The notes under the pieces were generated by a model, which saw only the letters and a program-made list of their open reading frames with translations, did not search any database and had not been told where the DNA came from. Below are positions 1 to 64,000 of a stretch of 64,000 nucleotides of DNA, one piece after another. The position numbers and the translations under genes were made by a program. Numbering within the stretch: position 1 is the stretch's first letter; each line of letters opens with the position of its first letter. This DNA is from Shigella phage vB_SdyM_006. The stretch lies in the sequence record MK295204; one strand, 5' to 3'.

Positions 1-2046
1 TTATAGATCCTTTGGTTTTAAGTTATCATTTATAATTTTAACTTGTTCTGATGTTAATTCCGGTAAGTTAAAAATATAATAATACAATACAGGGTATTTA
101 TCGCGAATATTGTATTCGTTAGATTCAAAAATAGTTTCTGCTTGTAATTCTATTTTTTGTAATTCATCATATAATTCTGGGTCAGAATACATCGTAACAC
201 GTTTTAATTCATGATACTGACTTGGATTAATTTTGGGTTTATAATCTTTAATATTAGCAAGGTCTTTAATCCATGGTAATTTTTTAATTACATCACCATT
301 TAAAAATTTAGTTGAGTAATTAACAGGGATAGAATACGCTGTTAATTTTGCTTTTTTAATCTTTTCAGATACCAAATCTATAGCATTTGTTTCTTCGCAA
401 TAACGATATGCGGCTGGACGTATTACATGGATTTCTTTTATATCTAGATATTCACAAATTTTAACAGCCAAACGTTCTGCAATATATTTTCTATTATCAG
501 GTGAACATATAATGCTATTATCAAATGAATACAACACCGGCCCTTTTATTTCTCTGACTTCAGAAGCTGTCATAAATTTATCACGTTTAGAAAAATATTT
601 GTTCCATTTATCTTCTACTAATGACCATACTTGAACATTAGAAGCTTTAGGACGAGCTTCAGCAGGTTTTACTGATTTATACTTCTGTCTTAGTTCTGAT
701 AATTTATATAGTGTGACATCTTTACCCATAAATTCATTAATTGAATCTATAGCATATGTATCAGTATCTTTTACTACAACACATAATGAGTCAACACGAA
801 AATCAGTTGTCATGCCTCTAATAGTAGAAATTTTATTTTTACCTTTAGCGTCATCAATGATAACTACTAAATTGTCTACAGAAAAATTAAGGACTGAACT
901 TATATTCTTCTTATATTTTGTTGCTGTCTTGTATTGACCAATTCGTACTAATTTAGGAGCATTGCAAATATAATAACCTTGGAGTTCTAAGTTTGGAAAA
1001 TCATTATACTTTTTAACTAAGCCTGCAATTCGACCAAACTTTTCAGAAGAAAACCTTTGAGTAATATATGTGCTTAATGTGTATGGCTTATTATTAACGT
1101 ATCTAAGTAAAGCACGTTCGTCGTCAAAAGAATCAATATCCTTTTTAATTTCAGCAAATAGTTTATCTGTAACTTCTTTTATACGAGTTTTAATATTATT
1201 AGTTGTTTCTTCATCATAAGAAATTTCTTCACGAGAAGGAGCAATATCAAGTTCGCCTAATTTAAAACGTACAAATAACTTTTTATCATAATCTCTTAAG
1301 ACACGTATTCCAGAAAAATCGAAATGTTCACTTTTTAATGGATATCTAATTTTGCCCATAATAGCATAGACTTCAGTTTTATCATAGGCAATACCAGATT
1401 CACTAAAGAATGCTTCTTTATTAGGTAAATATTTAACATCTAATTGTTGACCAATAAAATTAGGCTTGATATCACAGAAAGTAGCAAATACGTAATGTGC
1501 TTCACCATACCATTTAGAAACATCTTTTTCTAAAACAGGAACAGTGACTTCTAATCCAGAAGGACTATCATCTTCAACATCAAATGTTGGAATTAATGAA
1601 GGTTCACCATTGTCTAAGCATGCTGTATATCCACGAGCTCGACCTTCAAAACGAGAAACAATAGAAAATGTTTCTGTATATCCAAATGGAGATTTAGAGC
1701 CAAGACCTAATGCTCCAATAAAATCGTTTGAATCAGATTTTGTTGATTCAAAATATGTTGTGTACATATGTGTAACATCTTCATCTGATAATCCAGGACC
1801 ATAGTCTCGAATAATAAAACGTGGGTCAATAGCAGAAGGAAGTGTAATGTCAAATGATTTAGTGTGCCCAGCTAAAAGATGAGCATCTGCAGCGTTACAA
1901 CTCAATTCACGAATAATTGCTCTAATCTGATTTGAATATAAGTTTTGTGATAAAACTTTAAATGCTTTAGCAGACGTGGCAATTGTAAATTTAGTGGAGC
2001 CTTTTTGGCTCCCTAACATGGTTTCATTAGTATTATGTAACTTCAT
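1..2046 (-). CDS. rIIA: rIIA protein (membrane-associated, GHKL-ATPase-like N-terminus)
   Basis: 681 aa; N-terminus MKLHNTNETMLGSQKGSTKFTIATSAKAFKVLSQNLYSNQIRAIIREL and DFIGALGLGSKSPF match remembered T4 rIIA; first gene of T4-type map; ATG at 2044-2046. Confidence 0.85.
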   Translation of the reverse strand: MKLHNTNETMLGSQKGSTKFTIATSAKAFKVLSQNLYSNQIRAIIRELSCNAADAHLLAGHTKSFDITLPSAIDPRFIIRDYGPGLSDEDVTHMYTTYFESTKSDSNDFIGALGLGSKSPFGYTETFSIVSRFEGRARGYTACLDNGEPSLIPTFDVEDDSPSGLEVTVPVLEKDVSKWYGEAHYVFATFCDIKPNFIGQQLDVKYLPNKEAFFSESGIAYDKTEVYAIMGKIRYPLKSEHFDFSGIRVLRDYDKKLFVRFKLGELDIAPSREEISYDEETTNNIKTRIKEVTDKLFAEIKKDIDSFDDERALLRYVNNKPYTLSTYITQRFSSEKFGRIAGLVKKYNDFPNLELQGYYICNAPKLVRIGQYKTATKYKKNISSVLNFSVDNLVVIIDDAKGKNKISTIRGMTTDFRVDSLCVVVKDTDTYAIDSINEFMGKDVTLYKLSELRQKYKSVKPAEARPKASNVQVWSLVEDKWNKYFSKRDKFMTASEVREIKGPVLYSFDNSIICSPDNRKYIAERLAVKICEYLDIKEIHVIRPAAYRYCEETNAIDLVSEKIKKAKLTAYSIPVNYSTKFLNGDVIKKLPWIKDLANIKDYKPKINPSQYHELKRVTMYSDPELYDELQKIELQAETIFESNEYNIRDKYPVLYYYIFNLPELTSEQVKIINDNLKPKDL

Positions 2047-2258
2047 TATTCACCTTTAGTATAAACTTTTTTAGTATAAACTTTATTTAATTCCCAGATA
2101 CATTTTTCGATACTATGTCCTTTAATATAATATTCTATGTCATTAATAGAAACTTCTAAAATATAGTATATTAAATCAGGATAAAAGCCAACAGAATAAA
2201 CCGGAGTTAATTCACCTTTATAAACTTTCCCTTCAATATCAATTCCAATATCAGCCAT
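2046..2258 (-). CDS. hypothetical protein (rIIA.1 position)
   Basis: 70 aa ORF, ATG start, 1-nt overlap with rIIA start; identity by position only. Confidence 0.4.
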   Translation of the reverse strand: MADIGIDIEGKVYKGELTPVYSVGFYPDLIYYILEVSINDIEYYIKGHSIEKCIWELNKVYTKKVYTKGE

Positions 2259-2267
2259 AATTCTACC

Positions 2268-2498
2268 TTAATCAAAAAAGTCTTGACGTTTTTCTAGTAG
2301 TTTACGAGCACCAAATAACGCATCTTCGATAGTAGTACCAAATTCTACCACGCATTCTTTGTTATCATTATAGACTTTAACTTCATATCCAATTAATTCG
2401 ACATAAAACGTCATCATTTCATAAATGGGAAGTACGGAGACTTCCCGTACTTTTCCTTTAAACCAAAAACCAACTTCACTTGTCATGATTTCATCCAT
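2268..2498 (-). CDS. hypothetical protein
   Basis: 76 aa ORF, ATG start, overlaps stop of topoisomerase gene (translational coupling). Confidence 0.35.
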   Translation of the reverse strand: MDEIMTSEVGFWFKGKVREVSVLPIYEMMTFYVELIGYEVKVYNDNKECVVEFGTTIEDALFGARKLLEKRQDFFD

Positions 2499-4306
2499 TC
2501 TTTTCTAAGCTCTGCATTATCACCAAATAACATTTCAAAAAGTTCTTTATAATTATCAGGCAGCTCAACAACGTCGTATACCGGTTTTTTAAGAACACGT
2601 TCGTATTCTTCAGAAGTTAATGACGCAAGCCCTTTAATATATCTAGGAGAACTCCAACCTTTTAATTTCGGTTTTTCTTTTTCGTATTCTTCAGCATTAT
2701 AATACCATTTTTGTTCTTTACCTTTTTGGATAATAATTAAAGGTGTTTTACAAAAACGGATTCTTTGTTCTTTATACAGTTCTGGCCATTTAGCAAAAAA
2801 TGCTAATAATGAAGGATAAATTGAACCTTGGCCATCGACATCGGCATCCGTCATAATAGCTATATTATCATACATTAAATTTTCAGGTTTTTCGCCAAGA
2901 ACAAGTCCTGTAATAGCCATGATATCAAATGCTTCTTTACTAGCCATAATATCAACATCTTTCATACCCCAAGTATTTAAAAATTTACCACGTAATGGAT
3001 AACCACCTTGTGTATCTTGGTCTCGAGATGTTAATAATTCATTTAAAGCAGAATCACCTTCTGTTAAAAACAGAGTAGTACCAGTTCCAGGTTTTCCATA
3101 TAAGTTAGCTTTAATATGTTTTGCAACTTTAGCCTTAGCAGCTTTTTTTGCTGCTTTTGTAGCCGCAGCCTGTTCAGCAGCAAGTTTACGTGCTAATACT
3201 GCTTCAATAATTGGCATTAAAACCGCTTCATTTCTCATTAACTGAGAAGCTAATTTTTTAACGTCAATATCGACATGGTTTTTAACTTCACCCCATGTAT
3301 TTGATAATCGTTCTTTTGTTTGACTATCAAACTTAAGATTACTCATATCACGAACAAATAAAAGTAGTGTCAAACATTCTTTAATTCGAGCTTTTGTGAT
3401 ATCAATTTTAAACTTACGCTTAATCATAGGCATAAGTTCAGTACATAATTCGTCCATCAACCAATCAACATGAGAGCCACCTTTTTTAGTATGGATATTA
3501 TTAACATAAGAGATATGTCTGAATCCATCAGGTGAGCGTCCAATGGCGACAGAGCAATTAGTTTGGTCTAAGACAATAGATTCTTCATCAAACTGTTTAG
3601 AATACTTCTTGAAGTTCCCTACGACTTTCTTACCATTAAATTTAAATTCAATATCAGGAAATACAACAGCTAGTGTCATTAAACGGTCAAGTGTCACATT
3701 TTTATATACATCAGATAAACTTGTATCATCAAAATGTTCAAAATCTGGAACAAATTTTACTTCTGTTCCGTGATAAGATGCTTTTTTAGTTTTCCATGAA
3801 ATATTTTCTGCACCGTCAGTACAATTAACTGTAATTTCTGTTTCGCCATTACAAGTCACACCAACAAATAATGTAGAGAAAATATTTGTTAACGCAGAAC
3901 CAACACCATTCATCCCACCAGTTTTACGTTCCGAGTCATCGCCAAAATTACCGCCAGCTCGAGGACGTGTCCATGCAGCAACAGGACCTGGGATTTCATC
4001 ACCTTCAGGAGTTAAGACTAAAGCCTGTGGTAATCCGCGACCATTATCTTTAACAGTTACAGTATCATTTTCGATAGAAACTTCAATTTTATTAGCGAAT
4101 TTAAAATTAGTTCTAATAGCTTCATCTACTGAGTTATCAATAATTTCGTCTATAATCTTAACAATACCAGGAACATATTTTATAGTGGTATACTCACCAA
4201 ACAAAAATTGTTCATTATTTTCTGATGATGAAGAACCAATATACATCCCAGAACGTTTAATGATATGTTCACGGTCACTTAAAATTTTAATTTCGTGTTT
4301 ATTCAT
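2483..4306 (-). CDS. 39: DNA topoisomerase II large subunit (gp39 with gp60-equivalent C-terminus fused)
   Basis: 607 aa; MNKHEIKILSDREHIIKRSGMYIGSS, GyrB-like ATPase motifs (DNGRGLP, GGMNGVGS), close to remembered T4 gp39; continuous ORF covering the region split into 39 and 60 in T4. Confidence 0.85.
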   Translation of the reverse strand: MNKHEIKILSDREHIIKRSGMYIGSSSSENNEQFLFGEYTTIKYVPGIVKIIDEIIDNSVDEAIRTNFKFANKIEVSIENDTVTVKDNGRGLPQALVLTPEGDEIPGPVAAWTRPRAGGNFGDDSERKTGGMNGVGSALTNIFSTLFVGVTCNGETEITVNCTDGAENISWKTKKASYHGTEVKFVPDFEHFDDTSLSDVYKNVTLDRLMTLAVVFPDIEFKFNGKKVVGNFKKYSKQFDEESIVLDQTNCSVAIGRSPDGFRHISYVNNIHTKKGGSHVDWLMDELCTELMPMIKRKFKIDITKARIKECLTLLLFVRDMSNLKFDSQTKERLSNTWGEVKNHVDIDVKKLASQLMRNEAVLMPIIEAVLARKLAAEQAAATKAAKKAAKAKVAKHIKANLYGKPGTGTTLFLTEGDSALNELLTSRDQDTQGGYPLRGKFLNTWGMKDVDIMASKEAFDIMAITGLVLGEKPENLMYDNIAIMTDADVDGQGSIYPSLLAFFAKWPELYKEQRIRFCKTPLIIIQKGKEQKWYYNAEEYEKEKPKLKGWSSPRYIKGLASLTSEEYERVLKKPVYDVVELPDNYKELFEMLFGDNAELRKEWMKS

Positions 4307-4320
4307 TATGTCTCCTTGAT

Positions 4321-4659
4321 TTAAGACGGCATCTTATCAAAAATAAAAACATAAGCATTATGTTCTTCTACCGAAAATGGTTTAACAGAAACTTCTAAAT
4401 ATTTTAAGTCTTCTTCATACATATAAGCAGAAAAATCTTTTATATCTCTTAAAGAATGTTCTTGATGTTTAAGAAGATCTCCTATTAATTTAGGATTCTG
4501 GTCCCAAACTTTAACTGGTTTTCTATATACATGAGTGATTCTAAAAGGTCTGTTATCTAACATCCATTGGTATTTGTTGAAAAGCTTCCACTGTTCAGTA
4601 TATTCTGGATTTAATCTATATAAACAATTTTGACTTAGTTCTTTTGCTGGCACCCACAT
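4321..4659 (-). CDS. hypothetical protein (goF position)
   Basis: 112 aa ORF, ATG start; position downstream of gene 39 as goF in T4; no motif recognised. Confidence 0.3.
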   Translation of the reverse strand: MWVPAKELSQNCLYRLNPEYTEQWKLFNKYQWMLDNRPFRITHVYRKPVKVWDQNPKLIGDLLKHQEHSLRDIKDFSAYMYEEDLKYLEVSVKPFSVEEHNAYVFIFDKMPS

Positions 4660-4673
4660 ATTGTCTCCATACT

Positions 4674-4694
4674 AAAAAGGACCCGAAGGTCCTT
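4674..4694 (-). terminator. intrinsic terminator hairpin (GGACC-UUCG-GGUCC plus U-run on minus strand)
   Basis: aaaaaggacccgaaggtcctt; 7-bp stem, tetraloop, A-run on plus = U-run after hairpin on minus; sits between two minus-strand genes. Confidence 0.6.
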
Positions 4695-4707
4695 AATTCA
4701 GATTAGA

Positions 4708-5100
4708 TTAGAAAAATGCTTCTAATAATTTACAAAGAGATTCTGCTTGTTCTTTTGTTTTAACTTCTAGATTCAATTTAATACTTTTACTAGAGACTTC
4801 AGTCACATCATCTTTTGGTTGTATTTCTAAATGAGAAGAATTATCTAAAGAAACACAGTATTTGTCTAAATCAAAATCAGATAGTACATAGGTGGGATAT
4901 TCTTTTGAATCAAAAATATAACCGCCACCCCAATAAAATTTTTCACATGAAATGACTTGGTCATAATCACGAAGAAATGGTTTTTCTATAAGGTCATTAT
5001 CAATTACATACTTTTTAAAATCTTTAGAAGCTTGATGATTTTTATTACTGGTAAAATCTAAAAATGCTGACATGGATTTAAATCTAAAAGTTTTAAACAT
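4708..5100 (-). CDS. hypothetical protein, member of 3-copy tandem paralog family
   Basis: 130 aa; shares FKFKS-like N-terminal motif and LLxxIEK-like C-terminus with the next two ORFs. Confidence 0.45.
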   Translation of the reverse strand: MFKTFRFKSMSAFLDFTSNKNHQASKDFKKYVIDNDLIEKPFLRDYDQVISCEKFYWGGGYIFDSKEYPTYVLSDFDLDKYCVSLDNSSHLEIQPKDDVTEVSSKSIKLNLEVKTKEQAESLCKLLEAFF

Positions 5101-5102
5101 TT

Positions 5103-5531
5103 TTAAGCCTTTTCAATATAATCTAAAAGTGTATTAATAAGTTCACGTGCTTCTTTAACTGATGTCACAGAAGATGATATTAATAATTCCTTTTTAGGTG
5201 TATCAGATTCTTTAAAATCACTTAGTTCTAAATATTCTAGAATACTCGAATCTAACTGAGACCCGATCATAGGAAAAACATAGCTTTCTTCGCCGAAATC
5301 GTCAAAAACTTGCCCATTAGAAAATACAAGTTTTAAACCTGGTAAAGGATCATCAACATTAGCTTGCTCTAATTCATAATCTTCAAAATGGAAAAGTTCA
5401 AATGGGGTGTCAAATAAATTATGATAATTAATAAACCGGATAAATCTTTGTCTAACTGGGATATCATGTCGCTCATAATGTCTAATCAACATATCAGAAG
5501 ATTTAATTTTAAATTTACCTAAACTAGTCAT
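5103..5531 (-). CDS. hypothetical protein, member of 3-copy tandem paralog family
   Basis: 142 aa; MTSLGKFKIKSSD... ...LLDYIEKA. Confidence 0.45.
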   Translation of the reverse strand: MTSLGKFKIKSSDMLIRHYERHDIPVRQRFIRFINYHNLFDTPFELFHFEDYELEQANVDDPLPGLKLVFSNGQVFDDFGEESYVFPMIGSQLDSSILEYLELSDFKESDTPKKELLISSSVTSVKEARELINTLLDYIEKA

Positions 5532-5533
5532 AA

Positions 5534-5947
5534 TTATTTCTCGATAAAATCTAAAAGTTTAATAATTAAAGCCTTTGCATCAGCTTTAGTAATAATAGGG
5601 CTGTCAACTACAATACCGTGACTTAAATTTAATTCAGCAGGACATATATAAGTGAGCATCACTGGATTTAAACGTGTGGCATTGTTTTCAAGATTAAAAA
5701 TATAGTAATCTAAATCTGCATCAGTAAATACCATGCCGTTTTCAAAAACAACTTCAATATCATTCAAATAATAGTCTTTAGATTCTACAATTCTAATATT
5801 AAAAGCAGAATCTCTAAGATTGTTTGACACTAAAAACTCGGCAAATTTAAGTCTTGAGATATTAAAAGTTTCTGCTCCAACATAATCTTTAATACTTTTT
5901 TCTGATTTGAACTTAAAAGTTCCTAGGTCTTTAATTAATTTGCTCAT
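5534..5947 (-). CDS. hypothetical protein, member of 3-copy tandem paralog family
   Basis: Track ORF 5534..5965; start moved to in-frame ATG at 5947 (AAGG Shine-Dalgarno, ATGA overlap with upstream gene); ...LGTFKFKSEK... ...LLDFIEK. Confidence 0.45.
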   Translation of the reverse strand: MSKLIKDLGTFKFKSEKSIKDYVGAETFNISRLKFAEFLVSNNLRDSAFNIRIVESKDYYLNDIEVVFENGMVFTDADLDYYIFNLENNATRLNPVMLTYICPAELNLSHGIVVDSPIITKADAKALIIKLLDFIEK

Positions 5948-6885
5948 AATACGGCCTTTGCCCATTTAGAAGTTTTGGATTTGATTTGTTGATTCAACTC
6001 ATCAATAACAACACACATTAAGTCTTTGTCATTAACCAGTTCATATTCAGGTTTACTACGATAATTCAGCCATAATGTATCGATTAAACAGTTAATAACA
6101 TCAGCTGCTTCACCAGTAGCGCATTCATCAACTTCATCTTGACGAAATGTAGCTTTAGAATATTCGCCAACTTCTTCTACTAAGTGTGCAAATACAATTG
6201 CTAAATCACGTTCAGGTGCTTTAATACACATTTTAACAGTTGGACTAATGTCTAAAATGGGTTCACAATCGAAAGATTCAATTGTCATTTTATCTAGCTC
6301 TTTTTGGTCTGCGTATTGAACAATGCTTAAATGTGTTAATTCAAAAAATTCTTTTTCGCGCTTATTGTATTGTTCTGTTCCAAAATCACCTAAATGGGCA
6401 AATGACCAAAACATTTCACCTTGGTTGTCAAAGTATTCGCCATTTAGACTAATAGATGTAGGATGACCATCTTTATCTGCTTCCAAAATAGTTAAAGTGT
6501 TAATACCTATTTTTGAATATTTTGCATTTAAAATAGGGTATAGCTCCTTTTGTTCACGTGTAATTTGTTGTGGAAGAGCTACAAAAGTATATGTACGTCC
6601 GGCCTGAAGTAATTTACGACGTGTGAATGCTTGTGCTAAACTAGATTTTGATAAAACACACCAAAACTGGTCTTTTTCATAGTCTTCTAATTCAATAATT
6701 TGATTATTGACAAGAATTTTAGACGCGCCTTCAAAGTCAATACCGTTTTGATTTATAGAAACGGTTTCTAAAATTTGAACTTCCATATTATCAAATAGCT
6801 CAATTCCACGTTCTTCTAAAATGTGTGAAAACGAACCAGTTGAAGCAGAAGAAAGATTTAATGTATATAATGCACCGTTATTCAT
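5944..6885 (-). CDS. hypothetical protein with C-terminal MazG-like NTP-pyrophosphohydrolase motif
   Basis: 313 aa; C-terminal segment LAIVFAHLVEEVGEYSKATFRQDEVDECATGEAADVINCLIDTL resembles MazG EExxE/ExxD helices; N-terminal 220 aa unassigned. Confidence 0.4.
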   Translation of the reverse strand: MNNGALYTLNLSSASTGSFSHILEERGIELFDNMEVQILETVSINQNGIDFEGASKILVNNQIIELEDYEKDQFWCVLSKSSLAQAFTRRKLLQAGRTYTFVALPQQITREQKELYPILNAKYSKIGINTLTILEADKDGHPTSISLNGEYFDNQGEMFWSFAHLGDFGTEQYNKREKEFFELTHLSIVQYADQKELDKMTIESFDCEPILDISPTVKMCIKAPERDLAIVFAHLVEEVGEYSKATFRQDEVDECATGEAADVINCLIDTLWLNYRSKPEYELVNDKDLMCVVIDELNQQIKSKTSKWAKAVL

Positions 6886-6889
6886 AATA

Positions 6890-7105
6890 TTATCCTCTTA
6901 AATTTTCAAAAAAGAACTCAGTTTTAGCATCAGTTCCAGTTGAACTGATAACACGTGTATAAACTTCAACGACTTTATTGTTTTCAAACACATAAAGATT
7001 TGTTAAATGAATCATATGAGAAACACAAGATTCTTTTTGGGTCACAGACATTGTATTTGAATATAAAACATCTTCAAATTGGTCACGACTAATTTCGATT
7101 TTCAT
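6890..7105 (-). CDS. hypothetical protein
   Basis: 71 aa ORF, ATG start. Confidence 0.3.
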   Translation of the reverse strand: MKIEISRDQFEDVLYSNTMSVTQKESCVSHMIHLTNLYVFENNKVVEVYTRVISSTGTDAKTEFFFENLRG

Positions 7106-7152
7106 TATAAACTCCGTTGTATTTGTTTTGATGTTTGTATAGTACTAAATAA

Positions 7153-7173
7153 AAGAGGTCTTGTAAACCTCTT
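7153..7173 (-). terminator. putative intrinsic terminator hairpin
   Basis: aagaggt-cttgtaa-acctctt followed by T/A-rich runs on both strands; intergenic after dexA stop. Confidence 0.4.
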
Positions 7174-7180
7174 TTTTGAA

Positions 7181-7861
7181 TTATTTTTTAATTGATACAG
7201 GATCGATATCTTGTTCGTCTGGGACTTCTTCTAATCCAAGAGCATATCGTTCTGCAGTTTTAAGCATAATAATGTCTTTAGCACAGTCATGAATAGAGTC
7301 ATGCAAAACAAACCCGTTTAAAACACCTTTACGAATAGGACACATTGTCATATCACGGTCTAATAAAAGCTTTCTAATAGAAGTTCTTGTGTCATTTTGG
7401 TTCCAGAAAACAATGAATTCTTTTTTAAATGTATCAATATCTTCGATCTTAACACCAGAATCAAGTTCACGTTGTGTTATCATGTGTTTTAAAATTGGAA
7501 AGTCAAAAGACATACCACGAGAATATCCTTGAGACTTCCAGAAATCAATTCCTTGAGAGTCTAAATATTCTTTTAATATATCTAAACCTTCATTAATAGA
7601 CACATCCTGTGGGGACCTGGCTAAATTCTTTTTAGCTTCTTGTGATTGTCCTTTCCACCATTCAACAGTAGATTTATAGAAAACTCTTTTTCCTTTTTGT
7701 GAAGCCAAATCAAATTTAATTCGGAGACCACGTTTAACTAAATCTTCAAACGATTCAACTATAGTTGGGTCTGAATTAAATGTTATAATAGAAAGGTCGA
7801 TAACAGCCGAATCTGGCTGATTACCAAAAGTTTCTAAGTCAAATACAAAATCAATTGCCAT
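7181..7861 (-). CDS. dexA: exonuclease A (DnaQ-like 3'-5' exonuclease)
   Basis: Track ORF 7181..7951 begins at an upstream alternative start; in-frame ATG at 7861 gives MAIDFVFDLETFGNQ (DnaQ exo motif I), 1-nt TAATG overlap with dda stop; T4 order dda-dexA. Confidence 0.7.
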   Translation of the reverse strand: MAIDFVFDLETFGNQPDSAVIDLSIITFNSDPTIVESFEDLVKRGLRIKFDLASQKGKRVFYKSTVEWWKGQSQEAKKNLARSPQDVSINEGLDILKEYLDSQGIDFWKSQGYSRGMSFDFPILKHMITQRELDSGVKIEDIDTFKKEFIVFWNQNDTRTSIRKLLLDRDMTMCPIRKGVLNGFVLHDSIHDCAKDIIMLKTAERYALGLEEVPDEQDIDPVSIKK

Positions 7862-9183
7862 TATATATACCACACATTTTTCTGAGCACGAGTTGTTCCA
7901 ACATACAATAACTGTGAAGCAACATCGACTTCTGCATATTTTATAATACAAGGAGTATAAAGAAAACTATTTTTTACAGTAACACCTTGTGCCTTATGAA
8001 TTGTACTACATGGTATTGGTTTAACTTTGGAAAATGCATCTTTGATTTCCCAGAAATCATCCCAATAAGCACGCCCATTTCCTGATTTATATTGTTGGGC
8101 AACTTTACCTAAAAACATCCAAAGTTGAGTCTGGTTTTCTTCACCATAAACAACGTTAATGTAATTCGTTGTACCTTCGTCAATAGATTGAACTTTTAAA
8201 AGAAAATATGGCAAACTGATTTTAAAATCAACACCACGACATTCTAGTTTACGGTTCATTTCTTTTATTTCTAGAACTTGTACAACTTCGCCGTTATTAA
8301 AGATGATTTCTTTCATCTTTTTACCTTCAAACTTAATAGTTTGCATAAACGGCTCTTGCATTACTAAAGATTCACCCACAATAAATGGTGCTTCAGACTT
8401 ATAAAAATTCTTACGAATGATCTGGTTTAATTTGTCAACAGATTTATTTGTGTATGCAAAAAATCTATTATCAAAAAAATCTTCTTGACATTTAATTTGC
8501 TTAAAATAATCCAGCATCATATCACGTAAAGACGATGGGTGGAAAACGCCTTCTCCATTCTGGATGTTTTCTCGAATCCACCCACCATTTCTAATTTCTG
8601 TAGCAACTTCAATAATAGGTTGATTAGAACGTTTTACTTCTGTTAGATGCATTTGTTTAAAACGCTGATCTGTAAAAAATCTTGATACACCTGGATCGTC
8701 TTGTGGCTTCAACTGGGCTTTATCACCAATAGCAATAACAAGAGTCCAAGGCATAATATTATTCATTAATAACTCAAAAAGCTTAGTGTCATAAAATGAA
8801 GCTTCTTCACAAATAAGAACACGAATTTTATCTAATTCTGGAGCCTTGCGTTGTTCAAAAATACGGTGCTCTTCGTATGTGACTGGGTTTATTTTTAAGA
8901 TACTATGAATTGTAGAAACTTCTCGGCCTGTAAAATCTGCAAGAACTTTTTTAGATGCGTGTGTTGGTGCAGCTAAAACAACCCCAGGAATACCTTCTTG
9001 TTCAATAAAGTCCATAATAAACTTCATTAACAAACTTTTACCTGTACCTGCAGGGCCATTAATAGTTAAATGCGATACTTTAGCTTTCCAATTTGATTCT
9101 TGTTCATAAGCTTGTGTTATTAAATCTGTCGCACATTCATACGCTTCCCTTTGACCTTTTGTCAAGTCGTCAAATTCAATCAT
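7861..9183 (-). CDS. dda: Dda DNA helicase (SF1)
   Basis: 440 aa; HLTINGPAGTGKS Walker A, AAPTHASKKVL, STIHSILKINPVTYEE match remembered T4 Dda. Confidence 0.85.
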   Translation of the reverse strand: MIEFDDLTKGQREAYECATDLITQAYEQESNWKAKVSHLTINGPAGTGKSLLMKFIMDFIEQEGIPGVVLAAPTHASKKVLADFTGREVSTIHSILKINPVTYEEHRIFEQRKAPELDKIRVLICEEASFYDTKLFELLMNNIMPWTLVIAIGDKAQLKPQDDPGVSRFFTDQRFKQMHLTEVKRSNQPIIEVATEIRNGGWIRENIQNGEGVFHPSSLRDMMLDYFKQIKCQEDFFDNRFFAYTNKSVDKLNQIIRKNFYKSEAPFIVGESLVMQEPFMQTIKFEGKKMKEIIFNNGEVVQVLEIKEMNRKLECRGVDFKISLPYFLLKVQSIDEGTTNYINVVYGEENQTQLWMFLGKVAQQYKSGNGRAYWDDFWEIKDAFSKVKPIPCSTIHKAQGVTVKNSFLYTPCIIKYAEVDVASQLLYVGTTRAQKNVWYI

Positions 9184-9473
9184 ACTATTTTCACCCTTTT
9201 AACATAAAGTGTATCTAACATTCTCTTATAGAGTGTCGTCAAATATTCCGGTTTGTTGATTATTGTTTTTTCCTCTCGTTTAAACCAAAGGAATCGATGA
9301 TATTTTATATTGTATTTTGGTTTAAGCTCTTTAGAAAGATATTCTTTAAAACGTTTAAAGGCCTCATTAGAGAGACCTTTTGTTTTATATATCATTAGAA
9401 CTTGAGTATCAGGGTCTTGACATATAACATCAAATCCTGAAGAGTCTTTGTAGACTATCGCATAATAATACAT
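9180..9473 (-). CDS. hypothetical protein (dda.1 position)
   Basis: 97 aa, ATG start, ATGA overlap with dda. Confidence 0.35.
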   Translation of the reverse strand: MYYYAIVYKDSSGFDVICQDPDTQVLMIYKTKGLSNEAFKRFKEYLSKELKPKYNIKYHRFLWFKREEKTIINKPEYLTTLYKRMLDTLYVKRVKIV

Positions 9474-10089
9474 AAAGTTCTTTTCCTACTCTTTTATAAG
9501 AAGAATCTAATGAAATACCTAAATATAATTTTAATTTATCTAATTTAGATAGCTTATTAAATCTTTCTCCAGACTTAATAATAGTTTTTAATATACTAAT
9601 ATCTTTATCTTTAGATTTAACACATTTTTTATATTCTTTATTAAGACGTTTCATTTGCGCTTCTTTTAATCTAACAGATTCTGCTAATTGTTTATCATTT
9701 GGACAACACGCTAAACGCTTTTTAAGTTGGTTCAATTTTATTTGAGCTCTATCAAGTCCAGCTTTTGTTGTCTCTTTTGAGTTTTCACGTGATTTAATTA
9801 TAGCTTTAAGACCTTCTATATCTCGGTCGCCTTTATATTGATTATAAATTCCTTTGATAGGAATAACATTCCCTTTAACATAACCTTTGGAATTATCGAA
9901 TCGTTCAAAAGTAAGAGCATTCGGGTCATTTCGTTTAAATGACACAGAAATCGGTTCATCTGAATAAGCACACTTTGTTTGCTCACAAATATTTTGAACG
10001 TATCGCTTGGATAAATTAAACTCTTTATTGCGGGCTTTAGCAGACTGTTTTAAGTGCTTGAATTTACTACTTAATTGTTTAGAATCCAT
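9430..10089 (-). CDS. hypothetical protein, basic, coiled-coil C-terminus
   Basis: 219 aa, ATG with strong AGGAGG Shine-Dalgarno; occupies the srd/modA/modB region of T4 but no ART or sigma motif recognised. Confidence 0.4.
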   Translation of the reverse strand: MDSKQLSSKFKHLKQSAKARNKEFNLSKRYVQNICEQTKCAYSDEPISVSFKRNDPNALTFERFDNSKGYVKGNVIPIKGIYNQYKGDRDIEGLKAIIKSRENSKETTKAGLDRAQIKLNQLKKRLACCPNDKQLAESVRLKEAQMKRLNKEYKKCVKSKDKDISILKTIIKSGERFNKLSKLDKLKLYLGISLDSSYKRVGKELYVLLCDSLQRLFRI

Positions 10090-10145
10090 TTTTTCCTCCT
10101 AGATTTGATGGAAAGAATAATATAATAATCTAGGAGGAATGTAAA

Positions 10146-10340
10146 CTAATTAATGTAAACTATTTTTCCATTGATAGAGTATGTGATGGAAATTTCTTTT
10201 TTAAATCTATCTTTAATGCTTTCCGGGTAAATAGGAAGAATAGAATCGACAATTCTTAATTGGTCTTCTACACTCATAGAAGGACTAACAGGAAAGCCTT
10301 GTTTTTGAAGGATTCTAGACATTTGCATTAATGTTAGCAT
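10146..10340 (-). CDS. hypothetical protein
   Basis: 64 aa ORF, ATG start, stop-start overlap with gene 56. Confidence 0.3.
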   Translation of the reverse strand: MLTLMQMSRILQKQGFPVSPSMSVEDQLRIVDSILPIYPESIKDRFKKEISITYSINGKIVYIN

Positions 10341-10864
10341 TAATAACCTCGGCTTTGACGATCAAAGTTCTCTGCATTTTTTAAATAATACAAAACAAAG
10401 ATTTCTTCTGAAGACATACCAAGTCCAATAAGTTTATTCATAAAGAAATGCACTTGGTCAATCAATTCAAATTTTACTTCAAGTTGATCTGCTTCCGATA
10501 ACTCATCAAAAGGTTTTTTAGACATTTCTTCATGGCGAGCTTTCCAAGGTTTCCATACTGCTGATGCTTCTTTATCGCCATTAGACATACCGCCTAAAGA
10601 TGTATATAATTCACGGGTTTCGTCGTTTAAATAGTCATCTTGACTACGCATCCATTTAAGGATATCGCCACAAGTTTTTAATTCATCAGGTGACTGATTA
10701 TTAAATGGTTTATTTTTTGCTAAAAACACTTGCAATGATTTTTGCATATCAAGCATAACTTGTAAAGGATCACGTCCTGTTGAAACAATATCAGAATATG
10801 CTTCACGTGCTTTTGATAAAGAGTCTTCATCTACTAAAGTTGAACATACATTAAAATGAGCCAT
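10340..10864 (-). CDS. 56: dCTP pyrophosphatase gp56 (MazG-like)
   Basis: 174 aa; MAHFNVCS...DPLQVMLDMQKSLQ...ETRELYTSLGGMSNGDKEASAVWKPWK...EEIFVLYYLKNAENFDRQSRGY closely matches remembered T4 gp56. Confidence 0.8.
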   Translation of the reverse strand: MAHFNVCSTLVDEDSLSKAREAYSDIVSTGRDPLQVMLDMQKSLQVFLAKNKPFNNQSPDELKTCGDILKWMRSQDDYLNDETRELYTSLGGMSNGDKEASAVWKPWKARHEEMSKKPFDELSEADQLEVKFELIDQVHFFMNKLIGLGMSSEEIFVLYYLKNAENFDRQSRGY

Positions 10865-10872
10865 AATTTTCC

Positions 10873-11436
10873 TTATTCATAATGGATTAAAGTTTTTTGT
10901 GGTTGAGTAACGTTAATAACAGAACAAATTTTATCACATGACGGGTCTAAAGCTGAAATCCAAAAACCTGAGTCGTTCCATAAAGGCTCTTCAGAATATG
11001 CATAGATATCACCGTTTCGGTTTGTAGCAATATAATTTTTATCCTTTTTTATAAAAAGGGTTTTGCCAAAATATTCAACTTGTTTATATATCTCTTCAAC
11101 ACAATGGTCCCAAATAATTGAAGGGTCTTCTTGTTTAATTAAAAAATCTTTTGCTTCTTGTTCGGTATCAAAATAAAGACCTTCTGGTTTATGTGAACCG
11201 ACATAATAAAAAATTCTGTCTGGTGTATTTACTTGTTCTAAATCTTTTAATCTGTATGTATTAAATGCACCATTATCCCAGTTCACTTTAACACAATATC
11301 CATTAGTACCTTGATATTCTTCAGTAATTGTCCCTTCGACATGTGGATTTTCACGTTCTGGATTGGTAGAGTACCATTCAGAAGTTTTAGAAATACGTAC
11401 ACGATTACCTGGATAAAGCTGGTTTTTCTCTAACAT
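10873..11436 (-). CDS. hypothetical protein, tandem paralog family (copy A)
   Basis: 187 aa; N-terminal GNRVRISKTSEW...NP..EGTIT motif and C-terminal NYIATNRNGDIY shared with next ORFs. Confidence 0.45.
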   Translation of the reverse strand: MLEKNQLYPGNRVRISKTSEWYSTNPERENPHVEGTITEEYQGTNGYCVKVNWDNGAFNTYRLKDLEQVNTPDRIFYYVGSHKPEGLYFDTEQEAKDFLIKQEDPSIIWDHCVEEIYKQVEYFGKTLFIKKDKNYIATNRNGDIYAYSEEPLWNDSGFWISALDPSCDKICSVINVTQPQKTLIHYE

Positions 11437-11651
11437 TATACTTTCCTTAAACTTTTAGTCCAATGCACATTAATAGAGCATTTATCAATATAAAATATAT
11501 CACCAGGTGTAACCCAAATATACCCAGGATTTAAATATGGCCTTTTAGTGAATCCATATAAACGCCCATCAGATTCCATAGCAACATATTTTACATCATC
11601 ATTAACAGATAACTGTAGACCTAAATAATCTACAGTTTTTGTATTAACCAT
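11436..11651 (-). CDS. hypothetical protein, truncated paralog (C-terminal domain only)
   Basis: 71 aa; DYLGLQLSVNDDVKYVAMESDGRLYGF resembles C-terminal halves of flanking paralogs. Confidence 0.35.
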   Translation of the reverse strand: MVNTKTVDYLGLQLSVNDDVKYVAMESDGRLYGFTKRPYLNPGYIWVTPGDIFYIDKCSINVHWTKSLRKV

Positions 11652-12201
11652 ATTCTACAAGAGAATTTTTAGCTGTAAACGGTGCAGCACTGTTAAAACT
11701 ACCAATCCAATAGCAATTTTTATCGTAGGCCCGCCATTTTTGTAATAGATTATCGTATTCTGGTTTATCCCAGAATCCATTTACAATACCATCGACATTA
11801 GTAGCAATATAATTAATTGATTCCGGGACTTCAAATTCTTTGCCTAAGTAGTTCAGAACTTTTGTTTTGTCTTTAGGTCTTTCAACAAAAGAGCCCCAAT
11901 CAATAGTTTTTAATTGCAAATTACGTAAATGTTCTTTTGCTTCTTGTTCGGTGTCAAATACTTGAAGTGTTTCATTATTAAGAACACCATACACAAACAC
12001 TGGGTTGTTTACTAAATACAGATCTTCTTCTTTGTATTCATTATAAGACCCAAGGTCCCATTTTACACCAATAGGAAGAGTATTTCCAACAACAATGTCA
12101 GTTATAGTTCCTTCACAATTTGGATTAGCCTCTGTATTACCAGCAGCAATCCAATTAGAATTAGAACTAATTTTTACACGATCGCCTTTTTTAAATTTCA
12201 T
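11644..12201 (-). CDS. hypothetical protein, tandem paralog family (copy B)
   Basis: 185 aa; MKFKKGDRVKISSNSNW...NPNCEGTITD; FDTEQEAKEHL shared with copy A (FDTEQEAKDFL). Confidence 0.45.
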   Translation of the reverse strand: MKFKKGDRVKISSNSNWIAAGNTEANPNCEGTITDIVVGNTLPIGVKWDLGSYNEYKEEDLYLVNNPVFVYGVLNNETLQVFDTEQEAKEHLRNLQLKTIDWGSFVERPKDKTKVLNYLGKEFEVPESINYIATNVDGIVNGFWDKPEYDNLLQKWRAYDKNCYWIGSFNSAAPFTAKNSLVEYG

Positions 12202-12776
12202 TATAATTCCACCAAAGAATTTTTAGGATTTTCGATAACTTCTGCTCTAATAAGCAGTTCTACTTCTATGTCGCCACACTCGTCAGACCAAATACCGTCA
12301 TCTTCGTCATAAGTAGGTTTATGCATAAACGAATAAATATCGCCATCTTCATCAGTAGCAATATAATAATGGTCATCTTTAACTAATAATTCAACACCAA
12401 GATAATTAACAGATTTATATCCAGGAATATGTTGTTTATACGAAACTTTAAGTTTTGGTTCTTTATATGTAAGTTTTTCTAATTCCAAATTAGCCGTATG
12501 TAGTGAAGCAAATGTGCCATTTTTAGGGTCACCAAAAAATCCAATAGTGTAAAGAATTTTAGGCTCTATATTTTTAGCAGAAACTAAATCTTCTCCACGA
12601 TAAGTATTCGTGTAGCCCGAGTCCCATTGAACCTTGATAAAATGAGTGTCTTCATCGATTTGAGGGTACAATTCAATAACTATTCCTTTTACATCAGATG
12701 GGTTGTGGTCTGACTTGCCAAAATATTGTGAGCCAGGAGCAAGTAATACTTTATCACCGATATTAAATTCGCTCAT
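12201..12776 (-). CDS. hypothetical protein, tandem paralog family (copy C)
   Basis: 191 aa; MSEFNIGDKVLLAPGSQYF...NPSDVKGIVIE; HYYIATDEDGDIYSF. Confidence 0.45.
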   Translation of the reverse strand: MSEFNIGDKVLLAPGSQYFGKSDHNPSDVKGIVIELYPQIDEDTHFIKVQWDSGYTNTYRGEDLVSAKNIEPKILYTIGFFGDPKNGTFASLHTANLELEKLTYKEPKLKVSYKQHIPGYKSVNYLGVELLVKDDHYYIATDEDGDIYSFMHKPTYDEDDGIWSDECGDIEVELLIRAEVIENPKNSLVEL

Positions 12777-12786
12777 TATGAGTCCT

Positions 12787-13239
12787 TTATTTTAAGATAT
12801 TTGAAGCTAATTGGATATCATAAAAGGATAACCCAATTAAGCCATTAACTTGAATGAAGTTGCCTTCTAGGCCATATACATAATGCTGAATAGAATCATC
12901 TAATACAACATATTTTTCGACTTTATGGTCTAAAACATACCTTAAGATACTTACACCGCGTGATCGTCCGCCACCAGTATAATCTATTGTATCATAGATG
13001 TCTATTCCTAGAGCTTCAGAGATTTCTTTTTCTCGCTCTTTGCATTTGGGGTCTCCAGACGGTCTGGCCCAAGAAGAAATTAAAACAACTTTAGCGTCGA
13101 CACACGATAATAGGTCATGGAAACGTTGCAATTCATAGTGTCCAATATAACCTAAACGTGTTCTAACTGCTAAATCATCGTCAAAACATGATCGTTGGCT
13201 ATTTAACACACCGTCAATATCAAGAAATATCACATTCAT
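12787..13239 (-). CDS. HAD-superfamily hydrolase-like protein
   Basis: Track ORF 12787..13254; start moved to ATG at 13239 (TAATG coupling); MNVIFLDIDGVLN = HAD motif I (DxDG). Confidence 0.45.
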   Translation of the reverse strand: MNVIFLDIDGVLNSQRSCFDDDLAVRTRLGYIGHYELQRFHDLLSCVDAKVVLISSWARPSGDPKCKEREKEISEALGIDIYDTIDYTGGGRSRGVSILRYVLDHKVEKYVVLDDSIQHYVYGLEGNFIQVNGLIGLSFYDIQLASNILK

Positions 13240-13424
13240 TAGTTTTCTTCCCATGCATCACATTCTGTTGTGTCATCACGAACTACGTCTTCGTCAATTA
13301 ACACACCACAACCGTATTCTTCAACATCTTTTAAAGCCTCTTCAATTGTTTCAGCTTCAACTTCATAAATCCGTCGTCCGCGAACATATCCTGAAAAGTT
13401 TACTCCAACTTTAAATTTGGCCAT
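13239..13424 (-). CDS. hypothetical acidic small protein
   Basis: Track start is TTG; first ATG at 13424 with GGAG Shine-Dalgarno; 61 aa. Confidence 0.3.
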   Translation of the reverse strand: MAKFKVGVNFSGYVRGRRIYEVEAETIEEALKDVEEYGCGVLIDEDVVRDDTTECDAWEEN

Positions 13425-13740
13425 ATTCTTCTCCAATTTTAATTAAAATTTTTGCCAATGCTTCTTGGTATGTTTTTCCTGCTAAACTAGAGTCAAAATT
13501 AGAACTTATTAAGCTATCACTTTCCGAAGTCCAAAAATCTCTATGATGTGTAACAGAAATTTTATGCTTCTCGATAACTTCAAAAATATTCTTAGGTGGA
13601 TTTTTAAAGAAGTCGAATTCATACCAATTATATCCATCACCCCAATGAATAGTATCACCAGAACCATCAGACACATCTTCCCAGTCAACAAACAAAGAAA
13701 GTAATTTTTGATTCATTTCTTTTTTAGTCATATCAGACAT
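13411..13740 (-). CDS. hypothetical protein
   Basis: 109 aa ORF, ATG start. Confidence 0.35.
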   Translation of the reverse strand: MSDMTKKEMNQKLLSLFVDWEDVSDGSGDTIHWGDGYNWYEFDFFKNPPKNIFEVIEKHKISVTHHRDFWTSESDSLISSNFDSSLAGKTYQEALAKILIKIGEEYGQI

Positions 13741-13742
13741 AA

Positions 13743-14762
13743 TTATCCCTTACAGTATTTTGCATGTCTAAGTTTAGCTTCCAATCCAGAACATATATTA
13801 TCTTTCATATATTGCTCTATTTCTTCTGCAGTAGCACCTTCTTTAACAATCATATCATTGACATCTTTGGATGTAAACTTTAATTTATCCCACATAACAA
13901 CTTTTTCACCGGCTTCAATTAATTTTTCCAGACGTTTTGATGTATCTGGATGTCTAGGTTCATTATCTAGTACCCACACACGAGTATGCGGGAATGGAAC
14001 AAAATCAAGACTTAAAGTACCGCCTGTTATTGCACAGGAATTAGGAATAAACAAAGAATCTAACGGCCCTTCAAACATAAAAACAGTTTTATTTGGGTCA
14101 ACTGTATCTTGTCCGTATATCTTAGTAGAACTCTCAGAAGCTTTTATTGTCACATATTTTGCATTAGATTTCTTTAAAGCCCTTCCTTGGAAACTTTCTA
14201 TCTCACCATCTTTATTGAAAATAGGAATAACTAATCTATATTCTTGTTTTGGCGTGTCGTAAGTCCCAGGAACAACACTGTTACATAATCCTTGCCAATC
14301 TGTAGTAAACCATAACCTTGACCATTTGTCTTTAGGAATCTTCCTGGCCTTAACATAAGATATAATAGGGTGCGATTCCGGTAATTTATCTAATCGTTCA
14401 GAAAAATTTAATTTTTCTATTATCTTTTTAGGGGCATGTTTGGGTTCGAATTTTTCTACGGGTTTATAAAAAACATTTTGTTCTTTTCTGCGCTCCATTA
14501 ATAAAGAAGGCCAGAGTTCAGGATGATGGTCTTTAACAAATTCAGTAAAAGGTCTGCTATAATCACAGTTAAAGCATTTTACCCAGAGACAATCCATTTC
14601 TTGGAGTTCTATAATCCAGAATCTAGCTTTAGTTTCAGAAACAGCCGAATCACCACAAATAGGACACCTACAGTTAACCCTAAATGGTGAATTACTAGTC
14701 TTTTTATACATTGGTTCAAATCTGACAATATTGTCAGCAAAATCATAATCAGCTAAAAACAT
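13743..14762 (-). CDS. 61: DNA primase gp61
   Basis: 339 aa; zinc ribbon CRCPICGDS...C..C, then VKARKIPKDKWSRLWFTTDW, ESFQGRALKK, RVWVLDNEPRHPDT, SKDVNDMIVKEGAT match remembered T4 gp61. Confidence 0.85.
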   Translation of the reverse strand: MFLADYDFADNIVRFEPMYKKTSNSPFRVNCRCPICGDSAVSETKARFWIIELQEMDCLWVKCFNCDYSRPFTEFVKDHHPELWPSLLMERRKEQNVFYKPVEKFEPKHAPKKIIEKLNFSERLDKLPESHPIISYVKARKIPKDKWSRLWFTTDWQGLCNSVVPGTYDTPKQEYRLVIPIFNKDGEIESFQGRALKKSNAKYVTIKASESSTKIYGQDTVDPNKTVFMFEGPLDSLFIPNSCAITGGTLSLDFVPFPHTRVWVLDNEPRHPDTSKRLEKLIEAGEKVVMWDKLKFTSKDVNDMIVKEGATAEEIEQYMKDNICSGLEAKLRHAKYCKG

Positions 14763-14775
14763 ATATCCTCTATAC

Positions 14776-14798
14776 CAAAAAAGGAGCCATGGCTCCTT
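14776..14798 (-). terminator. intrinsic terminator hairpin
   Basis: aaaaaaggagccatggctcctt palindrome with A-run (U-run on minus) between 123-aa ORF and gene 61. Confidence 0.5.
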
Positions 14799-14809
14799 TA
14801 TATCATAAT

Positions 14810-15181
14810 TTAATTAGTAGCATCTTTTTTCTTTTTCTTGCCTAATTTATTAGGGCCTTTTGAAGTAATAGAACCGGTGGTTTTTCCTGATGCAATGTTT
14901 TCTATACTTCCACCAGAATCGCCAGCTACCATTTCTTCTATAATCGGATGTTCTAAAAATGATTCATCCAAATTATAGTCATCCATTATCTCATATACTT
15001 TTTTAACCCGTTCAGCATAAATTTTTGAACCTTGCTTTAACCACCTTACATCTTTGTGTAACCGGGTATAAGAAGGGTCATGCATAACAAATTTAATAAC
15101 ATCACCGTTTTCATTAATGATGCCTTTTTTAAAGGCATCCCATTCAGTAAAAGGCATTTCTAATAATTCAATTATGCTCAT
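14810..15181 (-). CDS. hypothetical protein with lysine-rich C-terminal tail
   Basis: 123 aa, ATG start, ATGA overlap with gene 41. Confidence 0.35.
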   Translation of the reverse strand: MSIIELLEMPFTEWDAFKKGIINENGDVIKFVMHDPSYTRLHKDVRWLKQGSKIYAERVKKVYEIMDDYNLDESFLEHPIIEEMVAGDSGGSIENIASGKTTGSITSKGPNKLGKKKKKDATN

Positions 15182-16599
15182 AAAATTAATCCTTCTAAAC
15201 TATCTGCTAATTTATCAATCTTATCACGAGTATTTAATTCTGCTTGGTTAATCATTTTACCTTGGACTACATTAAGGTCTGGTTCTTCTTTGATAGTCGA
15301 ATCAGTTTCTACCCAGCGTTGATTACCCTTTTTAACAATTAAATTAAACTTGTTCCATTTATTTTTATCTCCATATCGAGATTTAATTTGTTTAATTAAT
15401 TGTTGTCCCATTTGGGCCAGTTCTTCTGTTTCTACAACACCCAACATAAAATCTGCTGTGGCTGGTAAACCTGCTGATTCAGCCACATCTGCCATTTCCA
15501 TATCAGACGCTGACCAGGCTTGTCTTCCGGTTTGAGCAGCTGTCCATAGTACTGTTTGGGTTTCAATAGCAAGACCACGTAATTCTTCAGCAATTGCTTT
15601 AATTAAAGTATAGCTATTTTCTGTGAATTTTAAACGAGTACTACCACAAATGCCAAGATAGTCGATAATAATAACATCTGGAATAAACCCATCTTTTAAT
15701 TTAAGTTCATTTAAAAGAGCTCGGAATGTATTAGCATTAGCGCCGCCAGTCGGATATTGTTTGAATTTTAATCTTCCTGGGGTTTTTCCACCGGAACCTT
15801 TTTTAAGGCGTTCCATTTTTGCCTTAAATTCCGCATAAGTAATATTATTATTATCAATGTCATCTAATGAGACATCCAGTAAATTGGCGTCAATACGTTT
15901 TGCACAGACATGCTCTGCCATTTCCATACTGATATATAAAACGTTATATCCAGTTTGTAAATAGTCTGCAGCTAAAGAACATAGACCAAGTGATTTACCA
16001 ACGTTAACACCTGCCATTAAAATGTTAAGTGTACCTTTTTCAGCACCACCTTTAGTTATTCTATTAAGAATAGATAGTTTAAAAGGAATCTTATTAGCTT
16101 TTGTTTGGTACAATAACCAGCGTTTTTCATAATCATCAAAATAATCATGACCAATATCAGAATCAAAGCAAATAGACAATGCTTCTTGAAGAATCTCAGG
16201 AATAATTCCTTTATCTGGGAGTCTTTTATCGCGTTTGGATTCTTCTAAAGTTGCATTAGTTTGAATTTCGATACTTTTAGACATAGCATTATAAAGAGCT
16301 ATATCTTGGACATACTTTTCTGTAGATTTGACCAGCCAATCAAAATCTTCAGGAGTATTTTTCATTTTCCCTAAAAATTCTTTAGCGGCTTTAAATTGGG
16401 CTTCACCAAGAGAACTATTATCAATAGCAATATCTAATGCTGTCATTGATGGGACAGATTTAAATTCTTCTACGTGTTTTTTAATAGTGTCAAAAACCGT
16501 TTTAGAAGACCCGTCAAAATATTCTTGTTTTAAATATGGCCATACTTTAATGAAATAGTCTTTATTATAAATTAGCTGAGATAATATTACATTAACCAT
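15178..16599 (-). CDS. 41: replicative DNA helicase gp41 (DnaB-like)
   Basis: 473 aa; NILMAGVNVGKSLGL Walker A, RecA-like core, size and position as T4 gp41. Confidence 0.85.
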   Translation of the reverse strand: MVNVILSQLIYNKDYFIKVWPYLKQEYFDGSSKTVFDTIKKHVEEFKSVPSMTALDIAIDNSSLGEAQFKAAKEFLGKMKNTPEDFDWLVKSTEKYVQDIALYNAMSKSIEIQTNATLEESKRDKRLPDKGIIPEILQEALSICFDSDIGHDYFDDYEKRWLLYQTKANKIPFKLSILNRITKGGAEKGTLNILMAGVNVGKSLGLCSLAADYLQTGYNVLYISMEMAEHVCAKRIDANLLDVSLDDIDNNNITYAEFKAKMERLKKGSGGKTPGRLKFKQYPTGGANANTFRALLNELKLKDGFIPDVIIIDYLGICGSTRLKFTENSYTLIKAIAEELRGLAIETQTVLWTAAQTGRQAWSASDMEMADVAESAGLPATADFMLGVVETEELAQMGQQLIKQIKSRYGDKNKWNKFNLIVKKGNQRWVETDSTIKEEPDLNVVQGKMINQAELNTRDKIDKLADSLEGLIL

Positions 16600-16961
16600 T
16601 AGTGTCCCTTAAAGATGTCAAAAATACTAAAACCTTTTTTAACTTCAGTATTTTCAATTTGTGTTTTAATACATTTTTCTATGTGAGGTTCTAAAATATC
16701 TTTAGGTAAATCAGAAAGCGTAGAATAATCATATTCTACTTTACCGTTTTTAATATCTATAGAATGGATATACACTAAGTGTGGAGTATTATTGATTAAT
16801 ACAATTATTTCTTGGATAACATTTTTCATAGATTCTTTAACAACTTCTAATGACTTTTCATATATCTCTTGGTCATTTCCGATGTCATCAAGAATCTTAA
16901 ATTCTTGGTCAAAGTTTTGCATAGATATAGTTTCCGCAGTCCCAAATTCGTCGAAGACCAT
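16599..16961 (-). CDS. hypothetical protein (gene 40 position)
   Basis: 120 aa, ATG start; lies between gene 41 and the uvsX side as gene 40 does in T4; sequence not recognised. Confidence 0.3.
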   Translation of the reverse strand: MVFDEFGTAETISMQNFDQEFKILDDIGNDQEIYEKSLEVVKESMKNVIQEIIVLINNTPHLVYIHSIDIKNGKVEYDYSTLSDLPKDILEPHIEKCIKTQIENTEVKKGFSIFDIFKGH

Positions 16962-18288
16962 TATTATAACAGTTTTCTACTTCAGTTAATTTAGGATTAA
17001 AATAGTTAAGTTTATCTTTTAATTTATGTTTCATAAAAGACGATCGATGATATAACTTATCCTTTACAACATAATAATAACATGGTTCTGTTGTTCCAAT
17101 ATAAGTAAGGGCTAGTTTATTATACACATTACCTTGAGACCATCGTCTATTGGCATAAGATATAAACGATAAACCATTAAGAAGTCTAGAAGCTCCGCCA
17201 ACAACAGTATGTCCTATTTTAGAACATAATCTAAGAAGTTCTAGGTCATAATTATTATTATATCTAGTTTTACCTAAAACAGCCACTTGGACTAGTTCAT
17301 TATTATAAAATAGGCCTTTGTATATCGAACCAGGGCATTTTCCTTGTAAATGATTCTGTTCAACGAACTCATTAGCAAGCTGCTTATCTATATCCTTTAA
17401 TTCACACTTACGAGCATAAATTCTTTTAGATAACCCAAGTTTGTTTTTTATGACAGATTTCCATATTTCTTTTTTAATAGGGTCAATCCATTCGCTTTCA
17501 AAAATATGAAGAAGATGTATTCCTTTAGATTCACATAATTCGGTTTTATCTAAATGATACTTAGATAATCGTTTATCATCTTCTTTTGTTCCTGAAGAAT
17601 GCCAATAAATGCCATTAAATTCTATTGCCAGGGAATGACCAGGAACATAAATATCTAATTCATATGGTAATATAACTTGTTTAGTGTTGTGTTCACAGGA
17701 CACACCTAGAGAACACACGTAGTCATATACTTCTTGTTCTAATTGAGATTTTCCTGATAATGATTTAATAGGATACCCATGTTTTTCCATGAACTTAAAA
17801 GCAGAGGAATGAGAATTTAAAGATAGTCCAAAATGCTCAGCAACATAAGTCCAATGTTTATTTGATAAAGATTCCATTATCTCTTTATTTTTTATGTCAT
17901 CCAGGTTTTTATATTCCAATTGTAGTGGATGTTCACCTAGATTATATTTCTTTCCTCCCCATTTTCGTTGTTTACCGTATTTAGAAACACACGTTGCTTT
18001 TGTTTTGTCTTGGACTTTTTTAGATTTAATAGAACATCTATTAGAACAGACTTCAAGAAGTTTATTTCTATATACAATAACTGGTTTACCACAATGGCAT
18101 TTAGGTATATCATTAGAACAATTTATTCCATTTTCAAGAAACACAACAACCTGGGGTAAAGACACCCCAGGAAAGTTTTTAGTTATTTCTTGAAATAAGT
18201 CTTTACGGTTCTTTTCTAGCCAGGCTAAATTTCTTTTAGAAACTAATCGCCCATTAGAATAGCATAAAGATTTTATTTCATTTATCAT
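16909..18288 (-). CDS. putative freestanding nuclease (homing-endonuclease-like), Cys-rich N-terminus plus Vsr/DUF559-like PD-(D/E)xK motif
   Basis: 459 aa inserted between uvsX and gene 40 (absent in T4 there); CHCGKP...CSNRC; ELDIYVPGHSLAIEFNGIYWHS resembles Vsr-type endonuclease core; ATGA coupling to uvsX. Confidence 0.4.
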   Translation of the reverse strand: MINEIKSLCYSNGRLVSKRNLAWLEKNRKDLFQEITKNFPGVSLPQVVVFLENGINCSNDIPKCHCGKPVIVYRNKLLEVCSNRCSIKSKKVQDKTKATCVSKYGKQRKWGGKKYNLGEHPLQLEYKNLDDIKNKEIMESLSNKHWTYVAEHFGLSLNSHSSAFKFMEKHGYPIKSLSGKSQLEQEVYDYVCSLGVSCEHNTKQVILPYELDIYVPGHSLAIEFNGIYWHSSGTKEDDKRLSKYHLDKTELCESKGIHLLHIFESEWIDPIKKEIWKSVIKNKLGLSKRIYARKCELKDIDKQLANEFVEQNHLQGKCPGSIYKGLFYNNELVQVAVLGKTRYNNNYDLELLRLCSKIGHTVVGGASRLLNGLSFISYANRRWSQGNVYNKLALTYIGTTEPCYYYVVKDKLYHRSSFMKHKLKDKLNYFNPKLTEVENCYNNGLRRIWDCGNYIYAKL

Positions 18289-19436
18289 AGTTCGTCCATA
18301 GCATTAAGTTCTTCAATAGTAGAACGAATACCAGATGAACCAAAAACGTGTTCTTCCACTTTTAGATTCATTAAGTCTTCAACTTCTTGTTCTACTGATT
18401 CGTCATTAATCATCTGTCCTAATTTATAACGTGTTTCAATAGCTTCACGGAACGGGCCATGTTTTAATAATGGTCCCCAGAATGCTACGCATCTTGTATC
18501 TTTAGCACGCCAATTCTTTTCTTCAGGAACGATTTCACCCGTTTCTGTGTCTAAAAATGCTTGAGTATACCAGCCATTTTTAGGTTTAACAACAAATCCT
18601 AATTCCAGACCCATATCAAGCAAACCAGAATAAGGGTCAATACCGCCATCAAATGTGACATCAATAAAGAATTTAGATTTTTCTTTAACTGTACGTGATT
18701 TTTCGACATTTAATACAAATTGATAACCTTGAAGATCTGTACCATCTTTAATTTGACGTCGACCAATAATATATACATTATCAGCAGAATACATTACACC
18801 TGTTCCGCCTGTCATAACAGTTTTACTAAACATTTCCATTGTTTCAATTGTATGGTTAATCCCGACACATGGAATATCTTTTAATGTAAAATATGGAGTG
18901 GCCATACGGAACAATGATTTTAACTGCTTGGCCCGTGTCATATCTGCAACAGATTTTTCATTTAATGCATCTTCAACTTCTTTCTTAGAAGCCAGGTTAC
19001 CAATAGAGTCGATAAATACAATAACCTTTTCACCTCGTTCAATAGTTTCTAATTGATTAATCATATCAATTTTAAGTTCTTCAACGTTTTTAACTGGTGT
19101 ATGAACAACACGGTCTGGGTCAACACCCATAGAACGAAGATAAGCACTTGTGATACCAAATTCTGAGTCATAAAATAAGCAAATTGCATCTTTATATGCT
19201 TTCATATAAGCAGCAACTAATGTTAAACCCATATTTGATTTAAAGTGTTTACTTGGACCAGCTAAAATAGTAATACCAGATTGAAGGCCACCTGTGATAT
19301 CACCGGACAATGCAATATTTAATGTTGGAATTTTAGTTCTTACAACAGACTTCTCATTAAAAAACTTTGATTCACTAAGTACAGAAGTCATTTTATTTGT
19401 TGAAGCTTTCATTAAACGTGTTTTTAAGTCTGACAT
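18285..19436 (-). CDS. uvsX: UvsX recombinase (RecA/Rad51-like)
   Basis: 383 aa; MSDLKTRLMKASTNK...ILAGPSKHFKSN...near-collinear with remembered T4 UvsX. Confidence 0.9.
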   Translation of the reverse strand: MSDLKTRLMKASTNKMTSVLSESKFFNEKSVVRTKIPTLNIALSGDITGGLQSGITILAGPSKHFKSNMGLTLVAAYMKAYKDAICLFYDSEFGITSAYLRSMGVDPDRVVHTPVKNVEELKIDMINQLETIERGEKVIVFIDSIGNLASKKEVEDALNEKSVADMTRAKQLKSLFRMATPYFTLKDIPCVGINHTIETMEMFSKTVMTGGTGVMYSADNVYIIGRRQIKDGTDLQGYQFVLNVEKSRTVKEKSKFFIDVTFDGGIDPYSGLLDMGLELGFVVKPKNGWYTQAFLDTETGEIVPEEKNWRAKDTRCVAFWGPLLKHGPFREAIETRYKLGQMINDESVEQEVEDLMNLKVEEHVFGSSGIRSTIEELNAMDEL

Positions 19437-19490
19437 TTTTTATCCTTTAAAAATGACAAACATAATATTTTACTCAAATCACAAATTAAT

Positions 19491-20405
19491 TTAGATTTCC
19501 CAAATTGGGCCTTGAACTATAATATCTTCGTATTTAGGTAATGCATAAATGCATTGTACATTACATTTAAAATATATAAATTCTGCTAAACCTGGATGGA
19601 ATACTTTTTCTGGGTTTTCTTCATATATGATAGTTGGTTTAGACTTCAATGCATGGTAATAATTAGGCTTATTTAATTTTAATAATTCACAATCAGGATA
19701 TTTTTCTTTATCCCAAGAATCATTAGGGTCTGTTATAACCAATTTCAAATCATATCTTTTACATAGTTTATACACATAATCAAAATCATAACATTTATCT
19801 GATATCCTAAACGGAAAGAATACTGTATTCTTCCAATCAAAGTCTATACAAGATTGTTGCATAAACTTCTCAGGAACACCAGGACGAATTACTTCTTGTG
19901 TGACAAGTATTTTATCACTATACGCCCCATAACTAACTAGAACGTCTTTCTGGCACTTATTTAAGACTGTTGTATAGATACTTGAGTTAACAGATTCAAC
20001 ATCAGTATAAATGAACTCGTCTATATATGATCTTGGATTCAAAGGGTCTTTAGTAATATTAAAATTATAAAATACTGGAAAGGTTCCTTTATATCCTGTT
20101 ATATCAGAAACTACTGCATCTAAATGGTAAAATTCGGCAATAGAATCGATAATAAATGTATTATATTCCCAGAAATATTTTCGAGTTTTATATGCATTTT
20201 CTTGATAAACAACTTCTTCAAAAATCACGTTAGGAAAATATTCTTTAAGTTCAGTTATATCTTCGCATTGTAAACTATGAGGAATTACAATTACATCTCC
20301 ATCTTGGTACCGATTTAAATGTAATTGAAGATTACCGTCTTTTAACAGGGAGTATTTCCCTGTTTTATAAGACCTCATAGAATAGATAGGCACAATTAAA
20401 TTCAT
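19491..20405 (-). CDS. hypothetical protein in beta-gt position (candidate transferase, unproven)
   Basis: 304 aa, ATG start; occupies the slot of beta-glucosyltransferase next to gene 42 but shows no resemblance to remembered T4 beta-gt. Confidence 0.3.
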   Translation of the reverse strand: MNLIVPIYSMRSYKTGKYSLLKDGNLQLHLNRYQDGDVIVIPHSLQCEDITELKEYFPNVIFEEVVYQENAYKTRKYFWEYNTFIIDSIAEFYHLDAVVSDITGYKGTFPVFYNFNITKDPLNPRSYIDEFIYTDVESVNSSIYTTVLNKCQKDVLVSYGAYSDKILVTQEVIRPGVPEKFMQQSCIDFDWKNTVFFPFRISDKCYDFDYVYKLCKRYDLKLVITDPNDSWDKEKYPDCELLKLNKPNYYHALKSKPTIIYEENPEKVFHPGLAEFIYFKCNVQCIYALPKYEDIIVQGPIWEI

Positions 20406-20415
20406 AATTATTCTC

Positions 20416-21108
20416 TTATAGAAATGAATTTACATATTCTATATCACGTTCAAAAATATGCGCAGAAACCATTGAATGTGTGTAATGGCCAATTTCTACG
20501 TTACATTCTGAAGCAATATATTCCATTAATTTACCTTGTAAGTAAATATCAAGTTGTAATACTATAGCACAATTTTGAGAACGCATATGAGTATGGGCAT
20601 ATAATTTATTATCACGAATATAATATGTGACAGAATCAGTACATGGATATTCCAATGTTTCGTCGTCAAGTGATAATAATGCTTGGTCTTGTTCTTGAAG
20701 AATTTGAAAAACAACACGTCTCGAACCAGGTTTTTCTTTAAGTTCTTTAAGTAAAACTGGAAGTTGAGCTACAATACGAGGACCATAGAATGTATTGAAG
20801 TTTTCTGGAAGGATATCGCTTTTAGGCTTATCAATAAATTTAGCAACATTAGGATATTCTTTAAATGCTTCAATAGCGTTGGTCCCACCAGAAATCATAA
20901 ATTGCCAGAAATCTTCTGCGTACTTATAATCAATACGGTTTATTTTTTCGTCACTAAATTTATATGTAGAAGGGTCCATTACACGAAATGTTAATGACCC
21001 TATTTCTCTACATGGCCCAATACGAGAATCTACTTTAAATTCATATAGATCAATAACGGTTTCATTAACAGCTTTAAAAGCTTCTTCAAAAGTATTTCTG
21101 ATAATCAT
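20416..21108 (-). CDS. 42: dCMP hydroxymethylase-like (thymidylate synthase superfamily) gp42
   Basis: 230 aa; EYPCTDSVTYYIRD (active-site Cys region) and RSQNCAIVLQLD resemble gp42/TS motifs; position as T4 gene 42. Confidence 0.7.
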   Translation of the reverse strand: MIIRNTFEEAFKAVNETVIDLYEFKVDSRIGPCREIGSLTFRVMDPSTYKFSDEKINRIDYKYAEDFWQFMISGGTNAIEAFKEYPNVAKFIDKPKSDILPENFNTFYGPRIVAQLPVLLKELKEKPGSRRVVFQILQEQDQALLSLDDETLEYPCTDSVTYYIRDNKLYAHTHMRSQNCAIVLQLDIYLQGKLMEYIASECNVEIGHYTHSMVSAHIFERDIEYVNSFL

Positions 21109-21479
21109 AACATTTCCTGTAATTTTTTAGAGTAATTCATTAAAAACACTAATAATGGTTGTGCCTCTGGTGGTGTTTGTTGTAATTTTTTAGATTCAAC
21201 GACACCATTATACACTGGAAATCCTTTAGCCTTTTTGGTTTGACCTATTTTAATGGCTAATTTATTACGTGCATTAAACAATTCGATCATTTGTTTATCT
21301 ATTTCTTGAATAGCTTTACGATCTTCGTCTAATGTGTCTTTAACATGCCCTTTTAATTGTTCTTTTAATTGTTCTTTGATTAATCTTTGATTACATTCTT
21401 TAATAAATCCTTTAGGAAACGGTGGTACTTCTATCCCAGGATAAATAGGCCAAACCGGTGCGCCATCTATATGATGCAT
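21105..21479 (-). CDS. chorismate mutase-like (AroQ class) protein
   Basis: 124 aa; residues ~45-124 DRKAIQEIDKQMIELFNARNKLAIKIGQTKK...YSKKLQE align to AroQ catalytic positions (R, R, K, E, S, Q); ATGA coupling with gene 42. Confidence 0.45.
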   Translation of the reverse strand: MHHIDGAPVWPIYPGIEVPPFPKGFIKECNQRLIKEQLKEQLKGHVKDTLDEDRKAIQEIDKQMIELFNARNKLAIKIGQTKKAKGFPVYNGVVESKKLQQTPPEAQPLLVFLMNYSKKLQEML

Positions 21480-21664
21480 TATTTCACCTCTATTGAAATG
21501 TTTATACGTTCTACAGGTCTAGGAAGTTCTAAATAAATATTATTTCCTTTAGACCTTACTTTATATCCTTGGGCTTTAAATGTATCTATAATGATTTGTT
21601 TACAGCTACTTGAATAAATCACACCATTTTTATTAGGAGTATCGGTCTCAATTAATTTTACCAT
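21479..21664 (-). CDS. hypothetical protein
   Basis: 61 aa, ATG start, 1-nt overlaps on both sides. Confidence 0.3.
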   Translation of the reverse strand: MVKLIETDTPNKNGVIYSSSCKQIIIDTFKAQGYKVRSKGNNIYLELPRPVERINISIEVK

Positions 21665-21873
21665 TATTTACCTACTATTTTGCCAGTTTCTGGTCCTTCA
21701 TACAAAGTGGACTTTACTATAAAGTCACTTAACCCTTTATTATATCTTTTAAACTTTGACACTTCAGAATCACATATTAATTGAGCTAGATTCTCTTGAT
21801 ACATCATTAAGCAGGGAATAACCCTGCTTAAAAAGGTTTTCTTTGTATTAATTTTCTGGATATCTTGATTCAT
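21664..21873 (-). CDS. hypothetical protein
   Basis: Track start is GTG at 21882; first ATG at 21873; overlaps 3' end of next ORF. Confidence 0.25.
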   Translation of the reverse strand: MNQDIQKINTKKTFLSRVIPCLMMYQENLAQLICDSEVSKFKRYNKGLSDFIVKSTLYEGPETGKIVGK

Positions 21874-23014
21874 CGTCAGCACCGTCTAAAACTTTAATTT
21901 CAATTTCGTCTGGACGACGATCATTTTTAGATAATTGACGTTTATAATATCGTTCACAATATTTACAAGTCGTTCCGCAGATTTCGTTAGCACAATCAAA
22001 ATCAGGGTGTTTAAACCATCGTTTCTCTAAAAATCCATCTAACAATGATGTTTCTAAATACACCTGGTGTTCATGATCTAATTCTGATTTACCATTATAA
22101 ATTGTTTCTAATGGTTTCCAAAGTTCAAGTAAATTACCTGTGAATTGTTCTGATGCATAGGCTTCTAGAACTTTAACAATATATTCTGTTGTGCCTGTAC
22201 GTCCAGAAACTTTAAATTGAGAAATACCAATAGAACGATATAACTCTAAATCTTGTGGACGAACAAATCGAGTTCTAAGCCAGTTAAACGGGTCTGTATC
22301 ACGGGCTTTAATACAATGTTGCATTGGATATCCACCTAAAGATTGAGCATCTTCAGCTGTTATATCTGTAGAATGGAAAATATAACAAGAATCTCTGTAA
22401 GAACAGTGTGTTGTATATCCTTTACCAGCATTAGAACAAAATTCATTAACTAAGACTTCAAAAATAATATTATTTTTATTACAGAACTCAGCTGCACGTT
22501 TTAAGAACGAAACACTTCGGTTTTTATGAATACCACAACAAACTTTTTTAATATTATATTGGTCATGAAGATATTTTATTTGTGTGACAGCATCAACGTG
22601 TAGAATAGTCGAAACTTCAAATTGAATATGTTTATTTACTTCACGGATGATTTCCATAATAATTGGATTGGCAACAGTCACACGATAAACGCCAATACTC
22701 CATAAATATTGAACATAATCTTGGATGGCTTTCTTTTTCCAATCCTGTAGTTCACGTTTAGAGCCAGGGTTAATCGTGTTCAAAGTATAGTTGAAACATA
22801 TTCCTAAATCATTACAACGTTGTACGTATATTTCTAGTTGTTCGTCTTTGACATCCGGTAATCTAAAATCTGGTCGTGCTGCAGCAAAAGCCATTGCACG
22901 TGTACTTCCATAAACTTCATTAATAACACTATTAGGATATTTTTCGTTTAATTCAACGATTTTATCAAGTAAAGCCAAATCAAAATTTGTTCCTACTTTA
23001 AATGTATTTTTCAT
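21848..23014 (-). CDS. peptidase U32-family-like protein (RlhA/TrhP/UbiU-type, candidate Fe-S hydroxylase)
   Basis: Track start TTG 23032 lies in terminator hairpin; ATG at 23014 has AAGGA Shine-Dalgarno; GISQFKVSGRTGTTEY resembles U32 signature G[VI]xx[FL]K[IV]EGR; EFCSNAGKGYTTHCS Cys motif; C-terminal CxxxxCxxxCxxC. Confidence 0.45.
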   Translation of the reverse strand: MKNTFKVGTNFDLALLDKIVELNEKYPNSVINEVYGSTRAMAFAAARPDFRLPDVKDEQLEIYVQRCNDLGICFNYTLNTINPGSKRELQDWKKKAIQDYVQYLWSIGVYRVTVANPIIMEIIREVNKHIQFEVSTILHVDAVTQIKYLHDQYNIKKVCCGIHKNRSVSFLKRAAEFCNKNNIIFEVLVNEFCSNAGKGYTTHCSYRDSCYIFHSTDITAEDAQSLGGYPMQHCIKARDTDPFNWLRTRFVRPQDLELYRSIGISQFKVSGRTGTTEYIVKVLEAYASEQFTGNLLELWKPLETIYNGKSELDHEHQVYLETSLLDGFLEKRWFKHPDFDCANEICGTTCKYCERYYKRQLSKNDRRPDEIEIKVLDGADDESRYPEN

Positions 23015-23030
23015 TTTAGTCCTTATTACC

Positions 23031-23049
23031 AAAAAGGCCTTTCGGCCTT
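23031..23049 (-). terminator. intrinsic terminator hairpin (AAGGCC-GAAA-GGCCUU plus U-run)
   Basis: aaaaaggcctttcggcctt; near-identical copy at 47483-47502. Confidence 0.55.
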
Positions 23050-23052
23050 ATA

Positions 23053-23259
23053 TTATTTTTTCTTTAACTGTGTTGCTGCGTCTTCTAATTTAAGAGACAT
23101 ATCTTTAAAATTAACATCTTTGCCTTGAATACCAGAAACAATGCCAGAAACAAGAATCATAAATGCTAATAATACCGCAAACAATAATACAAAAACCGAA
23201 CACGCTACACCAATAAGAATACCTAATACAAGATTTTTAAAATAGTTTAATACTTTCAT
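23053..23259 (-). CDS. small membrane protein (imm-like by position)
   Basis: 68 aa, hydrophobic LVLGILIGVACSVFVLLFAVLLAFMILVSGIV; lies between genes 42 and 43 as imm in T4. Confidence 0.35.
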   Translation of the reverse strand: MKVLNYFKNLVLGILIGVACSVFVLLFAVLLAFMILVSGIVSGIQGKDVNFKDMSLKLEDAATQLKKK

Positions 23260-23819
23260 AATTGTCCTAATTTCGTGTTAATATAATTTGTTACATCTGC
23301 ATAAGAATAACCAGATAGAACATTATTATTTGAATCATGTTCTAATAACTTAAAATTTCTAATACCAAATTCTTCATAAAACATGTCATACACCGTAATG
23401 ATATCATTGAACTGTTCTTTTGATAACTTAATTAAGTCATCTTCAAAATCAGAATTAATTTTATTTCTAGTTAATCCGATAACCAAACATTTGTTTTTTA
23501 AATTAATAAGGTCCATAACATAATTATTAAATGTTTCTTGAGTCTCTTTAATAACAAATGATTTACCATGGTGTTTACGATAGATATAATAAACCATATT
23601 ACTTAAAAAGCAACGGTCTAATATATACTTTTTAGATGGGTCTAAATGATTTAGCATTGTATCAAAAATTGCTACTTCATTACGAGTAGCAATAGTAAAT
23701 AATCCATCTGAAGTTTTCTTAGGGAACTCTAATAAAGTAAATCCTTCATTATTGATTAAGTGTTGTATTAGAGTTGTTTTACCAGTATTATCAGGTCCTT
23801 CAATAGCAACAATATTCAT
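23256..23819 (-). CDS. P-loop kinase (thymidylate/nucleoside-kinase-like)
   Basis: 187 aa; MNIVAIEGPDNTGKTTL Walker A at N-terminus typical of small nucleotide/sugar kinases; ATGA coupling. Confidence 0.5.
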   Translation of the reverse strand: MNIVAIEGPDNTGKTTLIQHLINNEGFTLLEFPKKTSDGLFTIATRNEVAIFDTMLNHLDPSKKYILDRCFLSNMVYYIYRKHHGKSFVIKETQETFNNYVMDLINLKNKCLVIGLTRNKINSDFEDDLIKLSKEQFNDIITVYDMFYEEFGIRNFKLLEHDSNNNVLSGYSYADVTNYINTKLGQL

Positions 23820-24193
23820 TTTATCTCCGGAGTATATGGTTTGGCCGATTCTAAAGTAGACATTCTAACATGGTTTTTAAATGTTTGTGGGTCCATTGCT
23901 TTGTCATCGATAATCCAGTCATAAGATGGTTTATGGGTCAAAAGCTCATGATATTTCAATCCAATTTTATTAAGATTAATAACGAGTCCAGGAACTATTT
24001 CTGATGCTATTTTACCAGGTCCAACAGAAGTCATACCACGAGAAGTATAAAGTGTGATATGATGGCCCTGGTCGTACAGGGCGTTAATCATAGCTACCAT
24101 TTCTTCATCAGGTACAAAGTTCTCATAATCTCTATTATTATTCCATAATGTGATTGTATTATCAATGTCAAAAAACAGTTTTAAAGGTTTCAT
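23816..24193 (-). CDS. HAD-superfamily phosphatase
   Basis: 125 aa; LFFDIDNTIT = HAD motif I DxDxT; ATGA coupling with flanking genes. Confidence 0.55.
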   Translation of the reverse strand: MKPLKLFFDIDNTITLWNNNRDYENFVPDEEMVAMINALYDQGHHITLYTSRGMTSVGPGKIASEIVPGLVINLNKIGLKYHELLTHKPSYDWIIDDKAMDPQTFKNHVRMSTLESAKPYTPEIK

Positions 24194-25839
24194 TTAATTA
24201 AAATCCATTGTTTATGCAATTCTGATTGAATATGATTCATCATATAAACTTGTCCGGTTTCTCTATCATGGAGTTCCCATTTAGAAGGACATTTAGTAAT
24301 AATAGAGGCTGTCACGGGTTCTTTTGTTTCAGGAACTATTGCTCCATCTGTAAGGACACGTGGAAGCCCTTTAACAAATGAAGTTAATAAGTACATTCCA
24401 TAAAAATATGCAGATACCGCTTTTAATGGATTATTTTTAAAATATCCACCTAATGCTATCCAGATAATTCCTAGCCATAATTTATGTTTTGGCGTAACAA
24501 AATCTTGGTCTAAATAATCTGTCATTAAAGGTTTAATATCAACTATTGCTGAATCTCCTTCAATAGATAGACCACCCCATAATGGGTCTGCATTAAACTC
24601 GTCATATCCACTTAAAGCATAGAGAATTTTAGCTTCGTCATAAGTTCGTGGACCATAAAGTTCAGTGTGTCCAAAATATCCTCGTGGGTCAATAAATTTT
24701 ATTTCATTATCATCACTAAGCATAATATTACTAAAATTTAAGTCACCATGAATTAATTGATATTCTGTTTCTTTTAAATGAGGTAAAACTCTTTTTAAAA
24801 GACGGTTCAATGAGCCAATTTTAACCCCGTTAACATATTTGATTCCAAAAGAATCAATCATGTCTTGAATAGATGCACACCGGTCAATAACTTTTGTATA
24901 AGCTTCTTGTTTAATGTCGGCATCAATCTGATTCTTTTCAGGAATATATCTATCCCCAAATACACTTTCTTTGAGAATTTTTGGCAATAATTCTGGTGTA
25001 AACTTTTCATACATAGAAGAACCGTAGATTCTTTCCATTGTCATGATATTACATGTTTCTGTAGGTGTCATATAAATCATAGGAACATTACGGACACCTT
25101 TTAAATTAAGATACCAATTAAGTTCCTTTTTCTGAAGTTCTTCACCTTTAGGGTTTAAAGCTTTTTTAATAACATAACCATCTTTTAATGTAATTTCATT
25201 AAACTCTCGATTTAATTCTTTACTATCATGGGCTTGCCTTAATTTAGGAATATCGCCAATATCAATTAAATCAAATAAACTTTCTTCTTGAAAATCTGAA
25301 GCTTTTAAAAACTCTACAAAATCATGCCCTTTAGTTATATAATCAGGAATAGGTTCTAAAAAATCAAAATTTGTTTGATAGATACCAACGATGTTTCCAC
25401 CTGTAGCACCAACGTTATCGATTTTTCCATCTTTAAAACTATATCGACATTTATCCCCGTAAGTATAAATTTTATTTTTACCCCATTCGAATTCACGTCG
25501 TCCGTAAAATTTAGGAATAACATCACACCAATTGTAAATGACATTATGTCCATCAACATCAGAATGGATTTTATTAATTGCATACATAGAACCGTATGCT
25601 TCATCAACACATCTAACAGTTATAGTTAAGCCCATAGTTTTTGCATAACCTTGAACAAGGTCTTTAAATTTACTATGGACTACAACAATAATTTCTTCTG
25701 CCCCAACATTAGTATACAAATCATATAAATGTTTTAAAACAGTATGTTGTTTATAATTGACTAAGACTTTTGGAATATGTGATGTAATAGGATAAAGTCT
25801 GGTCGCAAGACCAGAACCAAGAATAACAACTTTCTTCAT
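24190..25839 (-). CDS. bifunctional sugar-1-phosphate nucleotidyltransferase / APH-choline-kinase-like kinase
   Basis: 549 aa; N-terminal VVILGSGLATRLYP (G-x-G-T-R-L NTP-transferase motif); C-terminal LIHGDLNFSNIML...IDPRG (Brenner kinase motif). Confidence 0.6.
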   Translation of the reverse strand: MKKVVILGSGLATRLYPITSHIPKVLVNYKQHTVLKHLYDLYTNVGAEEIIVVVHSKFKDLVQGYAKTMGLTITVRCVDEAYGSMYAINKIHSDVDGHNVIYNWCDVIPKFYGRREFEWGKNKIYTYGDKCRYSFKDGKIDNVGATGGNIVGIYQTNFDFLEPIPDYITKGHDFVEFLKASDFQEESLFDLIDIGDIPKLRQAHDSKELNREFNEITLKDGYVIKKALNPKGEELQKKELNWYLNLKGVRNVPMIYMTPTETCNIMTMERIYGSSMYEKFTPELLPKILKESVFGDRYIPEKNQIDADIKQEAYTKVIDRCASIQDMIDSFGIKYVNGVKIGSLNRLLKRVLPHLKETEYQLIHGDLNFSNIMLSDDNEIKFIDPRGYFGHTELYGPRTYDEAKILYALSGYDEFNADPLWGGLSIEGDSAIVDIKPLMTDYLDQDFVTPKHKLWLGIIWIALGGYFKNNPLKAVSAYFYGMYLLTSFVKGLPRVLTDGAIVPETKEPVTASIITKCPSKWELHDRETGQVYMMNHIQSELHKQWILIK

Positions 25840-25886
25840 TTCAAATCCTTATTAATTTAGTGTATAAGAATAGTATCATTAAATTC

Positions 25887-26519
25887 TTATAAGCTCTCAC
25901 TTTTAAGGGCTTTACCTAATGACCCACCAGGATGAAATGTTAAAAAGTCTTGACGTGTAAATCCACGTTCTGCAGATAGATTAATAGCAAAGGTGTCAAT
26001 TAGTGCTAAAAGAACTGTTGTGCTTGTAGTTGGAGCGAGATTGTTCTCATCTGATTCTACAACGTTACCAGTACAAAAATCATAGTCAAAAATAGAACGT
26101 GTACCTTGGTATAGGTCTTCATTACAATGTAACAAGATTTGTTTAACATTTGGTCTAATCTGACGTAGATGTTGAGCAGCATATAAAAGTTCTTGTGTTT
26201 TACCAGAACGAGAAATATGAATAATAACATCATTAGGACCAATAAAACCTGCATCGCCGTGAGAATAATGAGCTGTATTTAAATACATACTTGGAATTCC
26301 AAGTGAAGCAAATGTTTCTGAAGCCTTAGTGGCGATATTAGCATTTTTACCAATGCCTGTTATGATTACTCGACTTTCATAGTTAGATAAACCAGGCGCT
26401 CTTAGAACGTCTAATATTTGATTATACTTATCGGCATCCATTGTAATAGTAAGTCCAAGCGCATGTAAAGTTTTAGCTTGAATCATAATAGAACTACAAG
26501 CTCTTTTAATTGGATTCAT
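25887..26519 (-). CDS. SIS-domain sugar-phosphate isomerase (KdsD/GutQ-like arabinose-5-phosphate isomerase)
   Basis: 210 aa; VIITGIGKNANIATK...HISRSGKTQEL...APTTSTTVLLALIDTFA...HPGGSLGKAL aligns with KdsD SIS domain. Confidence 0.65.
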   Translation of the reverse strand: MNPIKRACSSIMIQAKTLHALGLTITMDADKYNQILDVLRAPGLSNYESRVIITGIGKNANIATKASETFASLGIPSMYLNTAHYSHGDAGFIGPNDVIIHISRSGKTQELLYAAQHLRQIRPNVKQILLHCNEDLYQGTRSIFDYDFCTGNVVESDENNLAPTTSTTVLLALIDTFAINLSAERGFTRQDFLTFHPGGSLGKALKSESL

Positions 26520-26969
26520 TTATTTTTTCTCGCAAAGTTTCTTTAATGTAGGAATGTCATACTTAACAACCTGAGAATAATCACCAGTTGTCATTGCATT
26601 TTGTTGCATAACACGGTATGTGATAACAGCTCGTTGATAACAATTGAGCTCAACTTTTTTAGGTTGTTCCATTGGAGGAAGATTTCTATCTTTAGCTAAT
26701 TGAGCGTCAACTCGTGCTGAAGCTTCTGCGATTTCAGCACGAACACGTAATCTGTCTGCTTCTCTTTTGGCATCAAGTTGACGTTCTAATTCAGCTCTAG
26801 ATTGATATTGTGGATTTTTATTAAAATAAGCGATTCCATTAGATGTTGATGCTAACTGCCCAGATTGTTGCATTCTAGCTTCACGTTTAGCTTTATAAGC
26901 TTCGTATTCAGCTTGGCTCATACATCCAGTCATAGTTAAACAAATAAGGCCGATTAAAATGTGTTTCAT
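26520..26969 (-). CDS. predicted lipoprotein
   Basis: Track start TTG; ATG at 26969 with GAGGAG Shine-Dalgarno; MKHILIGLICLTMTGC signal plus lipobox; Ala/Arg/Gln-rich mature part. Confidence 0.45.
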   Translation of the reverse strand: MKHILIGLICLTMTGCMSQAEYEAYKAKREARMQQSGQLASTSNGIAYFNKNPQYQSRAELERQLDAKREADRLRVRAEIAEASARVDAQLAKDRNLPPMEQPKKVELNCYQRAVITYRVMQQNAMTTGDYSQVVKYDIPTLKKLCEKK

Positions 26970-27024
26970 AATATGTCTCCTCAATAAATTTAATCGGAAC
27001 TATATCACTTATTTTGTGTCAGCA

Positions 27025-29736
27025 TTAAAAATCAAACAAATCAGCTAAAGAAGATTTTTTCTCATAATCGATTTTAGCGGCTGATGTAAATGATGTTAAA
27101 GGTTTAACAAAAGTTTTATTAAACAATTCTTGATAGTCAAGATTCCGTTTAACAAATTCTTCAATTTCTTGTGGTAAATCAGATCCAGATGGCCAAGAAA
27201 TACATTTTTCATTGAACGGATTGCCTTCTTTTAATGGAAGAACTTTAACTTTCTCACCTTCAAAAATAGGAGGAGCACCATCAACATGTTTTGTTGCTCG
27301 ATTATATGCTAATACACCTTTAACATGATAAGGACATCCTTTAGTAGGAAATCCTTCTGCATCAGAATACTTCATAAGATTATTAGCACTTGATACAGAA
27401 GCTATTGAGCTATAATCGTTTTCTCTGAATTGTTTTTCAAATTCTTTATAATATTCTTGTAATGATTCTTCACCTTCTTGAAGCATTCTTCGAATACATT
27501 CTTTTAACGCAACTTGACAACTTTTTGGTGTACTAGATTTTTGTGTTTCTAGACCCATGATTTTTAATTCTGGTGTTTCGTATCTGGTACCTTCCATATC
27601 CCAGACATTTAATGCATATCGTTTCTTAGCAGTCCAGAATCCACCAAGACCTTTTGTTCCTAGAGGAGGACCAGCAATGGCTTCTCGGTCCATGAACATC
27701 AAATGTTCTCTGTTGTTCATGTATTCTTTTAATTCACGATACGCTGTATCAATTGCAGGTTCCATTTTCTTAGAAGCAAATTCTGATAAGAAATCTACTA
27801 ATTTTTGTGTATCATTATTAAATTTGTGTTCAATTTTATCAACTAAATTATCAACACACACATAAACAGAATCCGTGTCACCTGCAATGACATAAGAATG
27901 ATTTTCTGTTCCAAGTGTTGCATTTAAATATTCGTTAATTTTACGTTCAATCCATTGGATTGCTAGTTGTCCAAATAATGTAATAGCTGATGCATTTCGT
28001 AAATCATAGTAACGGAAGTAAATATTACCTAAAGCGCCATAACAAGAGTTAATCAATAATTTTCTGTTAATTTGGGCTGTATTAGATGTTACAATAACCC
28101 ACTCGCAGTATTCTAATAATTTCTCTAAAGATTCTTTAGAAGCAGTATTTAATAAAGCTTTAAAGTCTTCATTAAAATCAAATCTGCCGTCAACTTCTGG
28201 TAATGTTAAGTTACCAAATTGATCTTTATGAATTGCAGCTTTTACTAATTCTGCATTACGTTTAGCTGCTAACATATATCCTTTATGTTCTTTACGCTGT
28301 AAGAATACTTTTTCTACTTCTTCAGGAATAACGCCTTTATATGTTTTATCATACATCCAACCATTAGGAGAACATGAATAAACATCACTTGGTCTTGGAG
28401 CAGTTTTATTAATATAATCCGACATTGGCGAAACAGGGAAGCTTCCTACTAATGTTTCTGGACTAATATTACCTTGTCTAATGATACTTGGGTACAGACT
28501 TGTAAGGTCAAAACTTAAGACCCAACGATACGCATTAGGAATAGGTTCTTTAACATAAGCACCTGGATAACTCTGTCTGATATGTTGTTTTAATTCAGGA
28601 ATAACTTTCTTTTTATCTTTAAGTGAGTTAAAGATAATTGCATCCCAAGTTTTAATAGGACTAAACACTGATTGAATTTGCATTTTAGAATAATATCCAA
28701 GAGATAATGCAAGTTCAATAAACTGACGTTTCTTATCAATTGCCTGTACACGATTAACGTCTTCGATGTTATAACTAATATATCGGTTATGATTTAACAT
28801 CCTTAATTTATTAATCGCCCCGTCATATTTTAATTTACCTTTACCAGTTTCGTATTCAGCAATAAAATCTAAATTATAAGCTGGCTGATTAGTAAAACTA
28901 AATTTCTTATATAAGTCTAAATAATCAAGAATAGAAACACCCATGATATCAAAAATTTGTTTATCACCATAAATGTTTTGAATTACTTTAGAACGTATTT
29001 TACGACATGGAGACATTCTCTTTGCAACTCGTTCACCTAAAACATTAGTGATTCTATTAATGATATAAGGAATATCAAAACCTTCTACGTTCCAACCAGT
29101 AAAAATAACAGGAGGTTTTTCTTCCCATAATCGAACATATTCTAATAATAATTCTTCTTCTGTTTCGAAAGGAAGATAAACAACTTTATCAATAATTTCT
29201 TGAGATAATTCGTCACCACCTTGATTTTCTGGTAACGCAGCTAATTTAGAGTCCCATTTAGAGACACTGCCAAAAGCAGAATTTAATAAGTCAAATACAT
29301 AAAACTTATCATCAATCGAATCGTAATGGGTGATTGCATCTATTTCGTATAGAGCTAGTTCTGGTTTAGGAAAATCAGTACCAGTAACTTCGATATCACA
29401 GTTTGCAATACGAATGTATTTTCGATTATACATAACATCGTAAGCATAATTATCGCTGATGTACGCTAATTTAAAATCATCCATACCCATGACTTCTTGG
29501 CCTACATCTTTCATTCGTTTAGACCAATCACGTGCATCTTGGATAGTCTTAAATTTTTTACGTGTACAATACTTTCCATAGATATCTTTATATTTTGTTT
29601 CAGTTCCTTCTACTGTGTGCCAAAACAATGATGGTTCATATTGTACCGTTCGACGTCGTTCTTTACCATCTGAATCGATATATCGTTCAAAAATGTTATT
29701 ACCAATTTGTTCTACATTTAAATAAAATGGTTTCAT
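27025..29736 (-). CDS. 43: DNA polymerase gp43 (family B)
   Basis: 903 aa; MKPFYLNVEQIGNNIFERYID..., exo and pol motifs (FDIE, YGDTDS-like GDTDSVYV, SLYPSII) collinear with remembered T4 gp43. Confidence 0.9.
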   Translation of the reverse strand: MKPFYLNVEQIGNNIFERYIDSDGKERRRTVQYEPSLFWHTVEGTETKYKDIYGKYCTRKKFKTIQDARDWSKRMKDVGQEVMGMDDFKLAYISDNYAYDVMYNRKYIRIANCDIEVTGTDFPKPELALYEIDAITHYDSIDDKFYVFDLLNSAFGSVSKWDSKLAALPENQGGDELSQEIIDKVVYLPFETEEELLLEYVRLWEEKPPVIFTGWNVEGFDIPYIINRITNVLGERVAKRMSPCRKIRSKVIQNIYGDKQIFDIMGVSILDYLDLYKKFSFTNQPAYNLDFIAEYETGKGKLKYDGAINKLRMLNHNRYISYNIEDVNRVQAIDKKRQFIELALSLGYYSKMQIQSVFSPIKTWDAIIFNSLKDKKKVIPELKQHIRQSYPGAYVKEPIPNAYRWVLSFDLTSLYPSIIRQGNISPETLVGSFPVSPMSDYINKTAPRPSDVYSCSPNGWMYDKTYKGVIPEEVEKVFLQRKEHKGYMLAAKRNAELVKAAIHKDQFGNLTLPEVDGRFDFNEDFKALLNTASKESLEKLLEYCEWVIVTSNTAQINRKLLINSCYGALGNIYFRYYDLRNASAITLFGQLAIQWIERKINEYLNATLGTENHSYVIAGDTDSVYVCVDNLVDKIEHKFNNDTQKLVDFLSEFASKKMEPAIDTAYRELKEYMNNREHLMFMDREAIAGPPLGTKGLGGFWTAKKRYALNVWDMEGTRYETPELKIMGLETQKSSTPKSCQVALKECIRRMLQEGEESLQEYYKEFEKQFRENDYSSIASVSSANNLMKYSDAEGFPTKGCPYHVKGVLAYNRATKHVDGAPPIFEGEKVKVLPLKEGNPFNEKCISWPSGSDLPQEIEEFVKRNLDYQELFNKTFVKPLTSFTSAAKIDYEKKSSLADLFDF

Positions 29737-29790
29737 GTATTTTCCTAGTTTTAATTCCGAGTGATTAGAATATTAAAAGGGACGTTGTCC

Positions 29791-29988
29791 CTATATTTCG
29801 ACTACTGTTCTTTCCCAGTTTGGAAATCTATCTGCGTTGTATGTAAAAACCGATATACATTTTATTTCTGGGTTAGTTCGAACAGCTTTAGATACTTGTG
29901 TTGCTATTTGTTGGGTCATTGATTGTGATTCGAAAAAAGAAGGGCCTCTAGAGGCCACATTCCAAAATTCTTTATTATAATAATCCAT
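29791..29988 (-). CDS. hypothetical protein
   Basis: Track start GTG; first ATG at 29988 immediately after regA stop; 65 aa. Confidence 0.3.
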   Translation of the reverse strand: MDYYNKEFWNVASRGPSFFESQSMTQQIATQVSKAVRTNPEIKCISVFTYNADRFPNWERTVVEI

Positions 29989-29989
29989 A

Positions 29990-30355
29990 TTAATTACCAA
30001 TTCGATATTTGTGGATAAGTTTCCAATCTTCTTTTTGTTTAAAAGAAATAACACGGAAATTATGTTCTTCTGGAAGGTCTAAACTTTGTCCTTTAATAAT
30101 ATCACAAAGTTCCCAAGACTCTAATAAAGTTGCGATAGAATCTCGACGTTGAATGTCTTCTTTAGAAATATCAACTTTACGTCCGTCTAATTTTAATAAT
30201 TCTTTAAAATGGACAATAAAGTATTTTCCTTGTTTTTGGAGAATATGACAGCTTTGATATAGTTCTTTTTTAGAATTATTCGCAATACCAATTCGAGTTA
30301 ATGTTTCACGGATTTTTAGAAAATCTTCAGGAGTTTTTAATTTAATTTCAATCAT
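29990..30355 (-). CDS. regA: translational repressor RegA
   Basis: Start moved from TTG to ATG at 30355; MIEIKLKTPEDFLKIRETLTRIGIANN...NFRVISFKQKEDWKL matches remembered T4 RegA (122 aa). Confidence 0.8.
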   Translation of the reverse strand: MIEIKLKTPEDFLKIRETLTRIGIANNSKKELYQSCHILQKQGKYFIVHFKELLKLDGRKVDISKEDIQRRDSIATLLESWELCDIIKGQSLDLPEEHNFRVISFKQKEDWKLIHKYRIGN

Positions 30356-30357
30356 AA

Positions 30358-30930
30358 TTACCAAGCCTTTACAAGTTTATTGATTTTTGTTCTATCGGTT
30401 TTATTTTTAATAACTGTTTTTAAGAAATCTTCAGTTACCATAGCCTTAGTTTTCTTTAAAAAATTAGTTAAAGTTCCTTTGGCTTTCATTATTTTATAAT
30501 ATTCATCTGCATCTCTTGTATTAATTACAAAATAATTAGAGATTAATTGTAATATTACTTTATATTCGGAATCATCATTATATTTTGCCCATTTTCCATA
30601 GCGTTTTCCAGCTTGTATCGATGCACGATAATAATTATAATGGGCCTCATCTGATAATTCAGAACCATATAGATTCATATAATGAACTGGGATAATACAA
30701 TCTACATGTTGACTCAAAGCATTGTCAACCCAATGCTTTGAGTATTGTTCAGATTGCTCAATTGTTAAATCATTTTTTGATACGGTTATCCCATTTAAAA
30801 TAGAAAACATAACATTTTCGGAATCTTCTTTAAAGGAATCTGCTAGTTTCTTAACAGTGTCCCAATCTTGATTCATCCATGCTAATTCGTGTTCGTTTAA
30901 ATCAGGTTCGTCTTCAAATAAATTATACAT
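30358..30930 (-). CDS. 62: clamp loader small subunit gp62
   Basis: 190 aa; LNEHELAWMNQDW...GKRYGKWAK resembles T4 gp62; position between 44 and regA. Confidence 0.8.
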   Translation of the reverse strand: MYNLFEDEPDLNEHELAWMNQDWDTVKKLADSFKEDSENVMFSILNGITVSKNDLTIEQSEQYSKHWVDNALSQHVDCIIPVHYMNLYGSELSDEAHYNYYRASIQAGKRYGKWAKYNDDSEYKVILQLISNYFVINTRDADEYYKIMKAKGTLTNFLKKTKAMVTEDFLKTVIKNKTDRTKINKLVKAW

Positions 30931-31885
30931 TCCATGTTAATCCCACAGCTAAGCTGACAAAAGTTGACATTAACAAAAGTTCTGTATTAGATGCTAGGCC
31001 AAAAAATTTATTAGCATCACCTACGGTCTCATACATATGGACAACACCTACTGGTTTTAATAGTGGGTATAATTCATTAGCTAGTTGAAGTATAAAGGTT
31101 TTAAAGTCTGGGGCATATTTTATTGCAAGAACTCGTAAATCTTTTATATTTTTATTCTTTAATGCTGTTATCACATCATCAATTTGTGATTTTTTGTCTA
31201 CAATACGACTTAAAATACCAGTATCAATTTTACCGTTTACAGAATAGATATCAAGTTCATTAACGGTTTTTCTTAAATCAGGAAAATTCTGTTTAACTAA
31301 ATGAGCCAAGATCTTAATATCTTCTATTTCAATATTTTCGGCTTTACAAATTTCAGTACAACGTTTAATCATGTCCTTCATCATCGTGATTTTATCTTCA
31401 TCTGATGGGTCAGTGAATTTAATAACACGAGCACGAGACTGAAGTGGTTTAATAATACCTTCTAAATTATTTGCCGTAATAATAATTGAGCAATTTTTAG
31501 AATAGGTTTCCATAAAAGACCGTAAATGACGTTGTGCATCACCTAATCCAGCTCTATCAAATTCATCAATAATGATAATTTTATTGCGTCCTTCTAAAGA
31601 ACCAGATGAAGCAAAAGGTGTTAATTGTGTTCTAATAAAGTCAATCTTACAGTCTGCACCATTAACAAACATATATTCAGAATTAGTTTGTTTAGCCAGG
31701 ATTAAAGCTGTTGTAGTTTTACCTGTTCCTGGGCTAGGTGATGTTAAAATTAAATGCGGAATACGGCCCTTATTAATAAGGGCATTAAACGTTTCTTTAT
31801 CATGTTTAGGTAAAATACATTCATCAATAGTTTGAGGGCGATATTTCTGCTCAAACATAAACTCGTCTTTATTAATAGAAATCAT
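30923..31885 (-). CDS. 44: clamp loader large subunit gp44 (AAA+)
   Basis: 320 aa; FEQKYRPQTIDECILP, SPSPGTGKTT Walker A, IIIIDEFD Walker B. Confidence 0.85.
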   Translation of the reverse strand: MISINKDEFMFEQKYRPQTIDECILPKHDKETFNALINKGRIPHLILTSPSPGTGKTTTALILAKQTNSEYMFVNGADCKIDFIRTQLTPFASSGSLEGRNKIIIIDEFDRAGLGDAQRHLRSFMETYSKNCSIIITANNLEGIIKPLQSRARVIKFTDPSDEDKITMMKDMIKRCTEICKAENIEIEDIKILAHLVKQNFPDLRKTVNELDIYSVNGKIDTGILSRIVDKKSQIDDVITALKNKNIKDLRVLAIKYAPDFKTFILQLANELYPLLKPVGVVHMYETVGDANKFFGLASNTELLLMSTFVSLAVGLTWNV

Positions 31886-31899
31886 AACATTAGTTTACC

Positions 31900-32580
31900 T
31901 TAAAATGTGTGAGATGATTCTTGTTCCAGTACAATAACGTATTTAAATGTAGGTGTTTCGAATTTAATTGCGCCTTTACTTGAAATCATAATTTTATAAT
32001 CAGCCATCAGTAACTTCATGTTATTCATGTTGATAACAAATTTAAATGTTTCTGAAGATTCCCATTCACCTACTTCGATGGAAAATAAAACTTTTTCTAA
32101 ACTAGAATCCACAGCTTTATTATAACCGTTAATCACAATTTTATTGTCTAATGATTCAATAGCAATAGTATCAGCACCAACAGCACGAGTCATTTTAGTG
32201 ATTTGCTGGAGATCTTCAGCTTTTAATTCAAAAATAACGTCAGCAACAGGAAAACCAATCGGATTTTTCGGAACAACAATCGTACTTAAATCTGCTGTAG
32301 CAAAAAATACTTCAGTTCGATCATTTTTAATGACAGCCACACGTTCGCGTTCATTATGGGTAATTGTCGCATCTTCACCAACAAGACTCAAAATAGATAA
32401 AAATCCAGGTAAATCATAAATAGGCATTTCTGAATCGATTTCATCAGCAATAGTTGCATCAGCATAAATTGTCTTGTTAATAGCTCGGGTCATGATAAAA
32501 TTGCCTGGTTTTAAAACAATACCAGGATTAATAGAACTAAAGTTTTTAAGAACAGTTAAAGTGTCTTTACTAAATTTCAT
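31900..32580 (-). CDS. 45: sliding clamp gp45
   Basis: 226 aa; MKFSKDTLTVLKNFSSINPGIVLKPGNFIMTRAIN collinear with remembered T4 gp45. Confidence 0.85.
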   Translation of the reverse strand: MKFSKDTLTVLKNFSSINPGIVLKPGNFIMTRAINKTIYADATIADEIDSEMPIYDLPGFLSILSLVGEDATITHNERERVAVIKNDRTEVFFATADLSTIVVPKNPIGFPVADVIFELKAEDLQQITKMTRAVGADTIAIESLDNKIVINGYNKAVDSSLEKVLFSIEVGEWESSETFKFVINMNNMKLLMADYKIMISSKGAIKFETPTFKYVIVLEQESSHTF

Positions 32581-32589
32581 TATATTACC

Positions 32590-32910
32590 TTATTTCAAAT
32601 TTTTAATTACTATTGAGGCTGCTTTTAATAATACATCAGAAGTATCGATTTGATATTTCTCTTCAAGAATATCAGTTCCTGGAATTAACTTTGCGCCGTT
32701 AGCAATGGCTGTTGTTTTATAATCTTTTAACCATTGAACATATTCTTTAGATACTTTTGAATCAAGGTCTTTATATAAAGAAAACCGTTGTTCTTTTGGT
32801 AAAGAGAGGAATTTTGTTTTATGTTTTTCCGGTAATTGTGATACCCATGCTTGACGAATTGCATTTTTAAAATCTTTATCTTTGAGTTTAGTTTCTTTAA
32901 TCATATACAT
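32590..32910 (-). CDS. hypothetical protein (rpbA position)
   Basis: Track start TTG; first ATG at 32910; position as rpbA after gene 45. Confidence 0.35.
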   Translation of the reverse strand: MYMIKETKLKDKDFKNAIRQAWVSQLPEKHKTKFLSLPKEQRFSLYKDLDSKVSKEYVQWLKDYKTTAIANGAKLIPGTDILEEKYQIDTSDVLLKAASIVIKNLK

Positions 32911-33079
32911 CCTCAACAGTCCAGTAATTGTGTCTGTTATTCATAATTTTAGGAAGTTCGTCTCCGAACTTCTCTTCAAGTTGTTGTTTTGTAACCAGTA
33001 TTATATCATCTGAGTATCTATTGCAAAGATAATATTTTTTTATTTCTGGATAAGTTTCTAAATCTGTAAATAATCTCAT
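32897..33079 (-). CDS. hypothetical protein
   Basis: 60 aa, ATG start, ATGA coupling with gene 46. Confidence 0.3.
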   Translation of the reverse strand: MRLFTDLETYPEIKKYYLCNRYSDDIILVTKQQLEEKFGDELPKIMNNRHNYWTVEDVYD

Positions 33080-34761
33080 TGTTCTTCTTTAACTGTAAAT
33101 CGGCCAACTTTATTCATTATAATATGTCTATCATAATCTTGTGGATTATGGTCACTATGAGAAATAATAAACACGTTATGATCTTCCATTGAATTAAGAA
33201 TTGACATGATTCCTTTAGAAGCCTCAGAATCCATACTACCATCAAAAACTTCATCTAAAAACAACGTTTTTATATTAACACCAGATATCATCGATGCAAT
33301 ATCATGCCATGTAAATAAAATTGCCGAATCAATTCTTGCCTTTTCACCTTCACTAAACGAAAAATAAGAAAATGTTTCTCGTCCACGAGAATTAATAGTT
33401 TCTACAAATTCTTCGTTTAAAGTGACTTGATAATCAGCACCTAATTTAGATAAATGTTTATTCAGTTGTTTATTAAACAAAGGAATATATTTAGAAATTA
33501 TGGCGCCTTTAATACCAGAATCTTTTAACATCTCTGTTAAAATACCTCTATGATATTTTTCCATAACCATATCGGTTTTAAGTTTAACAATTTTATCAAG
33601 ATCTTTTAGTAAAGCTTCGATTTTATCTGTGTTATCGATTTTTTCTTTTGATGCTTGCTCTATTGCTGAATTTAATTTATCAACATTGCTTGACGCCTTT
33701 AATATTGATTCTGTAATAGACCGGATTTCCATGTTCAGTTCAGAAACTTTTCGTTCTTGCTGTCTAAACATATCAAGTTTGTGTTCAACGTCTTTAGACA
33801 TATCAGAAAGCTTATTTAAGGCATTATCACACTTAGTAATAGATTCTTTAATGACTGGGACTTTAGACGTTCCTTGAAGTTCCTGCATACATGTAGGACA
33901 TGCACCACCTTTATCATATAATGATACAACTCGTGTGTAATTATCCTTTTCAGCCTTGACTTTAGAAATAGCTTGAACAATTTTAGTCATAGATAATTGT
34001 GGATTATCGCCTAAAACTATTTCTGATAATTGTTTTTGCAATTCTTCTATTTTAGCTTTACCTTCTTGTATTTCAGAAAGTTGTTTATCTTTTAATTCTT
34101 GGTACCGTTCAATATTAGCAGAAGACATTTTTTCTTGAGATTCTGCAAATTCTTTTTGGACCTTTAATTGGGCATCAATAGAATCTTTTTTAGTATCAAC
34201 AATAGCAAGCTTTTGATTTAATTCTCTGATGTAAGTTTTATTAAGTTTATCCATCACCCCTAATGTGTTTACATTTAAAAGGTCTTCTACTAACCTACGT
34301 CTTTCCGGGGTCTTTTGTTGCATAAAAGGAATAAAGCCTGCAGTACCAAGGACAATTGTATTTTTAAACGTTTCCATATTCATTCCAATCATTTGTTCAA
34401 ACTTTTCTTGGAAATCTTTTACAGAAGCATCTTCGTCTAAAGGTTGTCCATTAACTTGGATTTCAAATACAGTTGGCTTTTGTCCTCGTTTAACATAATA
34501 TTCATCAGAGCCGTATTTAAACCACAAGTCAACTAATAATTCTTTTTTATTAAATGTGTTAACTAATAAACCCTTTTTAATAGGTCTAAATGGTTTTCCG
34601 AATAATGCAAAACATACTGCTTCTAGCATAGTACTTTTACCAGCACCATTTTTACCTGTAATAAGTGTTTTATGGTGTTGGTCTAATGAAATATCAATAG
34701 GAGATTGTCCTACTGATAATATGTTTTTGTATTTTACTCTAATTAATTTAAATTCTTTCAT
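33076..34761 (-). CDS. 46: recombination endonuclease subunit gp46 (SbcC/Rad50-like ATPase)
   Basis: 561 aa; TGKNGAGKSTMLEA Walker A, long coiled coil, C-terminal LFLDEVFDGSMD signature/Walker B. Confidence 0.85.
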   Translation of the reverse strand: MKEFKLIRVKYKNILSVGQSPIDISLDQHHKTLITGKNGAGKSTMLEAVCFALFGKPFRPIKKGLLVNTFNKKELLVDLWFKYGSDEYYVKRGQKPTVFEIQVNGQPLDEDASVKDFQEKFEQMIGMNMETFKNTIVLGTAGFIPFMQQKTPERRRLVEDLLNVNTLGVMDKLNKTYIRELNQKLAIVDTKKDSIDAQLKVQKEFAESQEKMSSANIERYQELKDKQLSEIQEGKAKIEELQKQLSEIVLGDNPQLSMTKIVQAISKVKAEKDNYTRVVSLYDKGGACPTCMQELQGTSKVPVIKESITKCDNALNKLSDMSKDVEHKLDMFRQQERKVSELNMEIRSITESILKASSNVDKLNSAIEQASKEKIDNTDKIEALLKDLDKIVKLKTDMVMEKYHRGILTEMLKDSGIKGAIISKYIPLFNKQLNKHLSKLGADYQVTLNEEFVETINSRGRETFSYFSFSEGEKARIDSAILFTWHDIASMISGVNIKTLFLDEVFDGSMDSEASKGIMSILNSMEDHNVFIISHSDHNPQDYDRHIIMNKVGRFTVKEEQ

Positions 34762-35780
34762 TATGAGTTAACCGATTCAACATGTAGGCTTAAGGCATAT
34801 TTAAATAATATTTCTTTTTCGTCTTCAGACAAGCCTTCTAATGCATTGATATATTCTCGAATGATAGTTTCTAAACTTTCAACAACAATATCATCAGAGT
34901 CATCAACTTCAGGTCCATCTGTAGCTACTTTAGAAACAACCTTTAATGAATGGACTACGGATTCTAATTTAGATTCAAATTCTGTAAATTTATCATCCAT
35001 TTTATTAACAATAACACGAACAGCGATATCTTTATAATCTTCAGGGTTAATATCTGAAGGATATTGAACACGTTGGTGCCACATTGTTTTATTTTGAACA
35101 AACTCTACACTAGAATCTTTAGGGTTAAATATCCATACACCTCTAGGGTCATCCTCATCGCCAGCAGTAATTGAATATGGAGTTCCAATATATAATACAT
35201 TACCAGCTTCAGAAATCGTATGGAAGTGGCCTGAATAGACTTTATCATATTTTTTAAGAAAGTCTGGTTCTAGTCCATGGGATTTCATTCCTTTATAAAA
35301 ATAAAATCCGTTTAATTCCCAATGTCCAATACATATTTTAGCATTAGACTTTTTAATATGGTCTAAAATCTCTTTAGTGTTTTCATCGCACATCCAAGGA
35401 ATTAAATCAATTAATGTTCCTTCTATTTCGACTGTTGTTGGTTTATCATAAATTGTTATATTATCATGTTTTGATAATAATTCCGAAACCGAGTTAGGAT
35501 GGATTTTATTTTTGAAATGTAAATCATGATTACCAATAATAACATGCAAGTTAATACCAGCTTCTTTAAGTAAATCCACATTTTCTCTACTAAATTCCAT
35601 TGTGACATGTGTAATGGCTTTACGTACATCGAACCAATCACCAAATTGAATAACTTCTGTGATTTTGTTTTGTTTACAAATTTCGATAATTTGTTTTATT
35701 GAATCTCTTTGGATATTTTGAATCCAAGGGTCGTCTTTAGCGACCCCATAATGTAAATCACCTACAAATAAAATCATCAT
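34761..35780 (-). CDS. 47: recombination endonuclease subunit gp47 (SbcD/Mre11-like phosphoesterase)
   Basis: Track start is GTG at 35810; ATG at 35780 with AAGGA Shine-Dalgarno gives MMILFVGDLHYG (Mre11 motif I), GNHD motif present. Confidence 0.8.
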   Translation of the reverse strand: MMILFVGDLHYGVAKDDPWIQNIQRDSIKQIIEICKQNKITEVIQFGDWFDVRKAITHVTMEFSRENVDLLKEAGINLHVIIGNHDLHFKNKIHPNSVSELLSKHDNITIYDKPTTVEIEGTLIDLIPWMCDENTKEILDHIKKSNAKICIGHWELNGFYFYKGMKSHGLEPDFLKKYDKVYSGHFHTISEAGNVLYIGTPYSITAGDEDDPRGVWIFNPKDSSVEFVQNKTMWHQRVQYPSDINPEDYKDIAVRVIVNKMDDKFTEFESKLESVVHSLKVVSKVATDGPEVDDSDDIVVESLETIIREYINALEGLSEDEKEILFKYALSLHVESVNS

Positions 35781-35794
35781 AATATCCTTGTCAA

Positions 35795-35989
35795 TTAAAA
35801 TTGATACCACTTTTTAATTCGTGCATTATCAGCAATAACTTCTTCTTTACCAGAGAAATTATAAGGAACCTGTGTAGATATCATCTTTGCACTTTTTTTA
35901 TTAAGCTTTACAAAATAATCATTGCCAAATTCAAATAAAGAATCAGGCTTAAGTTTTTTAAATGTCGTCTTTAGTATCATTTTTAGCAT
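35795..35989 (-). CDS. hypothetical protein
   Basis: Track start TTG; first ATG at 35989; 64 aa. Confidence 0.3.
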   Translation of the reverse strand: MLKMILKTTFKKLKPDSLFEFGNDYFVKLNKKSAKMISTQVPYNFSGKEEVIADNARIKKWYQF

Positions 35990-36287
35990 CTTCAATTATT
36001 TTAAATAAGGCTTTTCTTGATGTTTCATAACAATAGTCAAGAACTGCTTTATCTGTTGATTGTTTATAAATTTTACGAAGTTTACCTAAAGCATAAACAA
36101 ATTGTTCTTTATTACCTTTAAGTAAAGAATCTTCATAAAGTCCTTTTAAACGTTTAATTTCTCGTCGTTCTTTACGAAGAATAACGTCGGCCCGTTTTTT
36201 AGCTTCTTCAAAAAGTTTTTCTTCATAGTCTTTAACTTCAGGGTCTAATTGAGATAAAGAATCAATTTTTATTTCTTGATTAGTCAT
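35958..36287 (-). CDS. hypothetical protein
   Basis: Track start TTG; first ATG at 36287; 109 aa. Confidence 0.3.
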   Translation of the reverse strand: MTNQEIKIDSLSQLDPEVKDYEEKLFEEAKKRADVILRKERREIKRLKGLYEDSLLKGNKEQFVYALGKLRKIYKQSTDKAVLDYCYETSRKALFKIIEDAKNDTKDDI

Positions 36288-36483
36288 TATATTTCCATTC
36301 AAAATCAAAATAAATATTAAAATCCTCTATAGTATAGAAATAAGAAAACTCTCCCTGTTCAACAGAGATTGTCTCATCATATACATTAGTCGGATCAATT
36401 AAAACTGGTATATTGTACTTCTCTTTTAATAGAAGCTTAATAAGATATGGTAATGCATTTATATCGTTATATTCTTCAATCAT
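36280..36483 (-). CDS. hypothetical small protein
   Basis: Full track ORF (to 36588) overlaps gene 55 by >100 nt; internal ATG at 36483 avoids overlap; weak call. Confidence 0.2.
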
Positions 36484-37024
36484 CGGGGTTAGATTGAGTT
36501 TCTGCTTTAAGTAATTCATAAAAATCATCCAATGTCGGTCCTGTATCATCAGCCTTTTTTGACCCGCTAGATTTAACAGAACTTTCATAAGAGTTTAATT
36601 TATCATATATGTCTTGTATAAACGTTTCGTCTGCAATTTGAGATAAATCTGTATCAAATTCATCATAAACGTTATGGACAAAGTAGCTATATTTTATTGC
36701 CATTTCTTTTCGTTCTTTTTTAATACGCTGAACAAATGCATTAAAACAAGCCTTAGTGATGTAAGCATGTGGATTATTATATTTCTTCTCATCAAAGCCA
36801 TATAAACCTTTTATAGTAGCTTCAATACCGTCCCAATACATTTCTTGTTTCCAATCAGGTGTATATCCAGAAAAGTTATAACGATAGGAAAGGCCTTCAG
36901 CTATAAGCATAATAGCGCGTCCAATAGAATCAGGGATTTTTACCTGATAACCAGCATCATAACAGTCTTGTTTCCACTTACAAATTTCTTTATATAATTC
37001 TTTATTGTTAATATAATTATTCAT
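36476..37024 (-). CDS. 55: late-transcription sigma factor gp55
   Basis: Start moved from TTG to ATG at 37024 (GGAGG Shine-Dalgarno 6 nt upstream); [22 protein letters not shown]...[24 protein letters not shown] matches remembered T4 gp55. Confidence 0.85.
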
Positions 37025-37073
37025 CAAGAACCTCCAAGTTAATTATATACAAAAATAATATTTTGCATTTGCA

Positions 37074-37096
37074 ATCAAGGAGCTGCGCTCCTTGAT
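37074..37096. terminator. GC-rich perfect hairpin with T-run on plus strand only
   Basis: atcaaggagc-tgc-gctccttgat (10-bp stem) followed by atatttttattatttt on plus strand; on minus strand no U-run follows. Confidence 0.35.
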
Positions 37097-37129
37097 ATTT
37101 TTATTATTTTATTAAGTTCTTTATATATT

Positions 37130-37232
37130 ATATATAACTATTAAGTAATAAATTAGTAACTCTAGTAAATTAATTTATTAAAAGTCTAGTATATTCTATA
37201 TAACTATTAAGTAATAAATTAATAACTCTATG
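37130..37232. repeat. two ~34-bp direct repeats (1 mismatch) spaced ~67 bp in intergenic region
   Basis: tatataactattaagtaataaatta[g/a]taactcta at ~37131-37164 and ~37197-37230; minus-strand reading contains GTTACT...17 nt...TATATAAT-like sigma70/T4-early promoter elements. Confidence 0.6.
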
Positions 37233-37235
37233 TTA

Positions 37236-38657
37236 CTATTTTCTGGTATGTTCTATCCAGTCTTTTACTATTTTTTGATCTTCTATATTATCAGGGTCTA
37301 ATTTTCTACCTAGTTTTCTTAGAAGATACATATAACGATATTTTTCTTTAGTAGTCATTTCGTATTGTTTTTGAAATGATAATCGCTTTCTTGTTTGTTT
37401 TGCTTTAGGAACTTCTAACATGTAATCAGTACAGATAGTAGCATTTTTAAAATACTTATCTTTTATATACTTTGCTAATCTCATATCAGGAACAAATAAA
37501 TTAACTTTTTTATTGCTTTTATTGACCCGGATATTAGTTCTTGCACATAATTGAAAAGCCGGTTCAAGATATTTTGATACTATATAAGCGTTAACTAATT
37601 CATCTTCTTCTAACCCTGCTGATATAGCAAGTTCTTTTAGTATAGGAATTTGCCATGGTAATGGGTTAAAGCTAAACATGACTACAACGTTCCTATAATC
37701 CGTATAGGAGTTTAATCCATGTGGGTTATATGGAACTTCAAGTCCTTTATTAAAACGCGCCCTGTATGAATTCCTGGTGTATATAAATGGCTCATCTCCA
37801 ATTAACCCGTCAAGAATATTTTTGATTCTGGAATAATTGGTTAAACCATCAATTTCTTTATCAGCATTATGTTTAGACCAAGAATTTTCAAACATAACGT
37901 TTATTTGGATTCTTGAAGTATTAGAATATTCTTTAAATACGAGTTTATCTTCTAGAGGTGATTTAACAAAATCCCATTTGTTAAAATATTTTAGAATTTT
38001 ACCAGTAAAAGTGTCTTCTATATTTGCTGCAGAAATAGTTACTTTATCAAAAACTTCCCAATCTTTACTAGACACGTCATTAATAAAATAGCATGTTGCG
38101 CCAGATTCCGTTTTAGATATTTTTGTTGGAATACCTTGTAATAAAGCTTTGTATAAAGGGAGTAAACTCACACAGATATCATCTAATTGGTTAATACCCT
38201 GTAATGCAAGTTCTTCTATTTCTTCTTTATATTTTTCATCTAAAATAAGATCTGATAATCCATCACTTATAGGAAGACAATATTTAAGGATTTCTTCTAA
38301 ATTATGAGAAAACGTAAATTTATTAAATGACACTAATTCTGGGACTTCATCAATATATAGACTAAATCCTTTGAACTTACTAAAATCCGTAATTGATAAC
38401 AATGCAGAATGAGTTATAAACAAAACATCTGCTTGTGTTTCTTCAATAGCTTTATTAACAGACTTTGAGCCAAGTTTATTGTCAGAATCAATTAATACCC
38501 CTTGTCCGCCCAACGAGCAAAAATAATCAAAGGATTGCTTAGACAAAAGCCTCGATATCGAGGCTATAATTGATTTTTCTTTTTTATTGACAATATTTTC
38601 TACAATGGCTTTAGTCTTTCCAGCAGCTGGAATTGCTTTTAAGACTTCAATTTTCAT
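37236..38657 (-). CDS. P-loop NTPase (Walker A and B), function unknown
   Basis: 473 aa; KAIPAAGKTKA Walker A near N-terminus, LYIDEVPE Walker B; no counterpart of this size remembered between nrdH and 55 in T4. Confidence 0.45.
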   Translation of the reverse strand: MKIEVLKAIPAAGKTKAIVENIVNKKEKSIIASISRLLSKQSFDYFCSLGGQGVLIDSDNKLGSKSVNKAIEETQADVLFITHSALLSITDFSKFKGFSLYIDEVPELVSFNKFTFSHNLEEILKYCLPISDGLSDLILDEKYKEEIEELALQGINQLDDICVSLLPLYKALLQGIPTKISKTESGATCYFINDVSSKDWEVFDKVTISAANIEDTFTGKILKYFNKWDFVKSPLEDKLVFKEYSNTSRIQINVMFENSWSKHNADKEIDGLTNYSRIKNILDGLIGDEPFIYTRNSYRARFNKGLEVPYNPHGLNSYTDYRNVVVMFSFNPLPWQIPILKELAISAGLEEDELVNAYIVSKYLEPAFQLCARTNIRVNKSNKKVNLFVPDMRLAKYIKDKYFKNATICTDYMLEVPKAKQTRKRLSFQKQYEMTTKEKYRYMYLLRKLGRKLDPDNIEDQKIVKDWIEHTRK

Positions 38658-38968
38658 TATTTAAATCCATTTGCACGTAATTTTTTATATTTACGAATAC
38701 CTTTTGTAGTAATTTCTGTAGGACCTTGGATATTAGGCTCGACACCAAATGCCTGAATACCAAAGTTATTTAGAATAGACTCTACCATAATTTCTCTAAT
38801 ACCTGTTTTAGAAATTTGGTGATGGTCTTTGTTAAGAGAGGAATGAAGCTTTTGTTCATGTATATCTAAAAATCTTGGAGTTACAATTTTATCTTCACTT
38901 AATAATTCTTCAGCGATAGGAAAAATATAATTTTTAATTTCATTGCGAAGTAACTTACTCATAATCAT
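38657..38968 (-). CDS. hypothetical protein
   Basis: Track start TTG; ATG at 38968; 1-nt overlap with ATPase gene. Confidence 0.3.
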   Translation of the reverse strand: MIMSKLLRNEIKNYIFPIAEELLSEDKIVTPRFLDIHEQKLHSSLNKDHHQISKTGIREIMVESILNNFGIQAFGVEPNIQGPTEITTKGIRKYKKLRANGFK

Positions 38969-39233
38969 CTCCAATATATTTTTTTAATCCAGATAAACCA
39001 CCAACTGATTTATCATTAATGAATATTTGTGGGTATATAATACTAAGGTTTTGTTTATTAAGCATTTTTGCTAGAGAAATAATTGTTTCTCTGTGATAAT
39101 CAAATCCTTCTGGTGTATTATATAGAACCGGGATAAAAGTGTACTCTAATTTATGTTCTTCACATAATCTAACAGCTTCTTTACATGAATAACAACGACC
39201 AACTTCTTCAGGAATGCCATAAATTATTATCAT
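38955..39233 (-). CDS. nrdH: glutaredoxin-like protein NrdH
   Basis: 92 aa; CYSC redox motif near N-terminus, thioredoxin-fold length; adjacent to nrdG/nrdD. Confidence 0.6.
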   Translation of the reverse strand: MIIIYGIPEEVGRCYSCKEAVRLCEEHKLEYTFIPVLYNTPEGFDYHRETIISLAKMLNKQNLSIIYPQIFINDKSVGGLSGLKKYIGDDYE

Positions 39234-39466
39234 AAAAATTTAGTAAGGCCAACATTCATATAAAATCTATGTTTGATATTAGGACCTTTAACTTCAATTG
39301 CCATTTTGTCATAAATTATCCAAATATACTGATAATCTACATCAGAAGGGAGATTGAACATATTATTGTCTTCTAATTTAGCATTTAAAAATTTAATGCT
39401 TAAAAAGCCTAATCCAAAGTCACATTCTTCCCAACTTCGGATTCCTAGTTGTTCTTCAATTGTCAT
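39230..39466 (-). CDS. hypothetical protein (paralog of next ORF)
   Basis: 78 aa; GIRSWEECDF...NMFNLP similar to GIESWESDWF...NIFGLP in neighbour. Confidence 0.35.
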   Translation of the reverse strand: MTIEEQLGIRSWEECDFGLGFLSIKFLNAKLEDNNMFNLPSDVDYQYIWIIYDKMAIEVKGPNIKHRFYMNVGLTKFL

Positions 39467-39467
39467 A

Positions 39468-39710
39468 TTATTCTCTTTCTAAAATAAATTTTTTAATATT
39501 GTAATCTATACCATCAGATTCTTCAACGTCTTTAACATTGAAGCCATCGCCATAATAAGTTATAGAATAATAATTAGGCAAATTTTCTGGTTTAGGAGGC
39601 AATCCAAATATGTTATTTTCTTTTAGGACAACACCACAAAAACATTCTTGTTCTCTATCAAACCAATCAGATTCCCAGCTTTCAATACCATAAGCATCAT
39701 CTAAAATCAT
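39468..39710 (-). CDS. hypothetical protein (paralog of previous ORF)
   Basis: 80 aa, ATG start. Confidence 0.35.
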   Translation of the reverse strand: MILDDAYGIESWESDWFDREQECFCGVVLKENNIFGLPPKPENLPNYYSITYYGDGFNVKDVEESDGIDYNIKKFILERE

Positions 39711-39718
39711 AATAACCC

Positions 39719-40195
39719 CTAGTTATAGTTAACCCATTTATTATTAATTTTTCTATACATTTTTTGATTATCTGAACCACGATAAGGCTTATCAGTTGGT
39801 TTAGTATAGTCATACTTTCCATCTATAATAACATCAACATACTCTAAAAGCTCTAAGGCTTCTTCTGGGATATCATTAAATTCATATCCGGTCCAAAGCC
39901 ATACATCTTTCCCTGTTTGTTCTTTAACTTTTTTACAGATATCAATAACGGATTTAATGTTAGAACGATACAAAGGGTCGCCGCCTGTGATTGTTAAACC
40001 TTTAATATATGATTTATTAACCATAGAGATTAAATCGTCTAGAGTTGATTCTGTGAACTCCTGTCCATTACGCTGGTTCCAAGTAGACTTGTTATAGCAT
40101 TGTTCACATTTATGAGAACATCCAGTAACAAAAAGGACCGTTCTAAATCCTTCGCCGTTTAAAGAATCACATGGGACAAGTGATGCATAATTCAT
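39719..40195 (-). CDS. nrdG: anaerobic ribonucleotide reductase activating protein NrdG (radical SAM)
   Basis: Start moved to ATG at 40195 (GGAG Shine-Dalgarno); MNYASLVPCD...FVTGCSHKCEQCYN (CxxxCxxC), GGDPLY; matches T4 NrdG. Confidence 0.8.
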   Translation of the reverse strand: MNYASLVPCDSLNGEGFRTVLFVTGCSHKCEQCYNKSTWNQRNGQEFTESTLDDLISMVNKSYIKGLTITGGDPLYRSNIKSVIDICKKVKEQTGKDVWLWTGYEFNDIPEEALELLEYVDVIIDGKYDYTKPTDKPYRGSDNQKMYRKINNKWVNYN

Positions 40196-40209
40196 TTTAT
40201 TCTCCATAC

Positions 40210-40231
40210 CAAAAAGGACCCGAAGGTCCTT
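40210..40231 (-). terminator. intrinsic terminator hairpin (identical to 4674-4694 element)
   Basis: aaaaaggacccgaaggtcctt; U-run on minus strand; upstream of nrdG start. Confidence 0.6.
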
Positions 40232-40233
40232 AA

Positions 40234-40566
40234 TTAACAATAAGCGTAGCATTCATTAGATTTTTTCTTATATACAGAATCACTATTTGTCCAGTCAACA
40301 TCTTCGGGGTCAAAATAACATTCTGCATCTTCATATGAACTTTCTAATCTAAGAGCTTTATGGGCAATTAGACGTTTGTCAGAACGAGATATTTTAGCTT
40401 GAACATTTTTAACTTCGGAAGAGATTCCTTTCCAACGTTTAGGTTTATCAGAGTGAAAAATATTATTTGATACTTCTGTTTGACAGATATTACCACGTGG
40501 TTTTCTTGAAGTAACATCATAATAACCATTATTTTTAACAGTTTTTCTTCTAATAGTTTTACCCAT
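40234..40566 (-). CDS. hypothetical basic protein
   Basis: 110 aa, ATG start. Confidence 0.35.
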   Translation of the reverse strand: MGKTIRRKTVKNNGYYDVTSRKPRGNICQTEVSNNIFHSDKPKRWKGISSEVKNVQAKISRSDKRLIAHKALRLESSYEDAECYFDPEDVDWTNSDSVYKKKSNECYAYC

Positions 40567-40575
40567 ATTAATTCC

Positions 40576-40839
40576 TTATGCTAAATGTCTACTCAAATGC
40601 GAAAACCCATTATCTTCTAACTTTTTAATATTTCTTTCTAAAGAATCTTTGTCGTATACAAAATACCCATCATCGGCTTTTATAATAGTACTTTGGCCAG
40701 TTTCAGGGTCTCTTGCAATAGCCAAACCAATATGATGAAGGACTGTTGTATTAATAAAATACAAAAGACCTAAATCCGACATATCATTCCAGTCTAATTC
40801 TGGTTTTTCTGGAATAATATTAATTCCTCTTTGTTGCAT
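40576..40839 (-). CDS. hypothetical protein
   Basis: 87 aa, ATG start. Confidence 0.3.
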   Translation of the reverse strand: MQQRGINIIPEKPELDWNDMSDLGLLYFINTTVLHHIGLAIARDPETGQSTIIKADDGYFVYDKDSLERNIKKLEDNGFSHLSRHLA

Positions 40840-40849
40840 ATATTAATCC

Positions 40850-41041
40850 TTAAAACAATTGGATTCGTTCTTCTAAAATATTTTCATATTCTATCATAGT
40901 GTTTAATTGAACTGTTAATAAAGCTTGTTCTTTTTCACTTAAAGAGTTAAACATGTCGGTCGTTCTAAAAGATGATAATTTATAAATTTTATCACTTAAT
41001 TCGGTCTTTTCATCAATTACTCGTTGTTGATGTGGTTGCAT
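40850..41041 (-). CDS. hypothetical protein
   Basis: 63 aa, ATG start. Confidence 0.3.
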   Translation of the reverse strand: MQPHQQRVIDEKTELSDKIYKLSSFRTTDMFNSLSEKEQALLTVQLNTMIEYENILEERIQLF

Positions 41042-41084
41042 ATATTAATCCTTTATCAAATCCAGTGGCAGGATGCCATGGTAA

Positions 41085-42956
41085 TTAGTCTAATTTATCA
41101 TTTAATATTGGTTTAGCAATATGTTTTGTTCTATGGATAACTTCTTTTTGTTTACCTTCGTTAAACCCACGAGAAGCAGGATTTCCAAGATATCCACAGG
41201 TACGACGGACAACAGACATTTTCTTTACATCCATTTCACCACATTTTGGACATTTAAACCCATTTTCTGTAGGAATAAATTCTCCATGGAATTCACATGT
41301 AAAGCATTGGTCAACAGGAGTATTTGTTCCAAAATAATCTAGATTTTCTACAGCATAATCCCAGACCTGTTCTAATGCATCAAGATTATCCTTCATATTA
41401 GGGAGCTCAACATAAGAAATATGACCACCAGATGCAATACGGTGATAATCCTTTTCAAATTCAATTTTCTCAAATGGATTAACTTTACGTTCAACATCAA
41501 GATGGAAACTATTTGTGTACCAACCTTTATCTGTAATTCCTTTAACAGAACCAAATTCTGCTTTATCTAATTTGCAGAATCTGTGACATAAACTTTCTGC
41601 GGGAGTAGAATAAAGACTAAATGCATATCCAGTTTCTTCTTTCCATTTAGAAAGATAATAATTTATTTCTTTAAGAATATGTTTACCAAATTCTTGGGCT
41701 TCTTTATTATCAAATGGTTCATCATTAAAAATCAGTTTTAATGTTTCGTGTAAACCAATATATCCTAGCGAAATAGAACTTCGTCCATTTTTAAATAATG
41801 ATAATATTTCGTCATTAGGGTTCATACGAACACCAAAAGCGCCACCACAATATAAAATTGGAGCTACAGAAGCTTTTGCACCACGTAAAGAATCAATTCT
41901 AGTCATAAGAGCAGTATAACAGAGGCCAAGACGATCTCTCAATGATTGGATATATGATTCTTTAGATAAATTGTCACTACCTAATTCCAGGGCTATTCTA
42001 GGAAGATTTAATGTGACTACACCTAGATTATTGCGTCCATCTAAAATTTCTTTGCCATTTTCTTTATAGACACTTAAAAAAGATCTACACCCCATAGGAG
42101 AAACTGGGACCGAACTACCGGTTATTTCTTTATTAATTTTAGACGAAATAATATCTGGGTACATTCTTTTAGCTGAACATTCTAATGCTAATTTTTTAAT
42201 AAAATAATTAGGGTCTTCAGGTTTAAGATTAATTCCTTCTTCAATAAAGAAGACTAATTTAGGAAATATCGCAGTTACTTCATCTTTGCCTAAGCCTTTA
42301 ATTCTATTTTTAAGAATAGCTTCTTGGATAACTGTGCCGGCCCATGAAGTAGAAGTTCCAAAAGAAATAGTCACAAATGGCGTTTGTCCATTAGAGCTAA
42401 AAAGCGTATTTATTTCATATTCATACGCTTGGAAAGCGTCATAAACATCTTTTTCTGTCTTCTTCATAGCATAATCTTCCCAATCAGGAATACGCCATTC
42501 AAAAGCTTCATTAAGATGTTTTTGGTATGTAGCTTCTACGTAAGGCTCAAGAACAACATCAACATTTGCAAATGTTGTTCCACCATATTGATGAGAAGCA
42601 ACTTGGGCTGTGACTTGGGCCATAATTGCACAAGCTACACCAATTGATTTAGGTGTTTCTATTTCCGCGTTACCAAGCTTAAATCCATTTTCAAACATGC
42701 CTTTTAAATCAACTAAACAACAATTTGTAAAAGGCAGTGATACACTATAATCTAAGTCATGATAATGAATAATACCTTTGTCGTGTGCTTCTACGACATT
42801 AGAAGGCAATCTACTACGAGCCACGTACTTGGAAGCAATTCCGGCCAGTAAGTCACGTTGAGTAGGAAAGACACCATAGGGCTTGTTTGCATTTTCTGTA
42901 GAAAGTTCATTTGATTCACGATTACATACCTCATTAATTTGAGAAATTAAGTTCAT
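41085..42956 (-). CDS. nrdD: anaerobic ribonucleoside-triphosphate reductase NrdD (glycyl radical enzyme)
   Basis: 623 aa; C-terminal zinc ribbon CFTCEF...CPKCG and glycyl radical motif RRTCGYLG; continuous ORF (no intron). Confidence 0.85.
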   Translation of the reverse strand: MNLISQINEVCNRESNELSTENANKPYGVFPTQRDLLAGIASKYVARSRLPSNVVEAHDKGIIHYHDLDYSVSLPFTNCCLVDLKGMFENGFKLGNAEIETPKSIGVACAIMAQVTAQVASHQYGGTTFANVDVVLEPYVEATYQKHLNEAFEWRIPDWEDYAMKKTEKDVYDAFQAYEYEINTLFSSNGQTPFVTISFGTSTSWAGTVIQEAILKNRIKGLGKDEVTAIFPKLVFFIEEGINLKPEDPNYFIKKLALECSAKRMYPDIISSKINKEITGSSVPVSPMGCRSFLSVYKENGKEILDGRNNLGVVTLNLPRIALELGSDNLSKESYIQSLRDRLGLCYTALMTRIDSLRGAKASVAPILYCGGAFGVRMNPNDEILSLFKNGRSSISLGYIGLHETLKLIFNDEPFDNKEAQEFGKHILKEINYYLSKWKEETGYAFSLYSTPAESLCHRFCKLDKAEFGSVKGITDKGWYTNSFHLDVERKVNPFEKIEFEKDYHRIASGGHISYVELPNMKDNLDALEQVWDYAVENLDYFGTNTPVDQCFTCEFHGEFIPTENGFKCPKCGEMDVKKMSVVRRTCGYLGNPASRGFNEGKQKEVIHRTKHIAKPILNDKLD

Positions 42957-43423
42957 TTTAAAGATTTCCTTAAAGCTTTTTTGTATCTTTTAGTTAACTC
43001 GGTTTTTGTATCTGTTTCTAGATATTCAAATCCGTGTAATACCATTTCTTCTATCATTTCTTCTTTAGACAACCGAGAAAACTCTTTAGATTTGTCTATT
43101 ATATACTGTGGATGGATAGGATTTTCACTGCTGTCTTTTTTTAAGTAAAATAAAAGGTTCTCCATCCAATTAATATATTCTACTTTAGATTTTAGTCCTG
43201 AACGATTAAATTTATGCTTCAACTGTCCTTCTGCTGCATTACATAAAGGGCATAATAATCCACGAACTCTTCCAGCTTCAGGACCAGATAACGCATGGTC
43301 ATGGTCCAAATGATTTTTTTGAACATCTTTATCTAATTCTAAACGACAAATACAACAAAGGCCCTTTTGGGCCTTATATAATTTTTCTTTTTCTTGTTTA
43401 AATGATTTTCCGGATAATAACAT
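42953..43423 (-). CDS. 49: recombination endonuclease VII gp49
   Basis: 156 aa; GLCCICRLELD...NHLDHDHALSGPEAGRVRGLLCPLCNAAEGQLKHKFNRSGLK closely matches remembered T4 endo VII. Confidence 0.85.
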   Translation of the reverse strand: MLLSGKSFKQEKEKLYKAQKGLCCICRLELDKDVQKNHLDHDHALSGPEAGRVRGLLCPLCNAAEGQLKHKFNRSGLKSKVEYINWMENLLFYLKKDSSENPIHPQYIIDKSKEFSRLSKEEMIEEMVLHGFEYLETDTKTELTKRYKKALRKSLK

Positions 43424-43462
43424 TATAACCCCTATAATTTATCATATAGAGGTATTTATTAA

Positions 43463-43717
43463 TCACCAAACCAAATATTGTGGAGTCAGCTTTTTAGTAT
43501 ACTTAATAAGATTTCTTATTTGTTTTCTTGTAGGTTTAACATCAAAAACATTTAAAGCCACACGTTCATGTGGATATTCACCCACTTTAACTTTTAATGT
43601 CCATCCTAAAACTATATGTGGAGCCATTTTACAATAAGAAATTTGTACCTTTACCGGATTTTTAGCATCATTACTTGAATACTGTATAATTGATGGTGTA
43701 TTAATTTCATAGCTCAT
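43463..43717 (-). CDS. hypothetical protein
   Basis: 84 aa, ATG start. Confidence 0.3.
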   Translation of the reverse strand: MSYEINTPSIIQYSSNDAKNPVKVQISYCKMAPHIVLGWTLKVKVGEYPHERVALNVFDVKPTRKQIRNLIKYTKKLTPQYLVW

Positions 43718-43720
43718 AGC

Positions 43721-43876
43721 TCATAGTTCACCTGTCTCATACCATTTTTGTTCTTGCTCATCTGTATCAAAGAAACCTTCAAGTCCAGTAGGAAGAGCAC
43801 CCGAAATTCTACTTAGAAGGCTATATAATTTTTCGTTTTGGTCTTCTAAATAAGCAATACGATCTTTATCGTTCAT
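43721..43876 (-). CDS. hypothetical small protein
   Basis: Track ORF extends to 43924 overlapping nrdC; ATG at 43876 follows nrdC stop with AAGGA Shine-Dalgarno. Confidence 0.25.
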   Translation of the reverse strand: MNDKDRIAYLEDQNEKLYSLLSRISGALPTGLEGFFDTDEQEQKWYETGEL

Positions 43877-44138
43877 TAATATATTCCTTAAATTTATCAA
43901 ATCCACCAATAGATTTATCATCAATAAAAATCTGTGGCATTGTTAATCCAACTTCTGAGCGTCGGTTTAAACGTTGTACTAATTCATCAATAACTTGTTT
44001 ATTAAGAACAGGTCCTTCAGATTCTGAAACAGGAATAAAAGTATATTCGAGTTTTTTAACATCTGCTAATCGTTTAGCGTTAATACATGGAACACATTTA
44101 AAGTGTTTAGGGTCAAATCCGTAAATTTCTATTTTCAT
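43866..44138 (-). CDS. nrdC: glutaredoxin NrdC
   Basis: 90 aa; MKIEIYGFDPKHFKCVPCINAKRL...GLTMPQIFIDDKSIGGFDKFKEY matches remembered T4 NrdC. Confidence 0.75.
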   Translation of the reverse strand: MKIEIYGFDPKHFKCVPCINAKRLADVKKLEYTFIPVSESEGPVLNKQVIDELVQRLNRRSEVGLTMPQIFIDDKSIGGFDKFKEYINER

Positions 44139-44404
44139 TTAGATACTGCCATTCTTGTTAATACTGCAGGTAAAGTGAATAATGTAATACTTGGGTGGTC
44201 GACCCAATCGATTTCTTCTACTTCGCCATCATCATCTACAATAGTTTCTTTAAAGAAATCGGCTTCACGAAAATATTGACCTGCAACAGAAGAAAATTGT
44301 TCGCGATTAAGGCCATATTTAGCTAGGGTTTCATCAGAAACTTCTTCATTAGTTAAAACATCAATAGAATGAAAATATTTAGATTTTGTTCTTGTTACTT
44401 GCAT
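44135..44404 (-). CDS. hypothetical protein
   Basis: 89 aa, ATG, ATGA coupling. Confidence 0.3.
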   Translation of the reverse strand: MQVTRTKSKYFHSIDVLTNEEVSDETLAKYGLNREQFSSVAGQYFREADFFKETIVDDDGEVEEIDWVDHPSITLFTLPAVLTRMAVSK

Positions 44405-44414
44405 ATAAATGACC

Positions 44415-44639
44415 TTATTTAATTAAAAAATTGACATAACGTTTACACACGGTATGGATAAAAATAAACACATTTGAAATGATAGTGAGAGTAAAAATTA
44501 ATGGCCACAACAATAAAAGTATAACAAAAGCCTGTACAGGGCTCTCGATATCCATTGTTTTTAATCTAGAATCAAATTTAAAACAAGCAGAAGCTATAAC
44601 GAAAGATACTACAATATAACTAATAATATACAATAGCAT
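44415..44639 (-). CDS. hypothetical membrane protein
   Basis: 74 aa, two hydrophobic segments. Confidence 0.3.
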   Translation of the reverse strand: MLLYIISYIVVSFVIASACFKFDSRLKTMDIESPVQAFVILLLLWPLIFTLTIISNVFIFIHTVCKRYVNFLIK

Positions 44640-44652
44640 TTTATTTCCTCAA

Positions 44653-44832
44653 TTAAAAAGTCATTTTGCAATGTCGACATTTATATTTTAAGTCTTTATA
44701 TTGCCATGATACTAATTGCACCTGGTTTGTCCCACACCCCGGACAGTGCGGAATATTTTTAGAAGCATCTTCACGACGCTTCACCATTTCTTCTACTTTT
44801 TCCCAATTAATAATATCTTTATGAAGAACCAT
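44653..44832 (-). CDS. small zinc-ribbon protein (not in ORF track, 59 aa)
   Basis: Hand-translated: MVLHKDIINWEKVEEMVKRREDASKNIPHCPGCGTNQVQLVSWQYKDLKYKCRHCKMTF; CPGCG...CRHC four-Cys ribbon; fills gap between flanking genes. Confidence 0.35.
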   Translation of the reverse strand: MVLHKDIINWEKVEEMVKRREDASKNIPHCPGCGTNQVQLVSWQYKDLKYKCRHCKMTF

Positions 44833-44834
44833 TA

Positions 44835-45830
44835 TTATTCCTTAAAATTGTAGTAGCTTTTTACTTCTTGTAAATAAACATCATGGATAAACTTATTCCA
44901 AAATTCTGTATCAACCTGTTTAGGCATACCATTTTTAGCAGCAATTATTGCTTTCTTTTCAACATCATCTACAATTGCTTCTAAATTCTGTTGAACGAGT
45001 TTAAAATCGATTTTACCTTGTTTGATATCTAATATTTGTCCTGACATTTTTAATGGCATAACTAAATCGCCAGTATCATAGATTTCGGCTAATTGTACAC
45101 CTGCTCTATATGCATGGCTTAAAGCTTTCCAATCAATACCTTCATTAGCTTCTGCTTTACGAGCTCGTTCGCCATAATTTTGTTCTAGTTTAACAAGAAC
45201 TTTGTTGAATTCAGCATTAGTGAGTGTATCTTGGAATTTTCGGTCTAATAGGCTATAAAATGTTTGTTTACCCGTTTTTTCATTTTCTGTGCTTGTCCAG
45301 AATGCAACACTTGATTTAGGAAGAGCACCTTTCATATGTTCTAAACGAATTGGTGCTCCATTATCAAACACAGGACCCCAGTCATTTGAAACTTTTAACG
45401 CAGCTCTTAACGCAGCTAATCTTGAACCTTTTACACCGTATTTCGATGCCTGTTTACGAACATATCCTAAATAGGCCTTCATATTAGTTGTATAAAATCT
45501 CGAACGATTATCTCTAATAAACCGCCATACTTCTGGTAAATCAGAATGAATGACCATTTGGTCTGGTGCATGGATTAAATCAAGCGCTACGGTTTCACCA
45601 GATGCCGCTAGGTTTAAAAAGTATTTTAACGAATATAATTCATGATCAACATCATCTGAAGTGTTCTTAGATGACCCAGGATTGGTATTCATGTTAAAAT
45701 GCTCTTTAACACGACATGAAATAATACTTTTGGCATCTGGAATATAAATTTCTTTATAATCTAAATCCGATTCTGGAGTACTAGTTCCATATAAATGAGA
45801 ACCAAATAAAATTTTTGCTACAGATTTCAT
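44835..45830 (-). CDS. hypothetical protein with Pol-beta-type nucleotidyltransferase-like N-terminal motif
   Basis: 331 aa; FGSHLYGTSTPESDLDYK resembles G[SG]x(9-13)DxD NTase signature. Confidence 0.35.
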   Translation of the reverse strand: MKSVAKILFGSHLYGTSTPESDLDYKEIYIPDAKSIISCRVKEHFNMNTNPGSSKNTSDDVDHELYSLKYFLNLAASGETVALDLIHAPDQMVIHSDLPEVWRFIRDNRSRFYTTNMKAYLGYVRKQASKYGVKGSRLAALRAALKVSNDWGPVFDNGAPIRLEHMKGALPKSSVAFWTSTENEKTGKQTFYSLLDRKFQDTLTNAEFNKVLVKLEQNYGERARKAEANEGIDWKALSHAYRAGVQLAEIYDTGDLVMPLKMSGQILDIKQGKIDFKLVQQNLEAIVDDVEKKAIIAAKNGMPKQVDTEFWNKFIHDVYLQEVKSYYNFKE

Positions 45831-45832
45831 TA

Positions 45833-46306
45833 TTATTCCTGTTCTTGTAAAGAATTAATAGTATCATTATAAATTCGTTTAGCTTTTTCTTTGTCCGAAA
45901 CGTATCCAAAAAGATAATCTAAAGCTTCTTTCGAAATATCTTGATACTTCACTTTCCACTCTTTGTAGTATTCGGTCAATTGCTGGTCTTTTTTAAACAA
46001 TTCATCTAATAAAGGAATGACTTTTTTATAATGGAAAATACAGGTTCCAATAACTTCCGAAATGTATTCATCTTTAACAGGAGTGCCAGACGTAATTAAA
46101 TTATCTGTGATTTGTAAATTAAAGAACGCTGTTTTGCAATCTGATAACACTGGATTGTTAAAAGCATACAAGTCTTCACATAATTCAGTTATTCGTTTTT
46201 CTGCTTTCTTTTGTTTTGCTGACGGGTTAACAAGCCCACCGAATAATTGGATTGGAGGATATTTTGCAATATTAGAAATAAAAGTTCTTTGTAATTGTAA
46301 AGACAT
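45833..46306 (-). CDS. hypothetical protein
   Basis: 157 aa, ATG start. Confidence 0.3.
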   Translation of the reverse strand: MSLQLQRTFISNIAKYPPIQLFGGLVNPSAKQKKAEKRITELCEDLYAFNNPVLSDCKTAFFNLQITDNLITSGTPVKDEYISEVIGTCIFHYKKVIPLLDELFKKDQQLTEYYKEWKVKYQDISKEALDYLFGYVSDKEKAKRIYNDTINSLQEQE

Positions 46307-46315
46307 ACTTTATCC

Positions 46316-46534
46316 TTATAATAAAACCCATTTGCCATTGTAGTTATTATCATCATTATCTGTAGACACAATAAGATGATCACCGTCAGTCCAAAGTTTA
46401 ATTTTGTAAAGATCATCGCATATACGCCTAGCGTAGTAAATTCTGTTTTCTTCAATGCCATTAACTAAGTTATTATGGTCATCTTTATTACTAATACAGC
46501 CTAATTTAACTAATTGTGTCATTCTTTCATCCAT
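46316..46534 (-). CDS. hypothetical protein
   Basis: 72 aa, ATG start. Confidence 0.3.
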   Translation of the reverse strand: MDERMTQLVKLGCISNKDDHNNLVNGIEENRIYYARRICDDLYKIKLWTDGDHLIVSTDNDDNNYNGKWVLL

Positions 46535-46752
46535 CCATACACAGAATATTTAATTTTAAAATCCATTTCTTCAGAATATGTATATGACTGTGTCATTCTA
46601 TTATACTCAACAACTATATCTTTAGCGTTTGGATTTGAAAAAATAGCTACAGGATTTAATCCCATAGCAGAATAAACAACATCACTTTTAAATTTATAAT
46701 CTAAGCCATTAACTTTGTATACTTTATTTTCTTTTAACATTGTGGTTCCCAT
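46519..46752 (-). CDS. hypothetical protein
   Basis: 77 aa, ATG start. Confidence 0.3.
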   Translation of the reverse strand: MGTTMLKENKVYKVNGLDYKFKSDVVYSAMGLNPVAIFSNPNAKDIVVEYNRMTQSYTYSEEMDFKIKYSVYGWMKE

Positions 46753-47312
46753 TTTAAATTAAAGGCGTCCATTGCTGTGTTATCGGAGCTGCGAATAAGA
46801 ATTGGTTCTTTATCGTCTTCTTGTATTAATACAGTCTTATCTGTTAAATACAAAACTTTAAATTGTTTGCCTTTATTCGAAGTGATAACATCATCTTCTT
46901 TAAGTTGTACCCAAGAATAGCCTTTAGTTTCTTTTGACCAGGTCATATCGGATAAATTAATCGGATTATTATTTTTATAAACTGTCAAAATCATATTTGC
47001 AGGAATTATAATAGACCCTGAAGAAATAAACTCATATAAATTGACACCTTTAAAAGATGACATGATGTTCCCAAGAACAGCACCAGAGCTAAATTGTTTA
47101 GAAATCACGCTTATTGTATCTCTTAAAGGACTTACATAAATTACTTTGGCCTTAAGACGAAATGGAAGAGCAGTGTTTTGATATAAAGGGGCCCACATAT
47201 CTATAGGGTCTTTAATTGGCTTTTCTGATAAAATAATTTCAATTTGATCATCTTCTTTTAAATGAACCGCTGTTTTAGTTGTAGTTCCGTATTTACTTTG
47301 TAAAATAGCCAT
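46734..47312 (-). CDS. hypothetical protein
   Basis: 192 aa, ATG start. Confidence 0.35.
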   Translation of the reverse strand: MAILQSKYGTTTKTAVHLKEDDQIEIILSEKPIKDPIDMWAPLYQNTALPFRLKAKVIYVSPLRDTISVISKQFSSGAVLGNIMSSFKGVNLYEFISSGSIIIPANMILTVYKNNNPINLSDMTWSKETKGYSWVQLKEDDVITSNKGKQFKVLYLTDKTVLIQEDDKEPILIRSSDNTAMDAFNLKWEPQC

Positions 47313-47482
47313 TATGCACCTTGATATACTTGTTCAATAATTAATTTAAGTTTTAATGCATCTTCTTTAGATAAAACAACAAGGTCATCATCTTGTTCAA
47401 TAATAAAATTATCGGTTTTATCTGAAATGCCTGCTTTAAAATCATCACTAATAAATTTATTTCCAATCCACATAATTTCTCC

Positions 47483-47502
47483 AAAAAAGGCCTTTCGGCC
47501 TT
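47483..47502 (-). terminator. intrinsic terminator hairpin (AAGGCC-GAAA-GGCCUU plus U6)
   Basis: aaaaaaggcctttcggcctt immediately downstream of stop at 47506; same element as 23031-23049. Confidence 0.6.
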
Positions 47503-47505
47503 GTA

Positions 47506-48228
47506 TTATTTAAATTCGATAAAGTTACAATGTTTGCCTTTAAAAGATTCATGGATTTCTTCAGTTAAAGATTTCTCACGTAATTCAATATCTTTTTTGA
47601 TATTAGTATGTTCTAAACGAGCTTTAAGTTTTCTTTGTGCAATCTTTTTAGGGATATAATCACAGAATAGCCAAACACCGCCAACAATAATGACAAACAC
47701 AAGACAACATACAACTGCAAATAGAATAGCACCTAGAATATAAGCACCGATTGTTAATCCAGTTCCAAGAGTAATACCATAATAAGTAAGAATATTAATT
47801 AATGCTGTTCCACCTAAAGAACCAAAAGCACCACATAAAGCAGCAATAAGGAATGTAAAGAACAAACTTCGACCTAATAAATTCCAGAAATACCCACAGA
47901 TGCTTTTTGGCATACTAGCTTTAGGTGTAATTAATTTAGTTAATTTATAGTGCCAAGTATCTTTTTTAATTTCAATTTTCGGTGCAACAGAAGATAATCT
48001 GATGTCAACAATATCATTACCCCAGATATGATACTCATTATCAATAACTTTAAAATCTGTATTAACAATATAGCCATTTGAAAATACAAAGATATCGTGT
48101 TTATTAGATTTAGCGAGTTCAATTAAATTATTTGCAATTATAGATGCTTCTTCTTTAGTGGCCCATTCAGAATTAATACGGTGCCATTTAGGAGTTTCGG
48201 TATTAATTAAAAGTTCAATAGTATACAT
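47506..48228 (-). CDS. hypothetical membrane protein
   Basis: 240 aa; central Gly/Ala-rich transmembrane block (FFTFLIAALCGAFGSLGG...VFVIIVGGVWL). Confidence 0.35.
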   Translation of the reverse strand: MYTIELLINTETPKWHRINSEWATKEEASIIANNLIELAKSNKHDIFVFSNGYIVNTDFKVIDNEYHIWGNDIVDIRLSSVAPKIEIKKDTWHYKLTKLITPKASMPKSICGYFWNLLGRSLFFTFLIAALCGAFGSLGGTALINILTYYGITLGTGLTIGAYILGAILFAVVCCLVFVIIVGGVWLFCDYIPKKIAQRKLKARLEHTNIKKDIELREKSLTEEIHESFKGKHCNFIEFK

Positions 48229-48446
48229 TATATTTCCTTAAAAGAGTTTAGTAAAGCTTTAAATCTACGAAGTTCATCAATATCTGCACCAGAAGTTATA
48301 ACACCACTAAATTCAAAAGCATAGTCAAATTCGTCTTTATATTTGTGTTGAATTAAAACTGTTTGACGACGATTTAACGGTCCATAATTAATAATGCGTT
48401 TTGTTCTAACAGGAACACCTTCGGTAATTTCAGTTTTTATTTCCAT
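48228..48446 (-). CDS. hypothetical protein
   Basis: 72 aa, ATG start. Confidence 0.3.
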   Translation of the reverse strand: MEIKTEITEGVPVRTKRIINYGPLNRRQTVLIQHKYKDEFDYAFEFSGVITSGADIDELRRFKALLNSFKEI

Positions 48447-48708
48447 CTCGGTTCTCTAGCTCTGTCTCTGGTAAACAAGAAATGCCAGAAGAAGCGTTTT
48501 GATATGAGGCCATGACCCAACATGTCACTTTATACTCAGAATCTTTAATTTTAAAAATAGTTGGCTCATACTCAAACTTGTACCAGCCGGATTTAGATTT
48601 AAGGCTGATTGATGTTGTCTTTACATCTAAGACATCTAATGTTTTTTGTTTATCTTCGGCATAAGCACTAACAGATAAAGCAACTAACAAAGCAATTAAG
48701 TACTTCAT
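48430..48708 (-). CDS. hypothetical secreted protein
   Basis: 92 aa; MKYLIALLVALSVSAYA signal peptide. Confidence 0.35.
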   Translation of the reverse strand: MKYLIALLVALSVSAYAEDKQKTLDVLDVKTTSISLKSKSGWYKFEYEPTIFKIKDSEYKVTCWVMASYQNASSGISCLPETELENRDGNKN

Positions 48709-48915
48709 TTAAAGCCCTTTATTCTTAATAAAATGAGTATTCCATGTATTTGAATTGAATGCCCAGATTAAAATAGCAAGCCATCCAAAAACAGTCCATC
48801 CAAAAACAAAGTTAGCAATAAAAATAGAAGTCTTTGCACAATGATCTCTGTACCATGCCACAAAGAATGGTAAAAAATAAACAACAACTAAAGCTATCAG
48901 AGTTAAAAGTTCCAT
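48709..48915 (-). CDS. hypothetical membrane protein
   Basis: 68 aa, hydrophobic. Confidence 0.3.
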   Translation of the reverse strand: MELLTLIALVVVYFLPFFVAWYRDHCAKTSIFIANFVFGWTVFGWLAILIWAFNSNTWNTHFIKNKGL

Positions 48916-49109
48916 TACTGTTCCTTTTTAATTAAACGAGATGCATAAGGAATTTCGTCATTAAATTTAATAAAACGTTCTTTTTCAATGAGAAGTCCAA
49001 GACCATAAACAACTATACCAGTTAAACCAGTATACATAACAATATACTCCATAGATTCAACAATAATTGTATCACCTATGTTAATAAGACCTAATTCTGA
49101 TAGCTTCAT
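48915..49109 (-). CDS. hypothetical membrane protein
   Basis: 64 aa, hydrophobic core. Confidence 0.3.
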   Translation of the reverse strand: MKLSELGLINIGDTIIVESMEYIVMYTGLTGIVVYGLGLLIEKERFIKFNDEIPYASRLIKKEQ

Positions 49110-49110
49110 T

Positions 49111-49296
49111 TTAACCTCTATCTTTTAAAGATTGACGACGTTGGTCGTATTGATATTCTTGAACAAGACGTTCTATTTGTGACTGTGACAGAACTACACA
49201 ATCATGACCTTGGTCTAGCATATACGAACCAGATTCGGTAGATGTTACTCTTACATCTAAGTTTCTGTTTTTATTATCAACCAAATAAAAATGCAT
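49111..49296 (-). CDS. hypothetical protein
   Basis: 61 aa, ATG start. Confidence 0.3.
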   Translation of the reverse strand: MHFYLVDNKNRNLDVRVTSTESGSYMLDQGHDCVVLSQSQIERLVQEYQYDQRRQSLKDRG

Positions 49297-49422
49297 TAAT
49301 CCTCCAGAAACTGCTTTTTATGTTTTTGTTTACGATTTGAATCTTGTTCACATTTCTTTTTATCTTTGTGAACTGAAGCACGATTAAAGTCGTGTTTAGC
49401 TACAAAATTATTTTGTTTCATA

Positions 49423-49686
49423 TTACCTCAACTGTGAGTCTTTAGAACCACGTCTGTTGTAATAAGATGTGGTTATAATATCATGACTTTCTTGACAAGT
49501 ACAACAATAATTACAATTTTTTATTATTTGTCTACGACGTTCAGGGATCTCTTCACCACAATCAAGACAGTATATATCATTATTTGAAGAAGAATTGAGC
49601 AGGCTTAACCTGGCCCACTCAATAGCATCTTTTATGATAGCTTCTTTAGTTGCAAAACTATCATCTGAAGGACCCCATCCGTTCAT
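49423..49686 (-). CDS. DksA/TraR-like C4 zinc-finger protein
   Basis: 87 aa; CLDCGEEIPERRRQIIKNCNYCCTCQ resembles DksA/TraR C4 finger. Confidence 0.4.
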   Translation of the reverse strand: MNGWGPSDDSFATKEAIIKDAIEWARLSLLNSSSNNDIYCLDCGEEIPERRRQIIKNCNYCCTCQESHDIITTSYYNRRGSKDSQLR

Positions 49687-50001
49687 TTAAGCACCTATAA
49701 AAACCATCATTGCAGCAATAAGAACATTTTCATGAGAAGCCGATAAATCAAAAGTAAATGTAGTAGGGCCTACATGTTTAAGATTTTTATACGCAGCTGG
49801 GTTAAGATGTTCTTCAAAATTAATAGAAATATTGTGTTTGCTCATAATAGGTAAAGCTTGTTCAACGTTAAAACACGGATTAAAAATAATCCAAGAATCA
49901 CGAAGACGGATTTCAAAATTGTGCTTAAAGCAAACCACTTCCAGGCCTAATTTTTCTGCTACTTTTTTATTAAGATAAAATACATTTTCTGCACTAATCA
50001 T
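49687..50001 (-). CDS. hypothetical protein
   Basis: 104 aa, ATG start. Confidence 0.3.
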   Translation of the reverse strand: MISAENVFYLNKKVAEKLGLEVVCFKHNFEIRLRDSWIIFNPCFNVEQALPIMSKHNISINFEEHLNPAAYKNLKHVGPTTFTFDLSASHENVLIAAMMVFIGA

Positions 50002-50570
50002 TTCTGCACCATAAAATTGTAAATAAATCGATAAACATCATCAGGGTTTTTCTGTTCCCAGATATCTAATTTTGGCTCATGGGAGACAATCTTCTGATAA
50101 TGATTGTGCACATTTAAATGATTTTGATGAAGCCAATTAACAAATGCTTGGCCAATTCGCTGAGTACCCTTATCAGCTTCTTTATCCCAATACATGTACC
50201 AATCATGCATGTCACAGTAATTTAAAAGTTTAGGGATGTCTTTTTGAAGAGAATCAATAAATTTTTGTTTTTCATGCGCAGATAATGCTTCGTAATCATC
50301 AAGAGTCATTGTGGGCTCACATTTTGTATTGCTGAATTTTAAAGCATCTACATACATATTAAAGGCTTTAACATTTTTATTTCCATTAAAACCTAAATCA
50401 TCAATGCAGACGGTTTTGACTTGTAGGTTATTAGTCAGAACAGAAATACTTCTGTTAGATGGATTCCAATGACTAACAACTTCATATTCAATAACATTTT
50501 TATTTTGGCCTGAAACACCAACATAAAACTTTTTACCGATATTTAAATCAGTCAGTTTAATACTAGACAT
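49998..50570 (-). CDS. hypothetical protein
   Basis: 190 aa, ATG start. Confidence 0.35.
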   Translation of the reverse strand: MSSIKLTDLNIGKKFYVGVSGQNKNVIEYEVVSHWNPSNRSISVLTNNLQVKTVCIDDLGFNGNKNVKAFNMYVDALKFSNTKCEPTMTLDDYEALSAHEKQKFIDSLQKDIPKLLNYCDMHDWYMYWDKEADKGTQRIGQAFVNWLHQNHLNVHNHYQKIVSHEPKLDIWEQKNPDDVYRFIYNFMVQK

Positions 50571-50573
50571 AAA

Positions 50574-50738
50574 TCACCGTTTAAAGTTTTTAGAATGATA
50601 AGATTTATCTTGAGCAACTGGTAAGTCAAGAACGTCAGAAATACCAATTTTAGCTGGGCGAGCTGTCAGCCTATCTTGGACATCAACTTTCTTTTCAAAC
50701 TGACCAGCTAACAGGTAATATAAACGATCATTAGACAT
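50574..50738 (-). CDS. hypothetical small protein (not in ORF track, 54 aa)
   Basis: Hand-translated MSNDRLYYLLAGQFEKKVDVQDRL...; ATG with GGAGAG Shine-Dalgarno. Confidence 0.25.
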   Translation of the reverse strand: MSNDRLYYLLAGQFEKKVDVQDRLTARPAKIGISDVLDLPVAQDKSYHSKNFKR

Positions 50739-50803
50739 AATTCTCTCCATTTGTTTTAATGAGGCTATACTATTACAAAATATAGCCTTTGTACACTTAT
50801 TTT

Positions 50804-51226
50804 TTAGATTTTTTCAAAACCTGATTCGTCGCAATCATTTTCATCATAAAACACGGTGTACCCAAGTTTTATCATAGCTTGTAGAGTAGCATTCATGATA
50901 TCAATATTTTCTTCAGAATGGTTCATATTTAAATAAACATAAGCAGAATCACCTGTATGCTCTTTATACTCGTCTTCATTAATTGTCACAACAAAAATAG
51001 ATTTTGGTGATTTGTTTCGTGTAAAATACAGTCGAAAGCACTCTAAATTGTAAGCAATAAGTTCACAAATGGAATTAGTTTTATTTCTCACATTTAAAGA
51101 TTCAAATGAATCTTTAAAAATAGATGAATTTAATTCTTTAGATTCTAAATTGATGCAATCAATAATATCGTTTACTGCTTTGATTTTATCATCACAAAGA
51201 ATCAAAGCTCTAGAACACATTCCCAT
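50804..51226 (-). CDS. hypothetical protein
   Basis: 140 aa, ATG start. Confidence 0.3.
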   Translation of the reverse strand: MGMCSRALILCDDKIKAVNDIIDCINLESKELNSSIFKDSFESLNVRNKTNSICELIAYNLECFRLYFTRNKSPKSIFVVTINEDEYKEHTGDSAYVYLNMNHSEENIDIMNATLQAMIKLGYTVFYDENDCDESGFEKI

Positions 51227-51227
51227 T

Positions 51228-51839
51228 TTATTGTCCCTCTACTTTTTTAGTCATGGAATCAAAAACTAAACCAACACTTTCATTCAAAACAGATTTTAAA
51301 GAATTAAACATCTGTCCATCATTCATATGACTCAACCGATCATAAGCGACCCAACCTGCATCATTAGTAAATGTACCCCATTCAGATTCAAAAAATGCAC
51401 GAACTTTCTCGATTTCTTCTTTAGTTGGCACTTTTAATCCAACAAAAGTGTCTTCTAATTTTTGTTCCAAGTTACGAGACGTTTCTCTGTATACTGCTTC
51501 TAAAGAACCAATAAGAATTGACGGATCACGAGTATACGCTAAAGCTTCTTCATAAGTATAAAATGAAAAGTGATTATTGTAACGAGAACGATCAGGATTA
51601 GGCATAATGATGTTCATATCTTGTAAAGAACGCTTAACAATTTGGTCTGGGTCATAAGGCGATTTACAATCTACCCACCAGGCCCATGCCTCAGTATATC
51701 TGAATTTTTCATTGTATGGCAAAGAAACAACGGTCAATTTAACTGCATTATTAATATTAGAACCACTAATAGTTTGACCATACCCAACATAAAAAGTAAA
51801 TCCAGGAACAAGGTCTTCAAACTTAACATTCTTAATCAT
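51228..51839 (-). CDS. hypothetical protein
   Basis: 203 aa, ATG start. Confidence 0.35.
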   Translation of the reverse strand: MIKNVKFEDLVPGFTFYVGYGQTISGSNINNAVKLTVVSLPYNEKFRYTEAWAWWVDCKSPYDPDQIVKRSLQDMNIIMPNPDRSRYNNHFSFYTYEEALAYTRDPSILIGSLEAVYRETSRNLEQKLEDTFVGLKVPTKEEIEKVRAFFESEWGTFTNDAGWVAYDRLSHMNDGQMFNSLKSVLNESVGLVFDSMTKKVEGQ

Positions 51840-51916
51840 GATAATTCTCCTTTGATTTGATAAAGCTTATAATATCATAGACCAAGGCAAAGTAAACAAT
51901 TATTTTCATTTAAAAC

Positions 51917-51941
51917 CAAAAAAGGAACCTTTTGGTTCCTT
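51917..51941 (-). terminator. intrinsic terminator hairpin overlapping stop codon
   Basis: aaaaaaggaaccttttggttcctt; U-run on minus; same stem as 63721-63746 element. Confidence 0.55.
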
Positions 51942-52314
51942 ATGATAACGATAACAAATACTTAGTCTTTTTACAAAGTGTCATAATTTCATCTAATGCA
52001 GATTGTCCTGCACTACAAGTCGAGTCGTAGATTTCTTCTCCTAAAGAAATTATTTTATCTAATATTTCTGTAGATGATTCTATTTTTGTTGGGAAATTTC
52101 TAGTGTAAGCACCACCACTCCCTAGATATATCTCAACAAATGTGTCTATTAATTCTGGCATATCTTCATAGAAATCTTCATATACTTTATGATGCGCATA
52201 GCTTTTTGTTTCGAAGTGATATGAGTGCATGTAAGAAGAACTTATTAAACATAATCCAATAAATTCACTATGCCTTGTAGACTTGGGTTTTACAAACGTA
52301 GAAAAATCATTCAT
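51940..52314 (-). CDS. hypothetical protein (rI.-1 position)
   Basis: 124 aa, ATG, overlaps rI stop. Confidence 0.3.
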   Translation of the reverse strand: MNDFSTFVKPKSTRHSEFIGLCLISSSYMHSYHFETKSYAHHKVYEDFYEDMPELIDTFVEIYLGSGGAYTRNFPTKIESSTEILDKIISLGEEIYDSTCSAGQSALDEIMTLCKKTKYLLSLS

Positions 52315-52609
52315 CGTGTACTAATTCCTTTTTAAGATTGTATACGTATTCTTGTGCTGCTGTTTTGCCATCTTCACTACATTTGTTATTTTGACAGTTT
52401 GTTTCTTCCCATTTGGTTCTAATGAAAGCATAAAACTGCTCAGATTCTTCTTTAGAAGGTTCTTTCAATTTACTGTACACAGACATGGCACCTTCAGCGT
52501 ATACATTAAAATATTTATCGTCTGATGCATACGCGCTAGAAAACCCAATGCATAGTGTTAAAACACATGCAATTATGCCAGGTGAAAAGTAATTTTTGAA
52601 CTCGGCCAT
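52307..52609 (-). CDS. rI: lysis-inhibition regulator rI-like (signal-anchored periplasmic protein)
   Basis: 100 aa; N-terminal hydrophobic anchor GIIACVLTLCIGFSSAYA; EQFYAFIRTKWEE resembles remembered rI segment; located just 5'-distal of tk as in T4. Confidence 0.5.
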   Translation of the reverse strand: MAEFKNYFSPGIIACVLTLCIGFSSAYASDDKYFNVYAEGAMSVYSKLKEPSKEESEQFYAFIRTKWEETNCQNNKCSEDGKTAAQEYVYNLKKELVHDE

Positions 52610-52636
52610 AAGGCCTCCATTATTCTAGTAAATCAT

Positions 52637-52849
52637 TTAATGACTTATAATCTTAAATTTATAAATCATCTTGACTTCAGAGAAATAGTTGAGTAGCTTT
52701 TTATACTGCAAATAATCAGCATGACTTTGGGTTTTATCAAACTCAAGCTCTGCCATTTTTAAACACGGCTTAAATTCTCTTATATGAATACCTAGTTCTA
52801 ATGCTGACATATTTCTTAAAGTTTTTTTAGAAAGCATATCAATAGTCAT
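52637..52849 (-). CDS. hypothetical protein
   Basis: 70 aa, ATG start. Confidence 0.3.
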   Translation of the reverse strand: MTIDMLSKKTLRNMSALELGIHIREFKPCLKMAELEFDKTQSHADYLQYKKLLNYFSEVKMIYKFKIISH

Positions 52850-52870
52850 AAAATCTCCAGTCAGTTTATA

Positions 52871-53437
52871 TTATTTATTAAATTCAAAATAATGCTTACG
52901 ACAAAATGATTTGTACTTATCATCACCTCCTATTTCAATTGTGTCTCCTTCTTTAACTGCTTTTCCTGAAGGGCTACACTTTGCTGTATGGGTTGCTTTT
53001 CTTCCACACCAACAAACTGCTTTTAGTTCTTCTAATTTATCAGCCCAGGCTAATAAAGCAGCTGAGCCTTCAAACAATTCACCTTTAAAATCAGTTTTTA
53101 ACCCAAAGCACATAACTGGGATCTGATGATTGTCGACAATTTTTGTCAATTGAAGAACCTGAGCCTTTGTTAAAAATTGACATTCATCAATAAGAATAGC
53201 TGCATTGTTTGTACCAATACTTAAATAAAGATTATACAAATCAGTTTCTTTAGAAAATAAAATACACTGTTCTTTTATCCCAACCCTACTAGAAATAACA
53301 CCTTTATCACGAGTATCAATATCGGGTTTAAGAAGTAAACAACTCATTTTTTGCTCTTTATAATTATTATTAACGGATAACAATTTTAAAGATTTACCAG
53401 CTGCCATAGAACCATATACAAAATACAATTGAGCCAT
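52871..53437 (-). CDS. tk: thymidine kinase
   Basis: Start moved to ATG at 53437 (AAGGA Shine-Dalgarno); MAQLYFVYGSMAAGKS Walker A, ILIDECQFL, C-terminal zinc site CWCG...CRKH; matches remembered T4 Tk. Confidence 0.8.
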   Translation of the reverse strand: MAQLYFVYGSMAAGKSLKLLSVNNNYKEQKMSCLLLKPDIDTRDKGVISSRVGIKEQCILFSKETDLYNLYLSIGTNNAAILIDECQFLTKAQVLQLTKIVDNHQIPVMCFGLKTDFKGELFEGSAALLAWADKLEELKAVCWCGRKATHTAKCSPSGKAVKEGDTIEIGGDDKYKSFCRKHYFEFNK

Positions 53438-53438
53438 A

Positions 53439-53651
53439 TTATTCCTTAATCCATTTAACCCAAAGAACACATTCTGCTTCTTTAGGTTTACCTGTTTTTG
53501 TTTTATAAGTATATACTACTTTGTGTTCTAAAAATTTAATAGGGTCTGTTAAGCCTACCCATGTCTTAGTTTCTCTAATAGATTCATGATGACTCAGAGA
53601 AATAAGGCGTCCTTCTTTTTCCATTTTAAATGGATGCGGTAAATGTGTCAT
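53439..53651 (-). CDS. hypothetical protein
   Basis: 70 aa, ATG start. Confidence 0.3.
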   Translation of the reverse strand: MTHLPHPFKMEKEGRLISLSHHESIRETKTWVGLTDPIKFLEHKVVYTYKTKTGKPKEAECVLWVKWIKE

Positions 53652-53767
53652 TCAAATGTACCTCTAAAAGCAAAAAATATACAAATAGCCAAAACTGGAA
53701 AAAGAATAACAGAAACTAAGGTATTAATAAACAATTCGCTAAGTAAAAATTCCATATTTGTTCCAAA

Positions 53768-54208
53768 TTATTTTAATTCTTTAAATCTCATTTTATCATG
53801 ACCATCTATTCGATAAGTCCCGTATTGTCCAACATTATCCACTATATTAACAACAATTTCACCATTGCAAACTCTAAATAGTCTAGCAAGTTTAGTCACT
53901 TCATACTTATTGATAATAAACTGGGGACCAAGAATGTCCCCATGAACTGCTCGATTACACCCAGAAACAAAAAATTTACCATTAGGAATAGATATAGAAT
54001 CAGAATGGTCAATTAAAGAATAAAATGTTGCTCCAAAGACACGTTTTTTAGGTTGCCAAACAATTTCTATATTTGACTTTTTGAGACCTGCATTTTCTAT
54101 CAAAGACCCAGATATTCCGTATAATTTAGGATTTACATATCCTGGGACTTCATACCATGAGAAAGTGCAAGAACTAAAAAATATAAGACATGCTAATAAG
54201 TATTTCAT
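53768..54208 (-). CDS. hypothetical secreted protein or lipoprotein
   Basis: 146 aa; MKYLLACLIFFSSCTF signal/lipobox-like. Confidence 0.35.
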   Translation of the reverse strand: MKYLLACLIFFSSCTFSWYEVPGYVNPKLYGISGSLIENAGLKKSNIEIVWQPKKRVFGATFYSLIDHSDSISIPNGKFFVSGCNRAVHGDILGPQFIINKYEVTKLARLFRVCNGEIVVNIVDNVGQYGTYRIDGHDKMRFKELK

Positions 54209-54519
54209 TGATTTATCCCTGCAATGTATTTGTCCATTAATGCTCCTCTATATGTTTCACATATTTCGCTATTAGGCGCCTTTTCGCATAAAGAAGATAG
54301 TGAATTTGCTTTATTTTTTAAAGCAGATATTTTGTACTCCGCATCTTTTTTTGATTGTAAAAATCCTTCATGAAAAGAAGTGCTCAATTCAACAGATAAA
54401 ATATTGATACATTCTATATCATCACCACAAAAGTATTTTGCTACATCTATAGATTCTGACATATTATTAGATGCAATCACCGGAAATGTTACTAAAAATA
54501 ACAATAAAAGTTTTTTCAT
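54205..54519 (-). CDS. hypothetical secreted protein
   Basis: 104 aa; MKKLLLLFLVTFPVIAS signal peptide. Confidence 0.35.
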   Translation of the reverse strand: MKKLLLLFLVTFPVIASNNMSESIDVAKYFCGDDIECINILSVELSTSFHEGFLQSKKDAEYKISALKNKANSLSSLCEKAPNSEICETYRGALMDKYIAGINQ

Positions 54520-54522
54520 AAC

Positions 54523-55083
54523 TTACTCCATTGTGTTTCCTACAATAGAATTAGATTTAAGATATTCTGCAATTGTTCGAACTTCATAAGAATATGTTTG
54601 TCCAGGTTTATATTTCCAATTATAGCCGGCATTGTAGCTTGCCAAAGCTTTATTGATATCTCCTTTATGGACTTTTAACCAACTTTTAAGTTCTACATGG
54701 CTCCAATATGCAGAATTTCCTCTATCTAATAGTTCTTTAATTATATCAGAATCTGGCTTAGGAGTTCCGGCTAATTTAAGACGGTTCCTAACAGTTTTAA
54801 TATAATTTTGGAACATACCATAAGCATGGTGGTTTTTCCGGTAAACTACCAAATTTGGGTTCTCGTACCCAGAACTTTCTTTAAATGCTATAGCAGCAAA
54901 TATATACCCAAGATGCTCTTCATCTTTTTCAAAGTCTCTTGGTTCTCCGTTTTTGTTAAATTGTTGTCCAAAATGGTATGCATAATTTAGATTATCATAT
55001 TGTTCGTATGATAAATTATTAGGCAAATAAACTGCACTACAAGAAACCGAGACAAATAATAAAGCGATTAATAAATATTTCAA
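54523..55083 (-). CDS. secreted lytic transglycosylase (SLT domain)-like protein
   Basis: 186 aa; signal peptide; AIAFKESSG (catalytic E-S), AYGMFQ, SYNAGYN SLT-like motifs; apparent TTG start overlapping regB stop. Confidence 0.5.
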   Translation of the reverse strand: MKYLLIALLFVSVSCSAVYLPNNLSYEQYDNLNYAYHFGQQFNKNGEPRDFEKDEEHLGYIFAAIAFKESSGYENPNLVVYRKNHHAYGMFQNYIKTVRNRLKLAGTPKPDSDIIKELLDRGNSAYWSHVELKSWLKVHKGDINKALASYNAGYNWKYKPGQTYSYEVRTIAEYLKSNSIVGNTME

Positions 55084-55499
55084 AATTTAATTACCTTTGT
55101 TGAAATTTTAGATGATAAACGTGTTGGATTAACTATAGCCATACGACATGTTAATCCATATGTTCCCTGTGTTCCTTCAGATGAAGTGAATCCAATCCAT
55201 AGTTTCCCATCTGTAATTTCTAACCTAGTAGGTCTATATTCGATATTAGGGTCTGGATTTTCTATAGGCATATCAGGCAATTTACAGTAGTCTAAAATAG
55301 ATTCCTTTGCCTGATATAATTTATTTAATAGACTAAAAATATCACTTAACGGAATTCCACGTTCTAAAGTCCTGTCAATAATATGACTTTGGAATTTAAT
55401 ATGGAACCCAGCGTTTTCTTGATTTAATTTTGAGTTAATTTCTGAGAAAGCATCAGCGAACTTCCTACGTGCTTTGGCTCGTTCTACATGAATGTTCAT
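55080..55499 (-). CDS. regB: endoribonuclease RegB
   Basis: 139 aa; ...IEYRPTRLEITDGKLWIGFT...CRMAIVNPTRLSSKISTKVIKF matches remembered T4 RegB. Confidence 0.75.
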   Translation of the reverse strand: MNIHVERAKARRKFADAFSEINSKLNQENAGFHIKFQSHIIDRTLERGIPLSDIFSLLNKLYQAKESILDYCKLPDMPIENPDPNIEYRPTRLEITDGKLWIGFTSSEGTQGTYGLTCRMAIVNPTRLSSKISTKVIKF

Positions 55500-55897
55500 T
55501 AAATAGTCTCCAATTTTTTACCATAAAACTTATACCAATCAGGTTTTTGAGCGATTTTTTCATCTAATCTTGATTTAGATAAAGATATATCGTCTTCAGA
55601 CGGTGTATAATCATTATACCATTCTTTAGGAAAAATGAAATCAATTTTTTCAAAAGAAATGTTAAAGCCACGTTTTTTACATTCTTGGACTATCTGTTGT
55701 TGGCGAATTTCTAAAAATTTGAGTTTGTTATAAAAGAATTTGACATGACCTGTACCAAGGACGTAGTTGGCAGGAATTTTGACTGGTTTACCAAAAGCTT
55801 TTAAAGCCAAAGTAAACACACGTGGAAGTTCGCGATATTCAGCGATGAGATGTTGATCGGTAAGAAGTGCTGGGTCTAAAAGATTAATACGTGTCAT
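55499..55897 (-). CDS. denV: endonuclease V (pyrimidine dimer DNA glycosylase) DenV
   Basis: 132 aa; MTRINL...DQHLIAEYRELPRVF...GTGHVKFFYNKLKFL...RLDEKIAQKPDWYKFYG matches remembered T4 DenV. Confidence 0.85.
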   Translation of the reverse strand: MTRINLLDPALLTDQHLIAEYRELPRVFTLALKAFGKPVKIPANYVLGTGHVKFFYNKLKFLEIRQQQIVQECKKRGFNISFEKIDFIFPKEWYNDYTPSEDDISLSKSRLDEKIAQKPDWYKFYGKKLETI

Positions 55898-55949
55898 ATA
55901 TCCTCCATTAATTTAAGAATATACTAACACGTATTTTTATTAAAGTAAA

Positions 55950-56318
55950 CTAAATTGTATCAGTAAATGTTCTGTTAATTACATCTTCTTTCTGTTCATC
56001 AGTTAAAGAATTAAATCTAACAGCGTATCCAGAAACTCGGATAGTTAACTGTGGGTATTTTTCTGGATTTTCTCTTGCGTCTAATAACATTTCTTTGTTC
56101 AATACATTAACATTTAGATGCTGGCCACCTTCGATTCGTGGAGCAAATTCTAAAGCTAAATCTTTTTGAGTAGAATTACCAAATGAAGTCATTGGAACAA
56201 CTTCATCTTCTTTAAAATATTTTGATGCTAAAATTCTACAATTATTTGTTTCTGTATCTACTAAAAAGATTGTTCCATAAAAAGGACCAGAAACAAGTTG
56301 TCTTGCTTGAATTGACAT
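55950..56318 (-). CDS. autonomous glycyl radical cofactor (GrcA/YfiD-like; T4 Y06I-type)
   Basis: 122 aa; [11 protein letters not shown]...[34 protein letters not shown] nearly identical in pattern to E. coli GrcA glycyl-radical domain. Confidence 0.85.
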
Positions 56319-56482
56319 TATTTTACCTCGTACATGTATGGATTAGTATCGTTAATATCTTTAACAAATCCATAGAATTTTTTATTGACATATAATGCAA
56401 TAGCATTTTTATGTTGGACCCATGCTAAATTATATAACTTATCAGAATTACCAAACGCACCTTTAGCTTCATTTAAAATCAT
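56318..56482 (-). CDS. hypothetical small protein (not in ORF track, 54 aa)
   Basis: Hand-translated [54 protein letters not shown]; TAATG coupling to GrcA-like gene. Confidence 0.25.
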
Positions 56483-56484
56483 AA

Positions 56485-56973
56485 TCAACACCCAATAAAA
56501 TATATAATAGGATAATAGCCAGTAAAAGCTATTGTACTTGTTAAAGCATCAATAAAATCAAAAGTGTTAAGTCCCATAGGTTCTTCAATAATAAAAATTG
56601 GAGAATTTAAACAACGGCCTCTAAAACGATTATGCCAACTTGGATTGGATAATGCTCTTCTGGAAGCTTTAATAAACTCTACACTTTTAATAGGTTTAAT
56701 GCCTGTCTTTTCAACATGGCCATTATATTTTAGTTTTGTGTCTAAAGCAGTATGCCCGATAATAAAAATATCTCTATGTGGATTTCTTAGTTTTTGTTCT
56801 AAAGCAAATTCTGATATTTGAGTAGATTTGTAAGTTTGACGTCCAAAATCAAGTTTGCATTGACGATATTCATAAACTACACTAAATATTGAACGTGTTA
56901 CCGTCCTCATTTTATTAGTATCATTTGCTTCACATTTATCTAAAAATTGTGTCATTAAATCATAGTAGTTCAT
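56485..56973 (-). CDS. hypothetical protein
   Basis: 162 aa, ATG start. Confidence 0.35.
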   Translation of the reverse strand: MNYYDLMTQFLDKCEANDTNKMRTVTRSIFSVVYEYRQCKLDFGRQTYKSTQISEFALEQKLRNPHRDIFIIGHTALDTKLKYNGHVEKTGIKPIKSVEFIKASRRALSNPSWHNRFRGRCLNSPIFIIEEPMGLNTFDFIDALTSTIAFTGYYPIIYFIGC

Positions 56974-57164
56974 TTGTTTCTCCTAATGGCCTTACTAGAT
57001 GAAATAGTAAGGCGTAGTGATAATTTAAGTTAAAATAGCCTTTTCTAATATTTCTGCTTTGGTCCAAGTAATGCCAAAACATTCCATTGGCGTTTTATCG
57101 TTAGTAAATAAATTGTTTACTAGTTGTTTGCACTCAATTTCTATGAGTTTTAAATCGGTTTCTG

Positions 57165-57347
57165 TCATAGATTTACTTCTTTAATTACAATTTTTTCGCT
57201 ATACCCAGGATAATCACATTTAATATAACTATCTTGGGATAATTTACTTTCAAACATCCAATCTTCTAATTGTTGTTCACCAGAACATGACATAAAGGCC
57301 ATAAACGATTCGGCTAAATGGTCATCAATCTCTATAGTAATTTGCAT
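57165..57347 (-). CDS. hypothetical acidic small protein
   Basis: 60 aa, ATG start. Confidence 0.3.
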   Translation of the reverse strand: MQITIEIDDHLAESFMAFMSCSGEQQLEDWMFESKLSQDSYIKCDYPGYSEKIVIKEVNL

Positions 57348-57348
57348 A

Positions 57349-57720
57349 TTATCTCTTTAATTGGAAATGAGGACCATCTTTAAATGTTTTCCAATCACCA
57401 CCCCATTCTATAGCAATACCAAGTTCATTTGCTGCTTGTTTCATTGCTTTGGCAACGAGTTCAAATTTAGACCAATCTTGCCATGGGATAGCTTTATTAA
57501 CTAATGGTCCTAAGTCTACGGCTTCACCTGTCAAATGATAAGAATTCATAGTTTTAGAAACGCCTTTTCGGACATTTTCTTTTTGCTGTTCTACCGAACG
57601 TAGGCCTTCAATAACCATAAAATCTATCTCGGTTATTTGAATTGCTCGCTCTACAACTTTAACAAGCTCAGGTTTAACGCCTTTTAATCTATCTTTTGAT
57701 CTTTGTGATAATACGTACAT
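57349..57720 (-). CDS. endolysin, L-alanyl-D-glutamate peptidase (peptidase M15C)
   Basis: 123 aa; NSYHLTGEAVDL (SxHxxGxAxD) and DGPHFQL (zinc ligands) as in T5-type M15 endolysin; replaces T4 e-lysozyme in this region. Confidence 0.65.
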   Translation of the reverse strand: MYVLSQRSKDRLKGVKPELVKVVERAIQITEIDFMVIEGLRSVEQQKENVRKGVSKTMNSYHLTGEAVDLGPLVNKAIPWQDWSKFELVAKAMKQAANELGIAIEWGGDWKTFKDGPHFQLKR

Positions 57721-57759
57721 AAGTTTCTCCTTTGTTTGCTTATGTACGTATTTATTAAA

Positions 57760-58209
57760 TTAGAAATCCTTATATCCTGGTGATAATTCACTAAGCATGT
57801 CTAAAAAGTGTTTAGAATCTGCAGCTAGCTCATCTTTGTTAACAGCCAATAGAATTGGTTCATTAAGTAGATTATACTTTTTAACCATTGCTTTAAAATA
57901 TGCTAAAAGATGATTATCAGTTTTTACTGATACATGGATATCGTCATCATAAGAATCAAACCCGTCATCATAAGTAGTATATCCATAAATGGTAAATACA
58001 ACATTTTTTAATTCTTCTAAAGGATTTTCTACATCAGGGAAATGCTTAGTTAATAAAGGTTTTAGACTTTCGCCATAAGAAGCAAGCACTTTATCTGTTA
58101 GTTCTAAAGTAATCTCACATTCAACCATGTCGTGTTTAATTCGTCCACCTTCTTCAAAATCACCAACTTCAGCAATTAAATCAAATAGTTCTTTATCGTT
58201 AATAATCAT
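57760..58209 (-). CDS. hypothetical acidic protein
   Basis: 149 aa, ATG start. Confidence 0.3.
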   Translation of the reverse strand: MIINDKELFDLIAEVGDFEEGGRIKHDMVECEITLELTDKVLASYGESLKPLLTKHFPDVENPLEELKNVVFTIYGYTTYDDGFDSYDDDIHVSVKTDNHLLAYFKAMVKKYNLLNEPILLAVNKDELAADSKHFLDMLSELSPGYKDF

Positions 58210-58450
58210 TTTGTTTCCTTAAAATAGATGTACCATAATTAATATAATAAACATCATCTTTGTCTAAGCAACAGGTTCCAATAAAAATCTTATGGGTACA
58301 AGATTGCAATGAAGCTAATGCTTCTTTAAATGTTATTGCATTAACTACAGCAAGTTCATTTGTTAAGATGGTATGATTGCCTACATAAGCAAAATCATAT
58401 TCACTATTATTGATGACCCTAATAATAGTTGTTGGATGTATTTCGGTCAT
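58199..58450 (-). CDS. hypothetical protein
   Basis: 83 aa, ATG start. Confidence 0.3.
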   Translation of the reverse strand: MTEIHPTTIIRVINNSEYDFAYVGNHTILTNELAVVNAITFKEALASLQSCTHKIFIGTCCLDKDDVYYINYGTSILRKQNDY

Positions 58451-58740
58451 TGAATTTTATCCTTAAACCGTTCTTGTGTCCATTCGTCAAGTCGTATAAT
58501 AAAGTCGTTATCAGTAGGGCCTATATATTTTTCTACTGCTAAAATATGAAGTTCTACTACAGAAGACGTATCATTATAAACAGCTTGGGCCAATTCTTCT
58601 AGAGACCCTTTAAATGCTCTAGAATAACATTGACCTAAAACACCTGAACTAATAAAAACTGGCTCAGTTTGTCGTTTTACAGATAAATTAGGATAAAAAT
58701 ATTTTACAAGATTAATAAACTCTTCAGTTAAGTCTGTCAT
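58447..58740 (-). CDS. hypothetical protein
   Basis: 97 aa, ATG, ATGA coupling. Confidence 0.3.
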   Translation of the reverse strand: MTDLTEEFINLVKYFYPNLSVKRQTEPVFISSGVLGQCYSRAFKGSLEELAQAVYNDTSSVVELHILAVEKYIGPTDNDFIIRLDEWTQERFKDKIQ

Positions 58741-59147
58741 AAATCTAGTACCTTAATTAACAATTTAGCCTGGGATTTTGAGCAATATTTAGAGATATCA
58801 TTCAAATCAACCCATTTAAATTGGTCGTTTTCTGGGAATGTTTTACCATATTTAGTATACATACTAGTACATACACAGGTCTCAGCATCAGGAAAGTGTT
58901 CACTATCATATAAAAACAAATGCATGTTTTTGCCTTTATAATAAAAGTGTTCGCCCAAATCAATTAGTTCTTCAGGGTCTTTAACATCAAAATTTGTTTC
59001 TTCTTTAACTTCTCTTAAAGCGGCTTCTAATGCTGTTTCACCTTCATCAATATGGCCTTTAGGAATACCCCAATAAGGAGTATTTGTTGCATGGCATAAA
59101 AGGATTTGTTCGTTTTTTATAAAAATAATTCCAGATGAGATTTCCAT
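58737..59147 (-). CDS. nudE: Nudix hydrolase NudE
   Basis: 136 aa; Nudix box GHIDEGETALEAALREVKEETN. Confidence 0.7.
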   Translation of the reverse strand: MEISSGIIFIKNEQILLCHATNTPYWGIPKGHIDEGETALEAALREVKEETNFDVKDPEELIDLGEHFYYKGKNMHLFLYDSEHFPDAETCVCTSMYTKYGKTFPENDQFKWVDLNDISKYCSKSQAKLLIKVLDL

Positions 59148-59155
59148 TTTTATCC

Positions 59156-59377
59156 TTAATATTCAGCGTTATATAATCGAGACATAAGGTCTCTTAACAT
59201 TTTTGCTTCTTCATTAGATAGACTTAATGATTCGCGATAATTAATGTCACTTGGGATATCTGAATTATTTTTTAAAGTGTCAAATAAAACATCCATGCCA
59301 TGTTCTGTAAATTCTACATCCTCACAGAACAAATAATGATCACTAGATTCGCTAGTGATATGAAAAGCTATATACAT
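59156..59377 (-). CDS. hypothetical protein
   Basis: 73 aa. Confidence 0.3.
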   Translation of the reverse strand: MYIAFHITSESSDHYLFCEDVEFTEHGMDVLFDTLKNNSDIPSDINYRESLSLSNEEAKMLRDLMSRLYNAEY

Positions 59378-59637
59378 TTTATATCCTCTATAATTGAAAG
59401 AGTGTAATTAAGACTATATTTAAATTGTGTGGATTCACTCCATGAGACATCTCCTCGATATCCATACATAGTATCATAAACTATAAGAACACGGTCAGCA
59501 CCATTATCTAATAAAAAGCCATAATAAATTGTAAATTGACGGTCTTTAACACTATTATAGATATAGCAGTCTTTATATCCTAAAGTGGTTTTTATTTTTA
59601 AGGTGCTTCCAATTTCAATTACTAAATTAGGGTTCAT
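59368..59637 (-). CDS. hypothetical protein
   Basis: 89 aa. Confidence 0.3.
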   Translation of the reverse strand: MNPNLVIEIGSTLKIKTTLGYKDCYIYNSVKDRQFTIYYGFLLDNGADRVLIVYDTMYGYRGDVSWSESTQFKYSLNYTLSIIEDIKCI

Positions 59638-59897
59638 TTTCTTTTGGCCTTTATATAATCGTTTATATTTTCTATGCGTTCTAATTCTTTTTCTTTTTTA
59701 ATAGACCTGTAATTAAACACATATTTTATGCCTTCATAAATGAAAATCATAATAGGTATAACTACCATTACAGAACTACATAGTAAAAATATTTGTCCTT
59801 TATTAAAATCTTCTGATAAAGTCTCGTCAATTAGTCCGGATATTAAAACTGCTATGCATGACCACATAAGCCAGATTACTAAAATTGTCTCAACCAT
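59634..59897 (-). CDS. hypothetical membrane protein
   Basis: 87 aa; two hydrophobic helices. Confidence 0.3.
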   Translation of the reverse strand: MVETILVIWLMWSCIAVLISGLIDETLSEDFNKGQIFLLCSSVMVVIPIMIFIYEGIKYVFNYRSIKKEKELERIENINDYIKAKRK

Positions 59898-60163
59898 TAT
59901 AAATGTCCTCGCTTAGAGTTAATGTATGTCTCGACTTCTCTTTTTGTACGGTCAAAAGCTTCTTTTTGCTCATATACTTCTTGAGATTTTTTATATTGCT
60001 TATTAGCATTGATTTCTTTATAATTAGCAGCATATACGTAAATATAAAAGGCCCAGACCATAGGACAAATCATGGATGTAAATTTAGTATAAAACGGTTT
60101 GTTTACAATAGGATATAAACACCAAAAGAAGAACGTAAATATAATATAATTAGCCCAAATCAT
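59897..60163 (-). CDS. hypothetical membrane protein
   Basis: 88 aa; hydrophobic N-terminal half. Confidence 0.3.
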   Translation of the reverse strand: MIWANYIIFTFFFWCLYPIVNKPFYTKFTSMICPMVWAFYIYVYAANYKEINANKQYKKSQEVYEQKEAFDRTKREVETYINSKRGHL

Positions 60164-60639
60164 TTTGTGTCTCCTTTAATTTCATCAAGAAAGTCAAAAT
60201 AAGCGTTAGGATAAAACAATAGAATAAATGGTGTCATTGCTAGCCCAATAGAATACAATATCATACTCAATAAATCTGTAGAATAATGTATAAAGAAAGG
60301 CCAAACTATTAAAATATACATCATTATCATAAAAATAGTGTTCATCATATAAATATTGGACAATTTATGCGGTACACTGTAATACCCGTTTTGGTATCTA
60401 TTGTTATTATTACTTAATGAAATTACAATATCACCTACCGTCTCTTTATCGAAACCTAAATTTATTGTTTCAAACATGACAAAGAGTCCTAAAACTATAC
60501 AACTTATTAAAAATAATAATGAATATGCAAACCCTGCTCCTGTGTTTGCCCACATATCAAATGAGAACAATGTATTTCCAGATAACACAAGTAAAAATAT
60601 AAAGACAACTTTGTTGATTTGAGATAATAAATAATTCAT
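60160..60639 (-). CDS. hypothetical polytopic membrane protein
   Basis: 159 aa; several hydrophobic segments. Confidence 0.35.
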   Translation of the reverse strand: MNYLLSQINKVVFIFLLVLSGNTLFSFDMWANTGAGFAYSLLFLISCIVLGLFVMFETINLGFDKETVGDIVISLSNNNNRYQNGYYSVPHKLSNIYMMNTIFMIMMYILIVWPFFIHYSTDLLSMILYSIGLAMTPFILLFYPNAYFDFLDEIKGDTK

Positions 60640-61127
60640 AATTTTTTCCTACATTGCATAATATATTCTTCAAGAAAAGTTAATTTATTTTCCAGAACGT
60701 CTAAATATTCTTTTTCAAAATTAAAAACAAATTCAATAAGGTCAACATTAGTATTAAAGCATTTTCTATAAGATTCAAAAGATGAAAAATAATGTGCATT
60801 ATCTACGCCAACAAAAAAAGTAATGGCTATATCATCCTTTTTAAAACCAAATAACACATTTGATGATTTTAATGTATCTTCAATTTGGTCAAACTGTATA
60901 ATTGTTTTATTTTTGTCGTCTTTATAAGAAGTAGAATAACACCATATGGATTTAAATGGGTACACTATATCATTTAAAGAACAGTGATTCAACAAGATAT
61001 TTTTTATAGCATTAGCTTTAGCTTCAGGCATATTAAATAGTGGAATCACATAAGAAGTATCGCTTAGTTTTGAATATTTAGAAATAGGGTCTACTAATCT
61101 TAGTACTTCATTAAGCCATTGTTGCAT
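60636..61127 (-). CDS. hypothetical protein
   Basis: 163 aa; ATG with GGAGG Shine-Dalgarno. Confidence 0.35.
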   Translation of the reverse strand: MQQWLNEVLRLVDPISKYSKLSDTSYVIPLFNMPEAKANAIKNILLNHCSLNDIVYPFKSIWCYSTSYKDDKNKTIIQFDQIEDTLKSSNVLFGFKKDDIAITFFVGVDNAHYFSSFESYRKCFNTNVDLIEFVFNFEKEYLDVLENKLTFLEEYIMQCRKKL

Positions 61128-61144
61128 TATAACCTCCTAGTAAA

Positions 61145-61162
61145 ATGGGCCTTTCGGCCCAT
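61145..61162 (-). terminator. putative terminator hairpin
   Basis: atgggcc-tttc-ggcccat followed on minus strand by TTTT then Shine-Dalgarno of next gene. Confidence 0.4.
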
Positions 61163-61177
61163 TAATCAGTTTACTGA

Positions 61178-61774
61178 TTATTTGTTAAAAGTATCAACAT
61201 ATAATTCGAGTTCAGACATATTAACCGAAACATTAGAGCTTTCTGTAAATGTGTCAACTTCTGTAATAATAGTATCAACATCTACTAATACATGGTCTGT
61301 AGAAGCCATTACATCTTCAGGTAATTTGATACCTAATGCATCAGTTTCTTTGTTCAATTTAATAACTTCTAAATTAGCTTTAATTTCTTCTAATTTATCA
61401 GCAAGTTCAACAACTTTTTCTGCGATCGTAATAATAGATTTTTTACGATTTTCAACTTCGGTTTCTAAAGCTTCACCCAATTTTTTATATTGCAAAGCAG
61501 CGATAAAATATGCTTTTGGCACGGCTTGTTCTTTGCTTTTTAAGAGACGAATATGGTCTTCTTTTAGTTTACTGTTTTTAAAGTGGTCTTGAGCCTTGGC
61601 TTTTAAGTGCTCAATGCTTTGAGTTGCAGTAATTTCAGCATGACGTAAACTGTCAATTTTATTGATGATTAACGTCGCAGCTTGGGTATAACGTTCTTCA
61701 GCAGATAAATTGCTTTTGAAGAAAGAAGTTAATTTAGTAGATACGAAGTTTTTAGCAGTTTTTAATAAGCTCAT
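61178..61774 (-). CDS. hypothetical coiled-coil protein
   Basis: 198 aa; heptad-rich, Lys/Glu-rich. Confidence 0.35.
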   Translation of the reverse strand: MSLLKTAKNFVSTKLTSFFKSNLSAEERYTQAATLIINKIDSLRHAEITATQSIEHLKAKAQDHFKNSKLKEDHIRLLKSKEQAVPKAYFIAALQYKKLGEALETEVENRKKSIITIAEKVVELADKLEEIKANLEVIKLNKETDALGIKLPEDVMASTDHVLVDVDTIITEVDTFTESSNVSVNMSELELYVDTFNK

Positions 61775-61965
61775 TTTATTTCCTTACATGTATTAGTTTC
61801 AAAATCAACAATAATATTTTTACGTTCAATGCCAAGATTAATTAATTTAGAAATACATTGACCTTGGATTTTTTGGTCTTCTAAACCTTTAGAAACACTT
61901 TTAGATAATGCACTCCATGAAAAACAAATAACTATTAAAATAACACATCCAATTAAATATTTCAT
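61771..61965 (-). CDS. hypothetical secreted small protein
   Basis: Track ORF to 62025; ATG at 61965 with GGAG Shine-Dalgarno gives MKYLIGCVILIVICFSWSALS signal peptide. Confidence 0.3.
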   Translation of the reverse strand: MKYLIGCVILIVICFSWSALSKSVSKGLEDQKIQGQCISKLINLGIERKNIIVDFETNTCKEIK

Positions 61966-62031
61966 GATATACTCCATTTGTTTTGATGTGTCTATAGTAT
62001 TATAGATTTTTTGTGTTGTAAACATTTATTT

Positions 62032-62487
62032 TTAATTTTTTGAAATTAATTTTCGACATTGGTTTATGTATGCTTTGCGCTGGTTGTCCTCTAATTTTTC
62101 TAGATACGCAGCTTTTTGATCTTTAAAATTAACTAATCTTTCACTTATCTTATTAAATGTATCAGATTTAAGATAAAATACAGATCTTTTAGATTTAAAT
62201 TCAAAATAAGCTATAACAGTTCTTGACACATTTTCTCCTGGCTTCACTTGTGTCCTAGTACTTAATGGAAAATTCAAGTACATTGCAGCTGTGTATTCAG
62301 CCAAGAAGAAAGTCACTTTATCGACGTTATATAAGAGCCAGGACAATATATCATCTTCATTGATATATCTAAATTCAGATTCAATTAAAAGCCTATACCG
62401 AAGATCTGAGACTTGACATTTGCCAGCTTCATAAGAAGGCTCAAAACTTTCTGTGATGACAGAAAGTTCATCTAAATTATAATTCAT
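62032..62487 (-). CDS. hypothetical protein, tandem paralog family (copy 1)
   Basis: 151 aa; shares YxxxxxxVxFxxAEYTAAMYLNFPL and C-terminal AYIxxCRK with next two ORFs. Confidence 0.4.
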   Translation of the reverse strand: MNYNLDELSVITESFEPSYEAGKCQVSDLRYRLLIESEFRYINEDDILSWLLYNVDKVTFFLAEYTAAMYLNFPLSTRTQVKPGENVSRTVIAYFEFKSKRSVFYLKSDTFNKISERLVNFKDQKAAYLEKLEDNQRKAYINQCRKLISKN

Positions 62488-62914
62488 TTAGAGATTCCTT
62501 TATTTTATTTCTACATGATTCAATATAAGCTAAACGTTCAGAAGTTTTGATGGCTTCAATAAATTTGGTTCTTTTATTTTTAAAATCGTCAAACTCAGAA
62601 TATACACTATTGAAAAAATCAGCATCTAAATATACTACGTATTTTTTGTCGTCAAGCATAAATTCAGCTATAACCATACTAGTATATTTTGGGGCTTTTG
62701 AGCCAAGATATATTTTATTTAAACCTTTTAATGGAAAATTCCCGTATGTAGCATACTCGTAGTCAGCGCAATAAAATCTAACAGAACTTACATTATGGTA
62801 CATCCAATTGACAAAGTACTTAGTATACTGTTTATTTTTTCTACGTAAATCAGCAACTAAATATCCTGCTTCTTCTTCATCAAATAATGCAATAAAGTCA
62901 AAATTATTTTTCAT
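62477..62914 (-). CDS. hypothetical protein, tandem paralog family (copy 2)
   Basis: Track start TTG at 62950; first ATG 62914; YCADYEYATYGNFPL, AYIESCRNKIK. Confidence 0.4.
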   Translation of the reverse strand: MKNNFDFIALFDEEEAGYLVADLRRKNKQYTKYFVNWMYHNVSSVRFYCADYEYATYGNFPLKGLNKIYLGSKAPKYTSMVIAEFMLDDKKYVVYLDADFFNSVYSEFDDFKNKRTKFIEAIKTSERLAYIESCRNKIKESLNEL

Positions 62915-63374
62915 GGGTATGACCTTTAATTTTACGACGACATTTTTCAATATAGAAGTCTAATTCATTGGTATACTTAGAATTTACATAAATTTGTTTA
63001 TTTTTACTAAAACCTGAAATACCTTTTAAAACACCTTTGGCTTGATTATAGTCTATAAAGAACACATGTTCTTTATTATCGTACATAAATCTTAAAGCAA
63101 AAGTATCTTTATAGATATTAGATTCTTTTGTAACGATAGAATTAGTAGATTTATCAAGTGGCAAATTACATGCAAGAGCACAAGTATACTCACACTCATA
63201 TAATGTCACATAATTTGTATTAGTATACAAAAAATCTAGAATCTCATCAGAGGTCCAAGCTTTCTCAATATCATTTCCTAGAACACGTAGTTTCCAAAAA
63301 GTGGATTGACGTATATCAGCCCAGATAACATTATTATCTTTGCCTGCTTCAGGTCCTTTAAAAATATCAATCAT
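62904..63374 (-). CDS. hypothetical protein, tandem paralog family (copy 3)
   Basis: 156 aa; ECEYTCALACNLPL, FYIEKCRRKIK. Confidence 0.4.
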   Translation of the reverse strand: MIDIFKGPEAGKDNNVIWADIRQSTFWKLRVLGNDIEKAWTSDEILDFLYTNTNYVTLYECEYTCALACNLPLDKSTNSIVTKESNIYKDTFALRFMYDNKEHVFFIDYNQAKGVLKGISGFSKNKQIYVNSKYTNELDFYIEKCRRKIKGHTHEK

Positions 63375-63664
63375 TATATCCTCTCACAAAAAGCCCAATT
63401 AGCATGATAAACTGAAGCGCCTTTAGTATCATTCATGCACACTAAGTCTACAGGAGACACCACTCTATATAAAACAGGTTCTCCACCTAATGAACGCGCA
63501 GCTCTTCCGGCATAAATTTTAGCCAAACCTAAATCTTCAGTAAAGAAAACTCGGTCTAAATTTTTCTTACGTCCTTTTTCAGAAATAGTCTCAGTTGTTT
63601 CTGGTGGAAGTAACATATGTTCAATACCACATACAGAAGAAGAACCATGATAAAAAGTTTTCAT
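63374..63664 (-). CDS. small protein with Arr-like (rifampin ADP-ribosyltransferase-type) motif pattern
   Basis: 96 aa; FYHGSSS near N-terminus, then RVFFTEDL and GGEPVLYRV resemble Arr H-G-T / Y-F-S / Y-I-Y-x-V-E pattern; weak, by eye. Confidence 0.3.
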   Translation of the reverse strand: MKTFYHGSSSVCGIEHMLLPPETTETISEKGRKKNLDRVFFTEDLGLAKIYAGRAARSLGGEPVLYRVVSPVDLVCMNDTKGASVYHANWAFCERI

Positions 63665-63720
63665 TATAGACTCCGTTTTTAAATTATGTAGCTATTATAC
63701 ACACAATTTTTAATTTGTAC

Positions 63721-63746
63721 ATACTATAAACGAAAAAAGGAACCAA
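63721..63746 (-). terminator. intrinsic terminator hairpin (bidirectional-looking)
   Basis: cgaaaaaaggaaccaaaaggttcctt; U-run on minus strand; follows stop of partial gene at 63752. Confidence 0.55.
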
Positions 63747-63751
63747 AAGGT

Positions 63752-64000
63752 TCCTTTAATTTTAGATACATCCACCACAAGAACTATGTCGCCAATCTTC
63801 TTCGTTAATATGTGGATAAAGAGCATATAAGATTTTTTCGATATCTTTAAATCCATGTCTTTTTAAAGACGAAACTAATGAGTTAGTATCGTGTTTCAAC
63901 ATTAATTGGACCCAACTTTCTGGACTTAACCCTGCTGTATAAGAATCCCATTCTTCAGACCAATTATCGTCAAAACGCCAGGTGTCATAAGATTTACGTG
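63752..64000 (-). CDS. hypothetical protein, C-terminal fragment (N-terminus beyond window end)
   Basis: Hand-translated open frame ending ...HINEEDWRHSSCGGCI-stop at 63752; no start inside window. Confidence 0.35.

What the first reader, a model, noticed from the sequence alone, without database searches (positions are those of the whole stretch)
2483..4306. Topoisomerase large subunit is one continuous 607-aa ORF (no gene 60 split or bypass element)
In T4 the equivalent protein is split into genes 39 and 60 with a mobile-element-associated insertion and translational bypass in gene 60; here a single ORF covers both parts, the presumed ancestral state.
Basis: partly seen in the sequence, partly recalled or inferred. 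Interest (0 to 1): 0.25.

Follow-up and report, generated by a model that had tools for sequence, protein, structure and literature searches.

The report
Ordinary unsplit phage topoisomerase II gene
This is an intact, single-piece gene for the large subunit of a T4-like phage DNA topoisomerase II; the unsplit form is the usual and already well-described one, and it is phage T4's split gene 39/60 that is unusual.

Summary
Window 2483..4306 (minus strand) is one 607-aa ORF. Residues 1-473 match T4 gp39 (66% identity) and residues 473-605 match T4 gp60 (62%, E=8e-57). The protein aligns end to end with the single-chain gp39 of phage T6, whose structure is solved (PDB 8YLU, E=1e-279). All expected domains and catalytic motifs are present. 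There is no ~70-aa T4 insertion, no HNH endonuclease gene, no in-frame stop and no bypass hairpin.

The interpretation (uninterrupted, ancestral-type state) is supported. About 90% of 2239 phage records with a homologue carry the gene in one place. Only 63 carry the signature of the MobA cassette. Cellular type IIA topoisomerases are also continuous across this site.

All of this is already known. T2 and T6 have the unsplit gene, and a 2022 preprint describes uninterrupted "parental" alleles beside MobA-split ones in six phage clades, including a Proteus clade. The exact protein is already in NCBI (AZV01139.1, Shigella phage vB_SdyM_006).

The only local colour is that sister phages of the same genus (Bragavirus: Pm5461, PM2, SJ_PmiM) carry the MobA and bypass cassette. 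This allele therefore has that site empty, at about window 2829..2906. Interest is low.

The parts
2483..4306 (-). Complete gene for the topoisomerase II large subunit (gp39-type, 'Topo2L'), 607 codons plus a TGA stop
   Evidence: ORF list. Pfam finds HATPase_c, DNA_gyraseB, Toprim and TOPRIM_C. Collinear with T6 gp39 in PDB 8YLU_C at E=1.2e-279. The exact protein is NCBI AZV01139.1.
4312..4317 (-). Shine-Dalgarno AAGGAG, 5 nt before the ATG. The upstream ORF (4321..4659) stops at 4323..4321, so the gene lies in a polycistronic unit.
   Evidence: Read directly from the sequence.
2888..4306 (-). Part equivalent to T4 gene 39 (aa 1-473)
   Evidence: BLASTP against T4 gp39 1-472: 66% identity with 1 gap.
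2492..2890 (-). Part equivalent to T4 gene 60 (aa 473-605)
   Evidence: BLASTP against T4 gp60 27-158: 62% identity, E=8e-57.
3749..4165 (-). GHKL ATPase domain (aa 48-186), with N-box DEIIDNSVDE 53-62, G1 DNGRG 87-91 and G2 GGMNGVGS 130-137
   Evidence: Pfam PF02518 scores 34.6 bits against a cut-off of 26.4. Motif positions.
3155..3526 (-). Transducer domain (aa 261-384), with the QTK loop SQTKERL at 328-334
   Evidence: Pfam PF00204 scores 59.6 bits against a cut-off of 27. Motif position.
2825..3076 (-). TOPRIM domain (aa 411-494), with TEGDSA 415-420 and MTDADVDG 485-492. It is continuous here, whereas in T4 it is cut in two.
   Evidence: Pfam PF01751 scores 23.2 bits against a cut-off of 23.1. 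Motif positions. Alignment to T6 gp39.
2489..2746 (-). C-terminal TOPRIM-associated domain (aa 521-606)
   Evidence: Pfam PF16898 scores 26.5 bits, below its cut-off of 29, but homology to T4 gp60 and T6 gp39 is strong.
2829..2906 (-). Unoccupied insertion site of the MobA and bypass cassette (ORF nt about 1401-1478, codons about 467-493). In Pm5461 a 1102-nt element replaces ORF nt 1402 to about 1472. In T4 the break lies at ORF nt 1419/1420 and about 1478.
   Evidence: blastn of the ORF against the Pm5461 and T4 39..60 loci. Three-way alignment. Boundaries agree with those reported in 10.1101/2022.08.31.505936.

Best explanation
The ORF encodes the complete ATPase/TOPRIM (GyrB-like) subunit of a T-even-type phage type IIA DNA topoisomerase. 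By homology to T6 and T4 Topo II, two copies of this protein pair with two copies of the gp52 (GyrA-like) subunit in an A2B2 enzyme. The GHKL domains dimerise on ATP and capture a transport DNA segment. The transducer QTK lysine couples ATP hydrolysis. The TOPRIM acidic residues (E417; D487 and D489) hold the Mg2+ needed for gp52's tyrosine to cleave the gate segment. The enzyme relaxes DNA during phage replication. The gene is translated conventionally as a single polypeptide. It has never acquired, or no longer carries, the MobA homing-endonuclease cassette that in T4, and in some sister Bragavirus phages, splits the gene inside the TOPRIM domain and adds a roughly 50-nt translational bypass. 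Shown here: the ORF, its homology, its domains and motifs, the absence of the cassette, and the mapping of the empty site. Inferred: enzyme activity, quaternary structure, and the evolutionary history of the allele.
For: A single 607-aa ORF with a Shine-Dalgarno sequence. Four Pfam domains in the canonical order. 66% and 62% identity to T4 gp39 and gp60, arranged collinearly. A one-stretch alignment, 2-606 to 2-604, with T6 gp39, which has been solved and shown to be active as a two-subunit enzyme (PMC11461880). All catalytic motifs are present. Synteny is rIIA - two small ORFs - topo - ... - dexA - dda, as in T4. The window is 98% identical in nucleotides to Proteus phage phiP4-3, whose genome encodes a 451-aa gp52 homologue just beyond rIIB, denB and ndd. 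The cassette hallmarks are absent: no CTE/NTE, no HNH gene, no stop after Gly492, no hairpin. The unsplit form dominates the phage database.
Against: Nothing contradicts it. The limits are these. The gp52 partner is not inside the window (a tblastn search found nothing), so its presence in this genome is inferred from the relative. Two Pfam domain scores are marginal: Toprim 23.2 against 23.1, and TOPRIM_C 26.5 against 29, although the pairwise homology is overwhelming. No expression or activity data exist for this phage.
Confidence: 0.95

Rival explanations
1. Same gene and function, but the unsplit state is secondary. An ancestor of this lineage carried the MobA and bypass cassette and lost it cleanly by recombination with an uninterrupted allele during a mixed infection.
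For: Phages of the same genus (Pm5461, PM2, SJ_PmiM) carry the cassette, so the element circulates in this gene pool. Differences between the window and phiP4-3 fall in patches separated by long identical stretches, which suggests recombination within the gene.
Against: There is no scar. The CTE and NTE extensions, which persist in clades that lost the endonuclease (10.1101/2022.08.31.505936), are absent, and the alignment to T6 gp39 has no gap at the site. The window has its own 71 nt where Pm5461 has the element. The preprint reads such allele pairs as parental versus invaded. Replacement by a clean allele would leave no trace, so this cannot be excluded.
Confidence: 0.08
2. The ORF is intact but the gene is dispensable or decaying, that is, a non-functional relic.
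For: The closest relative's record (phiP4-3) has a 1-nt deletion at ORF nt 540 that splits its gene into two annotated CDS. From general knowledge of T4, mutants in genes 39, 52 and 60 give only a DNA-delay phenotype.
Against: The window's copy has no frameshift, and every catalytic motif is conserved. Most differences from phiP4-3 fall at positions that are multiples of three in the ORF, i.e. third codon positions, which is compatible with purifying selection, although synonymous and non-synonymous changes were not counted. The phiP4-3 deletion is a single base and may be a sequencing error.
Confidence: 0.02
3. The ORF hides another interruption (an intein, an intron, or a recoding site) elsewhere than the T4 site.
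For: The 2022 preprint mentions intein domains (Hint, HintC) and other homing endonuclease families (GIY-YIG, VSR) among the varied gene structures of bypass insertions.
Against: The length is 607 aa against 605 for T6 gp39. There are only two 1-residue indels across the whole alignment. Pfam finds no Hint or endonuclease domain, and there is no Rfam hit in the window.
Confidence: 0.01

Closest known systems
gp39 of phages T2 and T6 (unsplit topoisomerase II large subunit; PDB 8YLU, 8YO1, 8YOD; PMC11461880)
   Same: A single polypeptide of about 605 aa with the domain order GHKL, transducer, TOPRIM, C-terminal domain. It aligns collinearly (2-606 to 2-604, E=1.2e-279) with the same catalytic motifs and the same genomic neighbourhood next to rIIA.
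   Different: The sequence has diverged (about 65% identity; T4 gp39 gives 66%), with two 1-residue indels. The phage belongs to the genus Bragavirus rather than Tequatrovirus.
T4 gp39 plus gp60 (split large subunit with mobA and a 50-nt translational bypass)
   Same: It is the same enzyme subunit. aa 1-473 correspond to gp39 1-472, and aa 473-605 to gp60 27-158.
   Different: T4 has an insertion of roughly 1.1 kb (the gp39 C-terminal extension of 44 aa, the mobA pseudogene, gene 60.1 and the gp60 N-terminal extension of 26 aa), plus the UAG, hairpin and 50-nt coding gap after Gly46. None of these is present in the window.
Split Topo2L of Bragavirus phages Pm5461, PM2 and SJ_PmiM (the Proteus clade of 10.1101/2022.08.31.505936)
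   Same: They belong to the same genus. The flanks are 83-85% identical in nucleotides, and gene order is the same from rIIA to dda.
   Different: They carry a 1102-nt element encoding a 269-aa HNH MobA, the CTE and NTE extensions, and a GGG-UAG-hairpin bypass of 51 nt. The window has 71 nt of ordinary coding sequence at that position.
Bacterial GyrB and ParE, and the N-terminal half of eukaryotic Topo II
   Same: The same fold and motif set. Alignments run continuously across the TOPRIM site (for example yeast Topo II 4GFH with query 8-606, and ParE 4JUO with query 46-606).
   Different: Identity is much lower (E values of 1e-35 to 1e-53). [quoted passage not shown]

Membership tests
Type IIA topoisomerase ATPase/TOPRIM subunit (T-even gp39 / GyrB / ParE type) | GHKL ATPase domain with an N-box Asn and the G1 and G2 glycine-rich boxes | tested here: met
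   Pfam HATPase_c scores 34.6 bits against a cut-off of 26.4. Motifs DEIIDNSVDE 53-62, DNGRG 87-91 and GGMNGVGS 130-137.
Type IIA topoisomerase ATPase/TOPRIM subunit (T-even gp39 / GyrB / ParE type) | Transducer (DNA_gyraseB) domain with the QTK-loop lysine | tested here: met
   Pfam PF00204 scores 59.6 bits against a cut-off of 27. SQTKERL at 328-334.
Type IIA topoisomerase ATPase/TOPRIM subunit (T-even gp39 / GyrB / ParE type) | TOPRIM domain with a conserved Glu (EGDSA) and DxD acidic motif | tested here: met
   Pfam PF01751 scores 23.2 bits against a cut-off of 23.1. TEGDSA 415-420 and MTDADVDG 485-492. These align to the same motifs in T6 gp39.
Type IIA topoisomerase ATPase/TOPRIM subunit (T-even gp39 / GyrB / ParE type) | C-terminal TOPRIM-associated domain (the part that is gp60 in T4) | tested here: met
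   Pfam PF16898 falls below its cut-off (26.5 against 29). However, BLASTP to T4 gp60 gives 62% identity at E=8e-57, and the region aligns to T6 gp39.
Type IIA topoisomerase ATPase/TOPRIM subunit (T-even gp39 / GyrB / ParE type) | A partner DNA-cleavage subunit (gp52 / GyrA type) encoded in the same genome | tested here: inconclusive
   There is no gp52 homologue in the 64-kb window. The 98%-identical relative phiP4-3 encodes one (451 aa, record 1073..2428) beyond rIIB, denB and ndd, which lies outside the window's left end.
Type IIA topoisomerase ATPase/TOPRIM subunit (T-even gp39 / GyrB / ParE type) | ATP-dependent DNA strand-passage activity | not testable with these tools
   This needs biochemistry. 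It has been shown for T6 and T4 enzymes in PMC11461880.
MobA-split gene 39/60 with translational bypass (T4 type) | Two separate ORFs with cassette-derived C-terminal and N-terminal extensions (CTE and NTE) | tested here: not met
   There is one ORF. The ~70-aa insertion of the fused T4 chain (residues 474-542) has no counterpart. A CTE tblastn search finds 63 phage records, and phiP4-3, the window's 98%-identical relative, is not among the Proteus records it lists.
MobA-split gene 39/60 with translational bypass (T4 type) | An HNH homing endonuclease gene (mobA) between the two parts | tested here: not met
   There is no room for one, since the ORF is continuous. Pm5461 has a 269-aa HNH ORF at the equivalent place.
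MobA-split gene 39/60 with translational bypass (T4 type) | A take-off Gly codon followed by an in-frame stop, a hairpin, and a roughly 50-nt coding gap before a matching landing codon | tested here: not met
   The window reads GAT GGC CAA GGT at codons 491-494. The motif TAGCCTTCGGGCTA is absent from both strands of the window.

The most novel reading that the evidence does not exclude
This allele is a naive target of the Bragavirus MobA homing cassette. On this reading, the small cluster of three third-codon-position differences between the window and phiP4-3, lying exactly in the region homologous to the MobA nick site (ORF nt 1452, 1458 and 1467, flanked by about 150 and 80 identical bases), reflects ongoing selection for or against cleavability. 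That would make this phage pair a natural system for watching homing-endonuclease target evolution.
Probability: 0.08. Interest if true: 0.3.

Novelty: already known. Interest (0 to 1): 0.07.

Why it matters
It matters little in itself. It is a correctly recognised, ordinary replication gene. Its only use is as a comparison point: an empty-site allele in the same genus as cassette-bearing phages. Such an allele helps define the exact boundaries of the MobA and bypass element, and it could serve as a recipient in homing experiments. This use has already been made of equivalent allele pairs in the literature.

Tried and rejected
- I looked for hidden interruptions (inteins, introns, recoding). 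The Pfam scan, the Rfam scan of the window and of the Pm5461 locus, and the collinear alignment to T6 gp39 found none.
- I looked for the bypass hairpin motif anywhere in the window and for a gp52 homologue in the window. Neither is present.
- I tested whether the differences between the window and phiP4-3 are polarised towards the cassette-bearing Pm5461 allele, which would suggest co-conversion. The split was 16 (window matches Pm5461), 15 (phiP4-3 matches) and 10 (neither), so there is no signal.
- The promoter scan of the region gave no more sites than shuffled sequence (27 found against 28.4 expected), so no promoter is claimed.
- Antisense small ORFs inside the gene (3543..3773, 3886..4053 and 4185..4319 on the plus strand) were dismissed as chance ORFs in AT-rich DNA.
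- One script failed because locus L003 was never written to the script machine. The comparison was redone with DNA alignment and with locus L004.
- The large protein searches and structure prediction were not run. A solved structure of a 65%-identical homologue makes them unnecessary.

Full report
**Observation.** The ORF list gives a single 607-aa ORF at 2483..4306 on the minus strand, with an ATG start. A Shine-Dalgarno sequence, AAGGAG (4317..4312), sits 5 nt before the ATG. The upstream 112-aa ORF ends at 4321, only 14 nt before the topoisomerase start codon. The neighbourhood is that of T4: rIIA (1..2046), two small ORFs, the topoisomerase gene, several small ORFs, dexA, then dda. The window has 28-34% G+C, and nearly all long ORFs are on the minus strand.

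**Identity of the protein.** Pfam finds the four domains of a GyrB-type subunit in canonical order:
- HATPase_c, aa 48-186
- DNA_gyraseB, aa 261-384
- Toprim, aa 411-494
- TOPRIM_C, aa 521-606 (this last one is below its cut-off)

I took T4 gp39 and gp60 from the annotated T4 record, joining the two exons of gene 60 across the annotated 50-nt bypass. BLASTP then aligns window aa 1-473 with gp39 1-472 (66% identity, one gap) and aa 473-605 with gp60 27-158 (62% identity, E=8e-57). The last 44 residues of T4 gp39 and the first 26 of gp60 have no counterpart in the window.

A search of PDB sequences gives T6 gp39 (8YLU chain C) as the best hit, in one stretch (2-606 to 2-604, E=1.2e-279) with two 1-residue indels. 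The artificially fused T4 gp39-gp60 chain (8YO3) matches in two stretches that skip its residues 474-542. The catalytic motifs are all present:
- N-box, 53-62
- DNGRG, 87-91
- GGMNGVGS, 130-137
- SQTKERL, 328-334
- TEGDSA, 415-420
- MTDADVDG, 485-492

**Origin of the window.** The exact 607-aa sequence is in NCBI as AZV01139.1, 'DNA topoisomerase subunit [Shigella phage vB_SdyM_006]'. The first 11.7 kb of the window are 98% identical in nucleotides to Proteus phage phiP4-3 (genus Bragavirus, Straboviridae). Collinearity continues to at least window position 47958, apart from a replaced stretch at 11672..13244.

**The empty cassette site.** The next-closest phages are Pm5461, PM2 and SJ_PmiM, at about 80% nucleotide identity. 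In these records the topoisomerase gene is annotated in two to three pieces, together with a homing endonuclease. Translation of the Pm5461 locus shows the full T4-type arrangement:
- a 514-aa N-terminal ORF ending in a foreign tail
- a 269-aa HNH ORF
- a 46-aa ORF ending ...MTDADVDG followed by a stop
- then TAG CCTTCGGGCTA..., the same hairpin as in T4

blastn of the window ORF against the Pm5461 39..60 locus breaks at ORF nt 1401. It resumes for a 50-nt homologous stretch (ORF nt 1426-1475, 88% identity), and then runs from nt 1473 to the end. This leaves a 1102-nt element in Pm5461. Against T4 the breaks are at nt 1419 and about 1478. In window coordinates the unoccupied site is about 2829..2906.

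These boundaries, the element length, and the existence of a Proteus clade are all described in bioRxiv 10.1101/2022.08.31.505936. That preprint also reports that each of six clades has close relatives lacking the insertion, which it treats as parental.

**How common each state is.**
- tblastn of the window protein against 50,697 phage records finds 2239 records with a match. 2028 of them hold at least 80% of the query in one place.
- Most rows of an evenly spread sample are single continuous pieces, from Tequatrovirus through RB16-type, Vibrio, Campylobacter and jumbo phages.
- The cassette-derived C-terminal extension of Pm5461 finds only 63 records: T4 and its close kin, plus Salmonella, Acinetobacter, Aeromonas and Proteus phages. 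This is a lower bound, because the query is short. A 'place' can also join pieces, so some split genes may be counted among the 2028.

Even so, the unsplit gene is clearly the rule. Cellular type IIA enzymes also align continuously through the site. PMC11461880 states that T2 and T6 Topo II have two subunits and that T4 is the sole three-subunit case among type IIA topoisomerases. It also reports that the T4 insertion hangs outside the TOPRIM domain and has little influence on the enzyme's relaxation activity. PMC2988022 lists mobA as a free-standing HNH endonuclease whose target is gene 39.

**Mechanism.** By homology (inference), the protein dimerises through its GHKL domains and forms an A2B2 enzyme with gp52. 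It uses ATP to pass one duplex through a transient break in another, with the TOPRIM acidic residues holding the metal ions. The gp52 partner is not in the window. It is encoded in phiP4-3 just beyond rIIB, denB and ndd, which lies off the window's left end. Translation of this gene needs no recoding.

**History.** The absence of any scar fits a never-invaded allele: there is no CTE or NTE, no gap against T6 gp39, and the window has its own 71 nt where Pm5461 has the element. Clean replacement of a once-invaded allele by recombination cannot be excluded. The patchy pattern of differences from phiP4-3 shows that recombination does occur within the gene. Those differences are not polarised towards Pm5461: the split is 16, 15 and 10.

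**Verdict.** The feature is an ordinary, already annotated and already explained gene, so novelty is 'already known' and interest is low.

Noticed in passing
phiP4-3 record NC_055737.1 161896..163718 (aligned to window 2483..4306; the deletion is opposite window position about 3767): The closest relative's topoisomerase gene has a single-base deletion at ORF nt 540 (CACGGAACAG becomes CACGG-ACAG). It is therefore annotated as two CDS. This is either a sequencing error or a real inactivating frameshift. The window copy is intact.
   Followed up: partly
L002 (Pm5461) 2485..5339, minus strand: Sister Bragavirus phages carry the MobA and bypass cassette (1102 nt). The take-off codon is GGG and the landing codon is GGA. 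The gap from TAG through the landing codon is 51 nt, against 50 in T4, so the landing codon is in the same frame as the take-off codon. Simple readthrough of the UAG would then also give an in-frame product with 17 extra residues. The Proteus clade is mentioned in the 2022 preprint, but I did not see the frame point discussed in the sections I read.
   Followed up: partly
window 2839..2855 (ORF nt 1452, 1458 and 1467): Three third-codon-position differences between the window and phiP4-3 cluster in the stretch homologous to the cassette's HomR and MobA nick region. They are flanked by about 150 and 80 identical bases. At two of the three positions the window matches the Pm5461 HomR. This may be chance.
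   Followed up: partly
window 11672..13244: This is the only stretch in the first 48 kb that is not collinear with phiP4-3. It is 1573 nt here against 1829 nt there, with only an 80%-identical patch at 12806..13236. It encodes small ORFs, including a HAD_SAK_2 domain protein (12787..13254). It looks like a local gene replacement.
   Followed up: partly
window 16909..18288, minus strand: A 459-aa ORF lies between uvsX (18285..19436) and the gp40 and gp41 homologues. It is annotated 'homing endonuclease' in phiP4-3, but Pfam gives only sub-threshold hits to the Mom family (24.2 bits) and to REase_MTES_1575 (22.1 bits). Its real nature is unclear.
   Followed up: partly
window about 20416..26519, minus strand: A cluster lies between uvsX and the DNA polymerase gene. 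It contains a thymidylate-synthase-like gene, a U32 peptidase, a thymidylate kinase, a phosphoheptose isomerase, a 549-aa protein with NTP-transferase and kinase domains, and an arabinose-5-phosphate isomerase. This looks like a sugar-nucleotide or DNA-hypermodification module.
   Followed up: no
window 4677..4694, minus strand: A terminator-like hairpin, AAGGACCTTCGGGTCCTT followed by TTTAG, lies upstream of the 112-aa ORF that precedes the topoisomerase gene. A rho-independent terminator is annotated at the corresponding place in Pm5461.
   Followed up: partly
whole window: The exact protein belongs to a record named Shigella phage vB_SdyM_006, yet the genome is 98% identical to a Proteus penneri phage of the genus Bragavirus. 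The host naming and the taxonomy look inconsistent. No tRNA genes and no Rfam families were found in the 64 kb.
   Followed up: partly
window 7181..7951, minus strand: The mechanical ORF for dexA starts at a TTG and overlaps dda by 91 nt. The phiP4-3 annotation (681 nt) and the sequence suggest that the real start is the internal ATG at MAIDFVF...
   Followed up: no

Follow-up and report, generated by a model that had tools for sequence, protein, structure and literature searches.

Hairpins containing CUUCGG are abundant between the genes of T4-type phages (Tuerk 1988, PNAS 85:1364, as summarised in PMC8948821), and one of these, located at the 5′ end of the message, is said to stabilise the mRNA of T4 gene 32 (PMC8948821). 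The T4-like phages also contain PeSL, intergenic cassettes that comprise a stop codon, an AT-rich region, a stem-loop, an early promoter, a Shine-Dalgarno (SD) sequence and an ATG. A PeSL stem-loop terminates transcription in vivo as well as rrnB T1 (Arbiol 2010, PMC2839356), and PeSL stems follow lineage-specific consensus sequences, i.e. GN-loop-CN and A3-4G3-loop-C3T3-4 (Comeau 2014, PMC4122927). Lastly, rho-independent terminators are annotated in the GenBank records of Proteus phage Pm5461 (NC_028762) and Morganella phage MP1 (NC_031020), at sites orthologous to those discussed here. The hairpins that we describe are of this already known kind.

The window (i.e. the whole 64,000-nt stretch of record MK295204 that was analysed) comes from a T4-like phage of Proteus (genus Bragavirus). 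It is 98% identical to phage phiP4-3 and has its genes on the minus strand. We consider it likely that its recurring hairpins are rho-independent terminators or attenuators of polycistronic early and middle transcripts, and that they resemble one another because few stable designs exist, with no mobile element involved.

Hairpins at gene ends in the window

A first-pass annotation had reported six hairpins, forming three families of near-identical sequence. All six are found where it placed them, on the minus (i.e. gene) strand. Each starts between -2 and +13 nt from the stop codon of a co-oriented ORF, as expected from the gene-end placement that had been proposed, and the U-run said to follow each hairpin is present at all six sites, with 5-6 U on the minus strand.

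The hairpin AAGGACC-UUCG-GGUCCUU occurs in identical form at 4694-4677 and 40231-40214 (4674-4694 and 40211-40231 when the U-run is included). At the first site a stop codon lies 13 nt before the hairpin, and the folding energy is -10.5 to -14.5 kcal/mol; downstream are the SD sequence GGAG (4668-4665) and the ATG of the next gene (4659-4657), with a spacing of 17 nt from stem to ATG. The second copy lies 2 nt past a stop codon, and is followed by an SD sequence and the ATG of nrdG (40195-40193). The hairpin AAGGCC-GAAA-GGCCUU is likewise identical at 23049-23034 and 47502-47487 (with U-runs, 23031-23049 and 47483-47502), each time 3 nt past a stop codon. The copy at 23049 (-9.7 kcal/mol) is upstream of a peptidase gene (ATG 23014-23012), and that at 47502 (-9.8 kcal/mol) is followed by the SD sequence GGAG and an ATG at 47473-47471.

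The third pair has a stem in common, but the loops differ. These hairpins are AAGGAACC-AAAA-GGUUCCUU at 51941-51922 (-12.3 kcal/mol) and AAAGGAACC-UUUU-GGUUCCUUU at 63757-63736 (-12.5 kcal/mol), so that the two loops are reverse complements of one another. Both are followed on the minus strand by an early-type promoter. At 51941 the hairpin is succeeded by a UUUUUUGGUUUU tail, an AT-rich stretch and a promoter with -35 TTTACT (51896-51891) and -10 TATTAT (51874-51869), the whole feature spanning 51869-51941. At 63757 a U-run leads to a promoter with -35 TGTACA (63721-63716) and -10 TATAAT (63699-63694), spanning 63694-63757. The members of the three families are all present, but the families themselves are not clean, the third having unlike loops and being the only one with early promoters alongside.

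Four further members of the template, missing from the earlier list, lie on the minus strand at 14799-14780, 61163-61144, 29792-29778 and 7175-7151. The hairpin AAAGGAGC-CAUG-GCUCCUUU (14776-14799 with its U-run; -11.4 kcal/mol) is upstream of the DNA primase gene, and AAUGGGCC-GAAA-GGCCCAUU followed by UUUU (61140-61163; -14.1 to -15.3 kcal/mol) precedes the SD sequence AGGAGG and an ATG. In the feature at 7139-7175 the hairpin AAAAGAGGU-UUACAAG-ACCUCUUUU overlaps an early-type promoter, of which the -35 element TTTACA (7167-7162) falls within the loop and 3′ arm, and the -10 element TACTAT is at 7144-7139. The remaining hairpin, AGGGAC-AAC-GUCCCU (29778-29792), is weak (-6.5 kcal/mol, z-score -1.1); it closes a small ORF, and the DNA polymerase gene starts 41 nt further downstream.

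A look-alike at 43375-43358, grouped with the GGCC family in a repeat search, is not a terminator. It lies inside the coding sequence of endonuclease VII, where it encodes ...YKAQKGL.... The window also contains a genuine dispersed repeat of this genome, at 37103-37230.

Comparison with the known elements

Like the C(UUCG)G hairpins of T4, those of the window have short stems, are concentrated between genes and often have a U-run or a ribosome-binding site beside them; an example in T4 is AAGGACUCC-UUCG-GGAGUCCUU-UUUU after soc. The window phage differs from T4 in also using C(GAAA)G and the non-special loops AAAA, UUUU and CAUG. The density of hairpins appears to be higher than in T4, with 10 in the window compared with three strict matches in positions 1-50000 of T4, using criteria that are related and not identical.

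With the intrinsic terminators of enterobacteria the window hairpins share a G+C-rich stem with an A-run before and a U-run directly after it, a position downstream of a stop codon and orientation with the gene. They differ in having stems of just 4-6 G-C pairs and in relying on hyperstable tetraloops; moreover they are mostly internal to operons, and hence must be leaky.

The sites at 51941, 63757 and 7175 have the PeSL layout, with a sigma-70-type early promoter in the same gap, and the 7175 hairpin, which overlaps the -35 element, matches a PeSL subclass built in that way. The window stems also resemble those of PeSL in following a lineage-specific consensus that is G-rich in the 5′ arm and C-rich in the 3′ arm. 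By contrast, the hairpins at 4694, 40231, 23049 and 47502 have no promoter, the stem being 13-19 nt from the ATG. Also unlike PeSL, there is no conservation over ~100 bp between copies in the window, and the promoters of the two GGAACC sites differ. The association of PeSL with insertions and deletions is seen at few sites of the window (homology breakpoints at or near 61134, 29792 and 63667).

Enrichment, stability and a common template

Each of the three motifs had an expectation of 0.00 in 100 dinucleotide shuffles, so their recurrence is far above raw chance. If a stringent hairpin is defined as a perfect stem of ≥6 bp with a tetraloop and ≥4 consecutive T, the window contains 10 on the minus strand and none on the plus strand, compared with 0.18 ± 0.47 on both strands together in 60 shuffles. 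A loose terminator scan of positions 1-20000 gave no enrichment (seven found, 7.9 expected), and the signal separates from background only with the stricter definition. The six original and three additional sites fold at -9.7 to -15.3 kcal/mol (z-scores -1.9 to -3.65), and so have the stability expected of such elements. A scan of the whole window against Rfam at gathering thresholds gave no match.

The elements share one template, typical of the lineage, that reads in order A-run, G-rich 5′ arm, tetraloop of the form C(UUCG)G or C(GAAA)G, C-rich 3′ arm and U-run. The U-run merges with the 3′ arm; at all six sites the 5-6 U that come after the G-C core begin in the last pairs of the stem. Two or three of these are paired with the A-run, leaving 3-4 U unpaired, which is short compared with strong terminators. 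The GGACC (UUCG) and GGCC (GAAA) pairs have loops of the UUCG or GNRA type on a closing C-G pair, which the GGAACC pair (AAAA and UUUU) does not.

Of 31 sites predicted in phiP4-3, 24 lie between genes and share the orientation of the gene upstream. Ten of these 24 have a UUCG loop and five a GAAA loop, and 22 are closed by C-G. Each of the three stems occurs three times in that genome, with the loop constant for GGACC-UUCG and GGCC-GAAA, while GGAACC is found with three different loops.

Conservation at orthologous sites in related phages

Across genera these sites retain the hairpin with its UUCG loop, while the stems vary by compensatory substitution. The nrdG hairpin has the stem GGACC in the window, as it does in the phages of Morganella and Providencia, and the stem AAAGGGC in Pm5461, PM2 and SJ_PmiM. 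Every cell of the seven-phage alignment is paired, and three pairs have changed on both sides. The 4694 site in four phages has the stems GGACC, AGGGAC, a G.U intermediate and AAGGGC around an invariant UUCG loop; 96% of cells are paired and again three pairs have changed on both sides.

The terminators annotated in Pm5461 and MP1 lie, as in the window, upstream of nrdG, primase, peptidase, DNA polymerase and a gp39-proximal ORF, among others, and at several of these sites the stems differ from those of the window through compensatory change. In Pm5461 the orthologs of the 14799 and 61163 hairpins are annotated as terminators, as is that of 23049, in which the core is unchanged. The record of phiP4-3, the closest relative of the window, has no terminator annotation at these sites.

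Some sites are less constant. The Pm5461 ortholog of the 47502 hairpin (at 47.7 kb) is identical but followed by just 3 U, and the PSTCR6 ortholog of the 4694 hairpin is also retained with only 3 U. The loop at the 51941 site is AAAA in the window, GAAA in phiP4-3 and UACG in Pm5461, and the 63757 loop is inverted relative to that of phiP4-3. At the 29792 site Pm5461 has instead a GGCC-GAAA hairpin with a different upstream ORF, and its 63757 cassette is adjoined by an extra ORF.

Origin of the repeated sequences

The first-pass annotation offered two explanations for exact reuse, i.e. a dispersed element or strong selection for particular tetraloops. Copies of a small mobile or selfish element (MITE-like, REP-like or a complete PeSL cassette) might account for exact repeats of 16-22 nt at distant sites, for the occurrence of the 51941, 63757 and 7175 hairpins within terminator-promoter cassettes of PeSL type, and for the extra ORF beside the Pm5461 cassette. 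However, homology ends at the hairpin, U-run and SD sequence. Flank identity for pairs with the same core is close to that for pairs with different cores, both upstream (0.46 vs 0.42, P = 0.14) and downstream (0.43 vs 0.37, P = 0.11), so there is no homology specific to a family. Four of the six original hairpins have no promoter, and the two GGAACC cassettes are unlike in loop and promoter sequence. In the sister species the orthologous sites retain a hairpin but with other stems. Moreover, true copies look different; the dispersed repeat has 97-100% identity over 65-121 nt between loci, and the hairpins have no such likeness. A mobile element is thus highly improbable and already largely refuted, and the suggestion of a dispersed element is not supported.

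Selection for particular tetraloops is supported by the invariance of UUCG across genera, the predominance of C-G closing pairs noted above and the presence of the same 21-mer in many unrelated viral settings. The exact 21-mer AAGGACCTTCGGGTCCTTTTT is found in at least 120 stretches in IMG/VR, representing at least 103 distinct flank contexts, and the median identity of the flanks is 28% among the matches listed. As a control, the flipped stem orientation AACCACCTTCGGGTGGTTTTT also gave at least 120 matches.

Short patches could nevertheless have been copied within the genome. By this account gene conversion, or recombination of PeSL type, copies a module of ~35 nt containing terminator and ribosome-binding site between intergenic locations, and in the phiP4-3 lineage the sequence at 4694 was overwritten by that of the nrdG or the wac site. 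The two GGACC copies agree at 34 of 35 positions, among them bases outside the stem (AATT before it and GUAUGGAGA after it). The stems at the 4694 site are different in Pm5461, SJ_PmiM and PSTCR6, where the GU before AUGGAG is also missing, so the state in the window is derived; every difference there points towards the sequence of the nrdG site, whose version is ancestral and common to Gualtarvirus. In phiP4-3 there are 16 pairs with identical cores, where 4.3 ± 2.0 are expected from a position-independent null. Conversion between dispersed intergenic repeats is known in the lineage, since the window repeat (37107-37227) matches the copy at phiP4-3 9856-9976 with 100% identity and its own ortholog with just 94%, and PeSL crossovers have been mapped within the loops of stem-loops (PMC2839356).

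Against copying, GUAUGGAGA is found at phiP4-3 167699 as well, there behind a different stem, and is therefore a recurrent context of ribosome-binding sites and no marker of copying. The homology available would be just 18-35 nt, and flank similarity specific to a family is lacking over all pairs. Breakpoints between the window and Pm5461 seldom coincide with hairpins; most HSP ends are away from them, and that at 61134 is the only one within 30 nt. The occurrence of the 21-mer in so many unrelated contexts demonstrates that convergence is easy. Overall we regard copying of this kind as unlikely. Yet loops are associated with cores in phiP4-3 (P = 0.003), and this together with the excess of core pairs indicates some copying, or selection on the whole sequence, beyond a simple consensus. 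The more specific proposal that regulatory modules smaller than PeSL evolve in concert is rather improbable in our estimation; here short-patch conversion would carry a cassette of ~35 nt (hairpin, U-run and GUAUGGAGA ribosome-binding site) from one intergenic site to another that is not homologous, and in the phiP4-3 lineage the nrdG version would have overwritten that at 4694. Were it true, the identity of terminators would reflect homogenisation as well as selection.

Function of the hairpins

Reading the hairpins as terminators, as had been suggested, is backed by their anatomy, strand bias, folding energy, positional conservation with compensatory change and the GenBank annotation of sister phages. 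These features are shown directly, as are the lack of flank homology peculiar to a family and the reuse of the 21-mer worldwide. From them we infer both termination and stabilisation of RNA. RNA polymerase would pause on the U-run while the hairpin forms, and a fraction of transcripts would end there; the hairpin may also keep exonucleases from degrading the upstream message from its 3′ end. Probably very few sequences satisfy an AT-rich genome that needs a short and very stable stem-loop opening in an A-run and closing in a U-run, so that non-homologous sites would repeatedly reach the same one. Termination is probably partial, given the short stems of 4-6 G-C pairs, the 3-4 unpaired U and the lack of space for a promoter in front of six downstream genes. 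A search of the literature yielded no Term-seq data set for a phage of T4 type.

The short U-runs argue against termination, and some orthologs, with only 3 U, fit a role in RNA stability or translation better. The hairpins might act mainly after transcription, as 3′ barriers following endonuclease cleavage or as 5′ stabilisers or insulators of the downstream ribosome-binding site, and so belong functionally to the downstream gene. At six sites the SD sequence and ATG come 13-19 nt downstream, too close for a promoter to fit, and read-through is thus required. Conservation across genera at the nrdG site runs from the hairpin into nrdG, while the upstream DNA is unrelated, and the hairpin persists in the orthologs with 3 U. 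The phage encodes a RegB-like endoribonuclease, and the nrdG SD sequence GGAGAAUAAAA matches exactly the strong RegB cleavage consensus GG*AGRAYARAA. The stabilisation attributed to the 5′ hairpin of T4 gene 32 mRNA (PMC8948821) would be a precedent. However, the RegB consensus is not enriched; GGAGRAYARAA with up to one mismatch has eight matches in the window where 12 are expected. It is exact at the nrdG ribosome-binding site alone, and a general module of hairpin plus RegB site is unsupported. All of the window sites have a U-run fused with the 3′ arm, as in canonical terminators. A mainly post-transcriptional role is a tentative possibility that we doubt, and it would be compatible with partial termination, not exclusive of it.

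For annotation, the hairpins read as leaky terminators mark the ends of cistrons and likely points of attenuation in the early region of Bragavirus phages. They open no long-standing question. They do carry a caution, that short exact repeats should not be taken for mobile DNA, since unrelated sites that draw on a small design space converge on the same 18-21 nt.

Relationship of the window to other phages

On full mapping, the window is collinear with positions 166200 down to 101956 of Proteus phage phiP4-3 (Straboviridae, Bragavirus), except for a diverged segment at window 11671-13245. The identity is 98.4% in a 4-kb sample, and the window lies on the opposite strand of the phiP4-3 record. 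Its minus strand carries all the annotated genes of the collinear stretch, in the order rIIA, gp39, dexA, dda, primase, uvsX, DNA polymerase, clamp, gp46/47, gp55, nrdG/nrdD, tk and endolysin. This is the early and middle region of a T4-type phage, with a G+C content of ~31%. The segment 11671-13245 is the only one not collinear with phiP4-3 at ~98%; the portion 12806-13236 shows 80% identity and the remainder has no match, which indicates a gene replacement between dda/srd and the primase gene.

The hairpins and their enrichment

All six hairpins reported in the first-pass annotation are present, on the minus strand. AAGGACC-UUCG-GGUCCUU is found at both 4694-4677 and 40231-40214, and AAGGCC-GAAA-GGCCUU at both 23049-23034 and 47502-47487. 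The GGAACC family comprises AAGGAACC-AAAA-GGUUCCUU at 51941-51922 and AAAGGAACC-UUUU-GGUUCCUUU at 63757-63736. These two had also been called near-identical; this holds for their common stem but not for the loops, which are reverse complements. As proposed, there is a U-run after each hairpin (every 3′ arm continues into 5-6 U) and the hairpins lie at gene ends; mechanical ORF calling places each stem -2 to +13 nt past the stop of an ORF in the same orientation. Calculated folding free energies, a check that had been suggested, range from -9.7 to -15.3 kcal/mol across these six and three of the further sites given below.

In dinucleotide shuffles the expected number of matches was 0.00 for each of the three motifs. 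A definition independent of the original list (i.e. a fully paired stem of 6 bp or more that includes three or more G-C pairs, a tetraloop, and a run of four or more T) finds 10 sites on the minus strand of the window and none on the plus strand, compared with 0.18 ± 0.47 on both strands of 60 shuffles. A looser terminator scan of positions 1-20000 gave no enrichment (7 hits, 7.9 expected), so that the signal is confined to the tight hairpin class.

The original list is incomplete. Further minus-strand members are found at 14799-14780 (AAAGGAGC-CAUG), 61163-61144 (AAUGGGCC-GAAA), 7175-7151 and, more weakly, 29792-29778. A look-alike at 43375-43358, placed in the GGCC family by a repeat search, was rejected as a terminator; it lies inside the reading frame of endonuclease VII (gene 49; MLLSGKSFKQEKEKLYKAQKGLCC...) and has no U-run. 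We note that this hairpin (43358-43375, AAGGCCC-AAAA-GGGCCUU) fits the terminator template, ~50 nt into gene 49, and is identical in phage Pm5461. Also identical in Pm5461 is AGCCUCG-AUAU-CGAGGCU followed by UUU at 38548-38565, on the sense strand within a long ORF (a homolog of phiP4-3 gp199).

A common template in phiP4-3

The genome-wide motif count that had been called for was performed on a reassembled phiP4-3 genome, taking intergenic status and orientation from the annotation of the record. A terminator definition is satisfied by 31 distinct sites, 24 of them lying between genes and in the orientation of the gene upstream. GGACC-UUCG and GGCC-GAAA each occur three times, GGAACC three times with loops that are all different, and GGAGAC with UUCG or UCCG four times. 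The terminator loops include UUCG (n = 10) and GAAA (n = 5), C-G closes the loop in 22 of the 24 terminators, and 79% of the 5′-arm bases are purines. These counts indicate a single template, comprising an A-run, a G-rich arm, C, the tetraloop, G, a C-rich arm and a U-run.

Between the window and phiP4-3 (98% identical) the hairpin stems do not differ at all, and loops differ in three hairpins, i.e. 63757, 51941 (AAAA vs GAAA) and 14799 (CAUG vs UAUG). At 63745-63748 the loop is an exact inversion of that in phiP4-3 (gene strand, UUUU vs AAAA), with the other 87 aligned positions identical; from this alignment the difference looks like a single inversion of the loop or palindrome.

Descent or convergence

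Phage Pm5461 (~80% identical) has a perfect or near-perfect hairpin at every site examined, with a different stem at four. At the nrdG site (40231) AAGGACC-UUCG is identical in the window, Morganella phages MP1 and Rgz1 and Providencia phage 127 (Gualtarvirus), while Pm5461, PM2 and SJ_PmiM have AAAGGGC-UUCG; all cells of the alignment pair, and both sides have changed in three pairs. At the 4694 site four phages have GGACC, AGGGAC, AAAAGGGAC/GUCCUUUUU (with a G.U pair) and AAGGGC, with UUCG in all; 96% of the cells pair, and again three pairs have changed on both sides. Judged from these alignments, the features conserved across orthologs are the structure and the special loop, and copies that are now identical in the window are different in its relatives.

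Among the 24 phiP4-3 terminators, a shared core brings no greater similarity of the flanks; flank identity for pairs with the same core compared with different cores is 0.46 vs 0.42 upstream (P = 0.14) and 0.43 vs 0.37 downstream (P = 0.11). GUAUGGAGA comes after both GGACC copies and is found after another stem as well, at phiP4-3 167699. The exact 21-mer AAGGACCTTCGGGTCCTTTTT is found in at least 120 IMG/VR stretches with at least 103 distinct flank contexts; among the matches listed the contigs are 4-383 kb, local G+C is 29-57% and the median flank identity is 28%. With its G-C pairs flipped, a control design likewise gave at least 120 matches. Since both searches saturate, a short UUCG hairpin of any kind with a U-run is a common solution.

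A true dispersed repeat serves as an internal positive control, with 97-100% identity across 65-121 nt between loci; no comparable identity was found between copies of the hairpin families. The suggestion of a dispersed element is therefore not upheld, given flanks that are not family-specific, orthologous stems that differ and no long identity of the kind seen in the true repeat.

Copying of the GGACC pair by short-patch gene conversion is a live alternative, if a rather improbable one. The phiP4-3 genome has 16 identical-core pairs compared with 4.3 ± 2.0 under a column-shuffle null that ignores thermodynamic coupling between positions, and there is an association between loop and core (P = 0.003). 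The GGACC pair is identical at 34 of 35 positions, non-stem bases included, and the state of the 4694 site is derived, every difference from its relatives leaning toward the nrdG-site sequence. We retain gene conversion for this pair because of the core excess, the 34/35 identity and the derived state.

The dispersed repeat near gene 55 is an AT-rich unit of ~66 nt, present as a tandem pair at 37103-37230 (37103-37164 and 37169-37230) in the long gap that precedes gene 55. It occurs at four intergenic loci of phiP4-3 with 97-100% identity (128692-128918, 9856-9976, 47826-48063 and 93106-93271), is ~95% identical in Pm5461, exceeding the flanking genes, and is found only in T4-like phages of Proteus, Morganella and Providencia. 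A GGAGC-triloop hairpin adjoins it at each locus (37074-37096 in the window). The copy in the window matches those of SJ_PmiM and of phiP4-3 9856-9976 at 100% identity, and its own phiP4-3 ortholog at only 93-94%; this pattern suggests that gene conversion has acted among the copies. The repeat could be a promoter cassette of the PeSL (promoter-early stem-loop) kind or an origin; a consensus promoter scan flagged no promoter at 37103-37230.

Genomic context and comparison with known elements

At 4694, 14799, 23049, 40231, 47502 and 61163 the next gene has its Shine-Dalgarno (SD) sequence and ATG within 13-19 nt of the stem, leaving no space for a promoter. Three other sites are terminator-promoter composites. 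Downstream of the 51941 hairpin come an AT-rich stretch and TTTACT-N16-TATTAT, downstream of the 63757 hairpin comes TGTACA-N16-TATAAT, and at 7175 the -35 element TTTACA is within the hairpin. Segments 7108-7190, 50736-50818 and 61963-62045 form a family of early-promoter regions that are 63-71% alike across 83 nt, with a -35 of TTTACA or TGTACA, a -10 of TACTAT or TAGTAT and then ...CAUCAAAACAAAUGGAG and ATG; what they share is the consensus of T4-type early promoters and leaders.

Hairpins of this kind are already known. T4-type phages are described as having CUUCGG hairpins in particular abundance between their genes (Tuerk 1988, via the summary in PMC8948821), and T4 has AAGGACUCC-UUCG-GGAGUCCUU-UUUU after soc. 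In the PeSL cassette a stem-loop that acts as terminator or attenuator is combined with an AT-rich region, an early promoter and SD-ATG (PMC2839356; PMC4122927). Its stem-loop is variable in position and has a lineage-specific stem consensus, GN-loop-CN or A3-4G3-loop-C3T3-4 (PMC4122927), and one terminated in vivo as strongly as rrnB T1 (PMC2839356). The 51941, 63757 and 7175 sites share this layout. By contrast, the GGACC and GGCC pairs have no promoter, and no window hairpin is conserved over ~100 bp between copies.

A small ORF with a terminal hairpin (29778-29979) precedes the DNA polymerase gene; in Pm5461 both give way to an unrelated ORF that ends in a GGCC-GAAA hairpin. Homology restarts directly after the 29792 hairpin, which indicates that the hairpin moves with the upstream gene module.

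Probable function

The interpretation as terminators is supported by the anatomy of the hairpins, which is that of intrinsic terminators, and by the records of Pm5461 and MP1, where orthologous hairpins are labelled rho-independent terminators. Alternatively, the hairpin may serve the downstream gene, as a 5′ stabilizer or an insulator of the ribosome-binding site. At the nrdG site cross-genus conservation begins at the hairpin and extends into nrdG, and the nrdG SD (GGAGAAUAAAA, 40195-40205), alone in the window, agrees exactly with the published strong RegB cleavage consensus GG*AGRAYARAA; this consensus is, however, not enriched within the window.

For termination, the G-C cores are only 4-6 bp with 3-4 unpaired U, six of the genes downstream, among them nrdG and the primase gene, lack their own promoter, and some orthologs retain the hairpin with only 3 U. 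Together these suggest that termination would be partial, i.e. attenuation at the hairpin, and that the hairpin would also shield the 3′ end of the upstream message.

What the first reader, a model, noticed from the sequence alone, without database searches (positions are those of the whole stretch)
4708..5947. Second tandem paralog triplet downstream of topoisomerase gene
Three 130-143-aa ORFs in a row share an N-terminal F-[KR]-F-K-S motif and a C-terminal LL-[DE]-[FY]-IEK tail; they sit in the T4 cef/motB region.
Basis: seen in the sequence. Interest (0 to 1): 0.4.

Follow-up and report, generated by a model that had tools for sequence, protein, structure and literature searches.

The report
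Three diverged goF-like phage early genes
Three neighbouring small genes in this T4-like Proteus phage are real, fast-evolving duplicates of one another and distant relatives of the T4 early protein GoF, which extends a recently described phage protein family but is not a new kind of system.

Summary
Three back-to-back minus-strand genes are paralogs: A 5534-5947, B 5103-5531, C 4708-5100. BLASTP gives A-B 7e-11 and A-C 1e-4. Profiles built with orthologs give 1e-17, 3e-5 and 4e-6.

The window is a Bragavirus, 98% identical to Proteus phage phiP4-3. All four sequenced Bragavirus genomes carry the same triplet. It sits in a cef / MazG-like / A / B / C unit between an early-type promoter-like site and a terminator, just before gene 39.

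The proteins are related to neither MotB nor Cef. They occupy the T4 goF slot. Profile-profile comparison links them to a diverse GoF alignment over almost the full length (probability 90%, E 1.4e-6). That is as strong as the link for Frd.2, an accepted member of the GoF/Frd.2/MotB.1 "LSm-like" family. AlphaFold models of A and of T4 GoF show the same order of elements.

Two caveats apply. HMMER alone does not reach GoF. The model of A does not retrieve the SH3/FeoA-like folds that the GoF model does.

Function is inferred only: non-essential early modulators of mRNA metabolism or host takeover. Wild-type GoF itself has no known function.

The triplet evolves far faster than its neighbours (26-39% vs 91-93% identity). 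Other genera expanded goF-like genes independently. Verdict: new members of a known kind, modest interest.

The parts
5534..5947 (-). Gene A (137 aa from the ATG at 5947; the mechanical ORF extends to 5965). GoF-like paralog 1, PHROG 15715.
   Evidence: ORF. The start is fixed by the ATGA overlap with the upstream stop, the Shine-Dalgarno site and ortholog annotation. phrog_15715 E 1.9e-54. A-family profile vs GoF profile E 1.5e-4 over 110 columns. AF2 model pLDDT 72.
5103..5531 (-). Gene B (142 aa). GoF-like paralog 2, PHROG 15715, the fastest-evolving of the three.
   Evidence: ORF. phrog_15715 E 9.8e-46. A-B BLASTP 7e-11 and profile 1.2e-17. B-family vs GoF profile E 1.1e-3 over 52 columns. 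Only 26% identical to its positional ortholog in Pm5461.
4708..5100 (-). Gene C (130 aa). GoF-like paralog 3, PHROG 23695, the copy most like GoF.
   Evidence: ORF. phrog_23695 E 4.6e-66. C vs T4 GoF C-terminus BLASTP E 0.009. C-family profile vs GoF profile E 4e-6 over 118 columns.
4669..4694 (-). Intrinsic-terminator-like hairpin (AAGGACC-TTCG-GGTCCTT) plus T run, 14 nt after the stop of gene C. Probable end of the transcription unit.
   Evidence: The only terminator-like site found in 4200-7400. Sequence read. A terminator is annotated at the same place in Pm5461.
7139..7167 (-). Sigma-70-type (T4 early-like) promoter match TTTACA-17-TACTAT upstream of cef. Probable start of the cef / 313-aa / A / B / C unit.
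   Evidence: Pattern scan, 9 of 12 matches. This is weak on its own: the number of such sites in the region is no higher than in shuffles. A promoter is annotated at the equivalent place in Pm5461.
6890..7105 (-). cef (71 aa), first gene of the unit. Context that fixes the locus as the T4 cef-goF-39 region.
   Evidence: Pfam T4_Cef E 6.9e-22 and phrog_1354. T4 gene order is cef, goF, 39.2, 39.1, 39.
5944..6885 (-). 313-aa protein with a C-terminal MazG-like domain, second gene of the unit. Its stop overlaps the start of gene A. Context only, not a member of the paralog family.
   Evidence: phrog_1247 MazG-like E 3.7e-19 over residues 202-312. Its N-terminal 205 aa against the GoF or triplet profiles gives E 0.2-0.3.

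Best explanation
**What it is (shown).**
- The three ORFs are genuine protein-coding genes of a Proteus T4-like phage of the genus Bragavirus.
- They are tightly packed: an ATGA overlap, then 2-nt gaps.
- They lie behind cef and a MazG-like gene, between an early-type promoter-like site and a hairpin terminator, immediately before gene 39.
- They arose by tandem duplication before the sequenced Bragavirus genomes diverged.
- They are highly diverged members of the GoF / Frd.2 / MotB.1 family of small acidic T4 early proteins, and they sit in the goF slot.

**Predicted build.**
- An N-terminal beta-rich domain of about 85 residues (strand, two helices, four strands).
- A poorly conserved, disordered linker.
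- A short strand and an amphipathic helix at the extreme C-terminus.
- T4 GoF has the same layout.

**How it probably works (inferred, not shown).**
- Like GoF, they are likely abundant, non-essential early proteins that tune mRNA fate or host takeover after transcription.
- The N-terminal domain would bind RNA or a host RNA-metabolism factor.
- The three diverged copies would give three specificities.
- Rapid divergence suggests adaptation to the host.
For: **Real genes.**
- The triplet is conserved in order and orientation in phiP4-3, Pm5461, PM2 and SJ_PmiM.
- dN/dS is 0.18-0.66, below 1.
- Gene packing is tight, and a terminator follows C.

**Paralogy.**

**GoF kinship.**
- Same position as T4 goF, after cef and before gene 39.
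- Similar length: 130-146 aa in the triplet against 119-154 aa for the single-domain GoF-family proteins. Both are acidic, pI 4.6-6.3.
- hhalign of the 12 triplet proteins against 14 diverse GoF-family proteins gives probability 90.5%, E 1.4e-6, with 119 collinear columns covering almost both full lengths.
- The result is robust to removing the two least certain GoF rows: E 7e-7 and 1.8e-6.
- A stricter 10-sequence GoF set gives E 6.1e-5, score 33.5. The reversed alignment scores 9.9, and none of 300 block-shuffled alignments reach 33.5 (maximum 28.2).
- Calibration: T4 Frd.2, an accepted family member (PMC12152347), scores E 2.8e-6 against the same GoF profile. MotB.1 scores 1.6e-3. Unrelated neighbours (D, the N-terminus of the 313-aa protein, MotB) score 0.05-0.6.
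- Each family links separately: C 4e-6, A 1.5e-4, B 1.1e-3.
- Two A orthologs hit phrog_622, T4 GoF's own PHROG, at E 0.0019-0.0063 with collinear coverage.
- A jackhmmer chain runs from C to the Gualtarvirus 126-aa protein, from there to the Gualtarvirus 228-aa protein, and T4 GoF reaches that same 228-aa protein.
- Independent AF2 models share the same order of elements. A has strand 4-11, helices 16-24 and 30-41, strands 49-55, 62-68 and 73-75, a disordered stretch 86-109 and a helix 121-136. T4 GoF has strand 10-13, helices 16-25 and 27-36, strands 41-46, 52-57 and 60-63, then helix 80-85 and strand 86-89, a low-confidence stretch 99-116 and a helix 125-139.

**Function lead.** GoF(D25Y) stabilises the gene 41 mRNA post-transcriptionally. 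GoF is an abundant early protein and is dispensable (PMC12152347).
Against: - HMMER with the 12-sequence triplet profile against 1.84 billion representatives found only the six Bragavirus clusters and no GoF.
- jackhmmer from T4 GoF does not reach the triplet directly. The C-to-Gualtarvirus link is weak when first made (E 8.7e-4 in a 2230-sequence database).
- With a shallow GoF profile, hhalign saw only a C-terminal match of about 20 residues (E 0.012-0.24).
- The AF2 model of A (pLDDT 72) has no Foldseek match in BFVD (best E 0.095).
[quoted passage not shown] Wild-type GoF and MotB.1 had little effect in the RNA reporter assay.
- The proteins are acidic, which does not favour direct RNA binding.
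- Early expression rests only on a consensus promoter match, and such matches are no more frequent here than in shuffled sequence.
Confidence: 0.7

Rival explanations
1. Same family, different mechanism. The proteins act by protein-protein contact rather than on RNA. For example, they could bind and neutralise a host factor (Rho, RNA polymerase, degradosome) or a host defence protein. The tandem copies would be arms-race variants that set host range.
For: - All copies are acidic, pI 4.6-6.3.
- SH3-like barrels are classic protein-binding modules, and the GoF model's best structural matches are FeoA/IdeR-type SH3 domains rather than Hfq.
- The triplet diverges far faster than its neighbours: 26-39% identity against 91-93% for Dda and DexA, with dN/dS up to 0.66.
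- goF-like genes expanded independently in Gualtarvirus and in Yersinia phage MHG19.
- Wild-type GoF has no clear RNA effect.
Against: - No partner is known. The GoF pull-downs recovered essentially only GoF itself.
- The only functional data for the family concern RNA stability.
- No triplet protein was scanned against defence or anti-defence libraries here.
Confidence: 0.3
2. The triplet is a Bragavirus-restricted orphan family unrelated to GoF. The profile match would then reflect a shared secondary-structure pattern and composition in small AT-rich phage proteins, and the shared position would be coincidence in a variable region.
For: - HMMER finds only six clusters, all Bragavirus, among 1.84 billion representatives.
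- Sequence identity in the hhalign alignment is only 12-19%.
- Fold searches with model A do not retrieve the SH3-like barrels that GoF retrieves.
Against: - The match is collinear over about 120 columns and far above the reversed and block-shuffled nulls.
- It is as strong as Frd.2 against GoF.
- Unrelated neighbouring small proteins of the same composition score E 0.05-0.6.
- Support also comes from the PHROG 622 hits, the Gualtarvirus intermediates, conserved synteny and the identical order of elements in two independent AF2 models.
Confidence: 0.12
3. The proteins are small ligand-binding beta-barrels of the fatty-acid-binding-protein (lipocalin-like) type.
For: - The triplet profile gives weak matches to FABP9 and myelin P2 over residues 2-78 (best E 0.033).
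- FABPs have a similar length and begin with the same strand, helix, helix, strand order.
Against: - The E-values are not significant, and the many rows are near-identical FABP entries.
- The C-terminal half is predicted to be disordered plus one helix, not six further strands.
- The GoF profile does not hit FABPs.
Confidence: 0.03
4. The proteins are relatives of MotB or Cef, as the first reader suggested checking.
For: Only their location in the dexA to gene 39 early region, where T4 carries motB and cef.
Against: - There is no Pfam motB or T4_Cef match.
- A MotB profile against the triplet gives E 0.55.
- Cef is present as its own gene at 6890-7105.
- No motB homolog lies between dexA and cef in Bragavirus.
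Confidence: 0.02

Closest known systems
T4 GoF (goF / comC-alpha, 141 aa, 'mRNA metabolism modulator')
   Same: - Same locus, after cef and before gene 39.
- Same size class, and both are acidic.
- Same predicted layout: N-terminal strand-helix-helix-strands domain, disordered linker, terminal strand and helix.
- The profile match covers nearly the full length (E 1.4e-6).
- Shared sequence landmarks: an aromatic-x-F-K start of strand 1, and a terminal helix of the type A-x-x-L-x-x-L-L-x-x-F.
   Different: - Three diverged copies instead of one.
- Pairwise identity to GoF is near background. BLASTP finds only the C-terminal 22 residues of C (E 0.009).
- The linker is not the glutamate-rich run of T4 GoF.
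- The GoF family motif E-x-x-F-F-x-E-V is recognisable only in C, as D-L-[DE]-K-Y-C.
- The model of A does not retrieve FeoA-type barrels.
- Bragavirus lies outside the subfamily Tevenvirinae, in which the family was described.
T4 Frd.2 (128 aa), of the GoF/Frd.2 branch of the LSm-like-fold family (Kim et al. 2025, PMC12152347)
   Same: - Equally distant from GoF by hhalign (2.8e-6 against 1.4e-6).
- Shares the hairpin motif x-N-G-x-[IV]-[FY]-x-D ... Y-[FI] with A and B, and a terminal helix.
   Different: - Encoded at a different locus, next to frd.
- The direct Frd.2-to-triplet match is only E 0.0084 over 38 columns.
Gualtarvirus (Morganella Rgz1, Providencia PSTRCR_121) 228/126/133-aa trio
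   Same: - Same operon layout: cef, MazG-like, three tandem small paralogs starting M-x-V-K-F-K-S, a D ortholog, then gene 39.
- Linked to the Bragavirus triplet (hhalign 2e-4 to 4e-4; jackhmmer from C).
- Linked to GoF (228-aa protein against the GoF profile, 1.1e-4).
   Different: - The three copies are closer to each other than to any Bragavirus copy, so the expansions look lineage-specific.
- The first copy carries two N-terminal-like units.
- All are annotated as hypothetical proteins.
FeoA / IdeR-type SH3-like barrels and Hfq (LSm fold)
   Different: - There is no sequence relationship.
- Model A did not retrieve them.
- No metal-binding histidines, no Sm motifs and no evidence of hexamers.

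Membership tests
GoF / Frd.2 / MotB.1 phage 'LSm-like fold' family (PMC12152347) | Detectable sequence-profile relationship to GoF-family proteins | tested here: met
   - hhalign of the triplet against the GoF family: probability 90.5%, E 1.4e-6, 119 collinear columns.
- Robust to changes in alignment composition and far above shuffled and reversed nulls.
- Equal to the accepted member Frd.2, at 2.8e-6.
- phrog_622 hits at E 0.002-0.006.
- Caveat: plain HMMER does not make the link.
GoF / Frd.2 / MotB.1 phage 'LSm-like fold' family (PMC12152347) | Architecture: N-terminal domain filling the first half, a flexible linker, and a small C-terminal domain | tested here: met
   The AF2 model of A has an ordered domain at 1-85, pLDDT below 50 at 86-109, and a helix at 121-136. 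The T4 GoF model built in the same way has the same order of elements.
[not shown]
   - Model A has five or six strands in the expected order.
- Model A is of only moderate confidence (pLDDT 72, 12-sequence alignment).
GoF / Frd.2 / MotB.1 phage 'LSm-like fold' family (PMC12152347) | goF-specific: gene located between cef and gene 39 in the early region | tested here: met
   The T4 order is cef, goF, 39.2, 39.1, 39. The window order is cef, 313-aa gene, A, B, C, D, 39, conserved in four Bragavirus genomes.
GoF / Frd.2 / MotB.1 phage 'LSm-like fold' family (PMC12152347) | Early, abundant expression; dispensable in the laboratory | not testable with these tools
   There is only a consensus promoter-like site upstream of cef and a terminator after C, plus promoter and terminator annotation in Pm5461.
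GoF / Frd.2 / MotB.1 phage 'LSm-like fold' family (PMC12152347) | Genetic or biochemical phenotype: suppression of rho-mutant restriction, stabilisation of mRNA (known only for GoF D25Y) | not testable with these tools
   Needs experiments. GoF D25 is not a conserved position in the alignment to the triplet.
MotB (Pfam PF17613) | Match to the motB profile (KOW-like N-terminal domain plus DNA-binding C-terminal domain) | tested here: not met
   No Pfam hit for A, B or C, whereas T4 MotB scores 6e-114. hhalign of a MotB family alignment against the triplet gives E 0.55.
Cef (Pfam PF24050) | Match to the T4_Cef profile | tested here: not met
   No hit for A, B or C. The neighbouring 71-aa gene at 6890-7105 is the cef ortholog (E 6.9e-22).
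Fatty-acid-binding proteins (calycin barrels) | Significant sequence match and a ten-stranded barrel | tested here: not met
   [not shown]

The most novel reading that the evidence does not exclude
The cef to gene 39 interval of T4-like phages may be a hotspot where goF-like genes repeatedly duplicate in tandem and diverge very fast. Bragavirus has three copies, Gualtarvirus three plus one, Yersinia phage MHG19 three, and Moon and Cronus two each. If so, the GoF family would be an arms-race gene family, acting as host-range or counter-defence determinants aimed at a variable host target, rather than a housekeeping 'mRNA metabolism modulator'. The Bragavirus triplet would then be three specificities of one host-takeover weapon.
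Probability: 0.2. Interest if true: 0.55.

Novelty: new member of a known kind. Interest (0 to 1): 0.3.

Why it matters
GoF has been an unexplained T4 early protein since the rho-suppressor genetics of the 1970s and 80s. Its family was recognised only in 2025, and only within Tevenvirinae.

This analysis adds three points:
- A genus outside that subfamily carries three very divergent copies at the goF locus.
- Related Morganellaceae phages carry their own independent trios.
- These genes evolve several-fold faster than their neighbours.

Together these extend the family and give natural sequence variation for finding the conserved core: strand 1, the N-G hairpin and the terminal helix. They also hint that the family's role is tied to the host. 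On the practical side, six 'hypothetical protein' PHROG/GenBank entries can be re-annotated as GoF-like. The finding does not reveal a new mechanism.

Tried and rejected
- **Pfam on the triplet.** Nothing significant.
- **Direct BLASTP to T4 GoF.** Only a 22-residue C-terminal match for C (E 0.009). Nothing for A or B.
- **hhalign with a shallow, mostly Tequatrovirus GoF alignment.** Only weak C-terminal matches (E 0.012-0.24). The search for homologous proteins with T4 GoF returned only close relatives above 77% identity, useless for depth. The link appeared only after I collected positional homologs from nine other genera by hand.
- **Exhaustive HMMER search with the triplet profile.** Six Bragavirus clusters, plus two spurious repeat proteins of the SprB and PKD type.
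- **PDB sequence-profile search.** Only sub-threshold FABP hits, rejected.
- **Were the neighbours also GoF-like?** I tested gene D (112 aa) and the N-terminal 200 aa of the 313-aa protein, because their sequences looked superficially similar. They are not detectably related (E 0.05-0.3).
- **MotB and MotB.1 as relatives.** MotB is rejected (E 0.55). MotB.1 shows no direct link to the triplet (E 0.36).
- **Recent duplication at the DNA level.** Rejected. The only repeat is a 29-nt stretch (83% identity) at the 3' ends of A and B.
- **Not done.** A literature search found nothing on these Bragavirus genes. The supplement of PMC12152347 was not available, so I could not check whether its PSI-BLAST tree already includes Proteus phage proteins.

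Full report
**Where the window comes from.** All genes in 1-10,000 are on the minus strand. The region 4300-7200 is 98% identical to Proteus phage phiP4-3 and more distantly related to Proteus phages SJ_PmiM, Pm5461 and PM2. All four belong to the genus Bragavirus, family Straboviridae, outside the subfamily Tevenvirinae.

In the direction of transcription the order is:
- dda (7861-9183)
- dexA (7181-7951)
- cef (6890-7105; Pfam T4_Cef 6.9e-22)
- a 313-aa protein with a C-terminal MazG-like domain (5944-6885)
- the three ORFs of the finding
- a 112-aa ORF, "D" (4321-4659)
- the topoisomerase large subunit, gene 39 (2483-4306)

**Checking the observation.** The three ORFs are at 5534-5947 (A), 5103-5531 (B) and 4708-5100 (C).
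- A is 137 aa. The mechanical ORF runs to 5965, but the ATG at 5947 overlaps the upstream stop as ATGA, has a Shine-Dalgarno site, and is the annotated start in all orthologs.
- B is 142 aa and C is 130 aa.
- BLASTP gives A-B 7e-11 (30% identity, full length), A-C 1e-4 and B-C 0.079.
- With the four orthologs of each gene as profiles, hhalign gives A-B 1.2e-17, A-C 2.9e-5 over 129 columns, and B-C 4.1e-6 over 73 columns.
- jackhmmer from A or C gathers all three families and no shuffled decoy.

So the triplet of paralogs is real. Three details need correction. B has FKIKS rather than F-[KR]-F-K-S. Only A and B end in LLD[FY]IEK, while C ends in LLEAFF. The genes lie upstream of gene 39 in the sense of transcription.

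**They are genes.**
- The triplet is conserved in order in all four Bragavirus genomes.
- The genes are packed with an ATGA overlap and 2-nt gaps.
- dN/dS is 0.18-0.66.
- A sigma-70-type promoter match (7167-7139) precedes cef. The only terminator-like hairpin in 4200-7400 (4694-4677 plus a T run) follows C. Pm5461's depositors annotated a promoter and a terminator at the equivalent places. The promoter match alone is weak, because such sites are no more frequent here than in shuffles.

**They evolve fast.** The table compares phiP4-3 with Pm5461.

| Gene | Amino-acid identity |
|---|---|
| Dda | 93% |
| DexA | 91% |
| D | 77% |
| Cef | 70% |
| 313-aa protein | 61% |
| A | 39% |
| C | 36% |
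| B | 26% |

dN/dS is 0.3-0.66 for the triplet against 0.04-0.08 for Dda and DexA. An exhaustive HMMER search with the 12-sequence profile against 1.84 billion representatives found only six real clusters, all Bragavirus. PHROGs files them as phrog_15715 (A and B) and phrog_23695 (C), both of unknown function.

**What they are related to.** MotB and Cef are excluded. There are no Pfam hits, MotB against the triplet gives E 0.55, and cef is a separate gene.

In T4 the gene after cef is goF, 141 aa. Direct BLASTP to GoF finds only the C-terminal 22 residues of C (E 0.009). A shallow GoF profile gave only that C-terminal match. I therefore collected the cef to gene 39 interval from nine further Straboviridae genera.

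jackhmmer from T4 GoF on this set plus 2130 decoys converged on 17 goF-like proteins and no decoy. These include tandem pairs or trios in Moon, Cronus and Yersinia phage MHG19, and the 228-aa protein of Gualtarvirus.

With a 14-sequence diverse GoF alignment (A8), hhalign against the 12 triplet proteins gives probability 90.5%, E 1.4e-6 and 119 collinear columns, spanning 6-143 of the triplet profile and 8-129 of the GoF profile.
- Separately, C gives 4e-6, A 1.5e-4 and B 1.1e-3.
- Removing the two least certain rows of A8 changes nothing (7e-7 and 1.8e-6).
- A stricter 10-sequence set gives 6.1e-5 with score 33.5. The reversed alignment scores 9.9, and none of 300 block-shuffled versions reach that score (maximum 28.2).
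- For calibration, T4 Frd.2, an accepted family member, gives 2.8e-6 against the same profile and MotB.1 gives 1.6e-3. The unrelated neighbours D, the N-terminus of the 313-aa protein, and MotB give 0.05-0.6.
- Two A orthologs hit phrog_622, GoF's own PHROG, at E 0.002-0.006.

**The published family.** Kim et al. [quoted passage not shown]
- GoF is an abundant early protein, about 20,000 copies per cell, and is dispensable.
- It appears as monomer and dimer.
- Only the D25Y mutant stabilises gene 41 mRNA. The wild-type function is unknown.

**Structure.** My AF2 model of A has pLDDT 72. It shows strand 4-11, helices 16-24 and 30-41, strands 49-55, 62-68 and 73-75, a disordered stretch 86-109 and a helix 121-136.

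My AF2 model of T4 GoF has pLDDT 79. It shows strand 10-13, helices 16-25 and 27-36, strands 41-46, 52-57 and 60-63, then helix 80-85 and strand 86-89, a low-confidence stretch 99-116 and a helix 125-139.

**Wider pattern.** Gualtarvirus phages of Morganella and Providencia have the same operon plan: cef, MazG-like, three tandem paralogs beginning M-x-V-K-F-K-S (228, 126 and 133 aa), a D ortholog, then gene 39.
- They link to the Bragavirus triplet (hhalign 2e-4 to 4e-4; jackhmmer from C) and to GoF (1.1e-4).
- The copies within each genus are closer to one another than to those of the other genus. The expansions therefore look lineage-specific, or homogenised.
- Within the window phage, B scores higher with A paralogs (28-43 bits) than with the B of Pm5461 or SJ_PmiM (14-16 bits). 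A and B also share a 29-nt, 83%-identical stretch at their 3' ends. This hints at gene conversion and explains the shared LLD[FY]IEK tail.

**Mechanism.**
- *Shown:* three co-oriented, tightly coupled, conserved and rapidly diverging paralogous genes at the goF locus, with GoF-like sequence profile and layout.
- *Inferred:* early co-transcription with cef, an SH3/LSm-like N-terminal barrel, and a role as non-essential modulators of mRNA fate or host takeover. The three copies would provide distinct specificities.

I put about 0.8 on GoF-family membership and about 0.35 on an RNA-directed mechanism. A protein-binding or host-factor mechanism is nearly as likely. An orphan family with chance resemblance to GoF remains possible, at about 0.12.

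**Verdict.** The genes are new, very divergent members of a known (2025) phage protein family. This is useful for annotation and for defining the family's conserved core, but it is not a new kind of system.

Noticed in passing
window 2046-2498 (minus strand): Two further tandem small paralogs lie just after gene 39: 70 aa at 2046-2258 and 76 aa at 2268-2498. BLASTP between them gives E 1e-5 (28% identity). They belong to phrog_24204 and phrog_20888, which cross-hit each other; both are of unknown function.
   Followed up: partly
L004 4864-5544 (Proteus phage PM2) and L011 6831-7511 (Providencia phage PSTRCR_121): In these two phages of different genera, gene D upstream of gene 39 is replaced by a 226-aa protein with a NUMOD3 motif and, in PM2, a sub-threshold GIY-YIG match. 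This looks like a homing endonuclease. The two copies are 93% identical, although the flanking genes are far more diverged, so it looks like a recently mobile homing endonuclease gene.
   Followed up: partly
window 5944-6885: The 313-aa protein has a C-terminal MazG-like pyrophosphatase domain (phrog_1247, E 3.7e-19, residues 202-312). Its N-terminal region of about 200 aa has no match. Orthologs in Gualtarvirus and PSTCR6 are only 207-211 aa, and Aeromonas phage 25 has a 109-aa stand-alone MazG at the same locus. The N-terminal extension is unexplained.
   Followed up: partly
window 4321-4659: Gene D (112 aa, phrog_25751) is conserved across T4-like phages of Morganellaceae hosts (Bragavirus, Gualtarvirus, PSTCR6). 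It evolves much more slowly than the triplet: 77% identity against 26-39%. It shows no detectable relation to GoF or to the triplet. Its function is unknown.
   Followed up: partly
window 2483-4306 vs L005 5160-6982, L002 5205-7426: Gene 39 is one intact 607-aa ORF in the window. The phiP4-3 record annotates two pieces. In Pm5461, SJ_PmiM and PM2 a truncated gene 39 is followed by a homing endonuclease, giving a split topoisomerase.
   Followed up: no
window 5110-5138 and 5538-5566: A 29-nt direct repeat (83% identity, spacing 428 nt) covers the 3' ends of genes B and A. In addition, the B of the window phage scores higher with A paralogs than with the B of Pm5461 or SJ_PmiM. Together these suggest gene conversion between neighbouring copies.
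   Followed up: partly
L013 2278-5729 (Yersinia phage MHG19); L010 3667-4425 (Morganella phage Rgz1): MHG19 has three tandem goF-like genes after cef (129, 143 and 246 aa). The last appears to carry two N-terminal units. MHG19 also has a 196-aa protein before cef that starts VQFKSMEH. Gualtarvirus has a 234-252-aa goF-like protein before cef with two N-terminal units. Domain duplication within single genes accompanies the gene duplication.
   Followed up: partly
triplet profile A5 vs PDB: There are weak, sub-threshold profile matches to fatty-acid-binding proteins (FABP9, myelin P2; E 0.03-1) over the N-terminal 78 residues. FABPs share the strand-helix-helix-strand start. I judged this to be chance.
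   Followed up: yes
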